A stretch of DNA of 64,000 bases, taken from the NCBI GenBank assembly GCA_937923605.1, contig CALDTY010000014.1:24796-88795 (forward strand). The letters run 5' to 3'. Below the pieces are notes generated by a model. The model did no database searches. It was not told where the DNA came from and saw nothing but the letters and a program-made list of their open reading frames with translations. Both the position numbers and the translations under genes were made by a program. This document shows, piece after piece, positions 1 to 64,000 of the stretch; the stretch's first letter is position 1; each line of letters begins with the position of its first letter. This DNA is from Candidatus Absconditabacterales bacterium. GTDB taxonomy: Bacteria; Patescibacteriota; Gracilibacteria; Absconditabacterales; Absconditicoccaceae.

Positions 1-45
1 TTGAGCTTTTTTTGATGCAATTCAGCGTTTATTAGTTCTAGCCAT
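1..45 (-). CDS. 5' end of an unidentified gene running off the left edge
   Basis: ATG at 45-43 opens a frame reading MARTNKRGIASKKAQ (one TGA read as Gly) that continues past position 1. The peptide is basic at the N-terminus. Too short to identify. Confidence 0.25.
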
Positions 46-146
46 GGGGTAAAATATAGGTAAATAATTAAATATATAGTAGATATTATATAAATAAACA
101 CAAGCAAGAGACGTTGATTATTATTTACATTTCATCAAAAATATAC

Positions 147-174
147 TTGACATGCCTTGCAACAATGCTATATT
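147..174 (+). promoter_or_regulatory. sigma70-like promoter (TTGACA, 16 nt spacer, TGcTATATT)
   Basis: TTGACA at 147-152 and an extended -10 TGCTATATT ending at 174. It lies about 180 nt upstream of the ArsR-family ORF. Confidence 0.45.
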
Positions 175-356
175 ATTGAAGAATATAAATCCAATGGTGT
201 ATATGTTAGCTATACATTGTGAATAGAACATTACTAGCAAGTATACATCTATAAGCCTTATAAACACACATCTATTCTGTGCATGGGCCTGAGGGAGTGA
301 GAGACCTTCAACTGGGTTACCAGTAAAACAAATTATTAACTAATCGGGCAGGAGAC

Positions 357-728
357 ATGTTTATGTCACACTTCCAAAAAACTTTCTCAATGAGAAACAA
401 AAAAAATGAAACTGTTACCTTGAAGAAAGGTGATGGTAAGATCCAATTAGATTATGCAGATCTAAGAAAGGCGGTCTTAGTGTTAAGAGCAGTGAATCAT
501 AAATTGCGGCAACGCATTATTGATTTACTTGAGAATAACCAAACTATGACTGTAACTGACATTTACATTAAACTAAGATTGGAGCAGTCAGTCGCTTCAC
601 AACACCTTGCTATCTTAAGAAGAGCAGGAGTTGTTTTAACTGAAAGGCAAGGTAAGTTCATATACTACAGCCTTGACACAGATAGACTAGACCAAATTAG
701 CAGACTAGTTGAAGAGCTAGCTGGTTAG
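357..728 (+). CDS. ArsR/SmtB-family winged-HTH transcriptional regulator
   Basis: 123-aa ORF with the typical ArsR HTH (LRQRIIDLLENNQTMTVTDIYIKLRLEQSVASQHLAILRRAGVV...GKFIYYSL). Stop is TAG. No TGA codon. A stem-loop plus T-run follows at about 765-800. Confidence 0.85.
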   Translation: MFMSHFQKTFSMRNKKNETVTLKKGDGKIQLDYADLRKAVLVLRAVNHKLRQRIIDLLENNQTMTVTDIYIKLRLEQSVASQHLAILRRAGVVLTERQGKFIYYSLDTDRLDQISRLVEELAG

Positions 729-881
729 TAGAGATCTATAAACCAATCTTAAATTAACGAAATCAAGGGATTCACTTTCAATCAGTGGGTCCCTTTCTTT
801 TTTACCTAAACTAGTGGATATAGATAGAACAATCTGTACAGTAAGAAAGTTATATAAATAAAACCATCAAAATTAATTCTT

Positions 882-1118
882 ATGTTAAATGCACCTATCA
901 ATGCTTCAGAAATCAAGCTACATTCAGGTATCATTGCCTTACATCTAAAATCCAAGTCCTTGGGAGTTGTAACTACAGATGATATTCTAGTAAGTGATAC
1001 TACTCACAACAATATGCTTCAGCTGCAACAAGTTGGAGAAGTTGAAGTTTATAGTGAACCAATCTCTAGAGCTGATGCTGATAGAAAAATTAGACATTTA
1101 TATATGTTTAATTATTAG
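882..1118 (+). CDS. hypothetical protein (78 aa)
   Basis: Intact ORF ending in TAG, followed directly by a strong hairpin terminator. No recognisable motif and no TGA codon. Confidence 0.45.
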   Translation: MLNAPINASEIKLHSGIIALHLKSKSLGVVTTDDILVSDTTHNNMLQLQQVGEVEVYSEPISRADADRKIRHLYMFNY

Positions 1119-1137
1119 AGAATTTTTAACTAACAAG

Positions 1138-1167
1138 AAAGAGCTGTAGTTATCTACAGCTCTTTTT
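1138..1167. terminator. bidirectional rho-independent terminator
   Basis: Perfect hairpin AAAGAGCTGTAG-TTAT-CTACAGCTCTTT flanked by an A-run and a T-run, between two convergent genes. Confidence 0.8.
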
Positions 1168-1182
1168 GATTAAATAAATATT

Positions 1183-2406
1183 CTATTGAAGCCAATAAGT
1201 CCATAAATTAGAGCTTGATAGTTTAGATCATAGAGAATTCACCTGCTCAAGTGTCACGTTCTCGTAATCTTCCAAAATTTCTTTCATCGTTCTAATTTTG
1301 TTTTTAAATAGATACTGGTATCATACAAAATCAGCAAGCTGATCTGATGTTTCAATTCACATCTGAGTAGATCATCTTATACTTCATAAAGCTTTTTTAA
1401 ATTCATCTTCAGAAATATCTCATCAAGCTATAGTATCTATTTCTTCATATATAGCACTTTTTCATAGCTGTCGTTGTTCTTTATCCATTCAAGCATATAT
1501 AAGGAAATTTCAAGCTTGCTGATCTGCACTATGAGTAGAACCAATATAGTAGCATAATCATTTTTTTTCTCTTATACGTTGAAATAACCTAGAAGACATT
1601 CATCAACCTAGAATTTTTCACAGTATTTTTGCAGCAAATCTATTGTCGTCATTATTTGAAAATCAAGAAGCTGCAATTATAAGATGATTTTGCTGTGTTC
1701 ATTTTTCATAGAATGATTCATTTGTATTAGGCTTGAAATTAGGAATTTTTGGTGTTTCACTTGCTTTATGATCTGGTAATTCAATAAATAGATCTCATAT
1801 TTGCTGTATCAAAGATTCTTTATTTGGCAACGATCATGCTACAATAATAATCAAATTATCTTTTGTATACAAATTTTGCTTGTGAGAGAATAAATCTTCT
1901 TGAGTAAATGACTGAACATTCTGTTTTGGACCTAAAATTGGCCAACCAAAACTATTATCTCCATGGTATCGTTCATTTTGCTTGGTTCGTACTTGACGCT
2001 GAGGGTTATCTTCATACATAGCAATTTCTTGAATAACAACGCCTTTTTCTCTTTCCATTTCTTCTTTTGGAAATTGTGGAAACACCATCATGTCTCACAA
2101 AACATCTAAAGCCCTAGTTATGTAATCAGGAGCACATTTAACATAATATCAGGCATACTCACTTCAGGTAAACGCGTTAAATTCTCAACCAAAGCTATCT
2201 ACTTCATCGGCAACTTGTTTTGGAGTAGTATACTTCTTCCCTCATTTAAAAAACATATGCTCTAGAAAGTGAGATAAACCATTGGTTCACCTTTGTTCAT
2301 AGATACTTCAAGCCTTTACAAGTATTTGAATTGTTGTGCTATTTGAGTCTGGCAACTCAGCAAAGATAGTATCGATTCAAGCGATCTTAACGACTTCAAA
2401 ATTCAT
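1183..2406 (-). CDS. M16-family (insulinase/pitrilysin-like) zinc peptidase
   Basis: A single 407-aa frame under code 25. Motifs: HxxEH zinc site GLSHFLEHMFFKGG, the ORF-track fragment EREKGVVIQEI, and LGGGMSSRLFQRIREK in which two Gly are TGA (1600-1605). Stop is TAG. Confidence 0.92.
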
Positions 2407-2467
2407 AGTGTTTTGACATAAGTAAATGAATTGAATATAATTAAAATGCTTTATGTTTCACTAGGAA

Positions 2468-3205
2468 ATGGAGAAGAAAGAGTGAGATGAAATTGAACAA
2501 TTACTTAGCGAATATCAAAATCACCAACGCAAAGATCATACTTTGAGTATTTTACAAATGACAAATCCAGTTCATAGAAACACATTCAATGATGAATTTC
2601 TCTCATATCGACGCTGAGTACAAGAACATATTAGGGATAGAAAGTTAAGTATCTCAACGGGTTTATTATGAGCAATAAATTCTGGATTATGAAAAATTTG
2701 TGAACTACAAAATTTTAAACTCAATACGCCTAATTATAAATTAACAAGAGATTATTACATGATGCTTTTAAAGCTAAGTGATATACAATACAAGATTACT
2801 AGTGAATACTTAGACCGATTATTTATTGATCCAAATGATGTTCATGAAGATGAAATTTGATTAGATCAAGATAGGATTATACAATTAGGAAACATTAGGG
2901 GAGAGATGAAACATGATCCTCACTGATATATAAACGATATGTCACAATGAGGTGTAAGTTGACTACACTTACCACAAGCTCTAATACAATTGAGGAAACA
3001 GTATTGAGAAGAACTCTTTGTCAATAAACTTATTGAAAATAAAGAGCATATATATCCTTTGATAAACAGTTGATCAGCTGTATATGATTTGATGATTTTT
3101 AATTGACTACTTAGATATTTAGATCTAAGGGATATGCAAGTATATGAATTATTATGAAGTTACTTAAATTACTGGACACTTAAACATAGAGATAATTTGA
3201 TGTAG
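2468..3205 (+). CDS. hypothetical protein, possible HTH DNA-binding protein
   Basis: 245-aa frame that is open only with TGA = Gly. A segment RRGVQEHIRDRKLSISTGLLGAINSGLGKICEL loosely resembles an XRE-type HTH. Stop is TAG. Confidence 0.55.
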
Positions 3206-3209
3206 AAAA

Positions 3210-4346
3210 TTATAGCAACTCTCTTTTAGCTTTTGGATCAATATTTACCAGCACCTCGTATGGAATAGAAGAAATTCAAGTTGCAAATCCGGAAATAGAA
3301 TTATCTTTACCTATATCAGGGGAAATCACCTCTACTGTATCTCAAATCTTCACGTCATGTCACTTTGTATCTATAATAGATAAATTCATACAAATAGTGC
3401 CCAGAATTGGAAGATAGTCGTCTTTATAGGACACTTTCCACATATTAATTAATTTTCTATCTAATCATTCTGTGTATCAAAAAGGGATAGTTGCTACAGT
3501 CATATCTTTATCGGCTGTAAATTTTCATCAATAGCTAACAATATCTCATTTCTTGATTCTTTGCAGTGAAACAATTGTAGATTCCACAGTAAGTGAAGGC
3601 TTAAGATTAGTATACTTATCAAAGAATTCATCATTCAAAGATAGAGGAGAGTATCAATAAAATCAAATTCAAGATCTTCAGGCGTTAAAGTAAGGATCAT
3701 GTATCTTTGCGATTCAAGCAGAATTAGAAATATGTCTGTATTTCGTAGAGAATCAGTATTGTTCAATTAATCAATTCATTTCCTTAAATTTTTCAATTTG
3801 ATTATAACAAAAACTACTATCAACTTCATCAGCGTTTGCAAAATGAGACATCACTCATTCAAGTTGAATATTTGAATCTTTTAGTAGATCAAGAAATCAT
3901 CAAAGTTCATGCATCTGAATTCATTCACGATTCATTCATGTATTCAAAAAAAGATGAATTTTCCAAGACTTTCTTGTTTTGATAAGTGAAGCTAAAGTTG
4001 CAATATTGTATATACACACTGTGACCCACTTTGGATCAAGAAATTTATAGTTTTCTGGAAGAGTCTCTCAAATTAAAAGTGAAGGCTTCTTCGCCTTCTT
4101 CTTTATAATTTGATACTCAGGGATACTATCGACACAAATATAAGGCACATCAGTATTTCTTAATGCAATCGCTACCTGCTCAATTCAATGACCATATGCA
4201 TTTGATTTCAAAACTGGAAATATATCACTTCCTCATGATACTTCCTTTAGTATATCTAAATTTGATAAGAGACGATCATGATGAATTATGACTTTATTCA
4301 ATGAGACAAACGATTGACCTACTATTTTCCTTAAAAAAGGCAACAT
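3210..4346 (-). CDS. alr: alanine racemase
   Basis: 378-aa code-25 frame. Motifs: PLP-Lys site VLKSNAYGHGIEQVA, MSHFANADE, RSGIGFYGYSP, SYGGKFTA, ICMNLSIID. Confidence 0.93.
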
Positions 4347-4374
4347 TACGTAGTAAAGTTATATAAAAATAAAT

Positions 4375-5361
4375 TTATAATTTTTTTCTAGAAAAAGAGC
4401 TTGTTCTTTCAAGAATTCATGCATCTTTCATAACTATATTCTTCATTAAGATTTCTAATAATTGTTGAAAATTGTATCATGCAACTTTTGCTGCTTTTGG
4501 GAATAAACTAGTTGAGGTGAATCAAGGAATAGTATTAATTTCAAGTAGAATTGGTCACTTTGAAGTCAAAATTCAATCTATGCGTCACAGTTTTGTGCAT
4601 CATACTCATAAAAATGCCTTTAAACTAATTTCTTCAACTACTTTCCTTGTAGAATCATCAAATGGGGCAGGACAGATCTTGTTCATTTTTCAATTGTATT
4701 TATTTTCAAAATTTAATTCTTCTCATCATTCTACTTCTATCAGTATACTGGGGAGCACTTCTAATGATCAATCTTGCAATTCCAAAATTCATGTTGTAAA
4801 TTCCTTTCATTGTAAAAATTCTTCCAAAAGAATAACTTTTGACATTGAATCATAGGAATTTCTTGTTTTTATTAGATCTGACTTGTCTGATATAATAAAA
4901 ATTCACTTACTACTTCATTGATCCAGTTCCTTCCATACACAAGGGTATCATATTGTATCACTTATCTGCATATCTAGTTCATCGATAGAGTAGTCTCAAA
5001 TCTGAAAATATAGGTCATTAGCAACTGGCAATCCATAGGATCTCCAGACACATTTTGTCCGTCGTTTATTCATAGTTAAACTTAGAACATCACGTGATGT
5101 ACATTGATAAGTAACTCAGTACATATCCAGCAAACTAACGATTTGGCCATCTTCTCATCATACTCAGTGAATCATAACAAAGTAGAAATCAATTGTAGTA
5201 TCCTCAAGAGTTTGATACAAAGCATCTAGTTCATTTGGTATATCAAACATAGTAACTTCATATCATCAAGATTTTAGAGTATCTTCTATTGCATGAGCAG
5301 ACAAGAAAGATATATCTCTTTCTGAATTATCTCATCAAGTTATTATTCATACTTTTTTCAT
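4375..5361 (-). CDS. ddl: D-alanine--D-alanine ligase
   Basis: 328-aa code-25 frame: MKKVGIITGGDNSERDISFLSA..., IHGVGGEDGQIVSLLDMYGVTY..., ...LEINTIPGFTSTSLFPKAA. Lies directly upstream of alr on the same strand. Confidence 0.93.
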
Positions 5362-5396
5362 CTAAATATAGATAGATAAAGAAATATCACGGCATG

Positions 5397-6689
5397 CTAC
5401 TCTAGTAATTCCATTTCTGCTCACAATTTATTAAATTCATCAACAAAATTTGGAAAACGACGAAATAAAGGAGTAATTGCGTTTAAAGTACTAGTTCCAG
5501 GTGCAGCTATGCATGCCATTAACATTCCATAACTTGATTGAATAATATCTCAACACAACATGTCTGCCGGCTTTCGATCTGTAGGTCCAAAAGTAATTAT
5601 TCTATGAGGATCAGCCATAACTGTTCTAGCTTTCATTTTTGCAAGTTCTTGTACAAAGAAGAACTGAGAACTGTAATAGCTATTGGTTATCATAGCACTT
5701 CATTCACAATGTAATGCTAGTACAAGGAGTACAGGCATGAGATCCATAGGTAATAATGGTCGAGCTCAAGCACTTAACTCAAGTATATCTCCCTTAATTG
5801 TCTTAGAAATTTGTAAATTTGATTGAGATCAAATTGTAATTCTATCTAGATCATGATCTACATTAATATCAACTCATAATTTTTTCATAGCTTGTAGAGT
5901 CAAATCCATATGTGGAACAACTGCATTATTGATTATAACTTCTCACTTAGTCATTACTGTAGCTGTAATAATGCCTGCGACATCTAAATGATCAGATATT
6001 ACTGAATGCTCAACTCATGATAATTCTCTAACTCCTTCAATAATAAGTCTATTAGATCATATTCACTTAATATTAGCTCACATACTTGCTAGCATATTAC
6101 ATAAATCCTGAACATGTGGTTCACAAGCTGCATTCTGTATAATTGTCTCTCAATTTGCTTTAACAGCCATGAGAATTAAATTTTCAGTTGCAGTAACAGA
6201 AGGAAACCATTGTGTAATTGTAGTTCACTTTAATCAAGATGGACAAGATATCTCATATGCTCCGCTCTCGTTTGTATAATCGCATCACATACGAGTCATA
6301 TTCTCTATGAATGCATCCATAGGGCGGGTTCATAATTTACATCATTGTGGGAGTGGCATACTAACTTTTCCAAAGCGAGAAAGCAATGGTCAAGAATACA
6401 TAACTGATGCTTTCATCTTCTTGCTCAACTCTGGGTCTATAACAGTACTTGAAATTCAAGATGCATTGAGCAATAATGAATGTTCATTAGTCCAAGTAGC
6501 AGATCATCATAGTTGCTCAAAAATTTCTAGCATGTATTTAACATCACTTGTGGATGGAACATTATGTAAGATAACGTCCTTATCAGTAAGTACTGCAGCA
6601 GGTATCAACTTTATGATACTATTCTTATTTGGTACTGGAGTTGTAGTTCATCTTAAAGATTTTCACCCATGTATTATTAACTTCGACAT
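5397..6689 (-). CDS. murA: UDP-N-acetylglucosamine 1-carboxyvinyltransferase
   Basis: 430-aa code-25 frame: MSKLIIHGGKSLRGTTTPVPNKNS..., GCKLGTRPMD (catalytic Cys loop), FPSVTATENLILMAV, NAACEPHVQDL, YSSQFFFVQELAKM. Confidence 0.94.
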
Positions 6690-6848
6690 GATTATAATAA
6701 CGTAAAGAGTAATCAGTGTATCCTTGTAAATACTTTTTTCAATAAAAAAAAGGGGCTATGTCTGCAGTAAACTGTATGACAATAGTGCCCCCCAAGCAAA
6801 TGCTCATAATTAAGTGGAGAGAGCGCGTCTAAGCAACTCTCTGAGTTG

Positions 6849-7298
6849 TTAAATACATTCGCTTTCTCTTTGTAGTTTTCTTTTTTTGAGAATCCAAGGT
6901 GGTGTCCAAAGTGGTTTAATAATTGCTCTATAAAAGAGTAATTTTTTAAATTTTCCAACTTTTAGAATTTTTTGATTTGATCTTTTAGCTCTAAGATATT
7001 CTCCTCTAGCTTTAATTCTTAGTTCACGACTATCCTCAATAAGATAGAAGTCTTCATTATGCAGTATTGCACTCAATTTCATGAATAATGATGTATCCCA
7101 TTGATTAGGATTACCATTAACCAGTCTTCTTGAGTTCATAAGATCTTTCATTGTTAGCGTTAATGATTTTTGATACTCATTATTTCTAAACACATATAGA
7201 TCAAATGAATCTTTGAGTGGCATTCTAGCATATAAGAACACAAAGTCCGCTTCTAAAATTCTTTTAGTATTACCAAGATGTAATTCTGGATTCTCCAT
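6849..7298 (-). CDS. hypothetical protein (149 aa, TGA-free)
   Basis: Intact ORF ending in TAA, followed on the minus strand by a GGGGC...GCCCC stem and a T-run (about 6745-6795). No recognisable domain. All 4 Gly codons are GGN. Confidence 0.5.
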   Translation of the reverse strand: MENPELHLGNTKRILEADFVFLYARMPLKDSFDLYVFRNNEYQKSLTLTMKDLMNSRRLVNGNPNQWDTSLFMKLSAILHNEDFYLIEDSRELRIKARGEYLRAKRSNQKILKVGKFKKLLFYRAIIKPLWTPPWILKKRKLQRESECI

Positions 7299-7353
7299 AT
7301 ATAAGATTTGTTGTAATAAGTGTATATAGATATATAAAGCAATGTCAAATTCT

Positions 7354-8388
7354 TTAGAGACTTATTGGCTCTCGGTCAATCTTAAATCATCTAGAATTAA
7401 CTTTCAGTTTTGAGTAAGCAATTTCCATGAAATTTCTTAGTCAATCTCATTTGAGAATAATATGATATCTATACTTTCAGTACATTTTATAGATTGTAGG
7501 GGGGGTTGAATAAATTTCTAAATCAGGCATTTCATACTGTTCACGTAGATACAGCAATTCTTGATACAATTTATGAACAGTTGTATACACAGAAGATTCA
7601 ACTTCATGTTTATACATAAGCACACACATCTGGACAAAAGGAGGATACTGGTGTAATTTTCTTCTTTCCAATTCATTATTTTTCATAGTTTTAATATCCC
7701 CTTTACAAGCTGATATTATGCTTTGTTCTTGGGAATTGTACGATTGTAAAATAAAATCAGCTCATGAGTGAGCCTGGATACATCAATGCAGAAAGAGAAA
7801 ATTGTTGAATTTAGAACCATAATGAGGTGAGTGTAATCAGGCATCAGCTGATACGATGCATACTAAATCAGGTTGAAATCAAGTGATTCATGTTTCAAGC
7901 AATGACGTTCAAACTATAATATTCTGTTCACTCAAAGATGATAGACGTGATATTTTTTTATTACTATTAGCTAAAGTGGCATCTATCAATAATGGCTTAG
8001 AATCAGTTAGTTCCTCTACAAGATCAATAATCTGCTGATTTCAGACTCAAAATAACTTTATCTGTTGTGAGCTACAGTTAGTACAGATATCTTGTTTTGG
8101 ATAATGAGTCTTACAAATATGACAAATTCAAAATATCTGAGCGGAATCATCTTTGTGCCAAGCTATTGGAATATCACATTGAGTACAATTAGGAACATCT
8201 CAACAACTATAACACATTAATCATGTAGACCATCATTTCTTATTATTTATAATGAGAATTTTTTTTCATTGTTTTGATAGTTTCAAAATTCACTTAGTCA
8301 TCAATTCAGAAAAAGGTCTTGATACTTCACGAGTCATATCAACTAGAAATATATTTTGGTTCATTAATGTATATTGCACATAATTCAT
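7354..8388 (-). CDS. priA: primosomal protein N' (PriA), C-terminal half only
   Basis: 344-aa code-25 frame that starts at the LVDMTRE segment. It contains the Cys-rich zinc region (CYSCGDVPNCTQCDIPIAWHKDD...ICHICKTHYPKQDICTNCSS), GVGNQQIIDLVEE, IIVGTSLLETGITGF, and the C-terminal ELERRKLHQYPPFVQ. The N-terminal DNA-binding domain and the Walker A/B lobe are absent. An in-frame TAA lies just upstream. Confidence 0.8.
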
Positions 8389-8463
8389 ACTACAAGTATA
8401 TATTACTCTAAGGAAGAAACAACAAAAAAAGGAACCCACAAATGTAAGTCCCTTTTATAATAT

Positions 8464-8811
8464 TTAGAACGAATACTTTAACCAGTAAATAAAAGCAAAA
8501 AATAACATTACGGCAATAGCTCCAATTGTCATTAAATGATAATCTGAAACTTCATTTTCCTTTGTGTACCATAATGAAGTGCCTTCTACGTGTTGTGCTG
8601 TAGCGTAATTAAAAGCTACTTGAGTATCCACTAGCAAATAACTAACATCACTTGACTCTTTGAAATACAGAACGTGGTCATCTCTTTTATCACCTAGACT
8701 GACTGGTTTATAACTAGCTTTTAACTCATCTTTGCTAATTCTAAATACTTTTCCAGACATAGTCCGTCCAGTAAGTTGGGATTCAAATTTTTTTTTATCA
8801 ATTAGTTCCAT
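8464..8811 (-). CDS. hypothetical protein with C-terminal transmembrane anchor (115 aa, TGA-free)
   Basis: Intact ORF ending in TAA. C-terminal hydrophobic helix LMTIGAIAVMLFFAFIYWL. A terminator-like hairpin plus T-run follows on the minus strand at about 8414-8447. Confidence 0.55.
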   Translation of the reverse strand: MELIDKKKFESQLTGRTMSGKVFRISKDELKASYKPVSLGDKRDDHVLYFKESSDVSYLLVDTQVAFNYATAQHVEGTSLWYTKENEVSDYHLMTIGAIAVMLFFAFIYWLKYSF

Positions 8812-8827
8812 AATATTTGTTTTGTTT

Positions 8828-8920
8828 TTACTTAGTGATTAGTAGCAAAGTCGTTAACCCTGAAAGTAAAAATAGAATCAAGAGAAATATGATTTGCTTT
8901 GATGAATATTTTGTTTTCAT
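8828..8920 (-). CDS. possible small membrane peptide (30 aa)
   Basis: MKTKYSSKQIIFLLILFLLSGLTTLLLITK, ending in TAA, just upstream of the 115-aa ORF. Very short, so it may not be real. Confidence 0.25.
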   Translation of the reverse strand: MKTKYSSKQIIFLLILFLLSGLTTLLLITK

Positions 8921-8962
8921 TTTTATATATTGTATAAGTATATAAAACTGAATGTCAATATT

Positions 8963-9619
8963 TTATTTAAGATTTCTTCAGTATTTTTTGAGCCATACTT
9001 TTGCTTTACCAGTATCTTTACATATAGATTCACAATAGTTCCAGAAACTTTCAGAGTGATTCATATGTTTACGATGAGCTAATTCATGACAAATCACATA
9101 ATCCATTACCCGAAATGGGAGTTTGATTAATCTCCAATTTAATCAAATATTTCACTTAGAAGAACAGCTTCACCATTTAGTCTTCTGATCTCTAACAAAA
9201 CATTTGGAGTATGTAATTCAATGTTTTTTTGAAAGTTGTTCAAGACGAAGTGGGAGAAATGATTTTGCATATACTTTATATCGATGAGTTTGCTGAGTGA
9301 CATTATGTAGATCATGACCTCGCCGTATATATTTACGATTGTGGTCAATAGTATATTTAGTTCACTGTCATTTACGTAACATAGGTGAATATGCATCTCA
9401 ATGCAATAAAATTGTTCACTCTGGCAAAACAAGTAACTTTGATGCATCTTTAAAGTTCACAAGATGTTTTTGTATCCATGATTGTTTACTTTTTACAAAT
9501 GCAAGAATTTTATCTTGAGACATATGTTCAGGAGCAGTTGCCAGAACAGTATTCTCATCTACAACCTTAATACGTAAATGTTTCACTGCTTTACGAATTA
9601 TATTTAATTTATACTTCAT
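8963..9619 (-). CDS. DUF45/YgjP-like (M48-related) metal-dependent hydrolase
   Basis: One continuous code-25 frame: MKYKLNIIRKAVKHLRIKVVDENTVLATAP...[48 protein letters not shown] (HExxH). The ORF-track pieces 9416..9766 and 9139..9447 are artefacts of reading TGA as stop. An alternative upstream ATG exists at 9766. Confidence 0.85.
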
Positions 9620-9789
9620 AAATTTAGTATATATGTGTACACGTAAAATTAAAGTGTGAGTTCTTAATAATTCTATTGACTTATTATTAATATTATATAT
9701 AAGAAACGTTGCTGTCTTTAAAATGCGATGATAATATGACCAAAACTCATTCCAAAAATGGTACATATTAATTCATCAAAAATTAAGTA

Positions 9790-12700
9790 ATGAAAAACAT
9801 AATTTGTTTTTTCTTTTTGTTTATTAACCTACAATTTACATTTGCTAACCCAAATGTAATAGTGAACTGTAATGATTTTGAGATTAATAATTATGTCTCT
9901 GAAAATATTGCAACTGAATTGCTTGAAAAAAGTAACTGGAGCGCATACTTTGATTTTAATAGTTGCCCTCAAGGATCTCTAATTTCAGGATACAATCAAC
10001 ATGTAACTGGGTGCGCTATGATATCAAGAGTTTATAGTCTTGGACTAAACAACTATTGTACTCCTAGCAGTCTCACCAACGAAGCGGACGATTATGTATT
10101 GACTATTCTTCCAGACACAAGCGGTTTTTCACTCAATTCCACTAAATCAATTCTTGTTGATATAGGGCTTGGAGAAAATGGCAAAGTAACAGATTTCGAA
10201 TTTGATTTTTTTGGCCCAGGATCACATCTTTCACCTGATAGTCTTGGATTAATTCTTTATGACAATTTAGGATTTATGCAAGATTTAGTTTACATTGATG
10301 TTAATAATAGCGGATGGCAGCATTATGTTGTTGGTTTCTCCGCTAGTTTAGCCTCAACGAATTGGACTGTGAAAATTGTTCCTTATGGTGTAGAAGATAG
10401 AACGCTTCCATATACTCAAACATGGGCAAAATTTGATAACTTTACAACTAGAGGAGAATGTGGAAACACATGTCCTAATAGTTGGTGGACTGGAAATACA
10501 TCATTTCTTGAACCTACAGTATGTATGAATGGAGGAATAAAACATGGAGTCATTTATGAAATATTTGATGAATGTTTACATCAAATTACTTACCCTGTCT
10601 ATTGGATTCTAGTAATTGATGATTCTCCTCCAACAATTGAATGTAAGAACGTTATCACACTAGTAGCAAACGAAGATTGTTTAGCAACTTGGAAGATAGA
10701 TGCTACACATTATGACAATTGTACAGATACAAAGCTAAGTGCTTATTTTCATTATCATCATTATGATGAAGGTGATAGTATTCAACTTGGCTGTGGAGAA
10801 CATATTATCGAACTAACATCAAGAGATCAATGTGGTAACGAAAGTTCATGTGTCACAACAATTTTCGTTGCAGACAATATCTCTCCTGTAGGTATTTGTG
10901 ATGCTTCTGCAGTTTCATTGGGAAATGATTTTGTAGAAGTGCCAGCTATTACATTCGATGATGGAAGTCATGATAACTGTGGTACTGTAAGTTTTAAAGC
11001 AAGAAAAATGCTGGATGTATGTAACAATAAAACTATTGCGACTGAATATCTAACATTTTGCTGCGAAGAAGCAAATACAGAAGTTATGGTTGCTTTAGAG
11101 GTGACAGATAAATCAGGTAACATTACTACTTGTATGACATCTATTGAAATACAGTATAAACCAGAATTAATATGTCCAATAGGTAGAACTATCAATTGTG
11201 GTGTAGACTATACAACAATTGATTTAGGGGAACCGTTAGGCAATATTTGTCACTTAGGAATAGAAAGAACATTCAACACAAAGAATTTGAATAGTTGTGG
11301 AAGTGGTTTATTAGAAGTTCAGTATACGATTCTTGATGGCGTTTTAGAACCATTGAGTTGTGTGCAAGAGGTTCACATAGAGCACGAAACTGCATTTCAA
11401 CCCGGAGATATAGATTTTCCCTGGGATGTTGAATTTGAGTTCTGTGATGATGAATTACATTTACTAGCACCAAATTTACTTGAAAATGAATATGGTTATC
11501 CGATAATAAAAAGCCAATCATCATGTTTAGATTACAAAATAAGTTATGATGATGATATTTTCAATTTTGGGCAAGATGGAGCATGTAAAAAAATCATTAG
11601 AACTTGGACAGTTTTTGAATGTTGTAGTGGAACAAGATTGGAGCACAAACAACTTCTTAAAATAGTTGACAAGGTTTATCCGGAAATTGCCTTTCTACCT
11701 TTAGATACAATTTGCTCTTATCAAGACTGTGGTACAATACAATTAGATCTTGATCTAACTGACCACATATATGTAACTGATAATTGTGACAATGTATCTA
11801 TTAGCCACATTAAAAATGGCACAGAGGTAGATGGTACTAACATTAGTGGTTTATATCACTTTGGAAGGAATGACGTTCAATTTGCAGTCACTGATAAGTG
11901 CGGTAATAGGACCGAAAGAATCTTTAGCTTTGTTGTCAAAGATTGTAAAGCACCAGTAGTATATTGCTACAATGGATTAAGTCTTTCGGTAGGGTCTAGT
12001 GGAGAAGTAGAGATATGGCCTTCAGATTTTGATGCAGGAAGTTCTGATAATTGCACAGATCAAATGGATCTACTATTTTCATTTAGTTTAGATCCAAATG
12101 ACATTCATCTGAGTTTCACATGTGATGACATTGGTAGTAATCCTTTAGAAGTATGGGTAACTGACGAATGTGGTAATCAAAGCTATTGTACTACATTTGT
12201 TACTATTACTGATAGTCAAAATATTTGTGGTCCTGGTGTAGGATCAAGAATGGTCTATGGAAGCATTATGGATCCAGATCTAGAGTATCATATTAAAGAT
12301 GTTCTCATCGAGACTGATAATAGTCAACACGTATGCAATGACGGACATTACTCAATGACTCTAGATCAGAATGATTTCTGTCTATCAGCAACAAAAGATG
12401 ATGATTACTTAAATGGTGTCTCTACCTTGGATCTTATAATGATTCAAAGACATATACTTGGTATAGAAGAGCTTACAGGACATCAGCTTATTGCAGCTGA
12501 TATAAATAATGATGGAAATATTAGTGGACTTGATCTAATAGAATTAAGAAAGTTAATACTTGGAATTTATTCTGAACTTCCAGAAAACGATAGTTGGAAA
12601 GTATATGCTATAGAGGGCAACAGATACATTCAAAAGTATAATTTTACTCAGCAAGATTCACAACATGTAAATTTTGTAGGAATAAAAATAGGGGATGTGA

Positions 12701-13212
12701 ATAATTCAGTAGAACATGTATCAAATAGTGTAGCAACATACTCGCTATCATACGTAGATAGTGATATATCTTTACTTTTTGATCAAAAAATTGTTGCAAT
12801 AGAAGGTACATACAAAGGGGACCCATCCAAAATTCCGACAAATACAGTAAATTCTATTACAAAAAATGGATATACATCTTTTCTTTATACCTTTGAAGCA
12901 ACAAACGAGTTTAAGTTACCAGTGAATGCTACAAATATACAAATACATTCAATAGTAGATATTAATGCAAAAGAGTACACCGTAGTAAATGAAAAGGTTG
13001 AGAGTAGTATAGTACTATATCCCAATCCAGCAACTTCATATGTAATTATAGAGGGCTATTCAGATACTACAGTAAAAATCTACGATAAGGATGGAATCAT
13101 GATTAGCAAAAGAGCAATTACGAATTCATCTCTAAATATTTCAGATTTAAATCCTGGAATGTATATGATACAATTTAATAAAGGTGTAACGAAGCCTCTT
13201 CTAAAATTGTAA
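9790..13212 (+). CDS. large secreted adhesin-like protein with HYR-like Cys modules, dockerin-like repeat and T9SS type-A C-terminal sorting domain
   Basis: 1140-aa ORF that is intact in the standard code. Signal peptide MKNIICFFFLFINLQFTFA. Repeated modules ending ...D(K/E/Q)CGN..(S/T)C...(V/I).V.D..(A)P. Dockerin/EF-hand-like DINNDGNISGLDLIELRKLILG. C-terminus VLYPNPATSYVIIEGYSDTTVKIYDKDGIMIS...LNPGMYMIQFNKG matches the Por/T9SS CTD pattern. About 76 Gly codons by hand count and none is TGA. Confidence 0.9.
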   Translation: MKNIICFFFLFINLQFTFANPNVIVNCNDFEINNYVSENIATELLEKSNWSAYFDFNSCPQGSLISGYNQHVTGCAMISRVYSLGLNNYCTPSSLTNEADDYVLTILPDTSGFSLNSTKSILVDIGLGENGKVTDFEFDFFGPGSHLSPDSLGLILYDNLGFMQDLVYIDVNNSGWQHYVVGFSASLASTNWTVKIVPYGVEDRTLPYTQTWAKFDNFTTRGECGNTCPNSWWTGNTSFLEPTVCMNGGIKHGVIYEIFDECLHQITYPVYWILVIDDSPPTIECKNVITLVANEDCLATWKIDATHYDNCTDTKLSAYFHYHHYDEGDSIQLGCGEHIIELTSRDQCGNESSCVTTIFVADNISPVGICDASAVSLGNDFVEVPAITFDDGSHDNCGTVSFKARKMLDVCNNKTIATEYLTFCCEEANTEVMVALEVTDKSGNITTCMTSIEIQYKPELICPIGRTINCGVDYTTIDLGEPLGNICHLGIERTFNTKNLNSCGSGLLEVQYTILDGVLEPLSCVQEVHIEHETAFQPGDIDFPWDVEFEFCDDELHLLAPNLLENEYGYPIIKSQSSCLDYKISYDDDIFNFGQDGACKKIIRTWTVFECCSGTRLEHKQLLKIVDKVYPEIAFLPLDTICSYQDCGTIQLDLDLTDHIYVTDNCDNVSISHIKNGTEVDGTNISGLYHFGRNDVQFAVTDKCGNRTERIFSFVVKDCKAPVVYCYNGLSLSVGSSGEVEIWPSDFDAGSSDNCTDQMDLLFSFSLDPNDIHLSFTCDDIGSNPLEVWVTDECGNQSYCTTFVTITDSQNICGPGVGSRMVYGSIMDPDLEYHIKDVLIETDNSQHVCNDGHYSMTLDQNDFCLSATKDDDYLNGVSTLDLIMIQRHILGIEELTGHQLIAADINNDGNISGLDLIELRKLILGIYSELPENDSWKVYAIEGNRYIQKYNFTQQDSQHVNFVGIKIGDVNNSVEHVSNSVATYSLSYVDSDISLLFDQKIVAIEGTYKGDPSKIPTNTVNSITKNGYTSFLYTFEATNEFKLPVNATNIQIHSIVDINAKEYTVVNEKVESSIVLYPNPATSYVIIEGYSDTTVKIYDKDGIMISKRAITNSSLNISDLNPGMYMIQFNKGVTKPLLKL

Positions 13213-13237
13213 TAACTTTAATTTAAAGACAGCAACT

Positions 13238-13272
13238 GAACCCTTTCACAAATGTGAAAGGGTTCTTTTTTT
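13238..13272 (+). terminator. rho-independent terminator
   Basis: GAACCCTTTCACA-AA-TGTGAAAGGGTTC followed by a run of 7 T. Confidence 0.85.
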
Positions 13273-13365
13273 AAAATTATATTATTTCATACAATGAATT
13301 ATAGAGCAATGGTTGCAAGATGAATTGAGATCAATACATTTTAATCATTTATTCTCTTAATAATA

Positions 13366-13971
13366 ATGTATACTTTACCAGATCTATCATTTTCATATGA
13401 TGCTTTTGAACCATTTATTGATGCTCTTACAATGGAGATTCATCATACAAAACATCATGCTTGATACACAAAAAAATTGAATGCAGCAATTGAATGAACT
13501 GATCAAGAAAACAAAACAATAGAAGAGATATTACGTAACCCAGATGATCTACCTGAAAAGACAAAACAGTCTATTTTAAATAACTGATGATGATACTATA
13601 ATCATTTACTCTTCTGGCAAAGTATAACACCATGATGATATACTATCGAATGAGATATTAAGGAAGCTATACTTATAGAATTTTGATCTTTTGAAGAATT
13701 TCAAAAGCAATTTTCATGAAAAGCTCTCTCTCTATTTTGAAGTTGATGGGTATATCTTTGCAAAGATGCTGAGAATAAATTAGTAATAAAAAGATGTAGT
13801 TTTCAAGAAACCCCTTTGAAAAATTGACTAGTACCTTTGCTATGACTAGATGTTTGGGAACATGCCTATTATCTCCATTATCAGAATCGTAGAGCAGACT
13901 ATGTAGAAGCATGGCGAAATATAGTTGATTGGAATGAAGTTAATAAAAGATATATAAAATTAGAAAAGTAG
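13366..13971 (+). CDS. Fe/Mn-family superoxide dismutase
   Basis: 201-aa code-25 frame: [48 protein letters not shown] (13735-13749), [19 protein letters not shown]. All 14 Gly I counted are encoded by TGA. Confidence 0.95.
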
Positions 13972-14003
13972 TCACTATAACTACATTTTATTTATACAAA
14001 AGA

Positions 14004-14975
14004 ATGGCTAAAGACATAAAGAATATCATAATTATATGATCATGACCTGCATGACACACAGCTGCAATATATGCATGAAGAGCATTGCTTGAGCCTTTGA
14101 TGTATGAATGATGGATGGCAGCTTGAGTTGCTGCTTGATGACAATTAACTACAACAACAGAAGTAGAGAACTTTCCTGGATTTCTTCATATTCAATGACC
14201 TGAACTAATGATGAAAATGAGGGAGCAATCAGTACATAACTGAACAACTATAATTTCCAAAACAGTGGATTCAGTAGAACTATCTGAGAATCCAGAATTG
14301 AATCCACATAAAGTAATGATTTGAGACGATCAAATACTTACTAGAACGTTAGTTATAGCAACATGAGCAACAGCGAAACGTCTTGGTCTTCCATGAGAAG
14401 ATTTATACTGGCAAAATGGAGTTTCTGCATGTGCAGTTTGTGACTGATGATTACCAATCTTTCGTGAAAAACACTTAGTAGTTATTTGAGGGTGAGATAG
14501 TGCAGCAGAGGAGGCAGGTTATCTAACTAAATTTGCTAGTAAAGTAACAATGTTAGTTAGAAAGGATGAAATGAGGGCAAGTAAGGTTATGCAAGAAAGA
14601 GTTCTAAATAATAAAAAGATAGAAATATTATTTAATCACGAAGGAACGGAGATACTTGGAGATTGAAAAGTAATGACGTGAATGAAAATATTTAATAACA
14701 AAACAAATGAATCTTTTGATATTGATGCTTGATGATTATTCTATGCAATATGACATAAACCAAACACTATATTCTTATGATGACAAATTGAAATAGATGA
14801 TGCATGATACATAATCACACAATGACATATGTCTACGAGCACTAATATTCCATGAGTATTTGCTGCTGGTGATGTTCAAGACAAGAAATACAGACAAGCA
14901 ATTACCTCAGCTTGAACATGATGTATGGCAGCACTGGAAGCAGAACATTGGCTAGCAGATAATAATTTGATTTAA
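14004..14975 (+). CDS. trxB: thioredoxin-disulfide reductase
   Basis: 323-aa code-25 frame: IIIGSGPAGHTAAIYA (GxGxxG with TGA Gly, 14037-14054), redox site SACAVCDG, VVIGGGDSAAEEA, VFAAGDVQD. Confidence 0.94.
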
Positions 14976-14984
14976 TACATTATA

Positions 14985-15230
14985 ATGGGTCTTATTCCTA
15001 AAATTAATATTGCAGAAACAATAGAATGATGGAAAGAACTTCCAGATAATTTAAAGCCTTTGTATAAATCAATCATTGAAAATAGTAAATTTAGATGTGT
15101 CAGAATATTGAGTACAAAAAAAATGCGTGAATATAGAAATAAATACACTGAGCATATTCAAAATGCTAAAGAGAATCTAATTAAGATAAATGAGCGTCGT
15201 AAATCTTGGTCAAAAAAGAAGAATTATTAA
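14985..15230 (+). CDS. hypothetical small basic protein (81 aa)
   Basis: Open frame with one TGA, ending in TAA, tightly packed after trxB. No motif recognised. Confidence 0.45.
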
Positions 15231-15257
15231 CCATATAAAACGCTTTTACAATTTATA

Positions 15258-18200
15258 TTACTCTCAATCAGTAACTGGAGCGTTAAGTAGTAGATCATAG
15301 CTCAACAATGGATCTGTAATTATACTATATCATGGAATTGTTACATCACTAGCTCAATAAGTGATTGCTCAAGCAGATAATGAATCAATCTGTAGTCAAA
15401 CAAAATCGGATTGTCATGGGGTTTCTGTAACTCATATTGCAACAATCACTAAATCTAAAATTTCTGTTGCCTCGAAAATAAAATCATCCGGAGAACTTGA
15501 TACATCAAAGGTAACTAATCATCATGATGATACTCAGACATATCATCAATTTTCTATTCATCAAGATTTATATATTTTATATGATCACACTGATGTCCCG
15601 GTTCATAAAACTTCATTAAATACTAGAGAATGAATTTTTGCCTCTAAAGCTCATCATGACATGGTAGTATTCATCCAGTCATCCGCATTAATCCTTAGGA
15701 TTGCAACATTTGTATCAGTTGTAAGTCATCAAATTTCAGCTGCTTTTGAATCAATTCAATTAACAGATGTTGAAACGAATGACATATAATTTATAGCAAC
15801 TGGTTCGACACAAAAGTCTGGTGAAATTCCTGAAATCAGTGTAGATGTTTGTGAATTCATATCAATTCAAGAACTCAATCAAATGGCATCATTATCATTT
15901 ATAGACAATTCAAAGCTAAAAGGTCACGACTGAATTCATGTAATACTTTCATTCGGTATAAATCATATCGGTTCTGCCTCAATTTTTACATATATAGTGT
16001 CTCATCATATATGAGGAACTATAAAATTATTGTTTAAGTTTATGACATTGCTTGTCACTGTGATTGGTCAATAAAGGACTGTTGCCATGTCTCATCAGTA
16101 AATTGTAACTGATCTAACTGCATCCGCAAACAGATTAGCCCCAGATCACAATACAGTCAGTGTCATATCTTCCACAGAAATATCTTCATTAAAAGCATCT
16201 AAATCAAATGAAGCAACAAAGTCTGAAGCTTCTCATCATAGTACACATGATTCTTGAATACTAGAATTGTTTTCAGTAATAGTCATATATCACACATCAG
16301 TTATTGAAATATCATTTATAATGCCAGGATAATATGATGCAGAACATGGCTCTCAATCAGTATTCATAATACCAACATACTCAAGTTCAGCAGAAAGTGT
16401 GTCTCAAATGGTTGAAGCTTCATTTGATAAATCAATAGTCACATACATTTGTTGAATTGAGTTTGCTTGAACTAGTATTGGAGTAAATGTTAGATGGGCC
16501 TTATCGATAGTATTAATACTTGATTGCGAAACTAATGTTCAATTTGGGAAGGTTCAACGATATAATTTCACCATATCAATGTGAGTAGAATCAAAATTCG
16601 ATCATCAGATTATAATGGAATCAAATGTAATAGGTGTATCTCCTCATAGAACATCGAATGTTACTAATTCAGCATCAAGTGAAGAAATCACATGTGTTGA
16701 ATCAAGTAATTCAATTCTGTTAACTTCTGTACCATTTGGACATTCTAGAGGCTGAGAGAAATCAATAGTCACAGTTGCAGTTTGACATTGAACTCAAGCC
16801 TGTCAGCATTCTCAATCGTAAAAGCTAGTAGTATAATCTCAATTTGGACAATCATCAAGCATTAATCAAGAGGATCATCAATCTCATCATCAAGCTCATC
16901 AACCACCGCTTGATTGTGCATAAGCAATATTTCAGATTTCAGCTCATGTTTGAGGAAGAAATTCCGGAAGAACAATATCCAATATTCAGCTTTTATTAAG
17001 TGATATAGATAGATCATTTTGCATACTATCATTTACTTTATCAAGTATGTTTATAGGTTGATTTTCTACCAAATTTGAATGAACAACAGTGTTTGTGGTT
17101 GGCACAATAGTGATAACTTCTTGTATTTGTTGAATAGCAGGCTGAACCAAAGGAATAGTGTTTTGATTAACAGAACTTGTAGCAGCACGATTTCTAGTAC
17201 CTCATCAACTTCATCATTTTCTTCTTGGTTGTTCAATAATGTTGTCATTACATTCTTTTACTTCAATTTTCTTCTTAATAACTGAGGTGCATCATAAATC
17301 ATCAGTAGCAACAAATTTCATATTATTAGTTCAGACAGATGTAAGGTATGCTGTAGTGACTAAATATGATCAATGTGAATCTGCAAGATCAATTTGTCAT
17401 GATGTCTTTAATCAATTTCGATTAATTGTTTCAAGGGTATTACTTCATGAAAGATAGTAATGTACAGTAACATCTTCCAAAAGACATACTTCACTTTTAA
17501 TATCTATACTTAATTCAATATCACACACTGGTGGAACAGTGACTGCAACATCATTATTGGTCAATGTACATGTATAAGTCTCTCATGCTAATGGCGTAAA
17601 ACTTCAAGCAAAACTGCGTGGTGGTGTTCATGTATAATATTCTGGAGTATCAATAGATACATCTCTTCAAAACACAATGTCTCAACTTCAGTTCTTACAT
17701 ACTGTAGATTCATACATATATTGTCAATCCTCAGTCACAGATACATGTGGTTCAAACATATAATACTCAACTCATCATGTAAGCTGAATCATTGATCAAT
17801 GCTCACTTGTTGCAAATATACTGTCTAGCTGTTTTGAAGTTCAAATTTCTAGAATAAAATCATCCGATCAAAGTAATCATCATCAATCATTAATTACATT
17901 TTTTTCAAATATCAAATTGGCAATATTTTCCTCTGGAGTCATAAAAATACAAGACTCTGCTTCTACGTACTGAGCATTATCTGCACTTAAGACAGCTAGG
18001 TTACAAATATCGTCATCTCAAGTAACAAAATACTCAAATGTAACTTTACCAGCAGTATCATTAACTACATATTTTATATCAGTTATATCGCAATACGTCG
18101 TAGCCCATACAGGAGGAGTATACTCTCAAAAAAGATTAGCAAGTATATTGCTTAAATCATTGGTGTCATTAGTAGTTGTTGGAATAAACGGTCACTGAAT

Positions 18201-19634
18201 CCAAGTTTCACGATCATCTAAAGAATAATAGAAATTATCATAATCAATATTTGATCAAGTAAGAAGTCAGTTAAAGCATGTATTAGGTGGTACCGCATCA
18301 GTGATAACAGGATATTCAGCAATTCATCATGTAATAGAATAGGTAACATCGAATGTTGCTATATTTCAATCTACAAATCATGTCTTTTGTAGAAATAGAA
18401 CTGGCTCCTCAAAATCAGGCTGAAAACATACCTCATCTTCTACGTATTGTGCGTTATCTGCAGAATATACGGCAGTATTACAATAAGTTCATAGATCTCT
18501 ATCTTCAAAATAATACATCAATTCAATTTCTAAAGATCAAGACGATGAATTTGCATATTCTTCAGGGAAGACATACCTTATGTCAGTAACATTACATCAA
18601 TCATATCACATACTAATATCTTTCCAAGAGGCTCTATTGTCGTTTGAGAAACTCAAATATTCGCTATATTCTCAATACATACTTCAAAAACACAATCATT
18701 CTGGAACGGTATCAACTAAAACAGGGTTCATTGGTACTCATTCTAGATGAGAAAGAGAAATCTTGTACGTAATTTCATTGTCATCAGTATCTGATTCAAT
18801 AAGAGATTTATCAATTCACAAAGTAGATATATCTATTCAACTTAACATGTCAGAACAAGCTTCATCTTGTACATATTGAGCATTATCAGCAGAAAAAAGC
18901 ACTGTATTACAGTAGGATAAGTCAGATACAACGTCTTCTCTTGTAAATCATAGACTCCAAGATCATGATCAGTTTGTATTATTAGCATAGGAAGCTGGTA
19001 AGTTATACTTTATATCAGTTATGTCACAATAATTTGATGGAATGTCTGTTATCCAGGAAGTTCTAGAATCTAGTGAAAATTCAATAAATTCTTCTTGTTC
19101 AAATGAATATGAACTAAGGCATAATCAATCAGGAACTGAATCAACTAGAACAGGATTAGAAAGGGTTCATCAAGTGTGTGAATAATTTATAGTATAATAT
19201 AGTTGTCATAGATGTTCACTATATGTATCATATGATTTATCTATTGCAAGTTGTACATTTTGAGCAATGGGTGCTTGGCATAATTCGTAGTCAAAAGATA
19301 GTTGTCATGAAAATCATTCAGGAGCTATGAAACTAAACTCTCAATTTGGTTCCATCCAAACTTCTCAGGTGCTAGGGGAGGAAAAAAGACTATATGATGA
19401 ACCAGACCATAAGTTATCATTCAACGTGACTACTCATTGATAAAATGATCAAACACTGGAGTATGAATCATCATTTGCAAATTGAATATCTCATGTTCAT
19501 GAGCTTGATCCACCTCATCCTCAACCCAACTGTGCACTAGCAAACTCAATTGATATAAAAAGATTTGATGAAAAAGAGGTAAACAGCAAACAAAATGAAA
19601 CTAACACACGAAAGAATTTTCAACTATAGCTCAT
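15258..19634 (-). CDS. giant secreted surface protein with DUF11-like repeats (1458 aa)
   Basis: A single code-25 frame of 4377 nt. Signal peptide MSYSGKFFRVLVSFCLLFTSFSS...ASA. Three repeats of about 140 aa carry NPVLVD(S/T)VP(D/E)GLC and CNT.(L/V).SADNAQYV.(D/A)E.C. An internal LPQTG is followed by a poly-Gly/Ser tract. Stop is TAA. Confidence 0.8.
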
Positions 19635-19772
19635 GTAAATTTGGTGAAATTGTAAAAACATATGTATACATTATATATAAAATATAAAATCTGTCAAATT
19701 TTAATTATGAAATATTACTTGATTCTATAATATTAATAGTTATATATATGTTTTAATGTACTAATACGTAAT

Positions 19773-20033
19773 ATGCTTTTTCCTGAATCACTTAAACTTT
19801 TAACAGATACGCTTTGGCGCATCAAAAAACAAGACATGGAAGGATGTATAGAAGATCTTTTTACACCATCAGAAATTGTTGAACTAGGTGAAAGATTGGG
19901 ACTACTAAAATCATTACAAGAAGGAAAGACACAAAGAGAAATTGCAGAAGATCAGTGAATATCAGTCACTACAGTTAGCAGAGGAGCTAGAGTTCTGAAA
20001 TATTGAAGACAGGCAATTGCAAAATATTTATAA
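19773..20033 (+). CDS. TrpR-related YerC/YecD-family DNA-binding protein
   Basis: 86-aa code-25 frame: ...LFTPSEIVELGERLGLLKSLQEGKTQREIAEDQGISVTTVSRGARVLKYG. Confidence 0.75.
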
Positions 20034-20199
20034 CATTAAATTATGATCTACATATATTAGGAAAACTATATAGTAAAATTCTTAGTATTTGATTTTGAGT
20101 ATTTGCAAACACTAATTCATATATTTTTTTGATCATATGTATTAGTGTAGTAATACAGCTTGGAGAAAAAATATTATTAAACAGTTAAAAACAAAAATA

Positions 20200-20826
20200 A
20201 TGAAAAAAAAAGAATTAATGCTAGTAATATTAGGTTGTATAGCCATTGTGCCACAAATTGTAAAATTATTGCTTTATGGCTCAGGAGGAGTTGAAATTGG
20301 CTTCTTTTTGATGAATGCCGTATATCATGCAATGGCTCTTTATTATCTTAAAAGAGCAGTACTTATAGTGAACAGTTTATTCTTATTAAAAAATGCGATT
20401 GCACTCATAATTATAATATATATTGGAACGTATGAAATTACATTATTTCCATGTACTATAATTGCATGTATGCTTGTAGCTCTGTTTCATGAAAAAAGAT
20501 TTCAAGTGAACACCATAATATGCTATACACTTGGACCTATTATACTGATTGTGAATGCTGTAAGCAGCATACTCAAACAGCAAGAAGTACAATTGAGTGC
20601 AATCACTATGGTTATATACGCAGCACTAACGTATCTAGAATATGAAAACACAGTAAGAAAACAGAAAGTTTATGGGTATGCAAATTTATTTGGGACTATA
20701 ATATTTTTCTTTCTTACTTTGATTGTACTAATTCAAGAATTGTGGATTGTTTGATTTCAAACAATGAGTAAAGATGTCAGCCACTTACAAACTCCTGGCA
20801 TTCTTTTTAACAGTAACATTATATAA
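20200..20826 (+). CDS. polytopic membrane protein (184 aa to the first TGA, 208 aa under code 25)
   Basis: Hydrophobic multi-helix ORF. No TGA until codon 185 (20752-20754). Under code 25 it runs on to TAA at 20824-20826, which overlaps the next ATG as TAATG. Confidence 0.6.
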
Positions 20827-22085
20827 TGAGTATAGAAGAATCTAGCATATCAAAATGTCCTTATCATCGCATGTTGAATGCAATGAAGGATACCTGAAAT
20901 ATCAGAAAAAAATTATCAAATCTATTAGATAGGCCAACTAAAAACATAACTAAAGAAAACTGAGAAGAGATAGATCCAACCATTAAGCTATTTAAACAGT
21001 GAAATTTAGATTCCATTGTGCGCATACCTAATCGTCCCTTGTGAGAATTAAGTGACACAATATTTAAAGAAGAAATAGTTGTAGAAGAGTGATTAAAACT
21101 CCTAGATAATTTTAAACATGATGAATTTGAGAAGCTAAATCTTGATGATAAAATACTATGATTATTTGATCTAAAAATATTATATATGAAAATGATCTAT
21201 CAGGATGTAGCGTTGTTCTCAGAAACTGAATGATATGACTACCAAAAATTTTTAAAAGAATTAAGAAAATTAATTAGTAAACTAAATATTGTACTTGAAA
21301 TGAAAGATAATGCCGTCCCAACGTATAATGATCTCATATTCACAAATCCTAAGGAAGATATACGCACATTCTGTAGTGGAGAAACCTGACTACAGGAATA
21401 CTATTTTTACTTATGACATGCTCTGATTGAAAATGAATTTGAAGATATTCTGAATGAAGTAGAGTCTATGATGAGAAATTTAAAGAAAGACTGAATTATT
21501 GATAATTTCGATGATATGAAAAGCCACATAGATTTGAAATTCAAGAACATTCATAGCTATATGAGACAATACAATAAGTACTTTAAAAGAGAATATTTTG
21601 ATGAAATCCGTAAATATTTTAGTATACCAAGTTTACAAATATGATCTCATCAGAATCAAGACAATAAAGGGACTGCTCAAATAGAGATTCAGGATTATGA
21701 AGAAGATAATAATGGCCCAAGTTGAGTCAATATGTGAAGCATCATAATACTAAATCAATTAATACAATGAGATCACGTCAAAAATACTACATATATGGAC
21801 TCATTCTGAGATCAAGACAAAAGGGTGCATCCAAAAAAAGATCAACATAGGTTTACCGAAATCAGAAAAGACTGAGTAAGTAGTTTACACCAATTAGCTA
21901 AAGAAAATGATTCTGATGAATTATACAAACTTTGTGGCATTCTCAATAAATGAATTCTAGAATTTCTTCTAATACATCTAGGTTCAGTAAAGAAATTTCT
22001 ACCTGAGGCATATAAAGAATGATGAATATGAACATGATGATATGCGATAAAAGAATCACTTATGCATTCAATCAATAATAAAATA
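20826..22085 (+). CDS. hypothetical protein (419 aa); weak resemblance to heme dioxygenase (TDO/PrnB-like) C-terminus
   Basis: Continuous code-25 frame with many TGA, ending in TAG. The C-terminal ...HRFTEIRKDGV...GIGTGGYA loosely recalls the TDO GTGGSSG region. The assignment is speculative. Confidence 0.5.
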
Positions 22086-22136
22086 GATTTCAAATCTTTA
22101 CTTACAAAAGAATAATTTTTAATCATTAAATTAACT

Positions 22137-23187
22137 AATGATACAAACGACAAAACTATCTAACAATCATAACATATCACGTATTATTTTTTGAGGTCGA
22201 CAACTTTCAAAATGACATTGATCACAAGTTGATAATAATATTCAAGACACATTAGCTAAGTATATTGAACAATGAGTAATAACTTTTGATTGTGCAGATA
22301 TCTATACCTGAGTTGAGGAAATATACTGAGAAATGCTGCTTCAAGTTGAGAGAATATATGGCAGCAATACTAGATCAAGAATAAAAATACACACTAAGTG
22401 TGTTCCAGACATAAATGATATTAGAAACCATGTTGTAGATTTGAAATATATTGAAAGTATTATAGATAGATCATTACTAAGACTTTGAGTTGACCAATTG
22501 GATCTAGTTCAATTACATCATCGAGATTACAATATTCCCACATATATAGAAATTGCGCAATATCTAAATCAATTAAAATCAAAAGGGAAAATCTCTCAAA
22601 TTTGAGTAACAAATTATAATGCACAAATTCTAGGTGAACTAATCGACTCTTGAATACCAATTATTAGCTCTCAGAATCAATACTCATTATTAGATGCGAG
22701 ACCAGAAAAAAACTTAATTAGTCTGTGTGAAAAGCATCAAATAAAAATTTTGTCTTATGGGACCTTAGCAGGATGATTACTGACTGACACGTATTTAGGA
22801 AAAGAAAAACCCTGTGAACCATTAGAGAATAGATCGTTAAGGAAATATCTTCTAATGATAGATGAGTTTTGATGACGATGACTTTTTCAGAATCTTTTGT
22901 ATGAACTAAGAGAAATTGCTAATAAGTATAATGTATCTATAGCAGATGTATCTATGAGATATGTATTAGAAAAGAGGAATGTAGCTTGAATAATAGTTTG
23001 AGCAAGAAACAATAAGCATATACATGGTATTCATAGAAGTTTTACTTTTACATTAGATGATCAAGACTATAGTAGAATAAATAGAATACTAGATGTCTCA
23101 AAGCCAATTTCCTGATGATGTTTTGATATTGAAAGATACTGAGAGAAACATTCAAATATAATGAAAATGAACCTTAACAAAGAATAA
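22137..23187 (+). pseudogene. aldo/keto reductase with an apparent frameshift near 22317-22321
   Basis: The N-terminal 61 codons (MIQTTKLSNNHNISRIIFGG...GVITFDCADIYTGVEE) are in one frame. The remainder (IYGEMLLQVERIYG...IKIHTKCVP...LDLVQLHHRDYN...ILSYGTLAGGLL...) is in the +1 frame. The junction is an A4 run (gaggaaaatat), and the original frame hits TAG shortly afterwards. Confidence 0.7.
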
Positions 23188-23210
23188 TTTTTATCTTAAT
23201 TCTATATACA

Positions 23211-23609
23211 ATGAAAAAATGACTTTATTGAAAAATAGTAGACGAGAAATACATCTGTAAAAGTGATGAATTTATTTTGAGTGACTTAAAAGTAGTAATT
23301 GTAGACACTCAACTTACTAAAGAGAAACAATCATTACAGCAAGATATATTTACATCAAGACATTGATATTATTTTGAAGTAATAGGTGAGAATATATACT
23401 TACCAGAATGACAACCTTTCTCAATATATGATCTTTCATCAGTCTTGCCGCTATTAGCTGCAAAGCAAAGAGTACTAAGTGATGTTGATCGAATGAGCTC
23501 AGACAATATTATTGCAGTTCCTGATCCTTATTGCAAGTATGGTTTAAAAATCATTAGAACATGATTAAGATGCTTTAGCAGAAATGAAGTTACTGATAAT
23601 GAAATCTAG
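23211..23609 (+). CDS. hypothetical protein (132 aa), possibly TIGR04076-like
   Basis: Code-25 frame ending in TAG. The segment ...FSIYDLSSVLPLLAAKQR...AVPDPYCKYGLKIIRTG gives only a weak family resemblance. Confidence 0.5.
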
Positions 23610-23701
23610 AAATATAACTAAGTCAATCAATTAGCTGAGAGTCTAGTTGAAATTTGTCATCAATTTTGGTACTGTGTAATTGTTTATCATTTAAATAAAT
23701 C

Positions 23702-24022
23702 ATGAACTCAAGAATAAAACTTAATCATCACTTTACATGAGACATGACTGAATTATTACAAGCAGACCTTTTAGAACTTGCTCATCAAAAAATTGAAAAC
23801 CTTGAAGAAAGTTACTTTAAGAAAATACTAAAGAAAGAAGATGCAGAAATCCTTATTCAGATAAAGATGGAAAAGAATCATGAATGAAGATATGAAGGGA
23901 AATTTAACTTTAAGCTTGATTGAGAAGAATACTATTATCATAATGATGTGCCATTTGTGGAACCACTTGATGTTGTAAGCCATGCTTTTAAACACTTAAA
24001 AGAACAGCTAGCAGACTCATAA
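23702..24022 (+). CDS. hpf: ribosome hibernation-promoting factor / RaiA family (short form)
   Basis: 106-aa code-25 frame with the S30AE pattern ...EGRYEGKFNFKLDGEEYYYHNDVPFVEPLDVVSHAFKHLKEQL. Confidence 0.75.
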
Positions 24023-24083
24023 ATTCGCATTGATGCTTGAATTTTATAAATAAATCTGTAAAAGTAAGAACTATTTTTTATTT

Positions 24084-24575
24084 ATGAAAAATACTATGCC
24101 AGCAAGAAAAAAAGACGATAAACAGTATCTCACCCAGGAAGGTTATGATAAATTGCTTAAAGAGAAAACCAACCTTATCGAAGATAAACTCCCAACCACT
24201 TTAGAGAGGCTTAAAGAAGCTATTTCACAGTGAGATATCTCTGAAAATGCTGAATATGACACAGCAATGTCTGAAAAAGAATTGATAGAAGGTAGAATAA
24301 AGGAAATTGAATCTATGCTTGTTGATGTGGAAATTATTAAACATAAGAAGGCATGATGAGAGATAAGATATTGATCTATAGTTACATTTGTTGATGACAA
24401 AGATAGATCACATACATACACAATAGTTTGAAGTTGAGAAGTAAATGTATTAGAGTGAACAATGTCATTCGAGTCACCTATTTGAGTTGCAATAAACGGT
24501 AAGAAAAAATGAGATATTGCTGTTGTTAAAGCGCCATCAAGAAAATACTCAATAGAAATAACTAAAGTAAAATAA
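24084..24575 (+). CDS. greA: transcription elongation factor GreA
   Basis: 163-aa code-25 frame: YLTQEGYDKLLKEK...LKEAISQGDISENAEYDTA...SFESPIGVAINGKKKGDIAVVKAP. Confidence 0.92.
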
Positions 24576-24588
24576 AGAACGTTTAAAA

Positions 24589-24616
24589 ATACAGTCAATG
24601 GGCTGTATTTTTTTTA
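24589..24616 (+). terminator. rho-independent terminator
   Basis: ATACAG-loop-CTGTAT followed by a run of 8 T, after greA. Confidence 0.7.
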
Positions 24617-24692
24617 TAAATAAAATATCTGTCTTGTAATACATACTATCATCAATACATTTTTGTATCATTATTTTATTTAATTCAAAATT

Positions 24693-25310
24693 ATGAAAAA
24701 TTTAGTTTTACCAACAATGTTAGTTTTAATGACAAGTTTTTGATTAAGTTGATGCGGATGACAAAACAGTGTGTGAGATACGACTGCAATCGATGTTGTA
24801 TGAAACTGAGATACAGTTAAAGTAGATTATATTTGATCACTTGCTGAAGATTGAAGTGTTTTTGATACAAATATTGAATCAGTTGCAAAGGAAAATTGAA
24901 GCTTTACAGAATGAAGACCATACGAACCGTTGGAATTTACAGTATGAGCAAGACAAATGATTCCTTGATTTGATAATGGAGTAGTGTGAATGAAATTATG
25001 ACAAACAAAGAAAATTGCAATATCAGCAGAAGATGGATATTGAGAAAGAAGTGAAGATGCAATTCAAGAAGTGCCAAGTGATATGTTTGCTCAAGCATGA
25101 ATTGAACCAATAGTATGAGAACAAATTGTATTAAATAGTCCAATGGGTCCAATTCCTGGAACTGTTGTTTCTGTGTCTACATGAACTACAACAGTAGACA
25201 TGAATCATTTCTTAGCTTGAAAAGAACTAAAATTTGAAGTTACAATCACAGAAATAAACAAAGCATTATCTTGAGCAGTAGAGGAATTGTTAACATGAGA
25301 TTCACAATAA
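24693..25310 (+). CDS. FKBP-type peptidyl-prolyl cis-trans isomerase lipoprotein
   Basis: 205-aa code-25 frame. Signal and lipobox MKNLVLPTMLVLMTSFGLSGC. FKBP core VKVDYIGSLAEDGSVFDTN...EFTVGARQMIPGFDNGVVGMKLGQTKKI...HFLAGKELKFEVTI. Confidence 0.88.
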
Positions 25311-25338
25311 ACGGCACATTTATGATTATCAATTAGAC

Positions 25339-25716
25339 ATGATTCGTCAAGTACTTTGAAAAATATTATTATATTCATTTCTAGTATTCTTCTTAGTCCA
25401 GTACTGAGGAGATTATGGATTTAAGCCATTGGCTATAACTTCTAGTTGATGAAGTGAATTTACGTTATATATAATTCTTTGAGTGGTTTTTTGGTTTATT
25501 TACGACATTATAAGAAGGATTGTTAGAATTATAACTAAACCATTATCATGGTTAACACTATGAATTATATGAATATTAATAAACATTGTCGCTATTTATG
25601 CCTTTGCATATGTTGCGACATATGTGATAGACATGTGAATTATTGTCCAACCATGAACACCTCTTGAAATTATATTTTTTTCTCTTATAGTGCGAGTCAT
25701 TGACGTTTTGTTTTAA
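25339..25716 (+). CDS. small integral membrane protein (DUF360/holin-4-like topology)
   Basis: 125-aa code-25 frame with four hydrophobic helices. The family call is tentative. Confidence 0.55.
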
Positions 25717-25734
25717 CTTGTGTAAAGTTCTGGT

Positions 25735-25968
25735 ATGAAGTATGTATATTTATTTTTGGGATTAGGTTTTATAATCTTTCTCATCATACCTTACTTTCAA
25801 ATGATGGTTTTTTGAACATTTCCATTCCCATGGTTTACGTTCATTATAGACAATGATGTTTGGGTACTAATAATCATACTCAAATCAATAATGGCCTGAG
25901 TCTTTTTGACCTTAGGTATAAAGGGGTTTTTAGATAATAATACAATAGATGAGTGATTTGACTTATAA
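25735..25968 (+). CDS. small membrane protein (77 aa)
   Basis: MKYVYLFLGLGFIIFLIIPYFQMMVFGTFPFPWFTFIIDNDVWVLIIILKSIMAGVFLTLGIKGF.... Overlaps the next gene by 20 nt. Confidence 0.45.
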
Positions 25969-26515
25969 TGTAAGTAGACAACAAGCAGCTGATATGCTTT
26001 GAGTCTCAACAAGATCAATTGATAGATATGTCAAGTGATGAAAACTTAGCTATAAAAAAGTAGCTAATAAGGTTCTTCTTGCAAGAGAGGAGATTGATGA
26101 TATGCAAGCTGACTATGAATTGCTGCATCAGAATCCTGTTACTGAGACTGTTGTGATAAAAGAGAATGTATCTCAGCAACCTAATAAAGTAACAAGAGTA
26201 AATTCTGGATTAGGATTAGGATCAGTAAAGGAATTTGCTGATATCCTTTGACAGAAAGATATAACAATTGAAGAAAAGAATCAAATGATTTATGCGCTTC
26301 AACGTAAGATTTGAGAAATTGAAACAAGAATGCAACAAATGATAGCGTTGCCAGACCACAGTGCAGAAAAAGAAGAATTTAAGTTGGATATACAGAAGTT
26401 GACAATGGAAAAGAAGGATCTTCAAGAGAGCATTAGAAGAGAGAAATTGATGAATACAATATTTCTTTGATTAGCTTTGATTTCAGTAATATTTGTATTA
26501 TTCTTTATGAGATAA
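25949..26515 (+). CDS. HTH (excisionase/MerR-like) protein with coiled-coil and C-terminal TM anchor
   Basis: 188-aa code-25 frame. N-terminal HTH YNVSRQQAADMLGVSTRSIDRYVKGGKLSY, a charged coiled-coil middle section, and C-terminal LGLALISVIFVLFFMR. Confidence 0.6.
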
Positions 26516-26540
26516 TCATAAATACAATACATCATATATT

Positions 26541-26576
26541 AAAAAAACTCTTACTAACTAAGTAAGAGTTTTTTTC
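26541..26576. terminator. bidirectional rho-independent terminator
   Basis: AACTCTTACT-AACTA-AGTAAGAGTT flanked by an A-run and a T-run, between convergent genes. Confidence 0.8.
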
Positions 26577-26578
26577 TA

Positions 26579-27298
26579 TTATACATGGTTACGTTTAAAT
26601 CTAGATACTTGAGCTTCTGTTAGATTATATTTTAAAGCTAAACGATTTTGATATTCCTTTCTCAGGAGTAAATCAGTCTTTAGAGATTTCTTTATTATAT
26701 CCGTCATTACTGTGAATTGCTCGTTATGGTGAGGTAGTTTTCATTCACCTACAAGTTCTGCAGCTTGTCTTGTTACTCTTTGTCTCAAAGCACTAGAATC
26801 TTCTCAGTATACTTTAGTAGCAATGTCTGAACGAGTTTGCCCTCCATACACTAAACCTCATTCCAACAATAAATCTTGGATCTCCTCTAGATCAGTACGT
26901 TTTACATGATTATAATTTCTTTCACGATAAGGATAATTTTTGAAATCATGCCACTTTAAATTATTTGCTGAAACATTCTTCCAATCTCAATTCTTTACCG
27001 TCAATTTTGGTACTTCAAATCATTTTTTTGATCTTCGATTTTCAATCTTTCATGGAAACAATTTAGCCACTAATAGATGGATATATTCTGTCCTGTCGAA
27101 TGTATCAAAGTATATATTCTCTGGAACAAACATTCACAAGGCATCACAAGCTTCAGCGCTATATGAAATACATACTTGAGGGTATTTTCATGCTTTATTA
27201 TAGTTTGGTTTTAGAATTATTCAAGTACTTCATCTTACTTCTCAAGAAGAAGCATTTACCTCATATCATTTACTTCACGGTATTGTTTTTATTGCCAT
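26579..27298 (-). CDS. NUMOD4/HNH_3-like DNA-binding protein (catalytic His apparently lost) with C-terminal HTH
   Basis: 239-aa code-25 frame: IPGSKGYEVNASSGEVRGSTGIILKP...YIHLLVAKLFPG...TVKNGDWKNVSANNLKW. The phage HNH pattern V.H.DGdk.NN..NL.W has the His position occupied by K/N. Followed by GGQTRSDIATKVYG... (HTH-like). Confidence 0.6.
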
Positions 27299-27539
27299 AC
27301 TTTAGGTCATAAATAAATAATGTTAGTATAAATTATTGCATCAATATGTCAAGTTTTTTTTTGAATAGCACTATTGGTATAGATTTAACATTTGCTCTCA
27401 AAAGAGCAGTTTAGTACACTTTATTTAGCATTTCGATAAACTATAATCACTTAATAATAATTTATCAAATAATGTTATATGGATTTAAGATAAATTTCTC
27501 TTGATAATTTATGACATTATCTTATCCTTGTCACATTTA

Positions 27540-27577
27540 TGGAATATTCCAGTACTGTTTTTATGTGGAATATTCCA
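27540..27577. promoter_or_regulatory. two copies of the perfect palindrome TGGAATATTCCA (putative operator pair)
   Basis: TGGAATATTCCA at 27540-27551 and again at 27566-27577, 26 bp centre to centre, about 55-90 bp upstream of the DUF134 regulator gene. Confidence 0.6.
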
Positions 27578-27630
27578 ATAATTTATTTGTCTAAATGTGT
27601 CATAGTATGCAAATTATGTTTTGAGACCTT

Positions 27631-27954
27631 ATGAATAGAAAAAGATGAAGACCGAAGAAGTTTCGTACGATTAATTATACCCCTACTCTCACTATACGAG
27701 AACCAGCCGATGGAATAAAAGACAACATAATAGTAAAACTAGGTCACGATGAACTAGAAGCCCTAAGATTAAAGAATATAAACTGACTAGGTGTTGTGAA
27801 ATGAGCTGAACAAATGGGTATATCGAAATCCCTATTCGCCAAGATTTATAAGGACGCAATTACCAAGATAACGAATGCATTAATAAATGGGAGAGCTTTA
27901 CATATTGAAGTATGAAGCCTATGAGATTGAGATTTCCTAAAGCCAATTATGTAG
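27631..27954 (+). CDS. DUF134 (UPF0251) family DNA-binding protein
   Basis: 107-aa code-25 frame: MNRKRGRPKKFRTINYTP...IVKLGHDELEALRLKNINGLGVVKGAEQMGISKSLFAKIYKDAITKITNALINGRAL. Confidence 0.8.
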
Positions 27955-28045
27955 ATTTGTACTTGATTTAGATATAAAGATCCTTATTTAGTTATGATAA
28001 TTCATATTATAATAACTAAAGATATCTTTTGTATATTCATTAATT

Positions 28046-29068
28046 ATGAGCAACATTATAAACTATCAATCTGACTCAGATCTTAAAAGACTTACTAATA
28101 AATCATTTTCCGATCTAATTGAAGAATTTCTTTCAACAAAGAAATCTACTCAAACAAAAAGAGCTTACAAAAAAGATATTGCAACTTTTTTTGATGCGAT
28201 AGGACTAAAAACCGTGGGGGAGTTAGCAACACTCCCCGTTTATGAACTTTCAAAAGTTATCTTAAACTATATTGAATCATTTAAAAAGTTTGAAGCTCAA
28301 CGTGAAGACAGAGTTCATAATCCACGCACACTAAATAGGAAGGCATACGCACTCTCCTCTTTCTTTGAATATCTTGTAGCAAACTATGGCTATCCTCGCA
28401 ATCCAGTCAAAGTATATACGCCTTATTCTACTCCAGACAAGACATCTACTGATGATCTTGAAAAAGATGAGGTTGAAGCAATATGGAGCCATGTAAAAGC
28501 AGAAGTAATTATCGCAGAAACTAATTTCCAATTAGTGAGTCGCACGCAACAAAAATTAATATTTAGCTTTCTCATGCTTAGCTTAAGAAGAAATGAGATC
28601 GCTCACCTTAGGTGGGATGATTGGGACAAAAAGAAATGATTTATAACTGTATTTGGGAAAGGTCAAAAGTATAAATATCTTCCACTAAATGAAAAAATGA
28701 AGTCTATACTGGGTGACTATGAATCTCTTAAAAAAAAGCACTGATATATATCATCTTATATATTTTCACCTATTCGCAACAATAGTACCTGAGATAGTGC
28801 GAAACCAATTTCATGAACATATATTTTTAACCTGGTTAAGAAAGTTTGTACTCAACTACAACTAGAATGAGCAATTGATCCTGAAAAGAAAATAACTCCA
28901 CATAGCTTTAGAACAACATTTGTTAAACTAGCTCTAGATAGCTGAAAGACAGATATTGAAATAATGAACACAACAGGCCATAGCACATCGCAAATGGTTA
29001 AGTACTATGATAGTAGAAGTCAATTAGAGGTCAATGCTGCATGAGTAGTGGACGACCTATTAGATTAA
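28046..29068 (+). mobile_element. tyrosine recombinase / phage-type integrase (XerC/D-like)
   Basis: 340-aa code-25 frame. It is the ORF-track piece 28046..28639 extended through TGA codons. Motifs: ...LSLRRNEIAHLRWDDW..., VFGKGQKYKYLPL, ITPHSFRTTFV, GHSTSQMVKYY (catalytic Tyr region). Confidence 0.88.
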
Positions 29069-29075
29069 CAGTGCT

Positions 29076-29462
29076 TTACTTGTTGAGCACATCTTCGAAT
29101 AACTTAATTGCATCTTGGATCTCCTCATCGGAGTATTCAGCTATTTTCTTACCATCCTTTAAAATCACAGTGTCAGGATTTCAGTCAGTTTTGCGAAAAC
29201 TCTCAAACTGCTCTGTTTTCTCATTCCATATCATATTTTCATCAGTAGCGACATCACTGCCTCCTCTACCATTTTGATCTACAATAAGATCATCATCTAA
29301 TTCTCTCAATCAGTCGCTTTCAGTAATGGTCTTAACTCATGGAAACAACCTCTCTTGGATTACTTTGTTTTCTTGTTGAATATTATTATCTGACGATGCT
29401 CTCATCAAATATACAAGAAAGATCATTATTGCAGTAGCTAACACAAAGAGGATATACTTCAT
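29076..29462 (-). CDS. hypothetical protein with N-terminal TM helix (128 aa)
   Basis: MKYILFVLATAIMIFLVYLM..., acidic C-terminal part. Code-25 frame, stop TAA. Lies directly downstream of the T4CP-like gene. Confidence 0.5.
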
Positions 29463-29516
29463 ATTAAACATTATATAAAATAAGTATGACTAAAATTATA
29501 ATAAGTGTATGTAATC

Positions 29517-31946
29517 TTAAGCTCAAACTCTATAGAAAATTTCCTTATCAACTAGTTCTTTTTTGCGTCCATATTTCAATGCTGAAATCTGTTTAATGAT
29601 TTCAATCTTCTCTTGAGTGTTTAACGGTGGGTCTTCCCATGGCAATCTAACCTTCATAGAGAAGGCAGGTGTAGGCTGCATATCAACCGACATTTTGAGA
29701 ACAGCCATAAATTTATCTAGATTTGTGAGGTCTGTACCAGAAAAATTTGGTTTAAATTGTTGTTCCATGGTCTCCATATCCTTTACTCATATACGATAAC
29801 ACATCATATTTCAGACATTACCAAATATTGGATTCTCAAGATCTGTAGTAGACTTCATTCATTGGGATTTTAGTTGTTCTATATACTGATGTGCTAGGAT
29901 CAATCACAACTTATATTTACGAGCTTCAGATAAGATTGACTCAATAGCGGGAGTCACAAAATTTTGAAATTCATCAATATAAAGAAAATGAGGAAGTCTT
30001 TTATCCTCAGGCATATCTGCTCTACGGAATGCTGCAAGTCTAACTTGTGCGACTATCATCATTCCTAATAGATTAGCATTAATATCTCACATCTTACCTT
30101 TTGAGAGATTCATAATGAGTATTTTTCAATTATCCATTATTTCTCCGATATCAAACGATGATACAGGTTGTCATATAATATTTCTTAGAATTGGTGTTGT
30201 GGTAAATGATCCAAATTTCGATTGGAAAAATGGAATCATTTCATTTTTCTCTCTATCTCACATTTTAGCATATGTTTTCTCTCGTCGACTACGAACTACT
30301 GGATTCTTTACATTCTTTACCTTAATCTTTTGATACGCTTCATCAGTAAACAAACGAACAAGTTCTACCATTGTTCATCAATCTGGCTGTTCCATGAGAG
30401 TCAATACAGCATTACGGAAGTAATCTTGAATACGTGGACCAAAGATCTCAGGTCAAAATAACTTAACAAACATATCAACTGCGTCATTGGTTACTAAGTC
30501 CATTTCTCTTTCTGATCTAGCTGTAAGAAAATTAAATCACACTGGAAGATCCATATTTCAAGCATCTCGATACACTAAATCATCAATCCTCTCTTTAGGA
30601 AAGTACTGTAAACAAGCTTCTGCAAGGTCTCCATGAGGATCAATAAGAGTAAATCAAGGTCAGCCTACTTCCATATCTTGATTTAACATTGTACGAAGAA
30701 TAGTTGATTTTCATGTACCTGTTTGTCAAAGAATATAGAAATGTCTAAATCTATCAGCATGTTTAAGATAGATATCTCTTTTTACTCAACCATACAAATT
30801 GGTTCATAGAATCATTCACTCAGTTGGGATATTGTCAGGAGCAGGAACAATCTTAAATTTTTGCCACCTTATACGCGGATTCTTATTAAACTTATTATGA
30901 GGGAAATGATATAAAGAAGATATTTCCTTTATATTCAAAACATCTGTCTCACGTTTGCCTCGTCGATTATGTCCTACAAAATATGGCTTCGAAAAAGTTC
31001 TTTTGATCGTGTCTTGAGCAAATTTAGAAATATTTTTAGCTTGGACAAATCAAAATGAGTTTAGTCATACGTAGTTAAACTGAAATAATCATCTTAAGAT
31101 ATCGTCTACCATCTTGCTTGGTCTATTCTTTGAAGGAGAACTAGCAAATACTCTCATAACAACATTAAATCACTCATCTTCAGCTTTCTTCTCAATATCT
31201 CAAATCTGTTGTTGAGAATAGCTTTTGTTCTCAGTCTGTTTATCTGGTTTATCTTTAGGTGCAAAAGAAGTTAGCAAATGTAACATAGACTTTTTGCCTT
31301 CTTTGATACGCTCTGATTGATTCCTCATTTTCTTTTGTCGTTTATCAGACAAAGGTTGTGCCAATATCTGCAAAACTAACTTTTCATCAGCATCTACCCT
31401 AGCAAAAGCTGATAAAATTCAGTCCATAGGATCAGCCTCGAAGTTCTCATATGTCTTTAATGGAAATGCATCCTCTTTAGTTAATTCAATATAACCTCAA
31501 TTCATGTACTTCCCAGCTTCCAGTAACTTTGGTGGATCAATAACATCAATTACAGATCAAGGATAGAATGAAGAAATAATCTTTTCAAATGTCTCAGTAT
31601 ACTCATCTGGAACCGCTAAGTTGAATGTAATAATCTCTTTCTCAACAAGCATCTCACATCAAACATAAGGCTGTCACAAAAAATATGATAATCTTGCCTT
31701 TCAAGATACAGAGTAGAAATTCTTATAAATTTGATTCATCACTTCCATGTTTTGCTTTAAGCTTTGTATATTCTCATCTTGCTTGTCAGAGGCAGACTCA
31801 TTGCGAGGCATTCTAACATTTAGGAATCTTAAATTTTTACTCATCCTCTCATAACGTTTTCTTTGAATAAGAAAAAGAAGTGATCTACGATACAATATCA
31901 ATAGTCACACAAAAAGAATTATTAAAATTATGCTAAATACATTCAT
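29517..31946 (-). CDS. TraD/VirD4-like type IV coupling protein (FtsK/HerA-superfamily ATPase) with N-terminal TM
   Basis: 809-aa single code-25 frame. N-terminal TM FSIILIILFVGLLILY, Walker A ILGQTGTGKST, Walker B-like LPHFLYIDEFQNF, and LILAHQYIEQL. The ORF-track fragments 31701..31901 and 29523..29777 are pieces of it. Confidence 0.8.
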
Positions 31947-32189
31947 GATAAATTATAATTACTTCCTTATAATGATACTCAATCATCTATAAGTTTGCAA
32001 ATTAGATTACAGTAAAATCATCAATAACATCTTTACTTAATCTAATCAATGATAGTTTATGTATATATAAATCAATATGTCAATAATAGCATAATAGTTT
32101 ACGTTAATAATTTGCAAATATTGGAGTGGATAACTAGTATGAAATAGTAACCAACTAATTAATGGGTGTAATAGCCCATATACTGGTTG

Positions 32190-32415
32190 TAAACAAAAAC
32201 CAAAAAGTATATCGCCAACCTTTGAGCGGTAACTATTTATTAGAAACGACTGAGGAGGTGGTTCCCTTAATTTGATTCCTACATAAGAATATTGTACGAT
32301 AATGTTCTTATGTAGGGTTCATATAAGATACCCTACCCCTCCTCAGTTTCTTAAGCTAAACAAAAACCAAAAAATAAGAACGGGCGAGGGTGGAGTATTT
32401 ACTTCACTCTTTTTT
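32190..32415 (+). other. highly structured non-coding segment flanked by a 17-bp direct repeat and ending in a terminator
   Basis: TAAACAAAAACCAAAAA occurs at about 32189-32205 and 32357-32373. Between the copies there is a long stem ACTGAGGAGG...CCTCCTCAGT enclosing the hairpin CCTACATAAGAA...TTCTTATGTAGG, plus an overlapping hairpin GTAGGGT...ACCCTAC. A GTGGAGT/ACTTCAC hairpin plus T7 follows at about 32389-32416. No ORF is present. Confidence 0.35.
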
Positions 32416-32900
32416 TATTGAGATAAAAATGAAAAATGCCACATTAGAATTGCCGCAGCTTGGCTAACATTTAAACTTTCTTTGAATCAATTCATAGGAA
32501 TTCAAACACAATAATCGCATCTTGCTAAAGACTCACTGGTAACTCATGTCTTTTCATTTCAAACCAATAAAGCAAAATTATTTCTAGAAGATAAATGATC
32601 TCATCATATTCAATGCAATGGAAGATAATCATCTCCAGTTTCTCAGACAAATAGCTTACATCATTTTCATGATATATAGTCAAATGTATCACTAGTATTC
32701 CAAAAACGCTTGATAAAAACGTGTTTCTCAGCTCACAATGATGTTTTACTGATTTGCATCTTTTCATCTGGATGTGGAGTATATCAAGAAAGGATCACAT
32801 CATATCATAATGCATCTGCAGTACGTAAAATACTTCCAACATTAAATGCAGAACGAATATTCTCTAAAATAATTATTGGTTTTATAGATACGTTAGACAT
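32415..32900 (-). CDS. SpoU/TrmH-family RNA 2'-O-methyltransferase
   Basis: 161-aa code-25 frame: IIILENIRSAFNVGSILRTADALGYDVILSG..., LLVGNEKTGVTSESLARCDYCVGIPMNGFKESLNVSQAAAILMW. Confidence 0.85.
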
Positions 32901-32907
32901 GATAATG

Positions 32908-33315
32908 TTATTTGTAGGTTTCTTTAAAAATTTCTTCATTTCAATATTCCACAAATCATAAGTTATCATGATAACTAGACTTCAAAAATCATGGCTTGTT
33001 AGCATGCATAATTCAACATCGATACTGTTCAGTAAGAGAGGCTATGTTCTTTCGATACAAAAGCACTCAATTAACATATCAACAATATATACATCATAGT
33101 TTTTCAGGGAAACTTAAATACTGTAGTTTTGCTCTATCTATAATTTGAACATAATTACTTCTTACTACTTTATTAATTCAATACCAAGGGAAACAGATCT
33201 GATGATACAATTCTAAGGTGATATCCAATAGAATAACAAAAGGAAGTGGCAACCAAATGATTGGTAATGATATCAAGTTTAACCATAAAGGATTCTTCTT
33301 GTTTTTATACTGCAT
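32908..33315 (-). CDS. hypothetical membrane protein (135 aa)
   Basis: N-terminal TM LWLNLISLPIIWLPLPFVILL, then a Cys-containing segment GCIYCGYVNG...YRCGIMH. Code-25 frame, stop TAA. Confidence 0.5.
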
Positions 33316-33341
33316 TATAATTAATTAATATATAAATAAAT

Positions 33342-35018
33342 TTAAGCTACTTTATGCAACCAAATTCCTCCATACTTAAAAACGTGTTCAATGTAAATGA
33401 TGGAACCATCATCTAGAGTTATGTTTCATGAATCTCACTTTTGTCATCATGATTCGGCATAAAATGGTGTGCAATCAAAAATCATATATCTTGATCATTG
33501 AATTTCAAAATCCTTTAATACTTTAGATGTGTCACATGATAAAGATCAATATCAAATGAACTTAGTTTCTGGAATTCATTCAATATGATCAGCTCGATTA
33601 ACTCCTTTTGCAAACTTTTCCCCAGATCATGAGCGTGAAGTAAGCTTAGCCTGCTCCAATGCCGCTTCATATCATGCCATATCTACTATCAATCAACTTG
33701 TAGAAACAATTTCCTTAGTTAGTTCAACTGGAACACCAAAAGTATCATATAACAAAAAAGCATCAGTTCAGGAAAAGATGCTTCCATCATGTTTTGACAG
33801 CAATTCATCAATCTTCTTTGCTCATTTTTGTAAAGTCTGCTCAAACTGAAACATCTCTTGTGAAAGAATCTTTATTTCGTTTCAATTTCAAGCTTTTAAT
33901 ACTTCATAGTGGTTCACCAATCATCATAAAATACTATGTATTATGTCATATATTCATTGTTCATTAGAAAATAGTGCGCTACTATTTTCTTTAGTAAGTT
34001 TCTTCAGATGATAATATCACCTTCTAATAATTCTTCTTAGCACATACCCTCTTCATTCATTACTAGGCACAAGTCACTCATTTATTAACATCAGAGATGT
34101 TTTCAAATGATCGGCAACGATTCTATAACTAATTGTCATTGATCTTGATAGATCAGTATTTTGAGCAAAAATTTCTACATATGATTCTACAGTATGCTTT
34201 GACAAATTTTTAAACAATCAGTCAAATATATCATTACTATATACGCTAAGTTCGTTTACCCCTAGAATCTTTCATTCATTCTTCTGTTTTTGTCCAGAAA
34301 GAACCATTAAAATTCTTTCAAATCACATTCATGTATCCACATTCTTTTTCTCAAGTTCTGTAAATACTCATGCATCATCTTTATAGTATGCCATAAAGAC
34401 ATTATTCCATATTTCTAACCAATTAGTATCATCATTTCATGGATTACTATCTTTCGGTGGATCTCAAACTCACACTCGATAAAATATTTCCGTATCTGGT
34501 CCGCATGGTCATGATGCTCATGCTGGGCCCCATCGATTATCTTCTTTTCAAAGTGGAGTTATACGATACTCTGGTAGTCAAATTCCTAACCAAATATCTT
34601 TAGCTTCTTGATCTAATGGAGCATCTTTGTCTCATTCAAATATAGTGACTGATAACATTTCTTTATCTAGTTTAAGAATTTCTGTAAGAAATTCTCGGCT
34701 CCAAGCTATTGCGTCTTCTTTGAAGTATGATCATAATGATCGATTTCACATCATCTCAAAAAAAGTGAGATGCGAAGTATCTCAAACTTCATCAATATCT
34801 ACTGTTCTAATACATCATTGTATATTATAAACCTTATCAGAACCAGTAGGGTGTTCTTTACCCATAAGATAAGGAACCAAAGGCTGCATACCAGCAGTAT
34901 TGAACATCGTAGTGGCATCATCAGCACTATTAACAATAAGTGAGGCTGGATTGGCATACTTGTGTCATTTACTCTCTCGAAAAGTTTTTCGTAAAGTTCT
35001 TAATTCCTTAGATTTCAT
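33342..35018 (-). CDS. alaS: alanine--tRNA ligase, catalytic/tRNA-recognition portion only (558 aa)
   Basis: Code-25 frame: [19 protein letters not shown]..., [100 protein letters not shown], and finally TPFYAESGGQKGDSG shortly before the stop. No editing or C-Ala domains. Confidence 0.88.
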
Positions 35019-35078
35019 AAAAATCTTCAATAACAAAAATACGTATCCTAGGTATAAAGGTTTTGATATTTGATGCAA

Positions 35079-36797
35079 CTACTCGTGTATTCAAAAATAT
35101 ACTACTCAGTGCTCAAGGTTAGATAACTGTTCATATGGAACAATATTTCAGAATTCATCAGTCACCTTTACTCTCTCAACTTGAACTCATAAATCATTTG
35201 CTAATGTCTTCCTATGATCATCTAGATCATCATGTCAAACTGGTCAATCAACTACATATGTATATCAATACTTCATTTGATCATATATTTCTTTAGTCCT
35301 TGAATTTACCGAAATATATCAATCCAAGAATTTACTTTCCTGATAGTGAGCTGTACTAGAAGAGAAAAAACCAGTACTATACTCAACTTTTAGGCTATTT
35401 CATAAAAAGGGTATGATGTTTTTAACGTTTTTAGCGCTTGCTCTAGGTCTAATTAATTTAACATTTTTGATTCAATTTTTATTCTTCTTAAGCTTCTTCG
35501 AAAGGTGCTCGACAGTATTTTTTATCAAAAACTTCTTTCAATTTTTTGTATATGTATAAAAACTATCTAAAGGGATGCGCTGTATAGAAGCAATATCTTC
35601 AATATCAATTGTGTATCAATTCTCAAAATTAGTAGAATCAATATTTCTCTCTCAATAAAATTCAAAACTATTATCTGCTGTTGAGCTAGATTGCTCTTTA
35701 GAACTAGCCTTTTTCCTTATTGGGGAAACTATCTCTTTTTCTAGAGTTGGGACACTCTGTTTTACTTGTCTATCAGCAGTAGAAAGATTGTCATATTTAG
35801 TTTTAAAGTCCTTTGCATATCCCTTTCCTTGCTCATTGATTCAATTGTACATTCGCGATGTGTAGAAAATTTTATCTGGATCATACAAGTCACTATATCA
35901 ATTTGGGAAATGCTTATCTGCATATTCTTTATTAAATGCAGGAACTTTTTCTTCTTTTCCATTTTTATCTTTCACATATTTATATGAGTTTTTAAACTCT
36001 ATGTACTTTTCATACATTCAAGCAATAAATACAGACATAGATTTAGATACATCTGTCATTATTTCTCATATTTCATATCATAATTTTTCCTGAGCTTTCA
36101 TAAATGGAGATTTATATCAATTGCGCTCGTTAAATAGGAAATGAAAAGGTGTGTATGAAAATGCATTATGTCATGGTTCAAAGCGGTATGATGCATTTTC
36201 TCAATGATCACTCTCTTTTCATAAGGTAACTTTAATATACTGCATCAATAAGTTGATGTCCATATTCTGTAGATCAATACTAAGATCTTGATATTCACTA
36301 CAATTTATAACATTAGATAAAGATTTCTTCATTTCTTTATTATAATCCACAAGCTCTAATGTCCTATTCTCACGAGGCTGTGGGATTGGGAGTACTAAAC
36401 CAGCTTCAACGTAATCCGTATCTATATTTCGAGCTCAGATTTTATTTCTCTTAATGATGAATTTCTTTGGCTTATTTGTTTCTGGGTCTATTACTCTTTT
36501 TCCATCTTTGTCGGATCTATATTCTCGAGTAGCAGGCTTATAGTATCAGTCCTTTGAATTCAAATATGAATACTCAGGTATCTTTCTTAATGTATCCCAA
36601 ATACTCCATAAGGTTTCTTTTGGAGTCTTCTTTTGAACTGTATAGAAACTAATTCAATGACTTTTCCTAATATTATCAAGCTTGACTGGTATATCCATAT
36701 TCAATTCATTCAAATTATCTCTTGTTTCATCAAAAACATGATTCATCTCAGAATCTTGATTATTTGATTCGGCATAATTGTTTAGTTCGTGTTTCAT
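35079..36797 (-). CDS. hypothetical protein (572 aa)
   Basis: Uninterrupted code-25 frame of 1719 nt, stop TAG. Lys/Asn/Tyr-rich. No motif recognised. Confidence 0.6.
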
Positions 36798-36820
36798 ATA
36801 ATAATTATATAGATAGTCAT

Positions 36821-36857
36821 AAAAAAAACAAAAAATCGCAATATAAATACTGCGATT
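36821..36857 (-). terminator. rho-independent terminator (minus strand)
   Basis: On the minus strand, AATCGCA-loop-TGCGATT followed by TTTTTGTTTTTTTT, just after the stop of the 673-aa gene. Confidence 0.7.
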
Positions 36858-36882
36858 TATTGTTTACATCATTAGTTAGTAC

Positions 36883-38904
36883 TTACTCTTCCTGATCTTC
36901 AATATATTGAGCTATATACTCATGTAGTGGAATCTTAAAAACATTGTTTTTAGTTAGAAGAAAAATGTTAGATTTCTCTCACTCCTCCACGAAAGCATCT
37001 ATAATTCAATACTCTTCACTTAAATCAAATTTAATCATAAACGCATAGTCAGGATTCCATTCTCTTTCACCTCAAGGAGTTGTTTTATAAGGAGATGAGC
37101 GATAAACAACGAATTGTTGTTGCTCAGCATCAAATAAATAAATATATCTAGATTCTGCAGTTGCTATAATCTTAGTATTTTCAGAAAAAGGATTTGATAA
37201 GGTATCTCATCACAATAATGGCAATTCACGTCATATCATTACATCACTAGTTCATTCTCTAAACATCTGGAATAGCTTTTTCTGTCATGAAGACCAAACC
37301 AAAAATGTTCAATCAATAGTGAAGCTTGCGGTTCAAGAAGCAAAAGGGAAATTGTTATCTGTATTAAATGTGTCTTTTATTACATACTTTGTAGATTCTC
37401 ATAATTCATTTTGAGATCATGTTTTGTTTTGATACTTAATTATATAAGTTCATTCGTTATTCATTCTCTCATCATTAGTTAGTATATACATATTTGATGA
37501 TCACCATGTTCAAATGCCTTTGATAGCACGAGGGAACTTTCTATCATCAGTAACGACTGGAGTAAATCAATTCTTATCAGTATTGTACACTGTTCCGTCA
37601 GATGAAGAGCAAAGAAGTCAGTTCTTAAGCAAATTCAGATTGCATGCTTCGAGTTTCTGTCAGATTGCAGAAGACACAAGTGATCCTCTTATTGTTTCAT
37701 TGATTGCTCAAATAAGCACTCAATCTTCTCATCACACATGGAATCCGTTTCTATAAAATACTTGACTCATAGCTCACATTGTGTTTTTTTCCTGACTTGA
37801 AAATTCATATACAGGTTCTCATAAAAGTTCTGTTGAATTAATCAATTTAATATTGAATCATTCCTTGTAATCTTGATCTAGGATACTTCTAAGTTCTGTA
37901 ACATCATAAACTCGTAAATTATTTTGTTCAAGCAAATCTAAGCGATGAATAATTTCGTTATATTTTTTAACCTTTTCACTGCTGCTTGGTTTTAACTGTT
38001 TAAAAATTGCTATATCTTGCTGAATATCATCAATTCAAAAATCTATTAGAACATCTCAATTACTGTCTTTTATGACTGTTCCGTTATCTAACAGAAATCC
38101 AGATAAAGTTCGATAAAACAACATCAATACAAATAATCATCAGATTCAGTACGTCAGTATTTTAGAATACTCTTTTAAAGATCACAATCTAGAACTTAAC
38201 ACCTTTATGCTTGAGCCAAATCATCTTTTCAGTTTCTTTTGTGTGATAGTCTTTCACGTTGAAAAATCAATATCTTGATAGAATCAAAGTTTGTCCGCAT
38301 CAGCTCTAACTAAAACTATATCTAATAATTGCTGAACAAAAGAAATCTCATTATCTTGTGATATAGAAGTAATCATCTTTAAGTCATCTTGATCTAGGTA
38401 AGTATCTATTTGAGTTCCTCGTACTATTATTTTATCTTCATCTTCTAGATCTCACTCTATCACATCAGAAAATAGATCAATTTTTCCTGGACTCGGTTCA
38501 TTATTCACGCTATAAACTAATACTCAATCCCTAAATATCAATAAGCTTGATGATCAAATCAAAGATGAAATATACTGGTCACTTACAATTAAGTGCATAA
38601 CTCAAGATAAATCATAATGTTCTTCATTTTCCATTTTCTCAGAAAAAGCTGATAATTTTGAGTTTAATAGCTGTAGTCTTTTTTCAAAAAATGATCTAAT
38701 ATCATCAAAAAATATATCATCAGATTGCAAATACTCTACAAATTCACTCAGAAATTCTTGAAATATGTCTAATTGGTAATCAGTGAAGTTATTATTACCT
38801 ATTCTTACCTTACATCAAAGAGTCGTTTTTGATTCCTCAAAAAATTTCTCAAACGTAAAATATTCGTTATTCTCATTAAAAATTTTCTCTTGGAAAGTGA
38901 TCAT
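36883..38904 (-). CDS. hypothetical large protein (673 aa) with a central TM segment
   Basis: Uninterrupted code-25 frame of 2022 nt. Central hydrophobic helix GIGGLFVLMLFYRTLSGFLL. The C-terminal half is rich in short beta-strand-like repeats. No confident domain. Confidence 0.6.
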
Positions 38905-39000
38905 GAATAGAACAATAATTAGTAGGTGAAATCAATGTTGAAACAATGGTTTCTTATAGACAAAACTATCTCTTTTTCAACCAATAATGTATGATGCTTG

Positions 39001-39798
39001 TTATTTAACTATAGGTTTTCGTAAAAATCTTATGATTCAAAACATTGATACAAACTTATGCAAATTCTTGCGGGGATTAGTGACCAATCTCCAAAAAGTC
39101 TCTAAAACTCTTGCCTTAACAACTAGGTCTGGGGCACGATTCTCATATCAGGTAAAATAATCAATTAATCATCATGCGTTAAATACAATCATTTTATGTT
39201 TTGAGAAAGCATCTGAATGCTCCTGTGACCAAATCTCTTGGAATGGAGTTCACGTACAATTTAAAAAGATTTTAATATCGTTATCATCTTTCGCTAAGGA
39301 TTCTTCAAGTCATAACCACGAAAAATTTTCTCATCTTTGTTTATAAAGGCATTGATCACTTCGTTTTACAACTAATCAAAAATGCTCTTCTAAGGCATTC
39401 ACTCCCTTTTCTAAATACCCCTCTCATTTTCATTTAGGGGGATCATAACATTGATAAAGATATAAGGACACAGACGATTTCTTACTGATTTTTGAGATAA
39501 AATAGGGGATAAAGTCTGTTCAATTTAAATTATGAATTGGTTGCTTTCTAATTGATCTATAAAAAAGTTGAAGAGCTATGCCATCAGGGAGTAAAAAATG
39601 TGATTTTTTTAGTGCATTCAGATATAGCATTCTTTTAGCTAATTGTTTAGTGTCTAGATCTGGTTGTTCAAATATCTGCCGTCTCATTGCATTTGCGAAA
39701 TACAAAAAACTAATGATAGCAAATCATTGCTGGGTATATACAGTAATAATATCTTTAACTGCTTGATCAGACTCTCATGTATAAATATTTGATAACAT
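39001..39798 (-). CDS. WecB/TagA/CpsF-family glycosyltransferase
   Basis: 265-aa code-25 frame: FLLPDGIALQLF..., IFLNCTGTPFQEIW, VFNAGGLIDYFTGYENRAPDLVVKARVLETFWRLVTNPRKN. Confidence 0.8.
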
Positions 39799-39872
39799 GT
39801 AAATTAAATAGTTAAATTCTTGAAATAGATTAACTGTAATAAAGAAAAATGTTCTTGCAAGAAAAAATAATA

Positions 39873-39902
39873 TAAAAAAAATCACCGGTTAAGGTGATTT
39901 TT
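39873..39902 (-). terminator. rho-independent terminator (minus strand, after rpsA)
   Basis: ATCACC-GGTTAA-GGTGAT hairpin with a T8 run on the minus strand and a T5 run on the plus strand. Confidence 0.75.
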
Positions 39903-39916
39903 AAAAACTACTCTTC

Positions 39917-41017
39917 TTATTTTGTTTCTTTTCAATCCTTAATAGCTTTTATACTTAATCAAATCTTTCTATTATGAGGTTCAAGTAATATTAATTTTGC
40001 TTTTACCTTAGATCCTAATTTAAGCGATCTAACTCACTCTTCAGTATCTCATATTTCAGATAAATGAATCAATCAGTTAATATCATTATACACTCTTATA
40101 AAAACTCAATAAGGAACATATCTAACAACTTCTCCTTCAATAATATCTCATACTCAATATTTTTGAGGTATAACAGTCCATGGATCTGGTTGAAGTTGTT
40201 TATGTGATAATGATATTTTTCCATCATCTAATCAAATAACTTTTACTCTCATCGGATCATTCACATCTCACAAACCATCAATATTTGAAACATGACCATA
40301 GGTAATTTCAGATATATGAACAAGTCATTCAACTCATCCTCAGATAGTCACAAAGAATCAATAACTTGAAATTCCAGAAATAACTCAATCATACTCATTT
40401 CCAACAGACAATGCATCCATGATCTTAGATCTTTCTTCTCTTAATGCTTCTCTTTCAGAAAGAATCATTCTTCTTCAGTCTTCGTCGAAATTTATAATTC
40501 TTACTTGAATTTCATGTCAAAGAAGTTTAAGTAATTCATCAAAAATCTTTTCTTGATCTCCATCCTCTACTCTTGGATAATGTATTGGAGCTAATTGAGA
40601 AAGTGGAATAAATCACTTTATTCAATGTAAATCAACCAATAATCATCATAGGTTTGCTTCAGTAGGGATTACTGTAAGAATTTCGTCTTTTTCTTGTTGG
40701 TTAATAATAGTATCCCAAACAGCTTGTTGTTTCAACTGAGAAATAGAAATAACGTAATATCCTTCGTCAGTAACTACATCAGTTCATAAAACTTCAGCCT
40801 CTAATTGAGCTCAGATTTTAAGATCTTCTCAACTTCTTTCAAGATTCTTAACTTCCTTTGATAAGATAAGTCATGTGAAAGATCATCCTTCACAATTCAC
40901 AAGGACTCAGTAATCACCTCTTTTAATAACTTTTCACAATATCTTTTCTCCTGCTCTAATAAGGGGTAATTTAATTTCACCACTACTTAGTTTCAGTGCT
41001 AGATCGCTTGATGTCAT
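39917..41017 (-). CDS. rpsA: 30S ribosomal protein S1 (four S1 domains)
   Basis: 366-aa code-25 frame with repeated S1 motifs: GKVIKRGDYGVLVNCEGG, GLLVDLHGIKGFIPLSQL, GVISGISSYGFFVTIGGGVEGLVHISEI, GEVVRYVPYGVFIRVYNDINGLIHLSEI. Confidence 0.9.
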
Positions 41018-41048
41018 TATATAATAAAAATGTTATAAAATAAAAGAA

Positions 41049-41309
41049 TTATACTTTCAATTTCAATTTCTTTGAAATAAGATTGTAGCGTTCAAGTGCA
41101 TTATTCTTTAAATACTTAAGAAATTTTCTTCTTCTTGCCACTTTCTTTAATAGACTTCTTTTGGCATCCACATCTTTTGAATGTTTTTCAAGATGTCATT
41201 GAAGTTGAGTAACTTCAAATGAGAGTAATGCAATCTGTACTTCTGGTGATCAATTATCATTTTCATGTCTCATAAATGGCTGTATAAAAGCCAATAGTTC
41301 TTCATTCAT
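41049..41309 (-). CDS. rpsO: 30S ribosomal protein S15
   Basis: 86-aa code-25 frame: GSPEVQIALLSFEVTQLQGHLEKHSKDVDAKRSLLKKVARRRKFLKYLK. Confidence 0.92.
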
Positions 41310-41477
41310 AAATATAGATAAATTAAATAAAATATATGTTCTTTACATGAAGCAAAAGTATGATTGCCTATAGCTTCCGCAAAGGTATCAATATATACAA
41401 AATTACTATATAAAAGCAAGTAAATAACCCCAAATCATAGTAAGTTTAATTAGACAATCTCTCAAAAAATGAGGTAT

Positions 41478-42776
41478 TTAGAAAATATCTGATGATTCTC
41501 TAGACATTCACAAGAGAATACCAAACGAAATCAACAACATATAGTTTACCATACTATCTTCCCATACATGCAAGAAAAATCATTCAATCATTAATCAAAA
41601 AATACCTAGTCCCAATAAAGTAAATAACGGAAGATCGCGAATACTTTTTTCTGTTAAAAGATGCTTTAATGAAGGTGTTAGAAGCACTTTTCGACATAGT
41701 ATCCATAGCAACATTCATACTATTCCAATATCAATCATTATCTGTAGAAATTGACTCTCAGGCATATAGATTCATTCATAGTGAACTGAAGGTCACGAAG
41801 TTCAAAGTCAATATCACATAGGTTGTGATATAAAAGCCTCCCATCATTGCACTCGTGCGCTAAGGTGTCACGCAGTAGATCAAGCTTTGACATAACTTAA
41901 TCAAACAACTAATGAAAATAGAACTCATAATCAAGCAATTCAGAAGAGTAAACTTCAGGTTTTACTTTTTACTAATTTTTTGAAGGATATTAATCACAAA
42001 ACTAAAAGTTGAAAGAAAACAGCAACAAATGCTCATCTAGACAAGGTAAACAATAACGACATGACATATAATGCCCATATTCAAGCCACTAAGTAACGAT
42101 TCTCTTTATCTTCACGCCAAATATGTCTACTTCTTATCAGAATGAAAGAGAACATTCATGCTAAGAAATATCCATAATTATTTGGTCAAGAAAACAATCA
42201 TTGAAGTCTTGGCAAACCTCAGGGTCACGTACGATATCGCAAGGGAGGATTAGATCAAACAAAGTAATCTCATATAGGTCAGTATCAAAATCTAAGAAAA
42301 AGATCTGGCATCATCATTTTTATTCATTGGTATACGGCTCACGTTATAATCACAAGTGCCAAAAATCGATAAATTATTTCTCATATCTGCTTAGTATCTT
42401 TCTTTTTATGCTTTAGCGCAACGTATCACACAAATACTGCACTAAATGTAATAAAAAGATAATGAATATCGTATTTATATCATATTAATATATCAAACAA
42501 AGAACTTCATTTATACCAAGAGAATCAAACTGCCCAAATTAGCAACAATAAGAGCAATAAAAGTTCATATCATCGATCTTCAAAGAAGCTTTCAATCTTC
42601 TTTCGTTCAACATTAAATGCAACTATTAATACCAGTAAAGCTCGGAGTCAATCTCTAACTAGAGCCAGACTCATACTAGAAATCCATTCATTTCAAAAAA
42701 CTCATCGCACTACAATAACGTGATACAAAGCTATTAGGGACAAAAATGAGATTATGATCTTATCAAGATGTTTCAT
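41478..42776 (-). CDS. O-antigen ligase (Wzy_C)-family polytopic membrane protein
   Basis: 432-aa code-25 frame with about 10 hydrophobic helices and the family-typical LFTLSRGAFVAVF segment. Confidence 0.7.
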
Positions 42777-42829
42777 GAAAACTAATATATATATATAAGA
42801 TAGAAATACTAGAAAAGCTTAAAGTAGCA

Positions 42830-43411
42830 TTATAAGGAGTGTATATATCTAAATAAGGTAGCCACTGATCTGTCTTCATGTATCTTTCAATGTAAACATA
42901 ATTCTATCACCTGCTCTTTTGAATATCGATCAAATTCTATATGCTCCATCCCATCTAATTCTTGTGTACCTATCTTAATATCGGTCAGCTGAAAGTAATA
43001 TAAATCTCGTCTCATAGTCGTTCCACATCAAGATGTGTGCACATGTCTAAGAGACTTGCTTGTAACTCCCACCTCCTCTTTTGCCTCTCTTTCGCATGCT
43101 TCCATACATGCGTTTAGTATGCTTCATCATGAAGCAAGAAAATCTTCATATTCAGATAAAGAATCAAAAACTTTACCTCAAGGCAAACGATAATCATATC
43201 ATCATTGTCATGAATTTAGTTCTGTTCTATGCTCTTTCGAAATACATATATCTCAGTGAGTATTAACTATAATACATCTAACTCATGGAGATCTTTCAGC
43301 CCATTCATAGGTGATCTGGTTATCTCATTTTTTCATATCTTGATGAACAATTTTTACAATCTTTCAAGAAAAAGCAGATCTTGGTCAAGAAACTGCTTGA
43401 ATGTCTGACAT
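42830..43411 (-). CDS. NUDIX hydrolase
   Basis: 193-aa code-25 frame. NUDIX box region LPGGKVF...ACMEACEREAKEEVGV. Confidence 0.8.
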
Positions 43412-43440
43412 ATTGATAATGTTACAAAATTAAAATTATC

Positions 43441-43992
43441 TTATACGTGTTCTAGGTCATATCTTTCTTGTGCTATTTTTATATGATCATGGGCTTGTTC
43501 AACACTTAGTCGATCTCAAATTTCTATTTTATCATACTTATTTGATTCTAGTCTTTTATACTCTTTGAAATAAATACTATACTCTTTCTTTACGTGTTCT
43601 GGCAAATCGTCTATGGTTTTCACTTCATCCCAACGCGGATCAAGTTTACTTATAGGTACAGCAAATAATTTATAATCCTCTCAATCTTGGTCAATAGTTT
43701 GCAGCATTCAAATTGGTCTAGCCTTTACTACGCAATTTGGAAATAATGGATAAGTCGCAAGAAGGCATACATCAATTCAATCTCAATCTCACGCAGTTGT
43801 TTGTGGAATGAATCCATAATGAAATGGATAAAATGTAGACTGGTACAAAGCCCTATCCAAATAGTAATAACCATGTTCTTCGTTAAACTCTATTTTATTC
43901 TTAGTTCCTGGAACTATTTCAACAACAACATTGAAATATCATTTCTCTTTGTCAGCATAAGCTGGTAAAGATTTATACAAATTATGACTCAT
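43441..43992 (-). CDS. ppa: inorganic pyrophosphatase (family I)
   Basis: 183-aa code-25 frame: FNVVVEIVPGTKNKIEF..., YPFHYGFIPQTTAGDGDGIDV, GEDYKLFAVP. Confidence 0.92.
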
Positions 43993-44031
43993 AACAATTC
44001 TATTAATAATAAATACATTTAAGATAGGAAA

Positions 44032-44592
44032 TTAGTTATTTTTTTCAAGTAACTCTTCTATAAATTCATCAAAAAATTCAATATTAGCCAACTCCTTTAT
44101 CCATTCAAAAGCTTCTACATCACGTTCAGTGCTGTGTTCAGATGTGAAATTTTGAGTGTCAACTACTATTCATGCAAGTAATAGAATTAAATATCCAATT
44201 TCAGGTATAAAAACCTTATCAATAAAGATTTCTGAAATCAATGTGCAGGTTGATCATACTTGGGCTGTTCTCATGTCAATATTATAGGTGGTTGTAAGTT
44301 GTATAGGATGGCAGTCAACAATATTCTCAATCTGATAGTTACTTCTATTTGGAATACTTTCTTCTAGTTTTGTGTGGTTTACTAGATCGATAACTGAACC
44401 TTCATCTAATTCATCTTGAATGGTAGGCAACATTAATTGAGCCTTATCAAAAAGAAATTTAGTCTGACTATTTGGCTTATTTATTGCGATAGTAAGCACT
44501 CATTGATCCAACTCAATTTGATATCTACTCCAAACAACTGAAGCGCAGTAATCTCATGTAGTTCATAATGACGATCATATAACAAATTTCAT
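44032..44592 (-). CDS. DHH-family phosphoesterase domain protein (family II PPase N-domain-like)
   Basis: 186-aa code-25 frame: ...IENIVDCHP (DHH position), GSTCTLISEIF, LLLAGIVVDTQNFTS. Confidence 0.65.
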
Positions 44593-44687
44593 AACAATAT
44601 GATGATAAATGAACATCAAGATACCTAACTCTTATTGCTTTTCAAGATCACTTAAAGATACTGCAGTTATTTGTTATTTACTGATGC

Positions 44688-46349
44688 ATGGAGTTCAATA
44701 TTCTCAATAAACAAGCTAATAAATCCTTATTTGAAAGACTCTTATCAATAAGAAATGTCACTGATTCCTTAGGTGATTTTCTTAATCCTGAATATAAAAA
44801 ATATCGAAACGATCCCTCTACATTAAGTGATATTGATATTGCGACAGATCGTATAATAAAAGCGATAGATAATGAAGAAAAAATAATGATATTTTGAGAT
44901 TATGATGTTGATGGGATTATCAGTAGTTATATTCTTTATACGTTCTTTCGCAAGTATCTAAAATATCACAATATTTCAATTCAATTGCCGCATAGGCAAA
45001 AAGATTGATACGGGATAAAATCTTATCATATTGATGCCATTAAAGAACTTTGATGTAGTGTTATAATAACTGTTGATAACTGAATAACAGCAAATGAGGA
45101 AGCAATGCACGCTAAAGAAATATGAATAGATATGATTGTTACAGATCATCATCATGTTCTAGACAATATACCAGATGCGTATGCAGTGATCAATCCTCAA
45201 ACTTCTCCTAAGTATCTATTCAAAGAAATTTGCTGAGCTGCAGTTGCATGGAAATTAGCTCTTCATCTTGCAGATAAAATATGATTAGATACCCAAAAGA
45301 AGAATCAGTTTTTTGATGAAGTATTGCCACATATTTGAATTGCTACAGTTGCTGATTGTATGCCATTAATAAAGGAGAATAGGCTCATTGTGAAAAAGTC
45401 ACTAGAAAAAATGAACAAAGATAGAGATACCCTATCCAGTAGTCTAAAATGATTCTTAGACTATTTAGAGATACAAAAGGTAGATACCTACCATATTGGC
45501 TTTATGATAGCACCAAGGTTAAATGCTACGGGAAGAATGTGATCTGCTCATGACTGATTAGATAGTTTGCTTTGTGCTGATCAAGGAAAGCAGAAAAAAT
45601 TATTAGAAAAAATTGATCATATAAATACTGAGAGAAAAGAAATTCAAGAAGAAATGATTCAAAGGGCAAATGAATTGACCAATACGGAGTCGCATCTTAT
45701 ATCAGCTGCAGACGAATCATTTCATGCTGGGATTGTTTGAATAGTAGCATGAAGACTCACTGAGAAATATTATAAACCGTCAGTGATATTGGAAGTTAAT
45801 AAAGAGAAATGAATAGCCACCTGATCTCTAAGGTGACCAGAGTATTTTAATGTAGTTGATATGCTTCAAGACGCAAAAGATCTCCTATTGAGATTTTGAT
45901 GACATGAGCAGGCCTGATGATTGACTGTTTCGCTAGACAATCTTGATGAGATGATAAGGAAATTTGAGACCTATTGTAAAACAGTAATATGAGACACTAT
46001 TCCGACAAAAATAATAAAGGTCGATACTGAGCTAACGTCTCAAGAACTAGTGCCATCACTAATTGATGAACTAGAGCAATTTGGTCCGTATTGAATTTGA
46101 AATGAAAAACCTTTATTTATCATTCATGAAGTTGGGGTAAACAAAATTGATCTTATTTGAAAAAAAGAACGCAAACACTTAAAGGTTCATTTTCAGAAAG
46201 ATGATATATCATTTCATGGTATGCGACGAGGCAAATGATGAGAAGAATACAGCACTTATCTAAATACATCCTGTTCAATAATCTGATCAATAAAAAGAGA
46301 CGATTGGAACTGAGGTTGGTACATTGATATTCTAGAAATCATTGAATAG
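44688..46349 (+). CDS. recJ: single-stranded-DNA-specific exonuclease RecJ
   Basis: 553-aa code-25 frame: IMIFGDYDVDGIISSYIL, ITVDNGITA, VTDHHH, IATVADCMPL, APRLNATGRM, GIVAGRL, GGHEQAGGLT. Confidence 0.93.
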
Positions 46350-46353
46350 AAAA

Positions 46354-46380
46354 AGGCTGACATAATGTATCAGCCTTTTA
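46354..46380 (+). terminator. rho-independent terminator
   Basis: AGGCTGA-loop-TCAGCCT followed by TTTT, after recJ. Confidence 0.7.
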
Positions 46381-46478
46381 TGTAATGAACATTTCAAATT
46401 ATTCTTTATACTAGTAAAGAGCAACAAATTACATTTTTTTTGTAACTATAATTATATGTCAATAAATTATGATCATAT

Positions 46479-46940
46479 TTATATTCTCAATAATCTCAGA
46501 AGTTTCCTAACTGATGATATACGTGGTGGAGAAATAAGAGGTATTCTTGTAGCTAAAAGTTCCGCTACATCCTTTATCTCTTCCTGATCTCATTGAAGTG
46601 TAAATAATAGTGTATCCTGGTCAGATGTGTATAAATATAGAGTTTGATAAACCACTTCATTGTGTTTAAATCAAATCGAGAATCATTCAAATATATCTCG
46701 TCAAAACAGCTTATTTCATATAGTGATTCATCACTCACTTACGTCAAAAATGTATTGGCTCTTGTGCATCTTCCATTCATACCAAGCATACAGTCATATA
46801 AACACAAGTAACAGCAAAACTCAAATTCGATCTGTTTTCCATAATGAAAGAAGTATAAGTACCAATAACAAAAAAATCATACACACTCGTCGTCATGTAG
46901 ATCTATCATATACTTCTCAATGAATAAGAGTTATATTCAT
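46479..46940 (-). CDS. hypothetical membrane protein (153 aa)
   Basis: Code-25 frame, stop TAA. Two N-terminal hydrophobic helices: VCMIFLLLVLILLSLW and VLLLLVFIGLYAWY. Confidence 0.5.
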
Positions 46941-46967
46941 AGCATAAATAAATTGGTAAAATTGATG

Positions 46968-47204
46968 CTAGTTATTTGGTAAACTAGTGAAGAGATCTCT
47001 TTTACTCTGCATCCAAGTTCACATTGCTTCAGGATCTTTCATCAGTTCTTTCATTTTAGACATTGCGTGCAAATGATCAGTATCATCTGTTTGCATCATC
47101 TCCTTTGCATGTTCTTGACTTAAGGTAGCCATCTGTTCAAAGGTTTCCGCATGAAACTCTACATCACATGCTCATCATAGTTGCTTACAGGTCATAGTTT
47201 TCAT
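46968..47204 (-). CDS. DUF1059-family small protein
   Basis: 78-aa code-25 frame: MKTMTCKQLGGACDVEFHAETFEQMATLSQEHAKEM.... Confidence 0.7.
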
Positions 47205-47226
47205 GATAGGAATATCAAAATTAAAA

Positions 47227-48648
47227 TTAAGATAACGAAGATTCAAGCACGGAGGCTATACGAAACATAGTAGCTTCATCTCGATGCTTCGTCATTATCT
47301 GGAATCAAGTTGGGAGAGAATATCCAGCTTCTTTAACATTTCACATTGGGATTGTTGCAGCAGGAATTCATGCAAGATTTGCAATTACAGTATATATATC
47401 GGCTAAATACATTTGAACAGGATCACTACTAAGTTCTCACAATTTCCAAGGTAGGATTGGTGAAGTTGGTCAAATAATAGCATCATAAGAATCAAATATT
47501 CAATCGATTTGTCTTGTCATCATTGATCTTACTTGTTGAGCCTTTTTATAATAAGCATCATAAAATCAAGCTGATAACACATAGGATCATACCATAATTC
47601 TTCTTAGAACTTCCGGTCAAAATCATTGCTGTCTAATTGTCGAATAATAATCATCTATAGATTCGAATGTGTCAGTTTGATTTCACAATCAGAATCTAAT
47701 ACCATCGAACCTAGATAGATTACTACTTACTTCTGCTGGACAAAGAATATAGTACGTAGGAACTCAGTAGGAAAGCAAAGGAACTTCAACTATATCAACC
47801 GTTGCTCATAATTTTTTAGCTATCTCAATTGTATGATCTAATCTATCTCTAATACGATCATCCAATCATTCTGATAAAAATTCTCTCGGTAAAGCTAGCT
47901 TGATTCAAGATAAATCATCTGACTGTAAAGATATATTCCAATCAGTCGTGTCATTAGATCTATATATAGTCATTGCATCAAAATTATCTTGTCAAGAAAT
48001 AGATTCTAACAACAATACAGCATCTTCAACTGTTTTAGTAATTACTCAAGCTTGATCCAAAGATGAAGACATTGCTTGTATTCAATACCTACTCGTTCTT
48101 CAATAAGTTGGCTTTACTCAGACTACTCCACACATTGCCGCAGGCTGTCTAACGCTTCATGCAGTATCAGTTCAGATTGAAGCTAAACATAAATCTCACG
48201 CTACTGATGCAGCGCTTCATCACGAAGAACCTCATGGAACTCTACTAAGATCTAGTGGATTTAATACGTTTCCGAAGTAACATGTTTCTGTACTACTTCA
48301 CATAGCAAATTCATCCATATTAGTTTTTCATATCATTAGTCCTCAAGCCTTTTCTAAATTTTGAATTACAGTACTTGTATAGGGTGAAACAAAATCTTCC
48401 AGCATCTTAGATCAACAGCTAGATATAGTTCATTGAACCAAAAAATTATCCTTGATCGATATGGGAGCTCAACATAATCATAATGAAGAAAACGCTTCAA
48501 TATTGGTTGAAGCGTATTCATTATGTATACGAGCAAAGGCATTAAAAGAATTTCAATCCGCCTTTTGTAAATATCAATCAATAGTTTCCTTAGGTGAAAT
48601 ATCTCATGTCTTTACTCAGTTTATATATCATGCAAGTGTCAGTGACAT
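47227..48648 (-). CDS. gatA: Asp/Glu-tRNA amidotransferase subunit A
   Basis: 473-aa code-25 frame: GAPISIKDNF, GKTNMDEFAMGSSTE, amidase signature [60 protein letters not shown]. Confidence 0.94.
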
Positions 48649-48697
48649 TCATTATTCATTCAGACAAAACGTGGGAAATCAACACTCAAATAAATAA

Positions 48698-49198
48698 CTA
48701 TTCCAATAATTCTTCTAAGACTTCAAATATCTCTTGAACTCATGGATCATCAAAATTTTGTACATCTATCTCTCATGAATCTCAGTTTGATCCATCATCT
48801 ATTTCTTCAATATCTACTGGATCGTTCCTATTATCAGTATCAACAGCATTTTGTTCATCTTGATCATTATCATCTTGATCGTCATTATCATCTTGATCAT
48901 CTTGATCATCTTGATCGTCATTATCATCTTGATCATCACTATCATCTTGATCGTCATTATCATCTTGATCGTCATTATCATCTTGATCCTCGTTATCATC
49001 TTGATCGTCATTATCATCTTGATCGTCATTATCATCTTGATCGTCATTATCATCTTGATCCTCTTGATCGTCATTATCAATTTGATTAACTACATCTCAA
49101 ATACTTGGTGAAGGGTTCTCTTGAGCATTTTTTGCTCCACATCAAATCAGTAAAAATCAAAATAATATACTCAATAAAGTAATAAGTATCTTCTTCAT
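48698..49198 (-). CDS. acidic repeat lipoprotein (166 aa)
   Basis: Signal and lipobox MKKILITLLSILFGFLLIGC, then about 12 tandem DDNDDQ-type hexapeptides and an acidic tail. Code-25 frame, stop TAG. Confidence 0.7.
48857..49078. repeat. tandem 18-bp repeat (plus strand ATCTTGATCGTCATTATC, about 12 copies, some degenerate)
   Basis: Directly visible periodicity. It encodes (D-D-N-D-D-Q)n on the minus strand and produces three long spurious repeat ORFs in other frames. Confidence 0.9.
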
Positions 49199-49279
49199 TA
49201 CAAAAAAATTATTATATAAAAAAACAAACTCTTATATATTACTATAATCAATGTCTAATGCAAGAAAACTGTATAATGT

Positions 49280-50191
49280 TTATAATGTGACTTCAGAAAA
49301 AATCTGGAACATGACTAATAAAAACAACATTACAACAAGCATCACTACAACTATATTTTTTATCAAGACTTTTGCTCTAGATATTCTGTCATCGCTCCCT
49401 CACGATGTTAGAAATACAAATCAAACGTATAAGAAAGAAAGAAAGATTGCTGCACCAAAAAGAAATCAAAGAAATTGAGCCACGTTTACGATTGTATCGA
49501 TGGCTAATCACTCAAAGTCTCAAGATTGTGCAATATAATACAAAAAATCTATTATTTTAATGAAAATTAATGCAATCATCACATTTAATAATCAGGTTCT
49601 AGCAGCGCTAATCTTATCATCCTCTCAACTAGCAAAAATAAGTCTTGATCAATATCGAGCAACCATTGCTATTGCAACGAAAAACGCAAATGCCTTTAAG
49701 AATCATATCAGCTGCAACACGAATCATTCCTCAGCTTTATTGATCAAACTATCATTATCACTTCAAATTAAACCAGAGAAATCTCAAATATTCAACACTG
49801 TGCCTAGAATCCACGTTGCTCAAAAGAATATCACAACTCAATAGATAATGTATAATAAACTCTTATAAGCTCAAACACGTTCTTCAGGATCGTCAGCTCA
49901 AACAACCATCATTCAACCTGTCCAAATTAACATTATAACTAGCAGTCCAACTCAAATATTTCTTATCAAATCTCGAATAGCTCATCAATCACTATCTCAT
50001 ATTGGTGGATAGAATATATCCTTTAAACTTTCAGTAAATGGTTTATTTATATCAATTTCAGATAGAGATGAGTACACTTTATCTCACTTTACTAATGGCG
50101 CAACAAAATCACTTACAAAACTTCACGCGAATACAGGCATCGTGTAGATTCAAATTATGCATATACAGAAGAACTTTAGTAACAATTTCAT
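49280..50191 (-). CDS. polytopic membrane protein (303 aa), possibly VirB6/TrbL-like
   Basis: Code-25 frame with a signal-like N-terminus (MKLLLKFFCICIIGIYTMPVFAG) and about 6 TM helices. Lies immediately downstream of the pilin-like gene. The family call rests on position and topology only. Confidence 0.55.
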
Positions 50192-50211
50192 CGTTTATCA
50201 TGACATAAAAA

Positions 50212-50703
50212 TTAATTTGGAGCGGTTGCTTGAATAGATACTGATAAAGTAATCTTTATTAGATAATAGAATCACGTAGCCACCAACAAACCAAGGAGCA
50301 CATAGAGTAATCTTTTCTTTACATTTGCAGCCTCTTCTGATTGCATAGGTGATAACACTAAGCGAAGTCCATTATAAATAATCAAAATCGTAGCAACAAC
50401 CATAGCTGAAAAAGATAATCGTTGCAAGTAAATTGCCACTTTCCTTCTTAAACTGTCTAAGGTGTTGGCAATAGCGAATTCCTCTCCATAAATTCCTCAT
50501 TCTTTAGTGACTTGATCAAGTTCAGACCAAATAATTTTGTCATTATTTCATTCATTCAATCTATTTACTACATGATCTAACACATCTTTTGGTTCGGCTT
50601 TATAGGAGTCTCGTCATTGTCAAAAAACCAATCACACTACTCAAAATGCTAGTAAATTGATTGTTACTAATCGAAATAGAACGTTTCTTATCTTGTTCAT
50701 CAT
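50212..50703 (-). CDS. TrbC/VirB2-like pilin candidate (163 aa)
   Basis: Signal/TM at the N-terminus (VLFRLVTINLLAFGVVGLVFG) and two C-terminal hydrophobic helices (AMVVATILIIYNGLRLVL, LLYVLLGLLVATGFYYLI), the usual VirB2 layout. Code-25 frame. Confidence 0.5.
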
Positions 50704-50788
50704 GTATGATCTTCTAAAGCATCTATCTAAAGTATAAGATTAAGCTATTTTTTTTGCAAATTTTTTTACCTTTGGATATACTTTGTAT

Positions 50789-51769
50789 ATGAATGTATTA
50801 CAAAAGATAAGTATGAAGATTTGAATACTGACCTTGCTATTTCTAATAGTGTTCTTTTTTCTATTTCCACCAGAGAAACCAATTAATCATTCTCACCGTC
50901 TTGATGACGATACAAAACACATTAGTATTATTGATAAGTGATCAAATCAAGTAACATGAGAAGATGAATTACTTCACTACTTTGAAGACGTTTGATGACT
51001 TCTATGAAAGCAATGAGCTCATACAAGCGCTTTAAATGAAGAAGAAATGAAATATCGTCTTGAAAAAATCTGTGAATTCTATGAAGATATATGTAATAAG
51101 ATACTACGAAGTGCTGACTATACACTACAAGAACAGTATTACTATACTCTTCTGATGATATACAATATTAAGATCATAGATTCAAATAGAACGCTAGCAA
51201 CTCCTAATACACTTCGCAACACAATATCCTCTATAAATATGATTCATAGTTCTCAAGGGAGGAGATGAAGTGCATGAACAACACATGTAAAAATGAATAC
51301 AAAAAAAATTGACTCACTAACAGAGTTTCGAAATGTGTTTAATCATGAAGTAGGATGACATATTCTAGACTTATGAGTCATTACAGACCAGTACTCTTCT
51401 TCTTTACATCCTGAATATACAGAATTCTGACAACCTAAATTTTGACTAAACGATCGAAGCATAAACTTCTATAAAATAAGTCGATTAGACGAAAATACAA
51501 GAAGACCAAACGCTAGTTATAAAGATTTTGTAAGTGGATATTCTCTTCATGATACATTTGAAGAAATAGCTGAATTCTCAAATGCTTGGATCAATCATCA
51601 TGATCTTCTTTTAGAATTAGCAAAAAACAATGAAAAGATAAAGCTAAAATATGAATTATTCCAAGAGATATTCTGAAATTGGTATTTTGATGGGGATCAC
51701 AAGACGCTTAATGAATTCGATCCAAATGAAAGAGTATTTGATTCTACTAAACCACGAAAAAATATGTAA
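50789..51769 (+). CDS. membrane-anchored putative zinc metalloprotease (HExxH)
   Basis: 326-aa code-25 frame. N-terminal TM ILTLLFLIVFFFLF and an HEVGGH motif (FRNVFNHEVGGHILDLG). Confidence 0.55.
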
Positions 51770-51833
51770 TTAATTTAGTATTTCCTCTTGTTCTAAGTTT
51801 GTGCTTCATTACTGTATTGAATATTTATACATA

Positions 51834-52868
51834 ATGAAAACAATGTTGCCAAATGTGGAAGATATACTAGCTCAGCTACAAATATGTGATTCTGAAGAAC
51901 AGCTCAGAGATTTTCATTCATCATATCTATGAAAAAAGGGATCAATAAACCTTCTATTCAAAGAAATTAAAGACTTATCTGATGAACAAAAGAAGACTAT
52001 GTGACAAGAAATAAAGTCACTGTTTGACGTAGTGCAAAATGAATTTTGAAAAAGACAAGATAATATAAAGAAAAGATACTGGAATGATAAACTTCAAAAT
52101 GAAATTATTGATATTAGTATTCCAGCAAACAAATTGCCAAGATGATACGCAAACTTACAAAACACCTTAAGAAGAAAGGTTGAAACAATATTCCAAGGAA
52201 TGGGATTTCATATAGAATACGGTCATGATGTCGTGACAGTTGCAGAAAATTTTGAGTCAGTCAACATACCTGCAAGCCATCCTGCTACCGAAATGCATGA
52301 CACATTATATGTAAAATCATCTAGTACTTGATGAGAAAGAAAATTATTAAGAACACATACTTCTGCTCATCAAGTAGAACTAATAAAAAAGCATTGACCA
52401 AAATGTAAGTTTGTTGTACCTTGAAAAGTGTATAGAAATGAAAATATGGACGCGTCTCATGATGTAGTATTTTGGCAGGTAGAATGAGTGGTTATTGATA
52501 AGTGAATTACGTTCTGACACTTTAAACACACTATGGAAGAAGTTCTAAAAGCAATTTTAGAAACAGACACAATAGAACTTAGAATGAGACCAGCATATTT
52601 TCCATTTGTTGAGCCCTGAGTTGAAATTGATGCAAAGACAGAAATAGGATGAAAAGAGAAACGATTAGAAATCTTGTGAGCATGAATGATTCACCCAGTA
52701 GTATTAGAACAAGCTTGACTTGATCCACAAGAATACTCTTGATTTGCTTTCTGATTATGACTTACTAGATTAGTAGCAATAAGGTATGGACTGTGAGACA
52801 TTAGACTTCTAACAAATTGAGATCTAAGATTTTTACACTCATTCCCAGAAGCAACAACGTTATCATAA
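51834..52868 (+). CDS. pheS: phenylalanine--tRNA ligase alpha subunit
   Basis: 344-aa code-25 frame: SHPATEMHDTLY, LLRTHTSAHQV, GKVYRNE, DASHDVVFWQVEG, RPAYFPFVEPG, EILGAGMIHP, GFAFGLGLTRLV. Confidence 0.94.
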
Positions 52869-52885
52869 AACAATTCTACAAACTA

Positions 52886-52917
52886 CAAAAAAGAGTCAGC
52901 GATGACTCTTTTTCTTT
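52886..52917. terminator. bidirectional rho-independent terminator
   Basis: AGAGTCA-GCGA-TGACTCT flanked by an A-run and a T-run, between pheS and the convergent giant gene. Confidence 0.8.
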
Positions 52918-52934
52918 ATCTATAATAAATATAT

Positions 52935-55900
52935 CTACTGAGGGACTTGATAGAAGAAATGAGGTGCCAATAACTCAGAGAGACATTGATTCTGCGTCGC
53001 ATGCTCTTCCATTACTTTCATTGCAACTGCACCAAGTGCAACTGACTCCATTCTTGTAAAAGCTCATCTGTTAGATAAAGCTTCAAGTTGATCTAATTTT
53101 TCGTCAATTACATCTTGTTCAACTCACTTAAAATCTCGAAGTGAAGCAATCAAATTAATGGCTGAGACTTCATCTACAATTCAATATGGATTCCTAACAA
53201 ATGAATCATATGTTGATTGATCAATAATTCATCATGCCAATAATCAATCGGCATGAGCCTCATGTTGTTGTGGACCTAAAACTTGTCCTTCTACAAGTCA
53301 TCATCGTCTAGCTAATAATTTTAGATATGCTTGATTAGTAATGTCTTCATTCTCCTGAAAATCTTGATTTTCGTTTCATCATCAATTATAAGAACAACTT
53401 GTTGACTGAAGGTACTCAAATGCATTTACCCTTTCTGGAGGTCGAGATGATAAATCAAATGAAGCAGATGAAGTGTCCGTATTTGGACATTCCATTCAAT
53501 CATCAGAATAACATTCCTTAGGCTCCTCTCGTCATTTCTCTGTATTTGGAACAGTAATAATTGTTACTAACTGGTCTCAAGAGCTAGGTGGTGATTGCAC
53601 TAATCAAGCCAAATTTCATGATGCGGGTCAATTAACTAAACCTGCAAGTCACTGTGTAGTTCAAGCATCAGTTGATCATACTCTTCATGAAATTCAACCT
53701 CATGTATCTCAAGAAGATCTACCACCTCAACTTTGTCATCAATCTCCTCATCAACCCCATTGAGTTGGAACAGGCTCCACAAAGATAGTTGGGTATACTC
53801 TAATAGGATAGCTACATGTTTCAGATCATCAAGTATCATTACTAATTGAAACTTTTATATAATCTGTGATCACCTCTAGAATATCAGGAATCAACCAAGA
53901 TGATCATCCTCATCCAGGATATATAATTTCATCAACTGTTATATCTCAAGGCATGATAACTTGAATTTGTTCTGTAGTTCCTCAAATGAATTCTCATGGA
54001 GAGTATACAATTGCTGGCACTCAACACGATGCAGAAATGATTTGTTTTACTTCACAACTAACAATTTCTTGAGTAAGTGTGTTTTCACATTCCCAGCTCC
54101 AACCAGTAGGAGTCTTTTGGAATACGTTCATTTCCATATCATCATATCACGTACTAGGTTCGTCACAATAAGCTGGCTTAAAGGTAGAAGTTTCTCGACC
54201 ATTAAAGAAGTTTGATACAACTCAATTTTCAGCTATCCATCCACAAACAGTGTCTTCAGTTTCTTGTTCTGCTTCACATTCTACTGCTCAACAATTCCAA
54301 GTTACTATTGTTCAAGGATCTGGAAATGGAGCAAAAATATCTGGGTCTAATCCATTGTCACAGTAATCCTCAGAATCAGTTCACTCATATCATGTTTCAT
54401 CTATAGTATAAACTCTAGCATTATCTCCACACTCCTCTGGTTGTCATACTACAGTAATTACCTGCTCACATTCTGCAGTAGATCACTTTAGATCAGAAAC
54501 AGTTCGCACAAATGTAATTTCATCTCAAATATTATATCCATCATCTCAATTTGTCTTATCAGAATCGTAATAAATCGCTTCATAGAAATTTCAATTTCAA
54601 TTACTGTCCGGTCATTCAATGGTAGATCATGCATCATCAATTAACGCAACATCCTCTATGATCAGACCAGGCTCTGCAAAATTTCATCGATTAACTGTAA
54701 ATGTACTTCATAAATCAATTGTCATATCAGTATCGTTAATTCAACCATAATTAACTCAAGCATCTCAACATTCCACAGGCTCTTGTAATACTTGAATTGT
54801 ACAATAATCTCATCTCTGCATACCAGGACATGTCCAAGCATATTCAGAATTTTCTTGATCATAGGTGACAACTGGATTAGCGAACTCATCGTCACAGAAT
54901 CACTCTAATCATCAAGCAAAAACTAATTGTATAGCCTGTTCTGTATAACTAATTGTAGTTCCAGCAGCAGGACCACACGGATCTTCAGGATCTTCATCTT
55001 CTCATAATTCTATACCATCTGTCAAATCAGGATCTCAGACAATCAATGGCTTAGGGCAAGTCATTGTAATTTCACTTCATCATATCATTGCTGTCATCTC
55101 TATCTTAATCACATACACACCTTCTTCATCATATGTAACCAAAGTAGCATCATCATTTGTAATTCAATTTTGAATAACAGCTGCATTCCAATCAACAGCT
55201 CACAATGAATTTCATGAAGCATCAAATGATATATCAACAGCAGTTCCAACTGGCACTAATCACTCTGTATCAACTCCATTATCTTTAAAAACTAGATTTA
55301 AATCATTACACAATGGAGTTGGGAAAATCTCCAAACTACATTCTTCTAATTCAGCATCTGCATATGTTCCTCATGGATTAACTGGACATTCCCAAGTAGT
55401 GATAAGTGGGAATACCGTACTAGCAAGTATTTCAAAATTTCAAGCTCTAGGTCAAGGTTGAGGTGCATCAATATTCTCATCAAATCTACACCAAGGTTGT
55501 CACTCTGGATAATTTCTTTTACTAAACAATGCTTGATCTGTTTCATTAAGTATACCACATACTCATGGCAAGTATCGCTGACAATGATTTTCTGTATTAC
55601 ACTCTCATTCATTGACTCTATCCCAATACCTATCTCCTTCTCATAGTTCATCAGGATTTTGGTCTTCTGGATCTGATCAACTGTCCTTACAATAAATTAC
55701 ATCTGGACCAAAATTGTCCGGATCATTATTGTAAGCTTCAGGATCATCTTCATCAACTATACATTCATATTCTGGGTATTTACAATTATCTAGACAATTT
55801 GGATCTTTATCTTGCTCACATTCCTCATCATCTGGAGTATCCTCCTCTCAATCTTGTCATGCTTTTTGAACTTCTCAATCTCAGCATCGAATTTTAGTAA

Positions 55901-58568
55901 GCTGACATGTATCTACAACTTCGTTATCGTTAATTCATAAACAGTTCCACTCTCGAGTATTAGAACCTGGATCAAAAGAAATTATTGGGTCTCCTGATCA
56001 ATCCTCCTCTACTAATCATTGTAAACAAGAAGCCATTGCAGGATTATCTTCCAGATCAAAATCTTCATCATATATTGTTTGTGGAGATGGACATTCTCAT
56101 GGCTCACTTTCTTCAGACACTTCAAATTCTTCTTCACATTCTAAAGTATCTCCCTCATCACCTTCGCCTTCATAAGAAAAAGTAACAGTATACTCTCATC
56201 ATGATCACGTGCTATATTGTTGTGTATATGATCAAGCAAGAGGGTTAATAATTGTTCATCAGTCTCCCCAAACCAATAATGTTCATGAAATAGCAAGAGT
56301 TACAGTAAATTCTTCATTAATTCATCAAGTTAAAGGGGTTAAGGTGAAGATATCAGCACAGGAAGTTTGTGGATATTCACAGATAGAAGTATCCTGATAA
56401 GTAGCACTTGGATTGAAATTTAGCGCTAATGGATCTATACATCCTTCTATCTCATCACATGTTCCTGGTAATGGATCTAATGCTGGGTAACTACATATCT
56501 CATTTATACATTTTTTGTCTTCACATTCTGTATCTGTTCCATCTGGACAATCTGCATCTGTTACGCAATCTGGATACTCACATCCTACATTAACATTTGC
56601 TGCAGGATCAAAATTTGTTGCATTTGGATCCGTACATCCTTCTATCTCTGCACAATGAGAATTACCTGGGTATGTATCGCCAACACAACATTCTATACTA
56701 CTATCACATATACAATTTGTATTGTTTAAATATGTATCTCATGGGCAACAAAGAATTGTAGCATCGCATATACAATTCGTGTTTCATGGGTAACTATCTC
56801 CATCACAACATGTGATTGAACTATCACATATACAATTTGTGTTTCATGGATACGTGTCTCCATCACAACACGTAATTGCACTATCACATATACAATTTGT
56901 ATTTCATGGATATGTGTCTCCATTACAACATTCTACACTACTGTCACATATTTCTGGACAATTTGGATTTCACGGATAACTATTACCATCACAGCATTCA
57001 ATTGTTGGGTTACATGTTATACTACAATTTGTATTTGGTGGATTTGTTTCTCCATTACAACATTCCAATGCTGGATCACACACACAATTTGTATTGTTTA
57101 AATATGTATCTCATGGGCAACACGTCGTTGATTGATCACATATACAATTTTGATTAGCTGGGTAAACATCTCCATCGCAACACGTAATTGCACTATCACA
57201 TATACAATTTGTGTTTCATGGGTACGTGTCTCATGGACAACAAACTGAAGCACTATCGCAACATGAAGGATCATTCGTCTCATCTGGAACATGATCACAC
57301 ACTCATGATTGACAAATGTCGTCTGTACAAATGTTTCCATCATTAAAACAACTGCTTCAATCATCTAAGTCAGTAAACTCACATCAATTAGTTGGATCAC
57401 ATGAGCCTGTAGTACATTCATTATTATCATCACACACAACAGGATCAGAGTAATCACAAACTCAATTATCACATACATTTTCAGTACATAGATTACTATC
57501 ATCACAAACAACACTGGTAAGTGTAAATTCTAACGAAGTAGCAGCACACGAATTTCAATCATCTAATGTGGCTGTGTATGTCCCTGGTCATAAGTTTCAA
57601 AATACTCAAGTTGAATTTGTAATAGTTCCTACTGTAAAAGAATACGGTTGAGTTCATCAAGATGCTGATAAGACTATAGATCCACCAACTCAAGCACAAT
57701 TAGGATTGTTAGATGATCATGTGAGTTCCAGTTCTGTAGGCTCTTCGATCTGTGAAAACTCTGTAAAATCGCAAGTTGCATCATTATATCCTATTGGATG
57801 TATGGTAAGAATATATCAACTTCAAACGATATTTGGTTCCAGTCACGTAACTGATGAAGTTGTAGGTCAGTGTGATCGTTGATAACTAAAATCACCTAAG
57901 TCGAAGGCAGAAGTTTCTACTAAAGTAAGAGAACCATCATCATCGCCAAAGCAAGTTATATCATTTCAATTTAAAGCAAACTCAGTGTTTATGTCATAAT
58001 GAGCAGGATGATCTGTTATGACCTGATTTGGACATAAACATAAACAGTCACCTGGAGTATTTGGATCTTCAACATATGGCATATCTATTGCTCATCAATC
58101 AAATGTAGCACAGGTATCTCACACAAGTGAACCAGGAATATTATCACAAGAAATTGGTGGTTCACAAGAGCAAGTACCATTTGAAGAAGAAACTAATAAT
58201 GGTGCCGCATTAGCTGAAATAAAATCAAATCATCAACCACTAGATTGTTCTGTACAAGAAAATGGGTAATCATCATAGTATATTGGTTTCCAGAGGGGGA
58301 CAGCTCAGGAATCATCTCTAATGTAATCAACATCCTGAAAATCACAAATATTCACATTACTGTTTTCACAGATAATTAATGCTGATGTAAGCGCTCACAG
58401 ATATGCACTTGATCAAAAATCACAAGTCCCGCATGGTATAGGTAGATCTACTTCAACTCAATTATCAATACAGGTTCACGAAGCAAATACACTTCAACTC
58501 GTAAAAAAAAGCAGAGAAATGATAGAAAGTAATCGAGTCTTATTCCGTCATTTACGAGAAAATAACAT
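52935..58568 (-). CDS. giant secreted Cys-rich surface protein (1877 aa) with SprB-like repeats, 20-aa Cys repeat array, Gly-rich linker and C-terminal tail
   Basis: I translated all 5634 nt in one code-25 frame and found no TAA or TAG. Signal peptide MLFSRKGRNKTRLLSIISLLFFTSGSVFA. SprB-like units (ITCFGDDDGSLTLV..., NCAGVGGSIVLSASGGTQPYSFTVG...GTYTATLDDGNSC). Ten copies of CC(D/P/N)GDTYPGNTNCICDS. Linker WGGGGDGGQSGGGRSSGDTGGGISG. Stop is TAG at 52935-52937. Confidence 0.85.
56641..57240. repeat. tandem 60-bp repeat, about 10 copies (coding, Cys-rich 20-aa unit)
   Basis: Near-identical 60-bp units, for example plus-strand CTATCACATATACAATTTGT... at 56701, 56821 and 56881. Each encodes CCxGDTYPGNTNCICDSxIx on the minus strand. 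Confidence 0.9.
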
Positions 58569-58683
58569 AAAAGAAAGCGTTTAGAAATTAAAAAAGATAT
58601 ATATCTGTAATGTACGTCTCATCATATGTTAATCAAGTTAATTATGGCTTAGTAAGGCTCAATATAGCTGTTTTAAGTTGACT

Positions 58684-58711
58684 TAAAAGAAAATCCCTAA
58701 ATAATTAGGGA
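58684..58711 (-). terminator. rho-independent terminator (minus strand) after the upstream giant gene
   Basis: TCCCTAA-loop-TTAGGGA hairpin followed on the minus strand by TTTTCTTTT, about 35 nt after the TAA at 58745-58747. Confidence 0.7.
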
Positions 58712-58744
58712 CTTCTTTTATAATAGTTATATAGATATCTTATA

Positions 58745-61700
58745 TTACTGAATGGATTGTAGATTATCTTCTCGATAAGATTGATTTTCAGTTGCAATAT
58801 TTCACTTTGACGCATCTTCATCATATGAGTTTTGAGCGTGGAGAATAGCTTCTTGAGTACCTACTTGCTCTGCATGTCATATATATGCAAGTGGAGTATG
58901 TAAGACAGAAGGTTTAACTTCAAGAAGATAATCATACATAAATTCCATAAGATAAATTGCGTCTGATCTTAGGAATTCTTGACCTTCATATACTTCAATA
59001 GCTTGGTATAATTCAAGAATTTTCTGATTATCTATTTGCTCAACATGATGATCAACAACAGTTACAAGCAACATAAGCGCAGTCCTCATGTCGACAGGGC
59101 TGTCTAGCTCTGTCCTAGTTAGATTAAATTCTCAATATCAAGTATCAAATTCATCTTCTAGCGCCTCTAGATATACTTCTCATCGATGTCTTCAACTTTC
59201 TTCATACTCTATCGCTGTTTCATGAAAGTCATTACGATCTAACATAAGAGTTCTGGCGAAAAGCTTGAATGTTTCTGCTAGAGTAGTTTCTCTATTAGGT
59301 TGGAAGTATTTACTAGTATCTGATGTTCAGTTTGTTAAACAAATTTTTTCGTTCAACTTATTTACTGTATCTTCAAGATCTCATCATATATCTACAAAGT
59401 TATTACTTTGGTATTCATGCCCATCCTTATACTTACATCAAGAATCAATAACCTCTCTCATGACCTCTAGCTCTTCAGTAGTCTTTCAAGTATCTACGTC
59501 AACTACTGTCAATAACTCTAAGACTTGTATAGCTTGCATAGATTCTGCTGCCACTTGATGTGTCTGGGAAATTGCTTGCGCTTGATAATCTGGATCCAAA
59601 TGATTTGGAATTCAATCATCATCATGATCATTATTTCATAAGAAGTATTGATACTCTTCAGTGTTACCTGCTCTTGATCACAAAGCTCATCAATTTCATT
59701 TATTTTCATCATCAACAATCAATGTTGGGTATATTCTAATTGGATAGCTACATAATTCAGATCAACCTGTATTATTACTAATATGAACCCTAATATAATC
59801 TGTAATTACTTCGTATGTTTCAGGTACACGCCATGATGAATTAGATGTTCCTCATGGATAAATAATCTCATCAATAGTTACATCTCATAGCATACTTACA
59901 TCTATTTGTTCTATAGTTCCACCAATAAAATCTCATGGAGAGTAGACAATAGCTGGTAATCCACAAGAAGCAGATATTACTTGTTTCACTTCACAAGTCT
60001 GCACTTCTTCTGTAAGCTTGTTTTCACACTCCCAACTCCATCAAGTAGAAGTCTTTTGAAATGAATTCATATTCATGTCATCATAACCTGTACTTGGTTC
60101 ATCACAATATGCAGGTTTATATGTAGGTGTATCCCATCCGTTGAAGAAATTCGATACTATTCAATTTTGTGCTATCCATCCACATACTGTATCTTCTGTT
60201 TCTCTATATGCTTCACATTCTACATCACCACATGACCAAGTCTCAGTAGATCAAGGATTTGGAAATGATGCAACATTACTAAGACCATCACCAGAAGTAC
60301 AATAGTCTTGTTCAGCTATTCCATCATATGCATCTTCTTGCACTGTAAACACTCTTGCATTATCTCAACATTCATCAGGTTGAGCTACAACTTCCAGTAC
60401 TTGAGTACAATTTGCTGATGATCACAATGTATCTTCAACAGTCCATTCTACGACTATCTGATCTTCTGATTCATATACTCATGATTGAATTCGCTCCGTA
60501 TGACCATTTGATCATATGTTAGCATTTCATGCAATGGATTGTACATTCTTTCAAGAGACAATATATCCTGGCTCAGGAATCCAATTAACAGAGAATGTAC
60601 TTCATAAATCTATCGTCATTTCTGGTTCATTAATTCATCCATAACTAATTCATGCATCGTCACATTCAACAGTTTCCTGTGTAACGTTTAATGTACAATA
60701 GTCTCATCTTTCCATGTTTGGACATGTCCAAGCGTATTCTAGGTTCTCTTGGTCAAATGTAATTACTGGATCAAAGTCCTTTTCACAGAATCACTCTAAT
60801 CATCATGCAAAAACAAGTTGTATAGCCTGTTCTGTATAATTAATTGTCATCCCGTCAACTGCTCAGCAATGATCTCATTCATTCTCATCTTCTCAAAGCT
60901 CTATAACATCAGTTATGTCTGGATCTCAGACAATAAGAGGCTTAGGACAAATCATAGTAATTTCATCAGATCAAATAGTTGCCGTCATCTCAATCTTAAC
61001 AACATATACTCATTCATCTTCATAGGTAACTAGAGATGAATTATTAGTAGTCACTCAATTTTGAATAACATCAGCTGTCCAATCTACTACACCTAATGAA
61101 GTACCTGATTCATCAAAAGAAATATCAACAGTTGTTCATTCTGGTACGACTCAATTTGTAAGGAGATTATTTTCTTTGAATTCAAGATTCAGATCGTCAC
61201 ATACTGGAGTTGGATAAATATCTAGTTCACATTCTACCAGTTCCGTATCTGCATATGTTCCTCAAGGATTCTCTGGGCATTCCCATGTCGTTTTAAGTGG
61301 GAAAGTAGTACTTGCTTGTATTTGGAAATTTCATGCTCAAGCTCTTGATATAGGTGCATCTATATTCTCATCATGCATACACCAAGGTTGACCTTCAGGA
61401 TATTGTCTTTTACTAAACAGTGCCTGATCAGTCATGTGTAGTATTCCACATGCTCCAGGGACATACCACTGACAACGGTTATTAGGTTCACATCATCATT
61501 CCTCTACTTTATCTCGATATCTATCAGTTTCAGTCAAATTCTCTTGATCTCATGGATCATCTGTTGTGTCTTTACAATACACAACATCAGGCTCAAAATT
61601 TAATGGATTATTATTGTATGGATCTGGATCATTATCATCAATAATACACTCAAAAAGCTCAGCTTTACATTCTGAATTACAGTTAGCGTCTACTGCAGGC

Positions 61701-64000
61701 TCACATTCTTCGTCATCTGAAGTATTTAATAATCCATCTTCTCCTTCTTCTTGAACTTCTTCATCACCACATCGAATCTTAGTTACTCAACATCAAACTG
61801 AATTTGTTGGATCTTCTTCGTCAATACATCCCCAAGATCGTGAAGTAACTTCTCAACTAGGAGTATCGTCATCAGCATCAAAAGAATCTTCATCAAACTC
61901 TGTTCCTTCTGGACATAGATGAGGTCCAGGAATAATAGAATATGATTCGTTATACACAGTAATATTATCATAATCTTCTAAACATTCTAATCATACAAAA
62001 CTTTCTGGACATGGCGGTATTGTAAATTCTCATTCAGCAGCACACTGTCATTCAGATCAAGGAACTACGTCAAATGTATAAGTTTCTCATCATTCAAAAA
62101 TAGCTATTGTAAACTCATCTGCATTTGTTGATGATCAGTCTCAACCGTAAACAGGATTTCAATTACCATCATATATTGTTATTTCTGCTCATCATTGAAC
62201 TCCTCCGAGATCTATAGTCACAGACCCTTCTGGATCTCAAGTTGAACAATCATCCCCTCCTACAATTGGTGTTGGTAATTTCAGTGCATCACATCAAGAA
62301 GAAGTCGTCTCACATTCTACTTCAAGTGTTACTTCTCATTCACATCCATTATCATCCTGGATTGCGTATGTATAAAAGCCGTCTGACAATCACTCGACAA
62401 TATCACCTTCAGAATACTCAATACCATCAACAATGATTTGCGCATCTCCAATTGCCCCAATAACTTCTCAAAACTCTATTGATCCATTGGCATCACAGGT
62501 TCAATTTTCTCAGGTCGCACTAGTAATAACATTTTGACTTAAAATCATGTTTTCTGCATACCCACATTCAGTAAGACATACTGGCAATATAAATTGCTCA
62601 GATATTCATGGAGAGACACACTCTTGACCATTTTCAGTATAGGTTACTGTAGGAATAAGTGTTCCTGGAGTCACAAACGATTGATTCGCTCATACTAGTG
62701 AAGGATCATTTCGTTCTACAACTACATCAGTTTGATCATTAGTAACTGATCGTGATACATTCATAGTTCATGGAATATATTGCCCATCTGCATCACAGGT
62801 TATTTGAGTAGATGAAACATCAATATCTAAAGTACAGTCACAATTATTATTCATCAATACATCAGCCTGCGCGCTATTACTTTCACATCAATTTTCATCT
62901 GTAACAGTCACAGTGTATGTATCAGTTATGGTAGCCTCAAAACTTTCTCATCATCACACTGAATCTCCAGCACTATTTTCTCGAGCATATGTCCATCAAG
63001 CTTGTCCATCATTTACCTGTAAGGATGCACTATCTTCTCCACAAATCACTGTTACGGAGTTTGTGTTTAAAGTAATAGATGGTTCTTCAGGTCAGGTAAT
63101 CTCTACACTCACTTCGTCGTTACACTCTACAGTATCATTATTTTCATCAGTTACACTTACTGTTGCTGTATATGTTGTGGTTCCGTTTGGCAAATTAGAT
63201 AAAGCAAATGAAGTTGAACCATTCGCAAGACTCGAAGAATCTCACGAGCTTAATGTAACGGTAGATCAGTCTTCTGCATTTCATCAACTTACAAGTAAAG
63301 TTACAGATCCAAGATCTTCTGAACAAGTATTATTATTAGTTATTTCTCCATCAATAGTGATTGCAAAACCATCACATGCTTCACAATCTTGTGCTGATGG
63401 TGCAGTAAGATCATAATTAGCAGATATTTCACATGAAGGATCAGCTCCAAGAACTTCTATAATTATTTCTCATCATCAAACATCTCAGTCTATAATAATT
63501 GGGAAATCAGAATAAGAATAACTCTGTCAAATTTGACTTCCATCTACTGAGAGTATATATAATGTTTCATCATCTCAACTTACTGGTGGAGTAAATGATA
63601 CTTCAATTTCTCATTTAGTTTCTCCACAAGCTAAAACAGCTTCATCAAGCACCACTTCAAATCAAGAACAATCAAATGGTTCAGAACATTCTGCAGGCAT
63701 ATCAAGCTCTACATTAATATCCATTAGACACTCAAGTCACATCTGTGATCAATAGGTTAGGTTTACTAAGTAATAATCTCAATCTACTTCTTCCAATACA
63801 GTCGCTGTTTCAAATGGATCGTGTCATCGCTCAAAACTATCTACTCCATCAAGTGAACCAAGAGTTACTGTTCATCATCATGCAGTACCATCATCAAGAC
63901 AAAAGAGTCCCATTCATTCTAAAGTCGTTCCAGGCATTGCAGGAATATTTACATCAATCGATGCATCACCTAAGCATCCCATTTCATCAGTAGCAGTGAT
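58745..64000 (-). CDS. giant secreted surface protein, paralog of 52935..58568 (more than 1751 aa, 5' end beyond the window)
   Basis: I translated all 5256 nt to the window edge in one code-25 frame with no TAA or TAG. The N-terminal part has SprB-like ...VTDENGC / ATDEMGC / QDDNGC units. The middle section of about 600 aa is collinear with the neighbouring gene (TCEVKQVISASCGLPAIVYSPGDFIGG versus SCEVKQIISASCGVPAIVYSPGEFIGG). It has a TSP3-like DHDDDGIPNHLDPD and a different C-terminal tail. Stop is TAA. Confidence 0.85.

Follow-up and report, generated by a model that had tools for sequence, protein, structure and literature searches.

Predicted reassignment of UGA, CGA and CGG in an Absconditabacteria chromosome segment that carries a standard-code gene

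The stretch of DNA analysed here (64,000 nt, GC 31.9%; hereafter the window) is very probably part of the chromosome of an uncultured Absconditabacteria (SR1) bacterium in which UGA encodes glycine, CGA and CGG encode tryptophan, and only UAA and UAG act as stops, with one gene, at 9790-13212, standing as an exception written in the standard code. A preliminary description had placed the whole window in genetic code 25; the reading of UGA as glycine is upheld, while the assumption that all other codons are standard fails at CGA and CGG, and recoding extends across the window except for the 3.4-kb gene at 9790-13212, which is without any TGA. The reassignment of UGA to glycine has been published for SR1 and Gracilibacteria (PMC8629427; PMC8080830), and that of CGA/CGG to tryptophan has been predicted for Absconditabacteria (Shulgina and Eddy, 2021; PMC8629427). 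The UGA recoding is already known for the group; what deserves further attention is the standard-code gene.

Published studies of the clade suggest that UGA would be decoded here by a tRNA-Gly(UCA), with release factor 2 presumably lost, and CGA/CGG by a tRNA with anticodon UCG and tryptophan identity. Neither the window nor the relatives' loci (~130 kb) contained tRNA genes, and release-factor genes were likewise absent from both. The lineage, earlier left as either Gracilibacteria or Absconditabacteria, can be narrowed to the latter by names and codon pattern: the nearest named relatives of the window's GatA are all Absconditabacteria/SR1 (Absconditicoccus praedator, Vampirococcus lugosii and SR1 MAGs), and the CGA/CGG change points to the same clade.

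TGA as the main glycine codon

Stop-to-stop open reading frames of at least 300 aa were counted under the standard code and with each stop made sense in turn. The standard code gave one such frame and TGA as a sense codon gave 25, in agreement with the earlier observation that TGA as a stop fragments the genes and TGA as sense restores them; making TAG or TAA sense instead gave only one. The resulting gene set, bounded by TAA and TAG, comprises 51 frames covering 91.6% of the window and ending, by that definition, in TAA (42) or TAG (9). It contains 1072 in-frame TGA (5.5% of codons), 476 GGN (2.4%) and 144 TGG (0.74%). Glycine reaches 7.9% only when TGA is counted with it, and the frequencies of glycine and tryptophan are normal only under this assignment.

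When 13 window genes were aligned to their E. coli K-12 orthologues with TGA masked as X, 139 of 256 masked positions (54%) faced glycine and none faced tryptophan, compared with 65% glycine for a GGN control and a background of 8.1%, so that TGA is to be read as glycine and not tryptophan. Gene by gene, TGA coincides with E. coli glycine at 11 of 20 positions in alanine racemase (3210-4346; alr), 18 of 26 in D-Ala-D-Ala ligase (4375-5361; ddlB) and 15 of 23 in MurA (5397-6689; murA), which together form a minus-strand cell-wall cluster identified by Pfam (3210-6689, 73 TGA), and at 18 of 29 in thioredoxin reductase (TrxB; 14004-14975, plus strand, Pfam; 29 TGA and 8 GGN, relatives found; trxB). 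In the GatA amidase (47227-48648, minus strand, Pfam), where TGA makes up 39 of the 45 glycine codons, 28-31 of the 39 positions (72-79%) are glycine and none tryptophan in homologues that are standard-coded or correctly annotated; tabulations of this kind for GatA and MurA had been proposed earlier and bear the proposal out. Across 57 orthologue pairs with relatives, GGN stands opposite 436 of 766 window TGA positions and TGA opposite 211. TGA is the main glycine codon, at 73-78% of glycine codons, the highest share among the relatives sampled. The sequence itself recurs with no mismatches in an independently assembled Logan contig (ERR9287627_81324, 23,212 nt).

The glycine motifs quoted earlier are all present where they had been placed (lower-case g denotes a TGA codon): LGggMSSRLF at 1582-1611, with TGA TGA at 1600-1605 on the minus strand, in an M16 peptidase (1183-2406, minus strand; 26 TGA; PF00675, PF05193); FgSgW (13735-13749) and NNggg (13579-13593) in a Fe/Mn superoxide dismutase (SOD; 13366-13971, plus strand, Pfam), in which all 14 glycine codons are TGA and none GGN, as had been counted; gSgPAg (14037-14054) in TrxB; gGSSggSAAS (48205-48234) in GatA; the Walker A motif gQTGTgKS (30705-30728) in a T4SS coupling protein of VirD4/TraG type (29517-31946, minus strand, Pfam); and gDgDgID (43771-43791) in inorganic pyrophosphatase (43441-43992, minus strand, Pfam). 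Ribosomal proteins S1 (39917-41017) and S15 (41049-41309), both on the minus strand and identified by Pfam, also use TGA for glycine.

A reading of UGA as tryptophan, as in table 4 of Mycoplasma and Spiroplasma, shares with the present code a UGA that is sense, so that gene callers falling back to table 4 recover full-length frames, rescued equally well in length. The large public protein collection that was searched stores the contig's proteins in this form, with W: for SOD it contains the translation with W but not the one with G, and identity to the code-25 translation is 92% for the contig's own GatA entry and 91% for its TrxB entry. Table 4 nevertheless supplies the wrong amino acid, as it would give 6.2% tryptophan and 2.4% glycine and would place tryptophan on the textbook glycines of GSGPAG, GxxGxGKS and GGSSGGS. 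The absence of tryptophan at all 256 masked positions, 54% of which face glycine, already refutes it, and we give it practically no credence. Annotation under the standard code, earlier said to be invalid for this contig, is so indeed, and annotation under code 4 is invalid too.

CGA and CGG as tryptophan codons

Tryptophan had been described as always encoded by TGG, which proved wrong because CGA and CGG are also read as tryptophan. CGA lies opposite E. coli tryptophan at residue 184 of SOD (13915-13917), where it occupies the invariant tryptophan of the FWNVVNW motif, at residue 108 of alanyl-tRNA synthetase (558 aa, comprising the catalytic part alone; 33342-35018, minus strand, Pfam; 39 TGA) and at residue 277 of the phenylalanyl-tRNA synthetase alpha subunit (51834-52868, plus strand, Pfam). 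None of 12 E. coli-aligned CGA codons faces arginine (F 4, W 3, L 2), whereas AGA does so at 37 of 73 positions, CGC at 5 of 5 and AGG at 8 of 13; at residue 456 of GatA, a CGA is matched by L, F, W or Y in 44 standard-code homologues. In the 57 orthologue pairs, CGA and CGG exchange only with TGG, CGA and CGG, apart from one Tyr codon, and CGT, CGC, AGA and AGG never stand opposite them. Window CGA (n = 34) is TGG in 16 cases and CGA in 16, window CGG (n = 8) is CGA in all eight, and window TGG (n = 98) is CGA in 32 and CGG in five. Counting CGA and CGG as tryptophan raises that residue from 0.74% to 1.26% of codons.

These comparisons indicate a code that differs from NCBI table 25, which reportedly represents the SR1/Gracilibacteria code described by Campbell and co-workers and by Rinke and co-workers in 2013. 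The window is like table 25 in that UGA is glycine, here confirmed, and translation stops only at UAA and UAG, and like table 25 genomes in its low GC, CPR epibiont-type character, giant surface proteins and T4SS-like genes. In its plain form, with UGA as glycine and CGA/CGG left as arginine, table 25 would however mistranslate 101 codons in the 64 kb, and TGA is here the majority glycine codon and not an additional one. The single CGG that can be aligned to E. coli does face arginine (DdlB residue 101), and the evidence for CGG, with seven codons in the window, is thinner than that for CGA; the case for CGG as tryptophan comes from its exchange with CGA and TGG among relatives. Against plain table 25 stand the 0 of 12 CGA codons facing E. 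coli arginine, the CGA on the invariant SOD tryptophan, the 42 CGA/CGG positions in orthologue pairs that never oppose a genuine arginine codon, and the free exchange with TGG (16 of 34 window CGA and, read the other way, 37 of 98 window TGG). These alignments and exchanges already contradict plain table 25, which we regard as very unlikely.

The closest match is the code inferred with Codetta for Absconditabacteria (PMC8629427), which combines UGA as glycine with CGA/CGG as tryptophan and shows the same depressed use of CGN, AGA as main arginine codon and CGA in excess of CGG. It differs in that CGA reaches 48 per 10,000 codons in the window, as opposed to fewer than 37 per 10,000 in all species reported, a value that covers aligned Pfam domains only. 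CGA supplies ~38% of tryptophan codons in the window, which would represent a more advanced stage of the published code.

A standard-code gene between ygjP and sod

The exception to this code, g10 (9790-13212, plus strand), encodes a secreted protein of 1140 aa with a signal peptide, HYR and dockerin regions and a T9SS C-terminal sorting domain (PF18962, PF00404, PF02494). From its codons, g10 is written in the standard code: none of its 76 glycine codons is TGA (binomial P = 4e-50), CGA and CGG are absent, tryptophan is TGG in 13 of 13 cases and arginine AGR in 17 of 17, and the stop is TAA. By sequence it belongs to a Bacteroidota-type T9SS cargo family, its best homologues being Saprospiraceae/Bacteroidota cargo proteins with at most 36% identity over ~60% of its length; no homologue exceeded 36% identity among 5.8 billion proteins. 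It resembles type A cargo (Saprospiraceae HYR/dockerin/Por_Secre_tail) in its signal peptide, HYR-like repeats, dockerin motif DLxELRKLILG and sorting domain. Unlike such cargo, it lies in a CPR genome, where to our knowledge no T9SS is expected; the best Bacteroidota alignments leave out its N-terminal ~260 aa, and its promoter is of resident type and not TAnnTTTG, a motif absent upstream of g10.

The gene fills a slot between SOD and, on its left, a ygjP-like metallopeptidase (8963-9766, minus strand, PF01863), orthologues of which, 50-58% identical, adjoin the slot in L013, L014, L017, L018 and L118. As these relatives have ~218 aa and the ygjP frame 267 aa, its true start is probably near 9619. 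A promoter-like block upstream of g10, TTCTATTGACTTATT...TGTCTTTAAAAT (9671-9725, plus strand), is of the resident TATTGACw type, a motif that recurs elsewhere in the window and in L013 at several sites, many being close to gene starts; this 55-nt block and its counterpart preceding the L013 slot gene are ~80% identical (z = 9.1 versus shuffles). On the 3' side, the sequence can be read as an intrinsic-terminator-like hairpin with T-run, GAACCCTTTCAC-AAAT-GTGAAAGGGTTC-TTTTTTT (13238-13272, plus strand), and similar hairpins lie downstream of the L013 and L018 slot genes. As g10 is the only long standard-code frame in the window, an assembly chimera or bin contamination might be suspected, but recoded genes flank it at 23 bp (frame) or ~170 bp on the upstream side and at 153 bp on the downstream side, the junctions are identical in an assembly made independently from run ERR9287627, and four further samples and assemblies show the same arrangement, which makes an artefact exceedingly improbable.

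A standard-code gene fills this slot in five genomes, that of the window and four related ones. TGA is absent from the glycine codons of all slot genes (0/76, 0/50, 0/97, 0/30, 0/11 and 0/54; 0/318 in total), as opposed to resident-gene shares of 0.44-0.78 in the same genomes, and of nine CGA columns in the slot genes eight are Arg-like. One reading, which we place only a little short of even, is that the slot gene is an old acquisition from Bacteroidota, vertically inherited and fast-evolving, and held in the standard code by selection, with no TGA, no CGA/CGG for tryptophan and CGA still arginine; something that reads the standard code would then matter for its function. The other, possible and given rather less than an even chance, is repeated recent replacement or acquisition by horizontal transfer from standard-code organisms, such as low-GC Bacteroidota (for example Saprospiraceae), perhaps the hosts or prey from which the epibionts import DNA, or from a phage or mobile element in standard code; each copy would then be too young to have gained TGA or lost CGA for arginine.

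The standard-code signature of the gene itself fits repeated transfer readily, whereas for an old gene no reason is known why one expressed in a recoded cell should keep the standard code; the resident-type promoters imply such expression, in which case its CGA codons would become tryptophan. Vertical inheritance, on the other hand, is favoured by the filling of the same slot in five genomes without a single TGA, by the Arg-like CGA columns, by the lack of homologues beyond 36% identity among the 5.8 billion proteins and by the promoter block common to the window and L013, while repeated transfer would need at least five insertions of the same family at one intergenic site behind a resident-type promoter. 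Synonymous sites between slot-bearing genomes are saturated, and yet slot GC3 tracks the flank GC3 of each resident genome (r = 0.96), which also speaks for the old acquisition, although the correlation rests on n = 5. With respect to donors, the family and its sorting domain are typical of Bacteroidota, and the locus of a Saprospiraceae homologue matches the window with its GC of 33.5% and GC3 of ~0.2; a close donor was, however, found neither among the 5.8 billion proteins nor in 80 metagenome loci, and viral contigs (IMG/VR) gave only weak dockerin-level matches.

Relationships among the slot genes are similarly divided. The N-terminal part beyond the best Bacteroidota alignments is common to g10 and L118, whose genes are collinear over their full length, and weakly to L013 (22% identity, E 1e-8), and the tree makes sisters of g10 and L013 with 91% bootstrap support and groups all three slot genes with 61%; these results support common descent, against which long-branch attraction could yield apparent monophyly. 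Pointing to transfer, g10 and the L018 gene each score better against Bacteroidota proteins than against each other. The slot is moreover polymorphic, being empty in L014 and L017 and holding tandem or short genes in L102, and the L013 and L118 YgjP proteins are 76% identical as opposed to only 35% for their slot genes, neither of which is easily reconciled with vertical inheritance.

Routes for such transfer have been described in the clade, where Vampirococcus is reported to take up host DNA via ComEC and to carry 126 HGT genes (PMC8080830), and where Liu et al. (2023, mBio; PMC10746230) reported standard-coded phages whose predicted hosts are Absconditabacteria and Gracilibacteria. Like these phages, g10 avoids in-frame TGA and ends at another stop in a host with UGA as glycine, and both are thereby readable under either code. 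In contrast to them, g10 stands alone in the chromosome, at a site of conserved synteny, and no phage genes adjoin it.

Surface-protein and secretion-type genes

Recoding extends through the window's largest genes. A giant surface-type protein of 1467 aa (15258-19661, minus strand), with no Pfam match, has 119 TGA and 16 GGN codons interspersed along the gene, and in two paralogous giant Cys-rich surface proteins (52935-64000, minus strand; 1877 aa and more than 1751 aa, the latter running off the window) TGA forms 67% and 60% of glycine codons, again interspersed with GGN. Two T4SS pilin-like (VirB2/TrbC) membrane proteins are encoded at 49280-50703 (minus strand; PF18895, PF04956), and a tyrosine recombinase (28046-29068, plus strand, Pfam) and the T4SS coupling protein form a pair that is kept in L013, L017 and L018.

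Decoding of UGA, CGA and CGG

The window has a GC content of 31.9% and contains one stop-to-stop ORF of at least 300 aa when TGA is a stop and 25 when TGA is sense, as opposed to one when TAG or TAA is made sense instead, which agrees with the fragmentation noted in the preliminary description. Bounding genes by TAA or TAG gives a set of 51 ORFs (42 ending in TAA, 9 in TAG) with a coding density of 91.6% and without large overlaps, in which TGA makes up 5.5% of codons (1072), GGN 2.4% (476) and TGG 0.74% (144). Glycine has a normal share (7.9%) only with TGA as Gly, as reading TGA as Trp would give an absurd 6.2% Trp, and the expected housekeeping genes are recognised by Pfam once TGA is translated as Gly. 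UGA was recognised as a Gly codon of SR1 and Gracilibacteria in 2013, and this code has its own NCBI table.

Thirteen window genes were aligned to their E. coli K-12 orthologues with every TGA masked as X, which leaves the alignment unbiased. Masked TGA fell opposite Gly at 139 of 256 positions (54%), followed by Ala, gaps, Asp and Ser, and at none opposite Trp; in the same alignments GGN faced Gly in 65% and TGG faced Trp in 29% of cases, and the Gly background was 8.1%. For GatA, 28-31 of the 39 TGA positions carry Gly in standard-code homologues and correctly annotated Absconditabacteria proteins, with Trp at none. It follows that TGA encodes Gly, as had been claimed from the sequence alone, and code 4 (UGA = Trp) is ruled out, since conserved Trp columns lie opposite TGA at 0/256 positions in E. 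coli and at none in the standard-code GatA homologues. In orthologue pairs, 647 of 766 window TGA positions are opposite GGN or TGA, and the motifs quoted in the preliminary description all lie where it had placed them, with TGA on their glycines. Termination by UAA and UAG only is indicated by the E. coli alignments, which reach near the ends of the window proteins without long tails beyond. As judged from these alignments, UAA and UAG are the only terminators and UGA is a glycine codon, the two properties expected of code 25.

The TGA share of Gly codons in the window is 73% overall, 78% in housekeeping genes, 39/45 in GatA and complete in SOD, where all 14 Gly codons are TGA and none GGN, as had been counted. 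In the loci of related genomes from other samples it is 36-53%, and the window genome is the extreme of the clade, with the highest TGA share of Gly among the relatives sampled.

While the UGA and UAA/UAG part of the table 25 assignment stands, its assumption that the other 61 codons are standard does not, as CGA and CGG behave like Trp codons. For Absconditabacteria, Shulgina and Eddy (eLife 2021; PMC8629427) predicted that CGA and CGG had changed their meaning from Arg to Trp. In the E. coli alignments, none of the 12 alignable CGA codons is opposite Arg, the residues there being F (4), W (3), L (2) and one each of H, D and A, and Arg is opposite CGC in 5/5, AGA in 37/73, AGG in 8/13 and CGT in 5/14 cases. 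One of the three CGA codons opposite Trp falls on the invariant Trp of the SOD motif FWNVVNW (window 13915-13917), which overturns the earlier statement that Trp is always TGG. Codons were also compared column by column in 57 gene pairs between the window and eight loci of related genomes. Window CGA (n = 34) is opposite TGG 16 times, CGA 16 times, CGG once and Tyr once; window CGG (n = 8) is opposite CGA in all cases; and window TGG (n = 98) is opposite TGG 49, CGA 32, CGG 5 and other codons 12 times. The four Arg codons CGT, CGC, AGA and AGG (n = 431) are opposite one another or themselves 344 times and never opposite CGA or CGG. By this exchange CGA groups with TGG and is set apart from the Arg codons, and it is decoded as Trp, in accordance with the published screen; CGG appears to belong with them. 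The case for CGG is thinner, because Arg is what lies opposite the one CGG that could be aligned to E. coli, and there are only 7 CGG in the window, next to 94 CGA and 144 TGG. The window provides independent comparative support for CGA/CGG as Trp, which had hitherto rested on one computational screen. This type of code is already described, and the genome is at an advanced stage of it, with TGA at 73-78% of Gly codons and CGA at about 38% of Trp codons.

A search for tRNA genes yielded none in the window and none in nine loci of relatives (about 130 kb), an Rfam search gave no match, and release-factor families were absent from the Pfam matches of the 48 window ORFs scanned. From the literature on the clade, we infer a tRNA-Gly(UCA), loss of RF2 and a Trp-type tRNA(UCG).

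The preliminary description placed the DNA in Gracilibacteria or Absconditabacteria. Judged by the nearest named GatA relatives (49-56% identity), which are Candidatus Absconditabacteria, Absconditicoccus praedator, Vampirococcus lugosii and SR1, only the second assignment holds, and no Gracilibacteria occur among the best 120 GatA matches. Its warning about annotation was right, and tables 11, 4 and 25 are all wrong for this contig: the genes fall into pieces with table 11, 1072 Gly become Trp with table 4, and about 100 Trp become Arg with table 25. A large public protein collection holds code-4 translations of the contig's proteins, containing SOD in its W but not in its G version, and the TGA = Gly translation has 92% identity with the contig's own stored GatA and 91% with its stored TrxB, the difference being exactly the TGA codons. 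About two thirds of the best 120 GatA matches have 1.3-8.7% Trp, with the extra Trp on the TGA columns of the window GatA; these appear to be mistranslated relatives, and many SR1 proteins in that collection appear to be affected in the same way.

A standard-code gene between ygjP and sod

The claim that the whole window is recoded has one clear exception in g10 (9790-13212, +), a gene for a protein of 1140 aa which is the single long ORF of the window under the standard code and whose product is recorded in NCBI, ENA and Logan on a contig of 90.5 kb. None of its 76 Gly codons is TGA, as opposed to 78% in window housekeeping genes (P = 4e-50), it has no CGA or CGG, and it encodes Trp by TGG (13/13) and Arg by AGR (17/17). 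Pfam recognises HYR, dockerin and T9SS C-terminal sorting domains, the last being Por_Secre_tail (PF18962) at residues 1076-1133 (39 bits, cut-off 27), and on inspection of the sequence the N-terminus is hydrophobic (MKNIICFFFLFINLQFTFA), a putative Sec signal peptide. Identity to other proteins reaches 36% at most, and the best homologues, which come from Saprospiraceae and other Bacteroidota, are T9SS type A sorting-domain proteins; none of 75 homologues has the inflated Trp typical of mistranslated recoded genomes. Among Pfam matches within the window there is no T9SS machinery (PorK/L/M/N, SprA, PorU/V), and PorP/SprF and SprB adjoin the homologous gene at a Saprospiraceae locus. An assembly artefact was rejected, since recoded genes abut g10 on both sides and the same junctions are present in the independent Logan assembly of run ERR9287627, which matches the window without a difference along 23,212 nt.

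Syntenic loci of related genomes were retrieved with TrxB relatives as anchors, and in every locus recovered the position corresponding to g10, referred to here as the slot, lies between divergently oriented ygjP (window 8963-9766, -) and sod-trxB (sod at window 13366-13971, +). In L013 the slot holds a 923-aa gene with dockerin and sorting domains (6145-8916; TGA/GGN 0/50); in L018 a 1636-aa gene with HYR, dockerin and sorting domains (1037-5947; 0/97, P = 5e-31); in L102 two tandem sorting-domain genes (3-521 and 805-1989; 0/11 and 0/30); and in L118 a gene of at least 939 aa, inside which the contig ends, collinear with g10 residues 1-926 (2338-5154; 0/54). It is empty in L014 and L017. L013, L018 and L102 have the Por_Secre_tail domain (PF18962) of g10 in their slot genes as well.

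The six slot genes of five genomes have no TGA among 318 Gly codons, as opposed to 44-78% TGA in the other genes there. CGA is present in the slot genes of L013 (6) and L018 (9), and in Bacteroidota homologues these columns have a mean BLOSUM(R)-BLOSUM(W) score of +2.64 (8/9 positive), which is like that of AGA (+2.11) and opposite to that of TGG (-3.60); one such CGA lies on a dockerin Arg that is R in 65/66 homologues. These Arg-like columns indicate that the slot genes follow the standard code, in genomes where CGA is read as Trp. The slot genes are standard in their coding, with regard to both Gly codons and CGA columns, and their synonymous composition follows each resident genome, that is, the recoded genome in which they lie. 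As far as our searches of the literature went, a standard-code gene in a conserved slot has not been described, the nearest precedent being the standard-coded phages of these bacteria (Liu et al., 2023; PMC10746230).

Origin of the slot genes

Two readings of the slot gene are about equally likely, each at somewhat less than an even chance. The first is that the slot gene has long resided in these genomes and that its standard code has been kept by selection. Occupation of the same slot in five genomes speaks for this, as do the collinearity of g10 with the L118 gene throughout and the weak match of the L013 gene to the N-terminal part of g10, a part that is beyond the reach of the best Bacteroidota alignments. 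The second is repeated recent import, and draws on the same loci, as the slot is not always occupied and its genes differ in number and size, and as L013 and L118 have YgjP proteins that are 76% identical and slot genes that are just 35% identical. The standard-code signature is exactly that expected of a young foreign gene, and the family is native to Bacteroidota.

Phylogenetic evidence is likewise divided. A neighbour-joining tree pairs g10 with the L013 gene (91%) and places all three slot genes in one group (61%), which favours residence subject to the caveat of long-branch attraction, while g10 and the L018 gene are each closer to Bacteroidota proteins than to each other, which favours import. 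No close standard-code relative was found in 5.8 billion proteins, 79 standard-code metagenome loci and IMG/VR, and this again is in line with long residence. A phage origin was rejected, as the IMG/VR matches are at the dockerin level only.

Host-like codon usage of g10 was considered as proof of long residence and, as an argument from a single genome, had to be given up, because a Saprospiraceae homologue locus has a GC3 as low as that of the window, as import from such a source would predict. Synonymous sites are saturated, yet the GC3 of the slot genes tracks resident GC3 (r = 0.96, p = 0.01, n = 5), and with this correlation across five genomes the residence argument from codon usage is regained only in part.

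Slot flanks were compared by pairwise tests against shuffled sequence, a four-way MAFFT alignment being too noisy. A resident-type TATTGACw promoter block is common to the window and L013 (z = 9.1), which is a further point for long residence. The ygjP ORF is 267 aa in the window and about 218 aa in five relatives, and its first 49 codons are probably an intergenic promoter region common with the slot gene.

Within long residence, a stricter version in which the slot gene is resident, vertically inherited and fast-evolving, and is kept in standard code for synthesis at some stage by a standard-code translation system, seems to us improbable. In its boldest form, the gene or its transcript would reach a Bacteroidota host, by a delivery route that is pure conjecture. 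T4SS-like genes are encoded in the window that contains g10. Host ribosomes would read the gene correctly, and the dockerin/HYR protein would leave the cell by the Sec and T9SS systems of the host. On the host surface it could be a docking site for the epibiont, a bacterial analogue of a pathogen that installs its own receptor. Reading by a standard-code host would explain the retained T9SS sorting signal. Against this idea, slot genes have resident-type promoters, and the Bacteroidota promoter motif TAnnTTTG, which is present at the Saprospiraceae homologue, is upstream of none of them.

If the slot genes were acquired by ordinary horizontal transfer, they would show that the code barrier is leaky in the inbound direction, and the likely host or prey of this uncultured epibiont would be a low-GC Bacteroidota with a T9SS; our literature search found no relevant link between Absconditabacteria and Saprospiraceae. 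If selection keeps the standard code, as in the reading of long residence, g10 would have no known precedent among the chromosomal genes of recoded bacteria in being kept in the code of another organism.

Other genes of the window

Several smaller genes are also poor in TGA. An ArsR-family regulator (357-728, +) has no TGA among 5 Gly codons and a Shine-Dalgarno-like GGCAGGAGAC before its ATG, and is possibly another foreign, standard-code gene. A 208-aa membrane protein without a family match (20200-20826, +) has 1 TGA and 10 GGN (P = 3e-6), and two small ORFs, also without a family match (6849-7298, -, and 8464-8811, -), have no TGA among 4 and 5 Gly codons, respectively; these three may be further standard-code genes, or the small two may not be genes. 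Shine-Dalgarno-like motifs occur within 25 nt upstream of the start in just 2 of 47 genes, one of them ArsR, the sequence there being AT-rich instead, so that translation initiation seems to be largely SD-independent. With the motif in only 2/47 resident genes, comparison of slot and resident genes in this respect was uninformative.

Three genes, at 15258-19661 (-), 52935-58568 (-) and 58745-64000 (-), encode giant proteins of surface type, with lengths of 1467, 1877 and more than 1751 aa, respectively. The second and third are paralogues with many Cys repeats (CCxGDTYPGNTNC), and TGA provides 60-67% of their Gly codons, significantly less than in housekeeping genes; TGA and GGN are interspersed, and there is no mosaic of TGA-free segments in the giant genes. 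Between gatA and a pilin gene, and overlapping the start of gatA, the ORF at 48606-49247 (+) consists mostly of (SSGSSL)n and is probably a low-complexity repeat region, not a gene.

The T4SS-like genes (28046-31946 and 49280-50703) encode a VirD4/TraG-type coupling ATPase and two VirB2/TrbC-like pilins, and are accompanied by genes for a tyrosine recombinase, an HTH_17 protein and a DUF134 protein. Because the recombinase-coupling protein pair is kept in L013, L017 and L018, it seems to be a settled component of the chromosome and not a recent mobile element. AlaRS (33342-35018, -) is a 558-aa protein with the catalytic and tRNA-recognition part, followed by nothing like the editing or C-Ala domains, and PriA (7354-8388, -) is only a 344-aa protein of C-terminal type; the two enzymes seem to be reduced in comparison with their usual forms.

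What the first reader, a model, noticed from the sequence alone, without database searches (positions are those of the whole stretch)
9790..13212. A 3.4-kb T9SS-sorting-domain adhesin gene with no UGA codons, embedded among UGA-rich genes
This 1140-codon ORF has about 76 Gly codons by my hand count, and every one is GGN. The DUF45 gene 170 bp upstream and the SOD gene 150 bp downstream encode most or all of their Gly as TGA. A resident gene of this length would not be expected to avoid the preferred Gly codon completely. A gene recently imported from a standard-code donor, where TGA is a stop, must lack it. The domain content points the same way. The C-terminal 70 aa (VLYPNPATSYVIIEG...VKIYDKDG...LNPGMYMIQF) fit the type-A T9SS/Por sorting domain. 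The HYR-like D.CGN...C modules and the dockerin-like repeat are typical of Bacteroidota surface proteins. T9SS is restricted to the FCB group and needs an outer membrane, so in a code-25 candidate-phylum cell the CTD should have no cognate secretion machinery. This looks like a fresh inter-phylum, inter-code transfer, possibly from a host or neighbour, or else an assembly chimera.
Basis: partly seen in the sequence, partly recalled or inferred. Interest (0 to 1): 0.8.

Follow-up and report, generated by a model that had tools for sequence, protein, structure and literature searches.

The report
Borrowed adhesin gene that shuns recoded TGA
In bacteria that read TGA as glycine, one large surface-adhesin gene taken long ago from Bacteroidota has stayed free of TGA in every related genome found, as if it must remain readable in the standard genetic code, and no cause for this is known.

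Summary
ORF 9790-13212 (1140 codons) has 76 Gly codons, all GGN. The other 46 genes of the window use TGA for 73% of Gly, and TGA aligns with Gly in standard-code homologues. The chance of 0/76 is about 1e-44. Pfam and TIGRFAM confirm a T9SS type-A C-terminal sorting domain (CTD), a dockerin and an HYR domain. Apart from its orthologues in code-25 genomes, its homologues (34-36% identity at best) are almost all from Saprospiraceae.

The "fresh transfer or chimera" reading is not supported. The same junctions occur in an independent Logan assembly. Five further contigs from three other lineages of related code-25 (Absconditabacteria-like) genomes, covering three or more datasets, carry an orthologue at the same site, YgjP(-)|adhesin|SOD. 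These orthologues share a sigma70-like promoter and leader motif. They also share an N-terminal domain found nowhere else among 1.84 billion representative proteins. They form one clade (NJ bootstrap 94) that matches the flanking-gene relationships.

Every copy lacks in-frame TGA (0/97, 0/50, 0/70, and partial copies 0/32 and 0/54). Flanking genes flip between TGA and GGN at about half of their conserved Gly sites.

Best reading: one ancient Bacteroidota-to-Absconditabacteria transfer of a surface adhesin, followed by vertical descent, rapid divergence, and purifying selection that removes TGA. The reason for that selection is unknown.

The parts
8963..9619 (-). YgjP-like/DUF45 metallopeptidase gene, the native upstream flank (start at 9619 inferred from homologues; the first ATG would be at 9766)
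   Evidence: Pfam YgjP-like. 9 TGA and 2 GGN for the ORF from the first ATG, 8963-9766. Aligns over 218 aa with L081, L083 and L091 orthologues.
9674..9723 (+). Conserved promoter and leader block. Contains -35 TTGACT (9676-9681), a 16-nt spacer, -10 TATAAG (9698-9703), then GTTGCTGTCTTTAAAA. It lies about 85-115 nt upstream of the start codon.
   Evidence: Pattern TATTGACNTNNTN{18,34}TCTTTAAAA occurs once in the window (0 expected). It occurs once each upstream of the L081 and L091 adhesins and in none of 88 other loci. A variant lies upstream of the L092 adhesin. Alignment.
9790..13212 (+). Adhesin coding sequence: 1140 codons, 0 TGA and 76 GGN, stop TAA followed by a second in-frame TAA
9790..9846 (+). 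Predicted Sec signal peptide (MKNIICFFFLFINLQFTFA)
   Evidence: Read from the sequence: n-region K, then a hydrophobic core, then FTFA. All orthologues have an equivalent N-terminus. No signal-peptide predictor was run.
9847..10554 (+). Lineage-specific N-terminal domain (about aa 20-255), predicted to be rich in beta strands
   Evidence: A HMMER search of 1.84 billion representative proteins found only the query itself and P0320, the L092 orthologue. The domain aligns across all four full-length code-25 orthologues. Saprospiraceae homologues align only from about aa 256 onward. The AF2 model was too poor to use, pLDDT 33.5.
10555..12249 (+). Core of Cys-containing HYR-like/Ig-like modules shared with Saprospiraceae T9SS surface proteins (Pfam HYR at aa 277-359, nt 10618-10866)
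12418..12561 (+). Dockerin type I-like domain (aa 877-924)
   Evidence: Pfam Dockerin_1, 33 bits. PDB dockerin hits. Conserved in L081p, L091p and L086p.
13015..13188 (+). T9SS type-A C-terminal sorting domain (aa 1076-1133)
   Evidence: PF18962, 39 bits. TIGR04183, 35.3 bits. PDB 5jvk_A C-terminus. Retained in orthologues: L081p 44.7 bits, L091p 25 bits, L086p 21 bits.
13238..13275 (+). Intrinsic terminator: 12-bp stem GAACCCTTTCAC/GTGAAAGGGTTC followed by a T run
   Evidence: Comparable GC hairpin plus T run after the L081, L091, L086 and L092 genes.
13366..13971 (+). Fe/Mn superoxide dismutase, the native downstream flank (14 TGA, 0 GGN)
14004..14975 (+). Thioredoxin-reductase-like gene (Pyr_redox_2), a native flank used as the phylogenetic yardstick (29 TGA, 8 GGN)

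Best explanation
The gene encodes a Sec-exported, modular surface adhesin. Its parts are a signal peptide, a lineage-specific N-terminal beta-rich domain, HYR/Ig-like Cys modules, a dockerin and a T9SS type-A CTD. An ancestor of a clade of marine, code-25, Absconditabacteria-like bacteria acquired it once from a Saprospiraceae-like Bacteroidota. Since then it has been inherited vertically at one fixed locus, YgjP(-)|adhesin|SOD|TrxB, under its own sigma70-like promoter and terminator. It has diverged very quickly: 25-36% amino-acid identity between lineages whose TrxB proteins are 74-88% identical. It is still under purifying selection (dN/dS about 0.3).

Throughout this history in-frame TGA has been removed. 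The gene evolves as if TGA were still a stop codon, so it stays translatable without the UGA-decoding tRNA-Gly.

Shown: foreign origin, orthology and long residence, native-like composition, and frame-specific, lineage-wide absence of TGA.

Inferred:
(i) The absence of TGA is maintained by selection.
(ii) The protein is a host- or prey-attachment adhesin. It mimics the surface cargo of Saprospiraceae, which co-occur in the same metagenome, and plugs into their surface through the dockerin and/or CTD.
(iii) TGA is counter-selected because this mRNA is translated where or when UGA is not read as Gly. This step is the weakest, and I could not determine the cause.
For: Origin. Saprospiraceae dominate the homologues. 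The CTD, dockerin and HYR domains score above the curated cutoffs.

Not a chimera. An independent Logan contig has identical flanks.

Orthologues at the same site:
- L081, 1636 aa
- L086, partial
- L091, 923 aa
- L092, 1113 aa, from a separate marine assembly
- L095, from a JGI dataset

TGA counts in these copies are 0/97, 0/32, 0/50, 0/70 and 0/54. Their neighbours use TGA for 38-52% of Gly codons. P is 1e-15 to 1e-45 per genome.

Single origin.
- The four full-length code-25 proteins are monophyletic among 90 Saprospiraceae sequences (bootstrap 94). The inner nodes score 99 and 93. The topology matches TrxB identities.
- They share a promoter and leader motif found nowhere else in 91 loci.
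- They share an N-terminal domain absent from 1.84 billion representative proteins apart from these orthologues.

Long residence.
- Non-Gly codon usage is native-like, z=0.24.
- GC3 tracks each genome: 0.20, 0.22, 0.34 and 0.30.
- No nucleotide-level conversion tracts against Saprospiraceae DNA.

Turnover test. In flanking genes 19 of 47 synonymous Gly-codon changes involve TGA. In the adhesin 0 of 29 do, and all 72 Gly gains or losses use GGN (Fisher P=2e-5). At conserved Gly sites about half of flank codons differ in TGA/GGN state between genomes.

Frame specificity. Functional constraint: dN/dS 0.29. Co-occurrence: a Saprospiraceae contig carrying a family member lies in the same assembly as L091.
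Against: - The phylogeny is distance-based NJ on very divergent, long-branched sequences. With only three code-25 sequences, support for monophyly was weak (59% and 8%), so long-branch attraction is not excluded.
- Identity between some orthologues (25% for ours against L081) is lower than identity to Saprospiraceae proteins (about 35%).
- One relative, L083, has YgjP directly next to SOD with no adhesin. This requires a loss.
- The adhesin-SOD-TrxB segment shows raised dS between close strains, so recombination acts here.
- No mechanism is known that would make TGA deleterious in one gene. Other giant secreted proteins of the same genome carry 100-130 TGA codons.
- The promoter is sigma70-like, not Bacteroidota-type. 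This argues against DNA-level expression in a Bacteroidota host.
- There are no expression data, no whole-genome data, and no identified host.
Confidence: 0.62

Rival explanations
1. Recurrent re-import or gene conversion. The locus is repeatedly overwritten with DNA from standard-code Saprospiraceae hosts. These predators probably import host DNA, and each overwrite resets the gene to a TGA-free state. This would also explain the low identity between positional homologues.
For: Positional homologues are only 25-36% identical. Some are nearer in raw identity to Saprospiraceae proteins than to each other. The adhesin-SOD-TrxB segment has raised dS between close strains. Saprospiraceae carrying the family occur in the same assembly.
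Against: The code-25 copies are monophyletic (bootstrap 94) and congruent with the flanking genes. They share an N-terminal domain and a promoter/leader that no Saprospiraceae sequence has. No donor above 36% identity exists among 5.8 billion protein clusters, which include contigs from the same run and assembly series. There are no nucleotide-level tracts beyond 35-200-nt matches at conserved motifs. GC3 tracks each recipient genome.
Confidence: 0.12
2. One reading: a fresh, one-off inter-phylum transfer into this genome, too recent for any GGN-to-TGA change to have occurred.
For: There is no TGA, the domain set is Bacteroidota-type, and low-GC (33-36%) Saprospiraceae exist that could donate a compositionally similar gene.
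Against: Orthologues sit at the same site in three other diverged lineages, which differ from this genome in TrxB by 18-26% and in PheS by 30% where measured. The nearest standard-code relative is 34-36% identical. The codon usage and promoter are native-like.
Confidence: 0.04
3. Assembly chimera or mis-binning: a Bacteroidota fragment joined in silico to an Absconditabacteria contig.
For: The contrast in TGA use changes abruptly at both gene borders.
Against: The same junctions occur in the ENA/NCBI contig (90.5 kb) and in an independent Logan contig. The same gene order appears in five other contigs from ERZ6863577, ERZ6863697, ERZ6863811, ERZ511480 (ORXM01) and JGI Ga0079203. GC, GC3 and codon usage are continuous with the flanks.
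Confidence: 0.01
4. No selection is involved. A gene-specific mutational or decoding quirk, or chance, keeps TGA from arising in this gene.
For: No selective rationale has been demonstrated. A few small ORFs in these genomes also lack TGA.
Against: GGA to TGA is a single synonymous step, and 37 of the 76 Gly codons are GGA. Out-of-frame TGA is normal, so there is no avoidance at the sequence level. Neighbouring genes on the same strand are TGA-rich. Synonymous GGN-to-GGN turnover is active in the gene. Combined probabilities fall below 1e-100.
Confidence: 0.02

Closest known systems
Saprospiraceae (Bacteroidota) T9SS-secreted surface proteins of about 1300-1450 aa, with HYR/HYR_4C modules, CarboxypepD_reg, dockerin, cohesin and a type-A CTD (for example P0003, P0008 and loci L002-L080)
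   Same: Homologous over aa ~256-1000 (E about 1e-100, 30-36% identity). Same order of Cys-containing HYR-like modules, dockerin and C-terminal Por_Secre_tail. Has an N-terminal signal peptide.
   Different: Encoded in a code-25 Absconditabacteria-like genome. Has a different N-terminal domain that is unique to its lineage. No detectable cohesin (PF00963) or CarboxypepD_reg (PF13620) domain. Shorter. Driven by a sigma70-like promoter.
Code-11-compatible phages of Gracilibacteria/Absconditabacteria (Liu et al. 2023, mBio, PMC10746230)
   Same: Genetic elements associated with code-25 bacteria whose ORFs contain no in-frame TGA and end in non-TGA stops. They can therefore be read in either code.
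   Different: Those are whole phage genomes, thought to alternate between hosts. Here it is a single chromosomal gene, inherited vertically and flanked by TGA-rich native genes. No phage relatives were found.
Large T9SS adhesins of Saprospiria such as the Aureispira grappling-hook protein GhpA, and SprB (bioRxiv 10.1101/2024.01.29.577165)
   Same: Sec signal peptide, an N-terminal adhesive module, Ig-like repeats stabilised by disulfides, and a C-terminal T9SS sorting domain. They serve cell-cell contact during predation.
   Different: GhpA is 5898 aa and heptameric. No specific homology to it was tested here. Treat it as a functional analogy only.
Giant surface proteins of the predatory Absconditabacteria Vampirococcus lugosii and Absconditicoccus praedator (PMC8080830)
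   Same: The organisms are code-25 epibiotic predators. Their large surface proteins, some acquired by HGT, are thought to mediate host contact.
   Different: No T9SS CTD, dockerin or Saprospiraceae-type modules are described for them. TGA avoidance in individual genes has not been reported, to my knowledge.

Membership tests
T9SS type-A CTD cargo (TIGR04183 / PF18962) | C-terminal ~70-80-aa sorting domain that matches the family model above the curated cutoff | tested here: met
   PF18962 39 bits (cutoff 27), aa 1076-1133. TIGR04183 35.3 bits (cutoff 23). PDB 5jvk_A C-terminus.
T9SS type-A CTD cargo (TIGR04183 / PF18962) | N-terminal Sec signal peptide for export to the periplasm | tested here: inconclusive
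   A signal-peptide-like N-terminus was seen by inspection in all orthologues. No predictor was available.
T9SS type-A CTD cargo (TIGR04183 / PF18962) | The genome encodes the T9SS machinery (PorK/L/M/N, SprA/Sov, PorU/V) and the cell has an outer membrane | not testable with these tools
   Only 64 kb of this genome and about 130 kb of relatives were available. Of the window's other genes, seven had Pfam entries on the Logan contig and seven further proteins were scanned. Two of the three giant proteins were scanned and had no Pfam hit. No other CTD-bearing ORF exists in the code-25 loci. PheS places the organism in Absconditabacteria, which established knowledge treats as monoderm CPR bacteria.
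Saprospiraceae HYR-dockerin-cohesin surface protein family | Full-core homology with HYR-type Cys modules and a dockerin | tested here: met
   E 1e-100, 34-36% identity over 56-63% of the query. 546 or more genomic loci. HYR and Dockerin_1 score above cutoffs.
Saprospiraceae HYR-dockerin-cohesin surface protein family | Cohesin (PF00963) and CarboxypepD_reg (PF13620) domains, present in most members | tested here: not met
   Neither was detected in the window protein or in L081p, L091p or L086p at E<=0.1-1.
Saprospiraceae HYR-dockerin-cohesin surface protein family | N-terminal region of the family (consensus C.L.CN..V..SLD..C...VTPDM) | tested here: not met
   It is replaced by a domain found only in the code-25 orthologues.
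Recently transferred genomic island | Atypical composition or codon usage relative to the recipient | tested here: not met
   GC 0.332 and GC3 0.203 lie within the native range. Non-Gly codon usage z=0.24. LLR +0.015 per codon, like native genes. The LLR test is weak, because a few very low-GC Saprospiraceae genes score similarly.
Recently transferred genomic island | Absent from close relatives, with a near-identical donor and flanking mobility genes or repeats | tested here: not met
   Present at the same site in four lineages. The best standard-code hit is 36% identical. No integrase is adjacent; the nearest is 15 kb away and sits in conserved synteny.
Dual-code (code 11 and code 25) compatible genetic elements | No in-frame TGA and a non-TGA stop codon | tested here: met
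   0 TGA in 6 sequences. Stops are TAA or TAG, and TAA-TAA in the window.
Dual-code (code 11 and code 25) compatible genetic elements | Actually expressed in both a code-25 cell and a standard-code cell | not testable with these tools
   No transcriptome or proteome data. The promoter is sigma70-like.

The most novel reading that the evidence does not exclude
The gene is kept in standard-code form because its message is translated in the standard-code Bacteroidota (Saprospiraceae) host, not in the Absconditabacterium, or in both. The epibiotic predator would deliver the mRNA or DNA across the cell-cell junction. Host ribosomes would read the TGA-free ORF. Host Sec and T9SS would recognise the retained signal peptide and type-A CTD and display the parasite-encoded, dockerin-bearing protein on the host surface as a docking site. 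A milder variant: the recoded codon acts as a global translational switch. When tRNA-Gly(UCA) is unavailable, for instance in a dispersal or attack stage, only TGA-free mRNAs such as this adhesin are translated.
Probability: 0.1. Interest if true: 0.95.

Novelty: new variant of a known kind. Interest (0 to 1): 0.8.

Why it matters
Codon reassignment is usually treated as genome-wide, and as a barrier to gene exchange. This is a chromosomal gene that has lived for a long time in code-25 genomes yet evolves as if under the standard code. That implies selection acting on a single gene's compatibility with another genetic code, or on its independence from the recoded tRNA. If confirmed, several things follow.

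- It would offer a direct way to study how UGA decoding is used or regulated in Absconditabacteria.
- It would give a sequence-based clue to the unknown hosts of marine Absconditabacteria. Saprospiraceae are the candidates, because the adhesin is derived from their T9SS surface proteins and they co-occur in the same assembly.
- It would raise a testable possibility that a parasite gene product is made or handled by host machinery.
- It would supply a simple genomic screen, long TGA-free ORFs in code-25 genomes, for finding interaction genes.

There is also a caution for annotation pipelines. Public protein sets translate this genome with TGA read as Trp.

Tried and rejected
- **Codon-usage likelihood ratio** against pooled low-GC Saprospiraceae genes. 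The target looks native, but a few very low-GC Saprospiraceae genes do as well. The test cannot exclude a compositionally matched donor.
- **NJ tree with only three code-25 sequences**. It was ambiguous: 59% support on the C-terminal region and no support on the full shared region. It resolved only after adding L091p and L092p.
- **phmmer of the N-terminal domain** against the loci in hand found nothing. The homology became visible only by BLAST pairwise comparison, alignment, and the large HMMER search.
- **AlphaFold2 of the N-terminal domain** with a two-sequence alignment gave pLDDT 33.5, which is unusable, so no fold search was run.
- **Rfam search** of the window and of the 5' leader: no family matched.
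- **tRNA scan** of the window: none found, so tRNA-Gly(UCA) could not be examined.
- **Viral contigs**: no relatives of the adhesin.
A hand-built pattern found L095 and re-found L092.
- **Literature.** There were no hits for the run or assembly accessions. No paper on a T9SS CTD in Patescibacteria turned up. The Gracilibacteria-Saprospiraceae co-mentions were only community surveys.
- **Cluster look-up** returned no organism names.
- **Shine-Dalgarno comparison** was uninformative, because native genes lack the motif too.
- **Expression-level explanations** for TGA avoidance were rejected. The SOD gene uses TGA for all 14 of its Gly codons, and giant secreted proteins are TGA-rich.
- **Sequence-motif avoidance** (MazF-like or restriction-like) was rejected, because out-of-frame TGA is normal.
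- **GhpA membership** was considered but not claimed. The size and architecture differ, and homology was not tested.

Full report
**1. The observation**

ORF 9790-13212 (+) is real. It has 1140 codons and ends in TAA followed by a second in-frame TAA. When ORFs are called with only TAA/TAG as stops, the window resolves into a compact, mostly housekeeping gene set in which TGA is abundant in frame. TGA accounts for 1062 of 1446 Gly-type codons (73%) in the 46 other genes. TGA positions in SOD and PheS align with Gly in standard-code homologues (112/137 and 75/98). The genome therefore uses code 25.

The target has 76 Gly codons (GGA 37, GGT 24, GGC 8, GGG 7) and no TGA. The probability of this is about 1e-44. 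The immediate neighbours are TGA-rich: YgjP has 9 TGA and 2 GGN, SOD 14 and 0, TrxB 29 and 8.

The depletion concerns the codon, not the trinucleotide. TGA in frames +1 and +2 is as frequent as in native genes.

Pfam and NCBIfam confirm a T9SS type-A CTD (aa 1076-1133), a dockerin (aa 877-924) and an HYR domain (aa 277-359). PDB matches agree.

**2. Where the gene comes from**

A search of 5.8 billion protein clusters returned 76 homologues. Nearly all the named ones are Saprospiraceae or other Bacteroidota T9SS proteins with HYR, cohesin, dockerin and CTD domains. The best is only 34-36% identical over about 60% of the query. A scan of 185,579 species genomes found 546 or more confirmed loci. 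Of the 79 loci kept, almost all are Saprospiraceae, often with several per genome, including low-GC (33-36%) members. A Bacteroidota origin is therefore well supported.

PheS places the host genome nearest Absconditabacterales. Named hits are at 56%, Vampirococcus lugosii at 52%, Absconditicoccus praedator at 51% and Gracilibacteria at 48%.

**3. Not a chimera, and not fresh**

The exact protein lies on a 90.5-kb ENA/NCBI contig. It also lies on an independently assembled 29.6-kb Logan contig with identical flanks.

Its composition is native. GC is 0.332 and GC3 is 0.203. Non-Gly synonymous usage is indistinguishable from the other genes (z=0.24). A likelihood ratio favours the native over the pooled low-GC Saprospiraceae codon table. 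This test is weak, because a few Saprospiraceae genes score similarly.

**4. The decisive evidence: relatives**

I used the neighbouring SOD as a probe and fetched contigs of related code-25 genomes.

| Locus | Gene order or note | Adhesin | TGA / GGN |
|---|---|---|---|
| L081 | YgjP(-), adhesin, SOD, TrxB | 1636 aa, HYR_4C/dockerin/CTD | 0 / 97 |
| L086 | same position, contig truncated | partial | 0 / 32 |
| L091 | EPSP, PriA_C, ..., YgjP(-), adhesin, SOD, TrxB | 923 aa | 0 / 50 |
| L092 | separate marine assembly (ORXM01) | 1113 aa | 0 / 70 |
| L095 | JGI dataset, same arrangement | partial | 0 / 54 |

- **L081.** Neighbouring genes use TGA for about half of their Gly codons.
- **L092.** A HMMER search of 1.84 billion representative proteins with the N-terminal 265 aa found only one true relative, P0320. 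This is the L092 adhesin. L092 is the best homologue of the window protein overall: 33% identity over the full length, 497 bits, against 364 bits for the best Saprospiraceae hit.
- **L083.** This relative has YgjP abutting SOD with no adhesin.
- **Other loci.** No other CTD-bearing ORF or paralogue exists in the roughly 200 kb of code-25 DNA in hand.

**5. Single origin and vertical descent**

With four full-length code-25 sequences and 90 Saprospiraceae sequences, NJ bootstrap support is 94 for monophyly of all four. It is 99 for (window, L091, L092) and 93 for (L091, L092). This topology matches TrxB identities among the same genomes.

All copies share a promoter and leader block: TTGACT/A, 16 nt, TATAAG/TATATT/TATAAA, then ...TCTTTAAAA and a YCCCAAAA box. 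The pattern occurs exactly once in the window (0 expected) and once each upstream of the L081 and L091 genes. It occurs in none of 88 other loci. L092 has a variant.

All copies share an N-terminal domain that Saprospiraceae proteins lack. Each gene ends with its own intrinsic terminator.

The simplest history is one acquisition before these lineages split, followed by a loss in L083.

**6. Evolutionary regime**

The adhesin diverges far faster than its flanks.

| Pair | TrxB | SOD | YgjP | Adhesin |
|---|---|---|---|---|
| L091 vs L092 | 88% | 88% | 71% | about 36% |
| L086 vs L091 | 96% | 90% | n/a | 79% |

Between L086 and L091 the adhesin dN/dS is 0.29, so the gene is functional and constrained. 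The adhesin-SOD-TrxB segment has dS of 0.25-0.66, against 0.05-0.07 further downstream. This suggests allelic recombination among related strains.

There are no nucleotide-level tracts shared with Saprospiraceae DNA beyond 35-200-nt matches at conserved motifs. No phage contig carries a relative.

**7. TGA is actively excluded**

In the flanking genes, the TGA/GGN state at conserved Gly sites differs between genomes at about half of the sites. For TrxB, window against L083, it differs at 22 of 35 sites. Even the close pair L086/L091 differs at 3 of 57.

I counted synonymous Gly-codon changes in the pairs L086/L091, L092/L095 and L091/L092. Flanks show 19 TGA-to-GGN switches against 28 GGN-to-GGN switches. 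The adhesin shows 0 against 29, and all 72 Gly gains or losses use GGN (Fisher P=2e-5).

GGA to TGA is a single step that is synonymous in code 25, and half of the gene's Gly codons are GGA. Long residence is shown by synteny, phylogeny, the shared promoter and N-terminal domain, and GC3 that tracks each genome. Given that residence, neutral evolution would have brought the gene to 38-74% TGA. The gene behaves as if TGA were still a stop codon.

**8. What it is and how it probably works**

Shown: this is an independently transcribed gene for a secreted, modular protein. The modules are a signal peptide, a unique N-terminal beta-rich domain, HYR/Ig-like Cys modules, a dockerin and a T9SS CTD. 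It is of Saprospiraceae ancestry, conserved in a clade of code-25 Absconditabacteria-like bacteria, fast-evolving, and kept free of TGA.

Inferred: it is a cell-contact adhesin of an epibiotic predator. Cultured Absconditabacteria are such predators with large surface proteins (PMC8080830). The retained dockerin and CTD, and co-occurrence with Saprospiraceae in the same assembly, suggest that it docks onto the surface protein network or T9SS attachment machinery of Saprospiraceae.

Why TGA is counter-selected is not established. Several explanations were rejected.
- **Expression level:** SOD encodes all 14 of its Gly residues with TGA.
- **Secretion or gene length:** three native giant proteins carry 102-130 TGA codons.
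- **Sequence-motif avoidance:** out-of-frame TGA is normal.

The remaining idea is that the message must be translatable without tRNA-Gly(UCA). There are two candidate settings. One is a standard-code cell, where a Sec signal plus a T9SS CTD would be meaningful. The other is a physiological state in which UGA decoding is switched off. The sigma70-like, non-Bacteroidota promoter argues against DNA-level expression in the host. The closest precedent is the set of code-11-compatible, TGA-free phages predicted to infect Gracilibacteria and Absconditabacteria (PMC10746230).

**9. Comparison with known systems and novelty**

By homology, the protein is a divergent offshoot of the Saprospiraceae HYR-dockerin-CTD surface protein family. 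It lacks that family's cohesin and CarboxypepD_reg domains and its N-terminal region. It meets the sequence definition of a T9SS type-A cargo, but it sits in a lineage regarded as monoderm CPR. I could not test for T9SS machinery.

It is not a recent island. It shares dual-code compatibility with certain phages, but it is a vertically inherited chromosomal gene. I found no report of a T9SS CTD protein in Patescibacteria. I know of no report of a gene held free of the reassigned codon across speciation in a recoded lineage, and I did not search the literature for this specifically.

**10. Verdict**

The finding becomes more interesting, not less. The anomaly is a conserved and apparently selected property of an orthologous adhesin gene in at least four lineages from three or more independent datasets.

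Main caveats:
- The phylogeny is distance-based and built on long branches.
- All data are metagenomic contigs.
- There are no expression data and no whole-genome data.
- The selective cause is unknown.

Noticed in passing
window 357-728 (+), 6849-7298 (-), 8464-8811 (-), 20200-20826 (+): Four small ORFs are also TGA-free or TGA-poor. They are an ArsR-type HTH (0/5), a 149-aa ORF (0/4), a 115-aa ORF with a C-terminal TM segment (0/5) and a 208-aa polytopic membrane protein (1/11, P=1e-5). They lie interleaved with TGA-rich genes. No homologues of them appear among the TGA-depleted ORFs of the related loci in hand. Similar small TGA-free ORFs exist in L081 (13802-14296) and L092 (308-895, 1152-1601).
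   Followed up: partly
window 52935-58568 (-) and 58745-63982 (-); also 15258-19661 (-): Two adjacent giant Cys-rich paralogues (1877 and 1745 aa, 55% identity over 895 aa) and a 1467-aa protein. The 1877-aa and 1467-aa proteins had no Pfam hit; the 1745-aa protein was not scanned. The two paralogues use TGA somewhat less than the genome average (0.60-0.67 against 0.74). They are probably native surface proteins.
   Followed up: partly
window 27595-27954, 28046-29068, 29517-31946 (-): A DUF134-like gene, a tyrosine integrase-like gene and a TraG/VirD4-like coupling protein lie downstream of GreA and FKBP. L081 has the same DUF134, integrase and TraG-like order. L091 shows DUF134 and the integrase before the held stretch ends. 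The window ORFs were identified by eye and by synteny. This may be an old integrated conjugative element or a DNA-transfer module.
   Followed up: no
window 7354-8388 (-): The only PriA-like ORF here is a 344-aa protein matching just the PriA C-terminal domain. Relatives have ORFs of similar size at the same position (L083, 346 aa, with a faint PriA_C hit; L084, 346 aa, with no Pfam hit), so the lineage appears to have a shortened PriA.
   Followed up: no
L086 vs L091 (adhesin-SOD-TrxB vs downstream genes): Synonymous divergence is 0.25-0.66 across adhesin-SOD-TrxB but only 0.05-0.07 in genes 2-6 kb further downstream. This indicates a recombination tract or a hypervariable segment centred on the adhesin locus.
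   Followed up: partly
window-wide (45 gene starts): Only 2 of 45 genes have a Shine-Dalgarno-like motif upstream. This genome appears to initiate translation without SD pairing.
   Followed up: partly
P0077 and P0200 (public protein records of this contig): The public protein collection translates this genome with TGA read as Trp. For P0077 the sequence shows W at every TGA position, which gives it only 93% identity to the code-25 translation. P0200 (PheS) is 94% identical, consistent with the same cause. Downstream analyses of these records will carry false Trp residues. In the ERZ511480 assembly the genes were called with code 11, and all neighbours of the adhesin are fragmented.
   Followed up: yes
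window 33342-35018 (-): The alanyl-tRNA-synthetase-like ORF is only 558 aa. It was recognised by eye from its N-terminal motifs. It may be a truncated or split AlaRS.
   Followed up: no
L083 2059-3264 and 5010-5372: In L083, the relative that lacks the adhesin, an MFS transporter sits between PriA_C and YgjP, and a 23S_rRNA_IVP-family gene sits between SOD and TrxB. This neighbourhood is prone to gene insertion and loss.
   Followed up: no

What the first reader, a model, noticed from the sequence alone, without database searches (positions are those of the whole stretch)
52935..64000. Tandem pair of giant paralogous Cys-rich surface-protein genes with a shared core and different C-terminal tails
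Two head-to-tail minus-strand genes occupy 11 kb and are separated only by a terminator and a promoter region of 176 bp. One is 1877 aa; the other is more than 1751 aa and truncated by the window edge. A segment of about 600 aa is collinear and clearly homologous, roughly 53840-55700 versus 59760-61560. Examples are WSWECENTLTQEIVSCEVKQIISASCG versus WSWECENKLTEEVQTCEVKQVISASCG, and MTCPKPLIVGDPDL versus MICPKPLIVGDPDI. After a conserved ...ITDYI(K/R)V.ISN(D/N)TGGSE.CSYPIR.YPT segment, each gene continues through a different linker into an unrelated tail. Gene 52935.. has a Gly-rich linker. Gene 58745.. has an Asp-rich TSP3-like linker, DHDDDGIPNHLDPD. Both tails contain segments that loosely resemble SLH-type wall-binding motifs (FQPNRETTLAETFKLFARTL; FVRNPYGIVDEVSAINLIASL). 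The N-terminal parts carry SprB-like repeats, a Bacteroidota hallmark, yet here they are full of TGA-Gly codons, unlike the T9SS gene. This could be a diversifying adhesin family for attachment to hosts.
Basis: partly seen in the sequence, partly recalled or inferred. Interest (0 to 1): 0.65.

Follow-up and report, generated by a model that had tools for sequence, protein, structure and literature searches.

The report
Tandem giant wall-anchored surface-protein genes
Two neighbouring giant genes of an uncultured, recoded (TGA = glycine) SR1/Absconditabacterales bacterium encode cysteine-rich secreted surface proteins that share a 725-residue core and end in very divergent copies of a known cell-wall anchor (SLH), so they are a new example of the giant surface proteins already described in this predatory lineage.

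Summary
With TGA read as Gly (code 25), the minus strand carries gene A (52935-58568, 1877 aa, Sec signal peptide) and gene B (58745-64000, at least 1751 aa, 5' end cut by the window). They are 176 bp apart, and each is followed by a hairpin plus T-run.

- **Shared core:** about 725 aa (A 871-1596, B 720-1428), 63-65% identical. All 32 cysteines are conserved. dS is saturated and dN/dS is about 0.19, so this is an old duplication under purifying selection, not an assembly artefact.
- **Organism:** PheS places it in Ca. Absconditabacterales.
- **Relatives:** syntenic giant genes next to pheS in three related genomes share only the C-terminal ~190-aa tail, and in one case part of the core.
- **Main correction:** the two "unrelated" tails are distant homologs. 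The tail family is a divergent triple-SLH wall-binding module (hhalign 96% probability, P = 2.5e-9, clean controls), although no single tail reaches Pfam's SLH model.
- **Other domains:** SprB repeats are confirmed in A only. TSP3, HYR and a T9SS sorting domain are not supported.
- **Core and linkers:** orphans in every database I could search.

Giant surface proteins and SLH proteins are already reported in this lineage, so this is a new member of a known kind. A role in host adhesion is plausible but untested.

The parts
52935..58568 (-). Gene A, complete CDS, 1877 aa under code 25 (130 TGA-Gly codons), stop TAG at 52935-52937
   Evidence: Stop-to-stop frame with TGA as sense; translation and Met start; convergent with pheS at 51834-52868
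58479..58568 (-). A residues 1-30: Sec-type signal peptide MLFSRKGRNKTRLLSIISLLFFTSGSVFAS
   Evidence: The only hydrophobic stretch in A (Kyte-Doolittle > 1.6 at residues 13-34). It has a basic n-region and a VFA-S site (read from the sequence). The cleavage site is inferred.
57519..57971 (-). A residues 200-350: SprB-type Ig-like repeats (two stretches)
   Evidence: Pfam SprB PF13573 at 33.1 bits, above the gathering score of 28, when the segment is scanned alone. The hit is masked in the full-length scan.
56649..57248 (-). A residues 441-640: ten tandem ~20-aa units of CC.GDTYPGNTNCICDS.I.
   Evidence: Repeat listing. TRF finds 60- and 120-bp arrays at 56667-56951 and 57108-57224 with 73-78% matches, so the copies have diverged.
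53781..55958 (-). A residues 871-1596: shared core, copy A (32 Cys)
   Evidence: Single collinear BLASTP HSP with E = 0; MAFFT identity 65%; 32 of 32 Cys conserved; no Pfam, NCBIfam or PDB match
54429..54701 (-). A residues 1290-1380: hypervariable patch inside the core (25-37% identity; the matching patch in B is 60368-60595)
   Evidence: Sliding-window identity and dN/dS; coordinates
53517..53780 (-). A residues 1597-1684: Gly-rich linker
   Evidence: Read from the sequence. Homology to B stops sharply after YPIR(V/I)YPT.
52938..53516 (-). A residues 1685-1877: C-terminal tail, a divergent triple-SLH-like module (repeat 3 carries FTRME)
   Evidence: 32% identity to the tail of the syntenic L002 giant, E = 2.5e-26; five-member family alignment; hhalign against independent SLH modules 96.2%, P = 2.5e-9; merged alignment
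52887..52914 (-). Terminator-like hairpin plus T-run after gene A. It reads as a hairpin on both strands and lies between the convergent genes pheS and A.
58569..58744 (-). 176-bp spacer between gene B and gene A
   Evidence: No minus-strand promoter-like site was found inside it.
58690..58715 (-). Terminator-like hairpin (11-bp stem, 4-nt loop, T-run), starting 30 nt after B's stop codon
58745..64000 (-). Gene B, 3' part of the CDS, at least 1751 aa (102 TGA-Gly codons), stop TAA at 58745-58747; the 5' end lies beyond the window
61844..64000 (-). B residues 1-719: Ig-like repeat region, unrelated to A's N-terminal part but homologous to the N-terminal part of the L002 giant
   Evidence: B 77-455 against L002 giant 17-397: 34.5% identity, E = 1e-38. 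Only sub-threshold Ig_7 (24.3 bits against 27.3), Big_3_5 and Ca_tandemer hits. No SprB hit.
59717..61843 (-). B residues 720-1428: shared core, copy B
59480..59716 (-). B residues 1429-1507: Asp-rich linker with one DHDDDGIPNHLDPD motif
   Evidence: Read from the sequence. No TSP_3 hit at E <= 10.
58748..59479 (-). B residues 1508-1751: C-terminal tail, the most divergent member of the same triple-SLH-like family (repeat 1 carries TTLAE, repeat 3 carries FLRSD)
   Evidence: A profile built without B scores B at 20.6 bits, against at most 7.9 bits for 500 shuffles. An independent SLH HMM gives 11.1 bits, above all 2000 shuffles. An 84-aa TGA-free piece is predicted all-helical at low confidence.

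Best explanation
Genes A and B are old tandem paralogs in the chromosome of a Candidatus Absconditabacterales (SR1) bacterium that reads TGA as glycine. Each encodes a giant, modular protein that is exported through Sec and stabilised by disulfides.

Layout, from N- to C-terminus:
1. A variable ectodomain. In A this is SprB-type Ig-like repeats plus cysteine-repeat arrays. In B it is a different set of Ig-like repeats.
2. A conserved 725-residue core with 32 cysteines and no known relatives.
3. A flexible low-complexity linker.
4. A C-terminal module of about 190 residues that is a very divergent triple-SLH domain.

Proposed mechanism:
- The SLH-like module binds a peptidoglycan-linked wall glycopolymer non-covalently.
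- The linker crosses the wall.
- The roughly 1600-residue ectodomain projects outward as part of the fibrous coat typical of this lineage.
- The distal variable modules contact the host or prey cell.
- The two paralogs keep the same stalk-like core but carry different tips and differently diverged anchors.

Shown: the gene structure, the genetic code, the paralogy, purifying selection on the core, the synteny, homology of the tails to each other, and profile-level homology of the tail family to SLH modules.

Inferred: export and signal-peptide cleavage, disulfide bonding, wall binding and its ligand, and the role in host attachment.
For: - **Code and genes:**
- **Signal peptide in A, with no TM helix or LPXTG elsewhere:**
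- **Core paralogy:** 63-65% identity over about 725 aa, all 32 Cys conserved, dS about 1.5 (saturated), dN/dS 0.19.
- **Taxonomy:** PheS is 70-75% identical to Absconditabacterales MAGs.
- **Synteny and family:** giant minus-strand genes lie next to pheS in L002, L003 and L083. They carry the same tail (E = 2.5e-26, 1e-11 and 1e-5 against A). L003 has a weak collinear match to the core, and L002 shares B's N-terminal module.
- **A and B tails are homologous:**
- **Tail against SLH:**
  - The top three PDB hits for the tail profile are the SpaA SLH module, with E = 0.24 improving to 0.02 when a fifth member is added.
  - hhalign against an independent alignment of 8 SLH modules gives 96.2%, P = 2.5e-9, 152 columns across all three repeats. 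Without SpaA it gives 94.6%.
  - Controls: reversed tails 0.2%, best of 60 column shuffles 1.4%, core against SLH 0.1%.
  - The register puts F.D on KF.DV, C.YNG on GIIxG, and an invariant Arg in FTRME/FLRSD on TRAE.
- **Context:** WecG/TagA-family and Wzy_C genes in the window.
- **Literature:** giant surface proteins and 8-10 SLH-domain genes per genome in Absconditicoccaceae (PMC8080830, PMC13059738); SLH hallmarks (PMC6081394).
Against: - No single tail matches Pfam's SLH model, even at E <= 10.
- A's tail alone scores only 0.4% in hhalign, and the A+B pair alone 43%. The SLH assignment therefore rests on a five-sequence family profile.
- The canonical Arg of TRAE is lost in repeats 1 and 2 of both A and B, and SLH-Trp13 is absent from both. 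The ligand may therefore not be the classical pyruvylated polymer.
- No csaB gene is in the window.
- No structure could be predicted for the recoded sequences. The one foldable fragment gave a low-confidence helical model with no fold match.
- Nothing tests adhesion.
- B's N-terminus, and therefore its signal peptide, lies outside the window.
Confidence: 0.72

Rival explanations
1. Same architecture and anchoring, but the proteins are structural coat or S-layer-type components that build or protect the envelope, rather than host-specific adhesins.
For: SLH modules classically anchor S-layer proteins (PMC6081394). The core is under purifying selection with every Cys conserved, as expected of a structural scaffold. 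No recognised adhesin or lectin domain passes threshold apart from two SprB repeats.
Against: The family members swap whole ectodomain modules between closely related genomes while PheS stays 70-75% identical. That pattern is more typical of interaction surfaces than of a lattice-forming protein. Proteins of about 1900 aa with long flexible linkers do not resemble typical S-layer subunits (my own knowledge).
Confidence: 0.15
2. The conserved 725-residue orphan core is a catalytic or membrane-active module, such as a prey-envelope-degrading or pore-forming device, displayed on the surface by the SLH anchor. Adhesion would then be secondary.
For: The core is the only part kept in both paralogs and is under purifying selection. 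It has no detectable relative, so no function can be excluded. Giant genes of other predatory bacteria have been linked to cell-wall degradation (bioRxiv 10.1101/2023.11.21.568195).
Against: There is no catalytic motif or enzyme-family hit at any threshold. The core looks like a string of small disulfide-bonded modules and beta-rich segments. The syntenic giants of L002 and L083 lack it altogether, so it is not essential to the family.
Confidence: 0.08
3. The C-terminal tail is not a wall-binding SLH module. It would be an unrelated helical domain, for example one that docks onto another surface protein or acts as a lineage-specific export or sorting signal, and the SLH similarity would be convergent or spurious.
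For: Pfam's SLH model is never hit. Two of the three TRAE arginines and Trp13 are lost. The HMM-to-PDB E-values are only 0.02-0.6. The tail has its own invariant Cys pair, which classical SLH domains lack.
Against: The profile-profile match is full-length, collinear over three repeats, has P = 2.5e-9 and survives all controls. SLH proteins are documented in this lineage (PMC13059738).
Confidence: 0.05

Closest known systems
Giant cell-surface proteins of Absconditicoccaceae predators and epibionts (Vampirococcus lugosii, Absconditicoccus praedator, Strigamonas methylophilicida)
   Same: Same order-level lineage and the same genetic code. Proteins of roughly 1400-4200 aa with signal peptides or TM segments, thought to form the fibrous surface and mediate host recognition. 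Several SLH-domain proteins per genome (PMC8080830, PMC13059738).
   Different: The described proteins were annotated through recognisable domains such as FN3, integrin, PKD and Ca-stabilised adhesin repeats. Here nearly everything is unannotatable: the core is an orphan, and the SLH anchor is too divergent for Pfam or NCBIfam.
SLH-anchored surface proteins of Bacillota (P. alvei SpaA and SlhA, B. anthracis Sap)
   Same: A module of about 180 aa made of three tandem SLH repeats. The tail family aligns over all three repeats, including the F.D start, the GIIxG glycine of repeat 1 and a TRAE-like Arg in repeat 3. SpaA also has unequal repeats: TRAE, TVEE and TRAQ (PMC6081394).
   Different: The module is C-terminal here, not N-terminal as in SpaA and Sap. 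Identity is only about 10-15%. Trp13 and two of the three arginines are lost. An invariant Cys pair has been added. Neither the ligand nor csaB has been identified.
SprB / CHU_C-type giant adhesins of Bacteroidota
   Same: A carries two SprB repeats above the Pfam threshold. B has a near-threshold Ig_7 (CHU_C-associated) domain.
   Different: There is no C-terminal T9SS sorting domain, the organism is different, and the anchoring is different. The only Por_Secre_tail signal is a 16.7-bit match inside B's core.
DUF4215 / Myxococcus-type cysteine-rich repeat proteins
   Same: The syntenic L002 giant carries at least 14 DUF4215 repeats (208 bits) on the same tail. A has its own cysteine-repeat arrays at the equivalent position.
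   Different: A and B themselves give no DUF4215 hit. A's CC.GDTYPGNTNC units are a different repeat.

Membership tests
SLH domain (Pfam PF00395 / PROSITE PS51272) | Match to the curated family profile | tested here: not met
   No SLH hit for A, B or any of the five tails, whether whole or as isolated repeats, even at E <= 10
SLH domain (Pfam PF00395 / PROSITE PS51272) | Detectable homology to genuine SLH modules | tested here: met
   hhalign of the five-tail alignment against 8 independent SLH modules gives 96.2%, P = 2.5e-9 (global mode 97.4%, without SpaA 94.6%). Controls score 0.1-1.4%. The top three PDB hits for the tail profile are SpaA SLH, E = 0.02. Three of the five tails outscore all 2000 shuffles against an SLH HMM.
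SLH domain (Pfam PF00395 / PROSITE PS51272) | Three tandem repeats forming one module of about 170-180 aa | tested here: met
   The alignment covers template positions 1-181 and query positions 15-174 collinearly, with three repeat units visible
SLH domain (Pfam PF00395 / PROSITE PS51272) | Conserved GIIxG glycine (SLH-Gly29) | tested here: inconclusive
   Repeat 1 has an invariant G in C[LIS][YFT]NG that aligns with the GIIxG glycine in all five tails. In repeat 2 of A the sequence is GGIIDQ, with Q at the Gly29 position.
SLH domain (Pfam PF00395 / PROSITE PS51272) | TRAE motif with the ligand-binding Arg (SLH-Arg43) | tested here: inconclusive
   Repeat 3 has an invariant Arg (A FTRME, B FLRSD, others ITRAD, FTRNA, LNRRE). 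In repeats 1 and 2 the Arg is lost in both A (ITNQ, VDEV) and B (TLAE, VDMR).
SLH domain (Pfam PF00395 / PROSITE PS51272) | Conserved Trp (SLH-Trp13) | tested here: not met
   Absent from A and B at the aligned positions. Present only in repeat 1 of the L002 tail.
SLH domain (Pfam PF00395 / PROSITE PS51272) | Three-pronged spindle fold | not testable with these tools
   The structure tools refuse code-25 translations. An 84-aa TGA-free fragment of B's tail is predicted helical at pLDDT 63, with no fold match.
SLH domain (Pfam PF00395 / PROSITE PS51272) | Binding to a pyruvylated wall polymer, with csaB in the genome | not testable with these tools
   Only 64 kb of the genome is available. A WecG/TagA-family gene (39001-39798) and a Wzy_C gene (41478-42776) are present, and no csaB was seen.
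SprB repeat (PF13573) | Profile match above the gathering score | tested here: met
   A residues 190-360 score 33.1 bits against a cutoff of 28, in two stretches. This holds for A only; B has no SprB hit at E <= 10.
T9SS cargo (Por_Secre_tail C-terminal sorting domain) | Sorting domain at the extreme C-terminus | tested here: not met
   The only signal is a 16.7-bit match (cutoff 27) at B 928-1006, inside the core. The C-termini are the SLH-like tails.
Thrombospondin type 3 repeat (PF02412) | Profile match, or tandem DxDxDG...C repeats | tested here: not met
   No hit at E <= 10 for B's tail and linker. There is a single DHDDDGIPNHLDPD motif. TSP3-like tandem motifs can be read in the L083 relative, but Pfam gave no hit there at E <= 0.01.
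HYR domain (PF02494) | Profile match | tested here: not met
   No hit in A or B. HYR is found only in the unrelated gene at 9790-13212.
Sortase-anchored surface proteins | C-terminal LPXTG motif followed by a hydrophobic segment | tested here: not met
   No LPXTG-like motif and no C-terminal hydrophobic window in A or B
Giant surface proteins of Absconditabacteria (a descriptive class, PMC8080830 and PMC13059738) | Longer than about 1400 aa, with an export signal and interaction-type domains, in an Absconditabacterales genome | tested here: met
   A is 1877 aa with a signal peptide and SprB repeats. Lineage is set by PheS. B meets the length criterion, but its N-terminus is missing.

The most novel reading that the evidence does not exclude
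The 725-residue, 32-cysteine core, kept under purifying selection in both paralogs and detectable elsewhere only as a faint collinear match in one related genome, could be a new fold with a specific job at the predator-prey interface. The tandem pair, with the same core but exchanged tips and differently diverged SLH anchors, could be a cassette system that sets host range in SR1 predators. A smaller point is that the tail profile may reveal a class of SLH anchors invisible to Pfam, so the SLH-anchored surface proteome of code-25 bacteria may be systematically under-counted.
Probability: 0.12. Interest if true: 0.65.

Novelty: new member of a known kind. Interest (0 to 1): 0.35.

Why it matters
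Absconditabacteria are obligate epibiotic predators, and what determines their host recognition is unknown. Giant surface proteins are the leading candidates.

This locus offers three things:
- A clean example of how such genes evolve: a conserved disulfide-rich stalk, with tips and middles exchanged between closely related genomes.
- Evidence that the proteins' wall anchor is an SLH module so diverged that standard annotation misses it.
- A practical warning. In all three indexed protein searches these genes, and their relatives in published MAGs, were absent. Tools that assume table 11 cannot process them.

A code-25-aware search with the tail profile built here would catalogue this surface proteome.

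Tried and rejected
- **Indexed protein search (5.8 billion clusters).** Queries with the core, the joined tails and the four-tail alignment all returned zero hits, not even the query proteins themselves. The collection appears to lack these genes, so absence of hits there is not evidence of rarity.
- **GTDB genome scan with the core patterns WSWECEN and GYDDM[EN]M.** It gave 54 chance matches and no relative.
- **Viral contigs, searched with the core and the tail.** Nothing found.
- **PDB sequence search with the core and with single tails.** Nothing significant.
- **NCBIfam.** Nothing above threshold.
- **Structure of the only foldable tail fragment.** AF2 gave pLDDT 63, and Foldseek's best E-value was 2.5, so the result is uninformative.
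- **jackhmmer for SLH proteins within the fetched loci.** None found. I took SLH modules from plasmids instead.
- **Sample provenance.** Searches for ERR9287627 and the MAG accessions found no relevant paper.
- **Assembly artefact or collapsed repeat.** Rejected. The copies are only 68% identical at nucleotide level with saturated dS, and the internal repeats are 73-78% matched.
- **TGA = Trp (code 4).** Rejected because TGA pairs with Gly and GGN codons.
- **T9SS cargo, sortase substrate, TSP3 and HYR.** All rejected; see the membership table.
- **Recent horizontal origin of A or B from a standard-code donor.** Rejected, because TGA makes up 60-67% of their Gly codons along the whole length.

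Full report
**1. The observation**

Under table 11 the 11-kb region has no ORF longer than 167 aa. When only TAA and TAG are treated as stops, the window goes from 6 to 62 frames of at least 150 codons. Two giant minus-strand frames appear, at 52935-58580 and 58745-64000.

TGA encodes glycine:
- It supplies 73% of all Gly codons in the window.
- It writes the GxGxxG motif of the Pyr_redox gene at 14004.
- In the A/B alignment, 67 of 86 residues opposite a TGA are Gly.
- In 21 conserved Gly columns, one paralog has TGA and the other has GGN.

Gene A starts at the Met at 58568, four codons after an upstream stop, and ends at TAG 52935-52937. It is 1877 aa. Gene B is open at the window edge, is at least 1751 aa, and ends at TAA 58745-58747. 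The spacer is 176 bp.

Each gene is followed by a hairpin plus T-run on its own strand, at 58715-58690 and 52914-52887. I found no promoter-like site on the minus strand within the spacer.

**2. The paralogy**

BLASTP gives a single collinear HSP. True homology runs from A 871 to 1596 and from B 720 to 1428. In window coordinates that is 53781-55958 and 59717-61843.

- Amino-acid identity is 63-65% and nucleotide identity is 68%.
- Homology ends sharply after YPIR(V/I)YPT.
- All 32 cysteines of the core are conserved and none is unpaired. Cys density is 4.4%, against 1.3% in the other window proteins.
- Synonymous sites are saturated (pS 0.65, dS about 1.5), and dN/dS is 0.19.
- One hypervariable patch drops to 25-37% identity (A 1290-1380, B 1136-1211).

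The duplication is therefore old and the core is under purifying selection. An assembly artefact is excluded. The internal 60-bp repeats of A have also diverged, at 73-78% matches. The N-terminal parts of A and B show no significant similarity to each other.

**3. Organism and surroundings**

The closest PheS sequences to the one at 51834-52868 (+, convergent with gene A) are 70-75% identical. They come from Candidatus Absconditabacterales MAGs and a marine metagenome contig.

Other neighbours are two CPR-type T4SS pilin-like genes, gatA, recJ, a Wzy_C-type gene, a WecG/TagA-family glycosyltransferase, a T4SS coupling protein and an integrase. An independent Logan assembly (run ERR9287627) is 100% identical to window 1-23212, but its contig ends near window position 27690, before the giant genes.

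**4. Domains**

The full-length Pfam scan found nothing in A. Scanning pieces showed that A 190-360 carries SprB repeats above the gathering score (33.1 bits against 28), so the composition of the whole protein had masked them.

B has only sub-threshold Ig-like hits: Ig_7 at 24.3 bits against 27.3, Big_3_5 and Ca_tandemer. No SLH, TSP3 or HYR hit appears in either protein at E <= 10. The Por_Secre_tail signal is a weak match inside B's core, not a terminal sorting domain.

The core and the tails match nothing in Pfam, NCBIfam or the PDB sequences. A has a typical Sec signal peptide. Neither protein has a TM helix or an LPXTG motif elsewhere.

**5. Relatives**

The indexed protein collection returned nothing for the core, the tails or the tail alignment, not even the query proteins. 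Pattern scans for the core in GTDB genomes and viral contigs were also empty.

Using PheS as a synteny anchor and my own code-25 translation, I found giant minus-strand genes next to pheS in three related genomes:
- **L002** (at least 1916 aa). Its C-terminus matches A's tail (32% identity, E = 2.5e-26). Its N-terminal Ig-like region matches B's N-terminal region (34.5% identity, E = 1e-38). Its middle is an array of DUF4215 cysteine repeats.
- **L003** (at least 727 aa). It matches the end of the core plus the tail of A (E = 1e-11) and of B (E = 5e-4). It also gives a weak collinear match to the core profile (E = 6e-6).
- **L083** (2285 codons). It shares only the tail (E = 1e-5).

So while PheS stays above 70% identical, these genes keep a common C-terminal domain and exchange or lose everything else.

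**6. The tails**

Compared pairwise, the A and B tails look unrelated (z = 3.1). A profile built from the A, L002 and L003 tails scores B at 20.6 bits, against at most 7.9 bits for 500 shuffled B tails, over about 190 residues. The tails are therefore distant homologs.

The five-member alignment has invariant positions C10, C41, N44, G45, F53, K66, R70, L92 and R155.

Evidence that the tail family is a divergent triple-SLH module:
- Searched against the PDB sequences, the tail profile's three best hits are all the SLH module of P. alvei SpaA. The E-value was 0.24 with four tails and 0.02 with five.
- I built an independent SLH alignment from SpaA and seven plasmid-encoded Bacillus and Paenibacillus SLH proteins.
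- hhalign of the tail family against that alignment gives 96.2% probability, P = 2.5e-9 and 152 columns across all three repeats. Global mode gives 97.4%. Without SpaA it gives 94.6%.
- Controls: reversed tails 0.2%, best of 60 column shuffles 1.4%, the A/B core against SLH 0.1%.
- Single tails reach only 0.4-41%, which explains why Pfam misses them.

In the merged alignment:
- F.D aligns with KF.DV.
- The invariant G of C.YNG aligns with the GIIxG glycine.
- The invariant Arg of repeat 3 (A FTRME, B FLRSD) aligns with the TRAE arginine.
- The arginines of repeats 1 and 2 and the conserved Trp are lost in both A and B.

SLH proteins (8-10 per genome) and surface-targeted proteins over 1500 aa are reported in Absconditicoccaceae (PMC13059738). 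Giant proteins are linked to the fibrous surface of Vampirococcus (PMC8080830).

**7. Interpretation**

A and B are giant, disulfide-rich surface proteins exported through Sec. Each has a variable distal ectodomain, a shared core, a flexible linker and a C-terminal SLH-type wall anchor. They are tandem paralogs within a fast-evolving, modular family located next to pheS in this lineage.

Wall binding, the ligand and host adhesion are all inferred. A structural-coat role, a catalytic core and a non-SLH tail remain as rivals with lower probability.

**8. Verdict**

This is a new member of a known kind, of moderate to low interest.

Its main value is as an example of modular evolution in these genes, of an SLH anchor that standard annotation misses, and of how code-25 genes escape standard databases and tools.

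Noticed in passing
window 9790-13212 (+): This 1140-aa gene has a Por_Secre_tail (T9SS sorting) domain, a Dockerin_1 domain and an HYR domain. It contains 0 TGA codons and 76 GGN glycines, in a genome where TGA supplies 73% of Gly codons (binomial P about 4e-44). Its GC and GC3 are not unusual. The same gene with the same flanks is present in an independent Logan assembly. This suggests recent acquisition from a standard-code donor, and a T9SS signal would have no obvious use in this organism.
   Followed up: partly
window 20200-20826 (+): This 208-aa gene has 1 TGA against 10 GGN glycines (P about 2e-5). It is a second gene depleted in TGA. Three small genes have no TGA at all (357-728, 6849-7298, 8464-8811), but each has only 4-5 Gly codons.
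   Followed up: no
window 15258-19661 (-): This is a third giant gene (1467 aa, 119 TGA codons). It has a hydrophobic N-terminus, Gly-rich stretches and no Pfam hit. It is unrelated to A and B by BLAST and lacks the SLH-like tail.
   Followed up: partly
window 58745-64000 (gene B): TGA makes up 60% of the Gly codons in gene B, against 73% window-wide (P about 1e-4). The lowest shares are at B residues 451-600 and 1201-1350. The cause is unknown.
   Followed up: no
window 39001-39798 (-) and 41478-42776 (-): These are a WecG/TagA-family glycosyltransferase and a Wzy_C (O-antigen ligase/polymerase-like) membrane protein. They are candidate enzymes for the wall glycopolymer that an SLH-type anchor would bind. 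No csaB was seen in the window.
   Followed up: partly
window 28046-31946, 49280-50703: These regions hold a phage-type integrase, a T4SS coupling protein (TrwB/TraG-like, 809 aa) and two T4SS-pilin-like genes, consistent with the monoderm-type T4SS described in Patescibacteria.
   Followed up: no
window 48606-49247 (+): This open frame encodes a long (SSLSSG)n-type Ser/Gly repeat. It lies between gatA and the pilin-like gene, and an open frame on the opposite strand overlaps it. It is unclear which strand, if either, is coding.
   Followed up: no
L003 2076-3308 (-): In this related MAG, a 411-aa secreted protein with duplicated Cys-rich units (…CRYGEKKGCCPE[IV]ICDGG…) sits between pheS and the giant gene. 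It has no counterpart in the window.
   Followed up: no
genes A and B; L002, L003 and L083 giants: Technical points. The full-length Pfam scan hid a SprB hit that is above threshold. The 5.8-billion-cluster protein index returned none of these giant genes, not even those of published MAGs. Several tools reject code-25 translations. Negative database results for recoded lineages should therefore be read with caution.
   Followed up: yes
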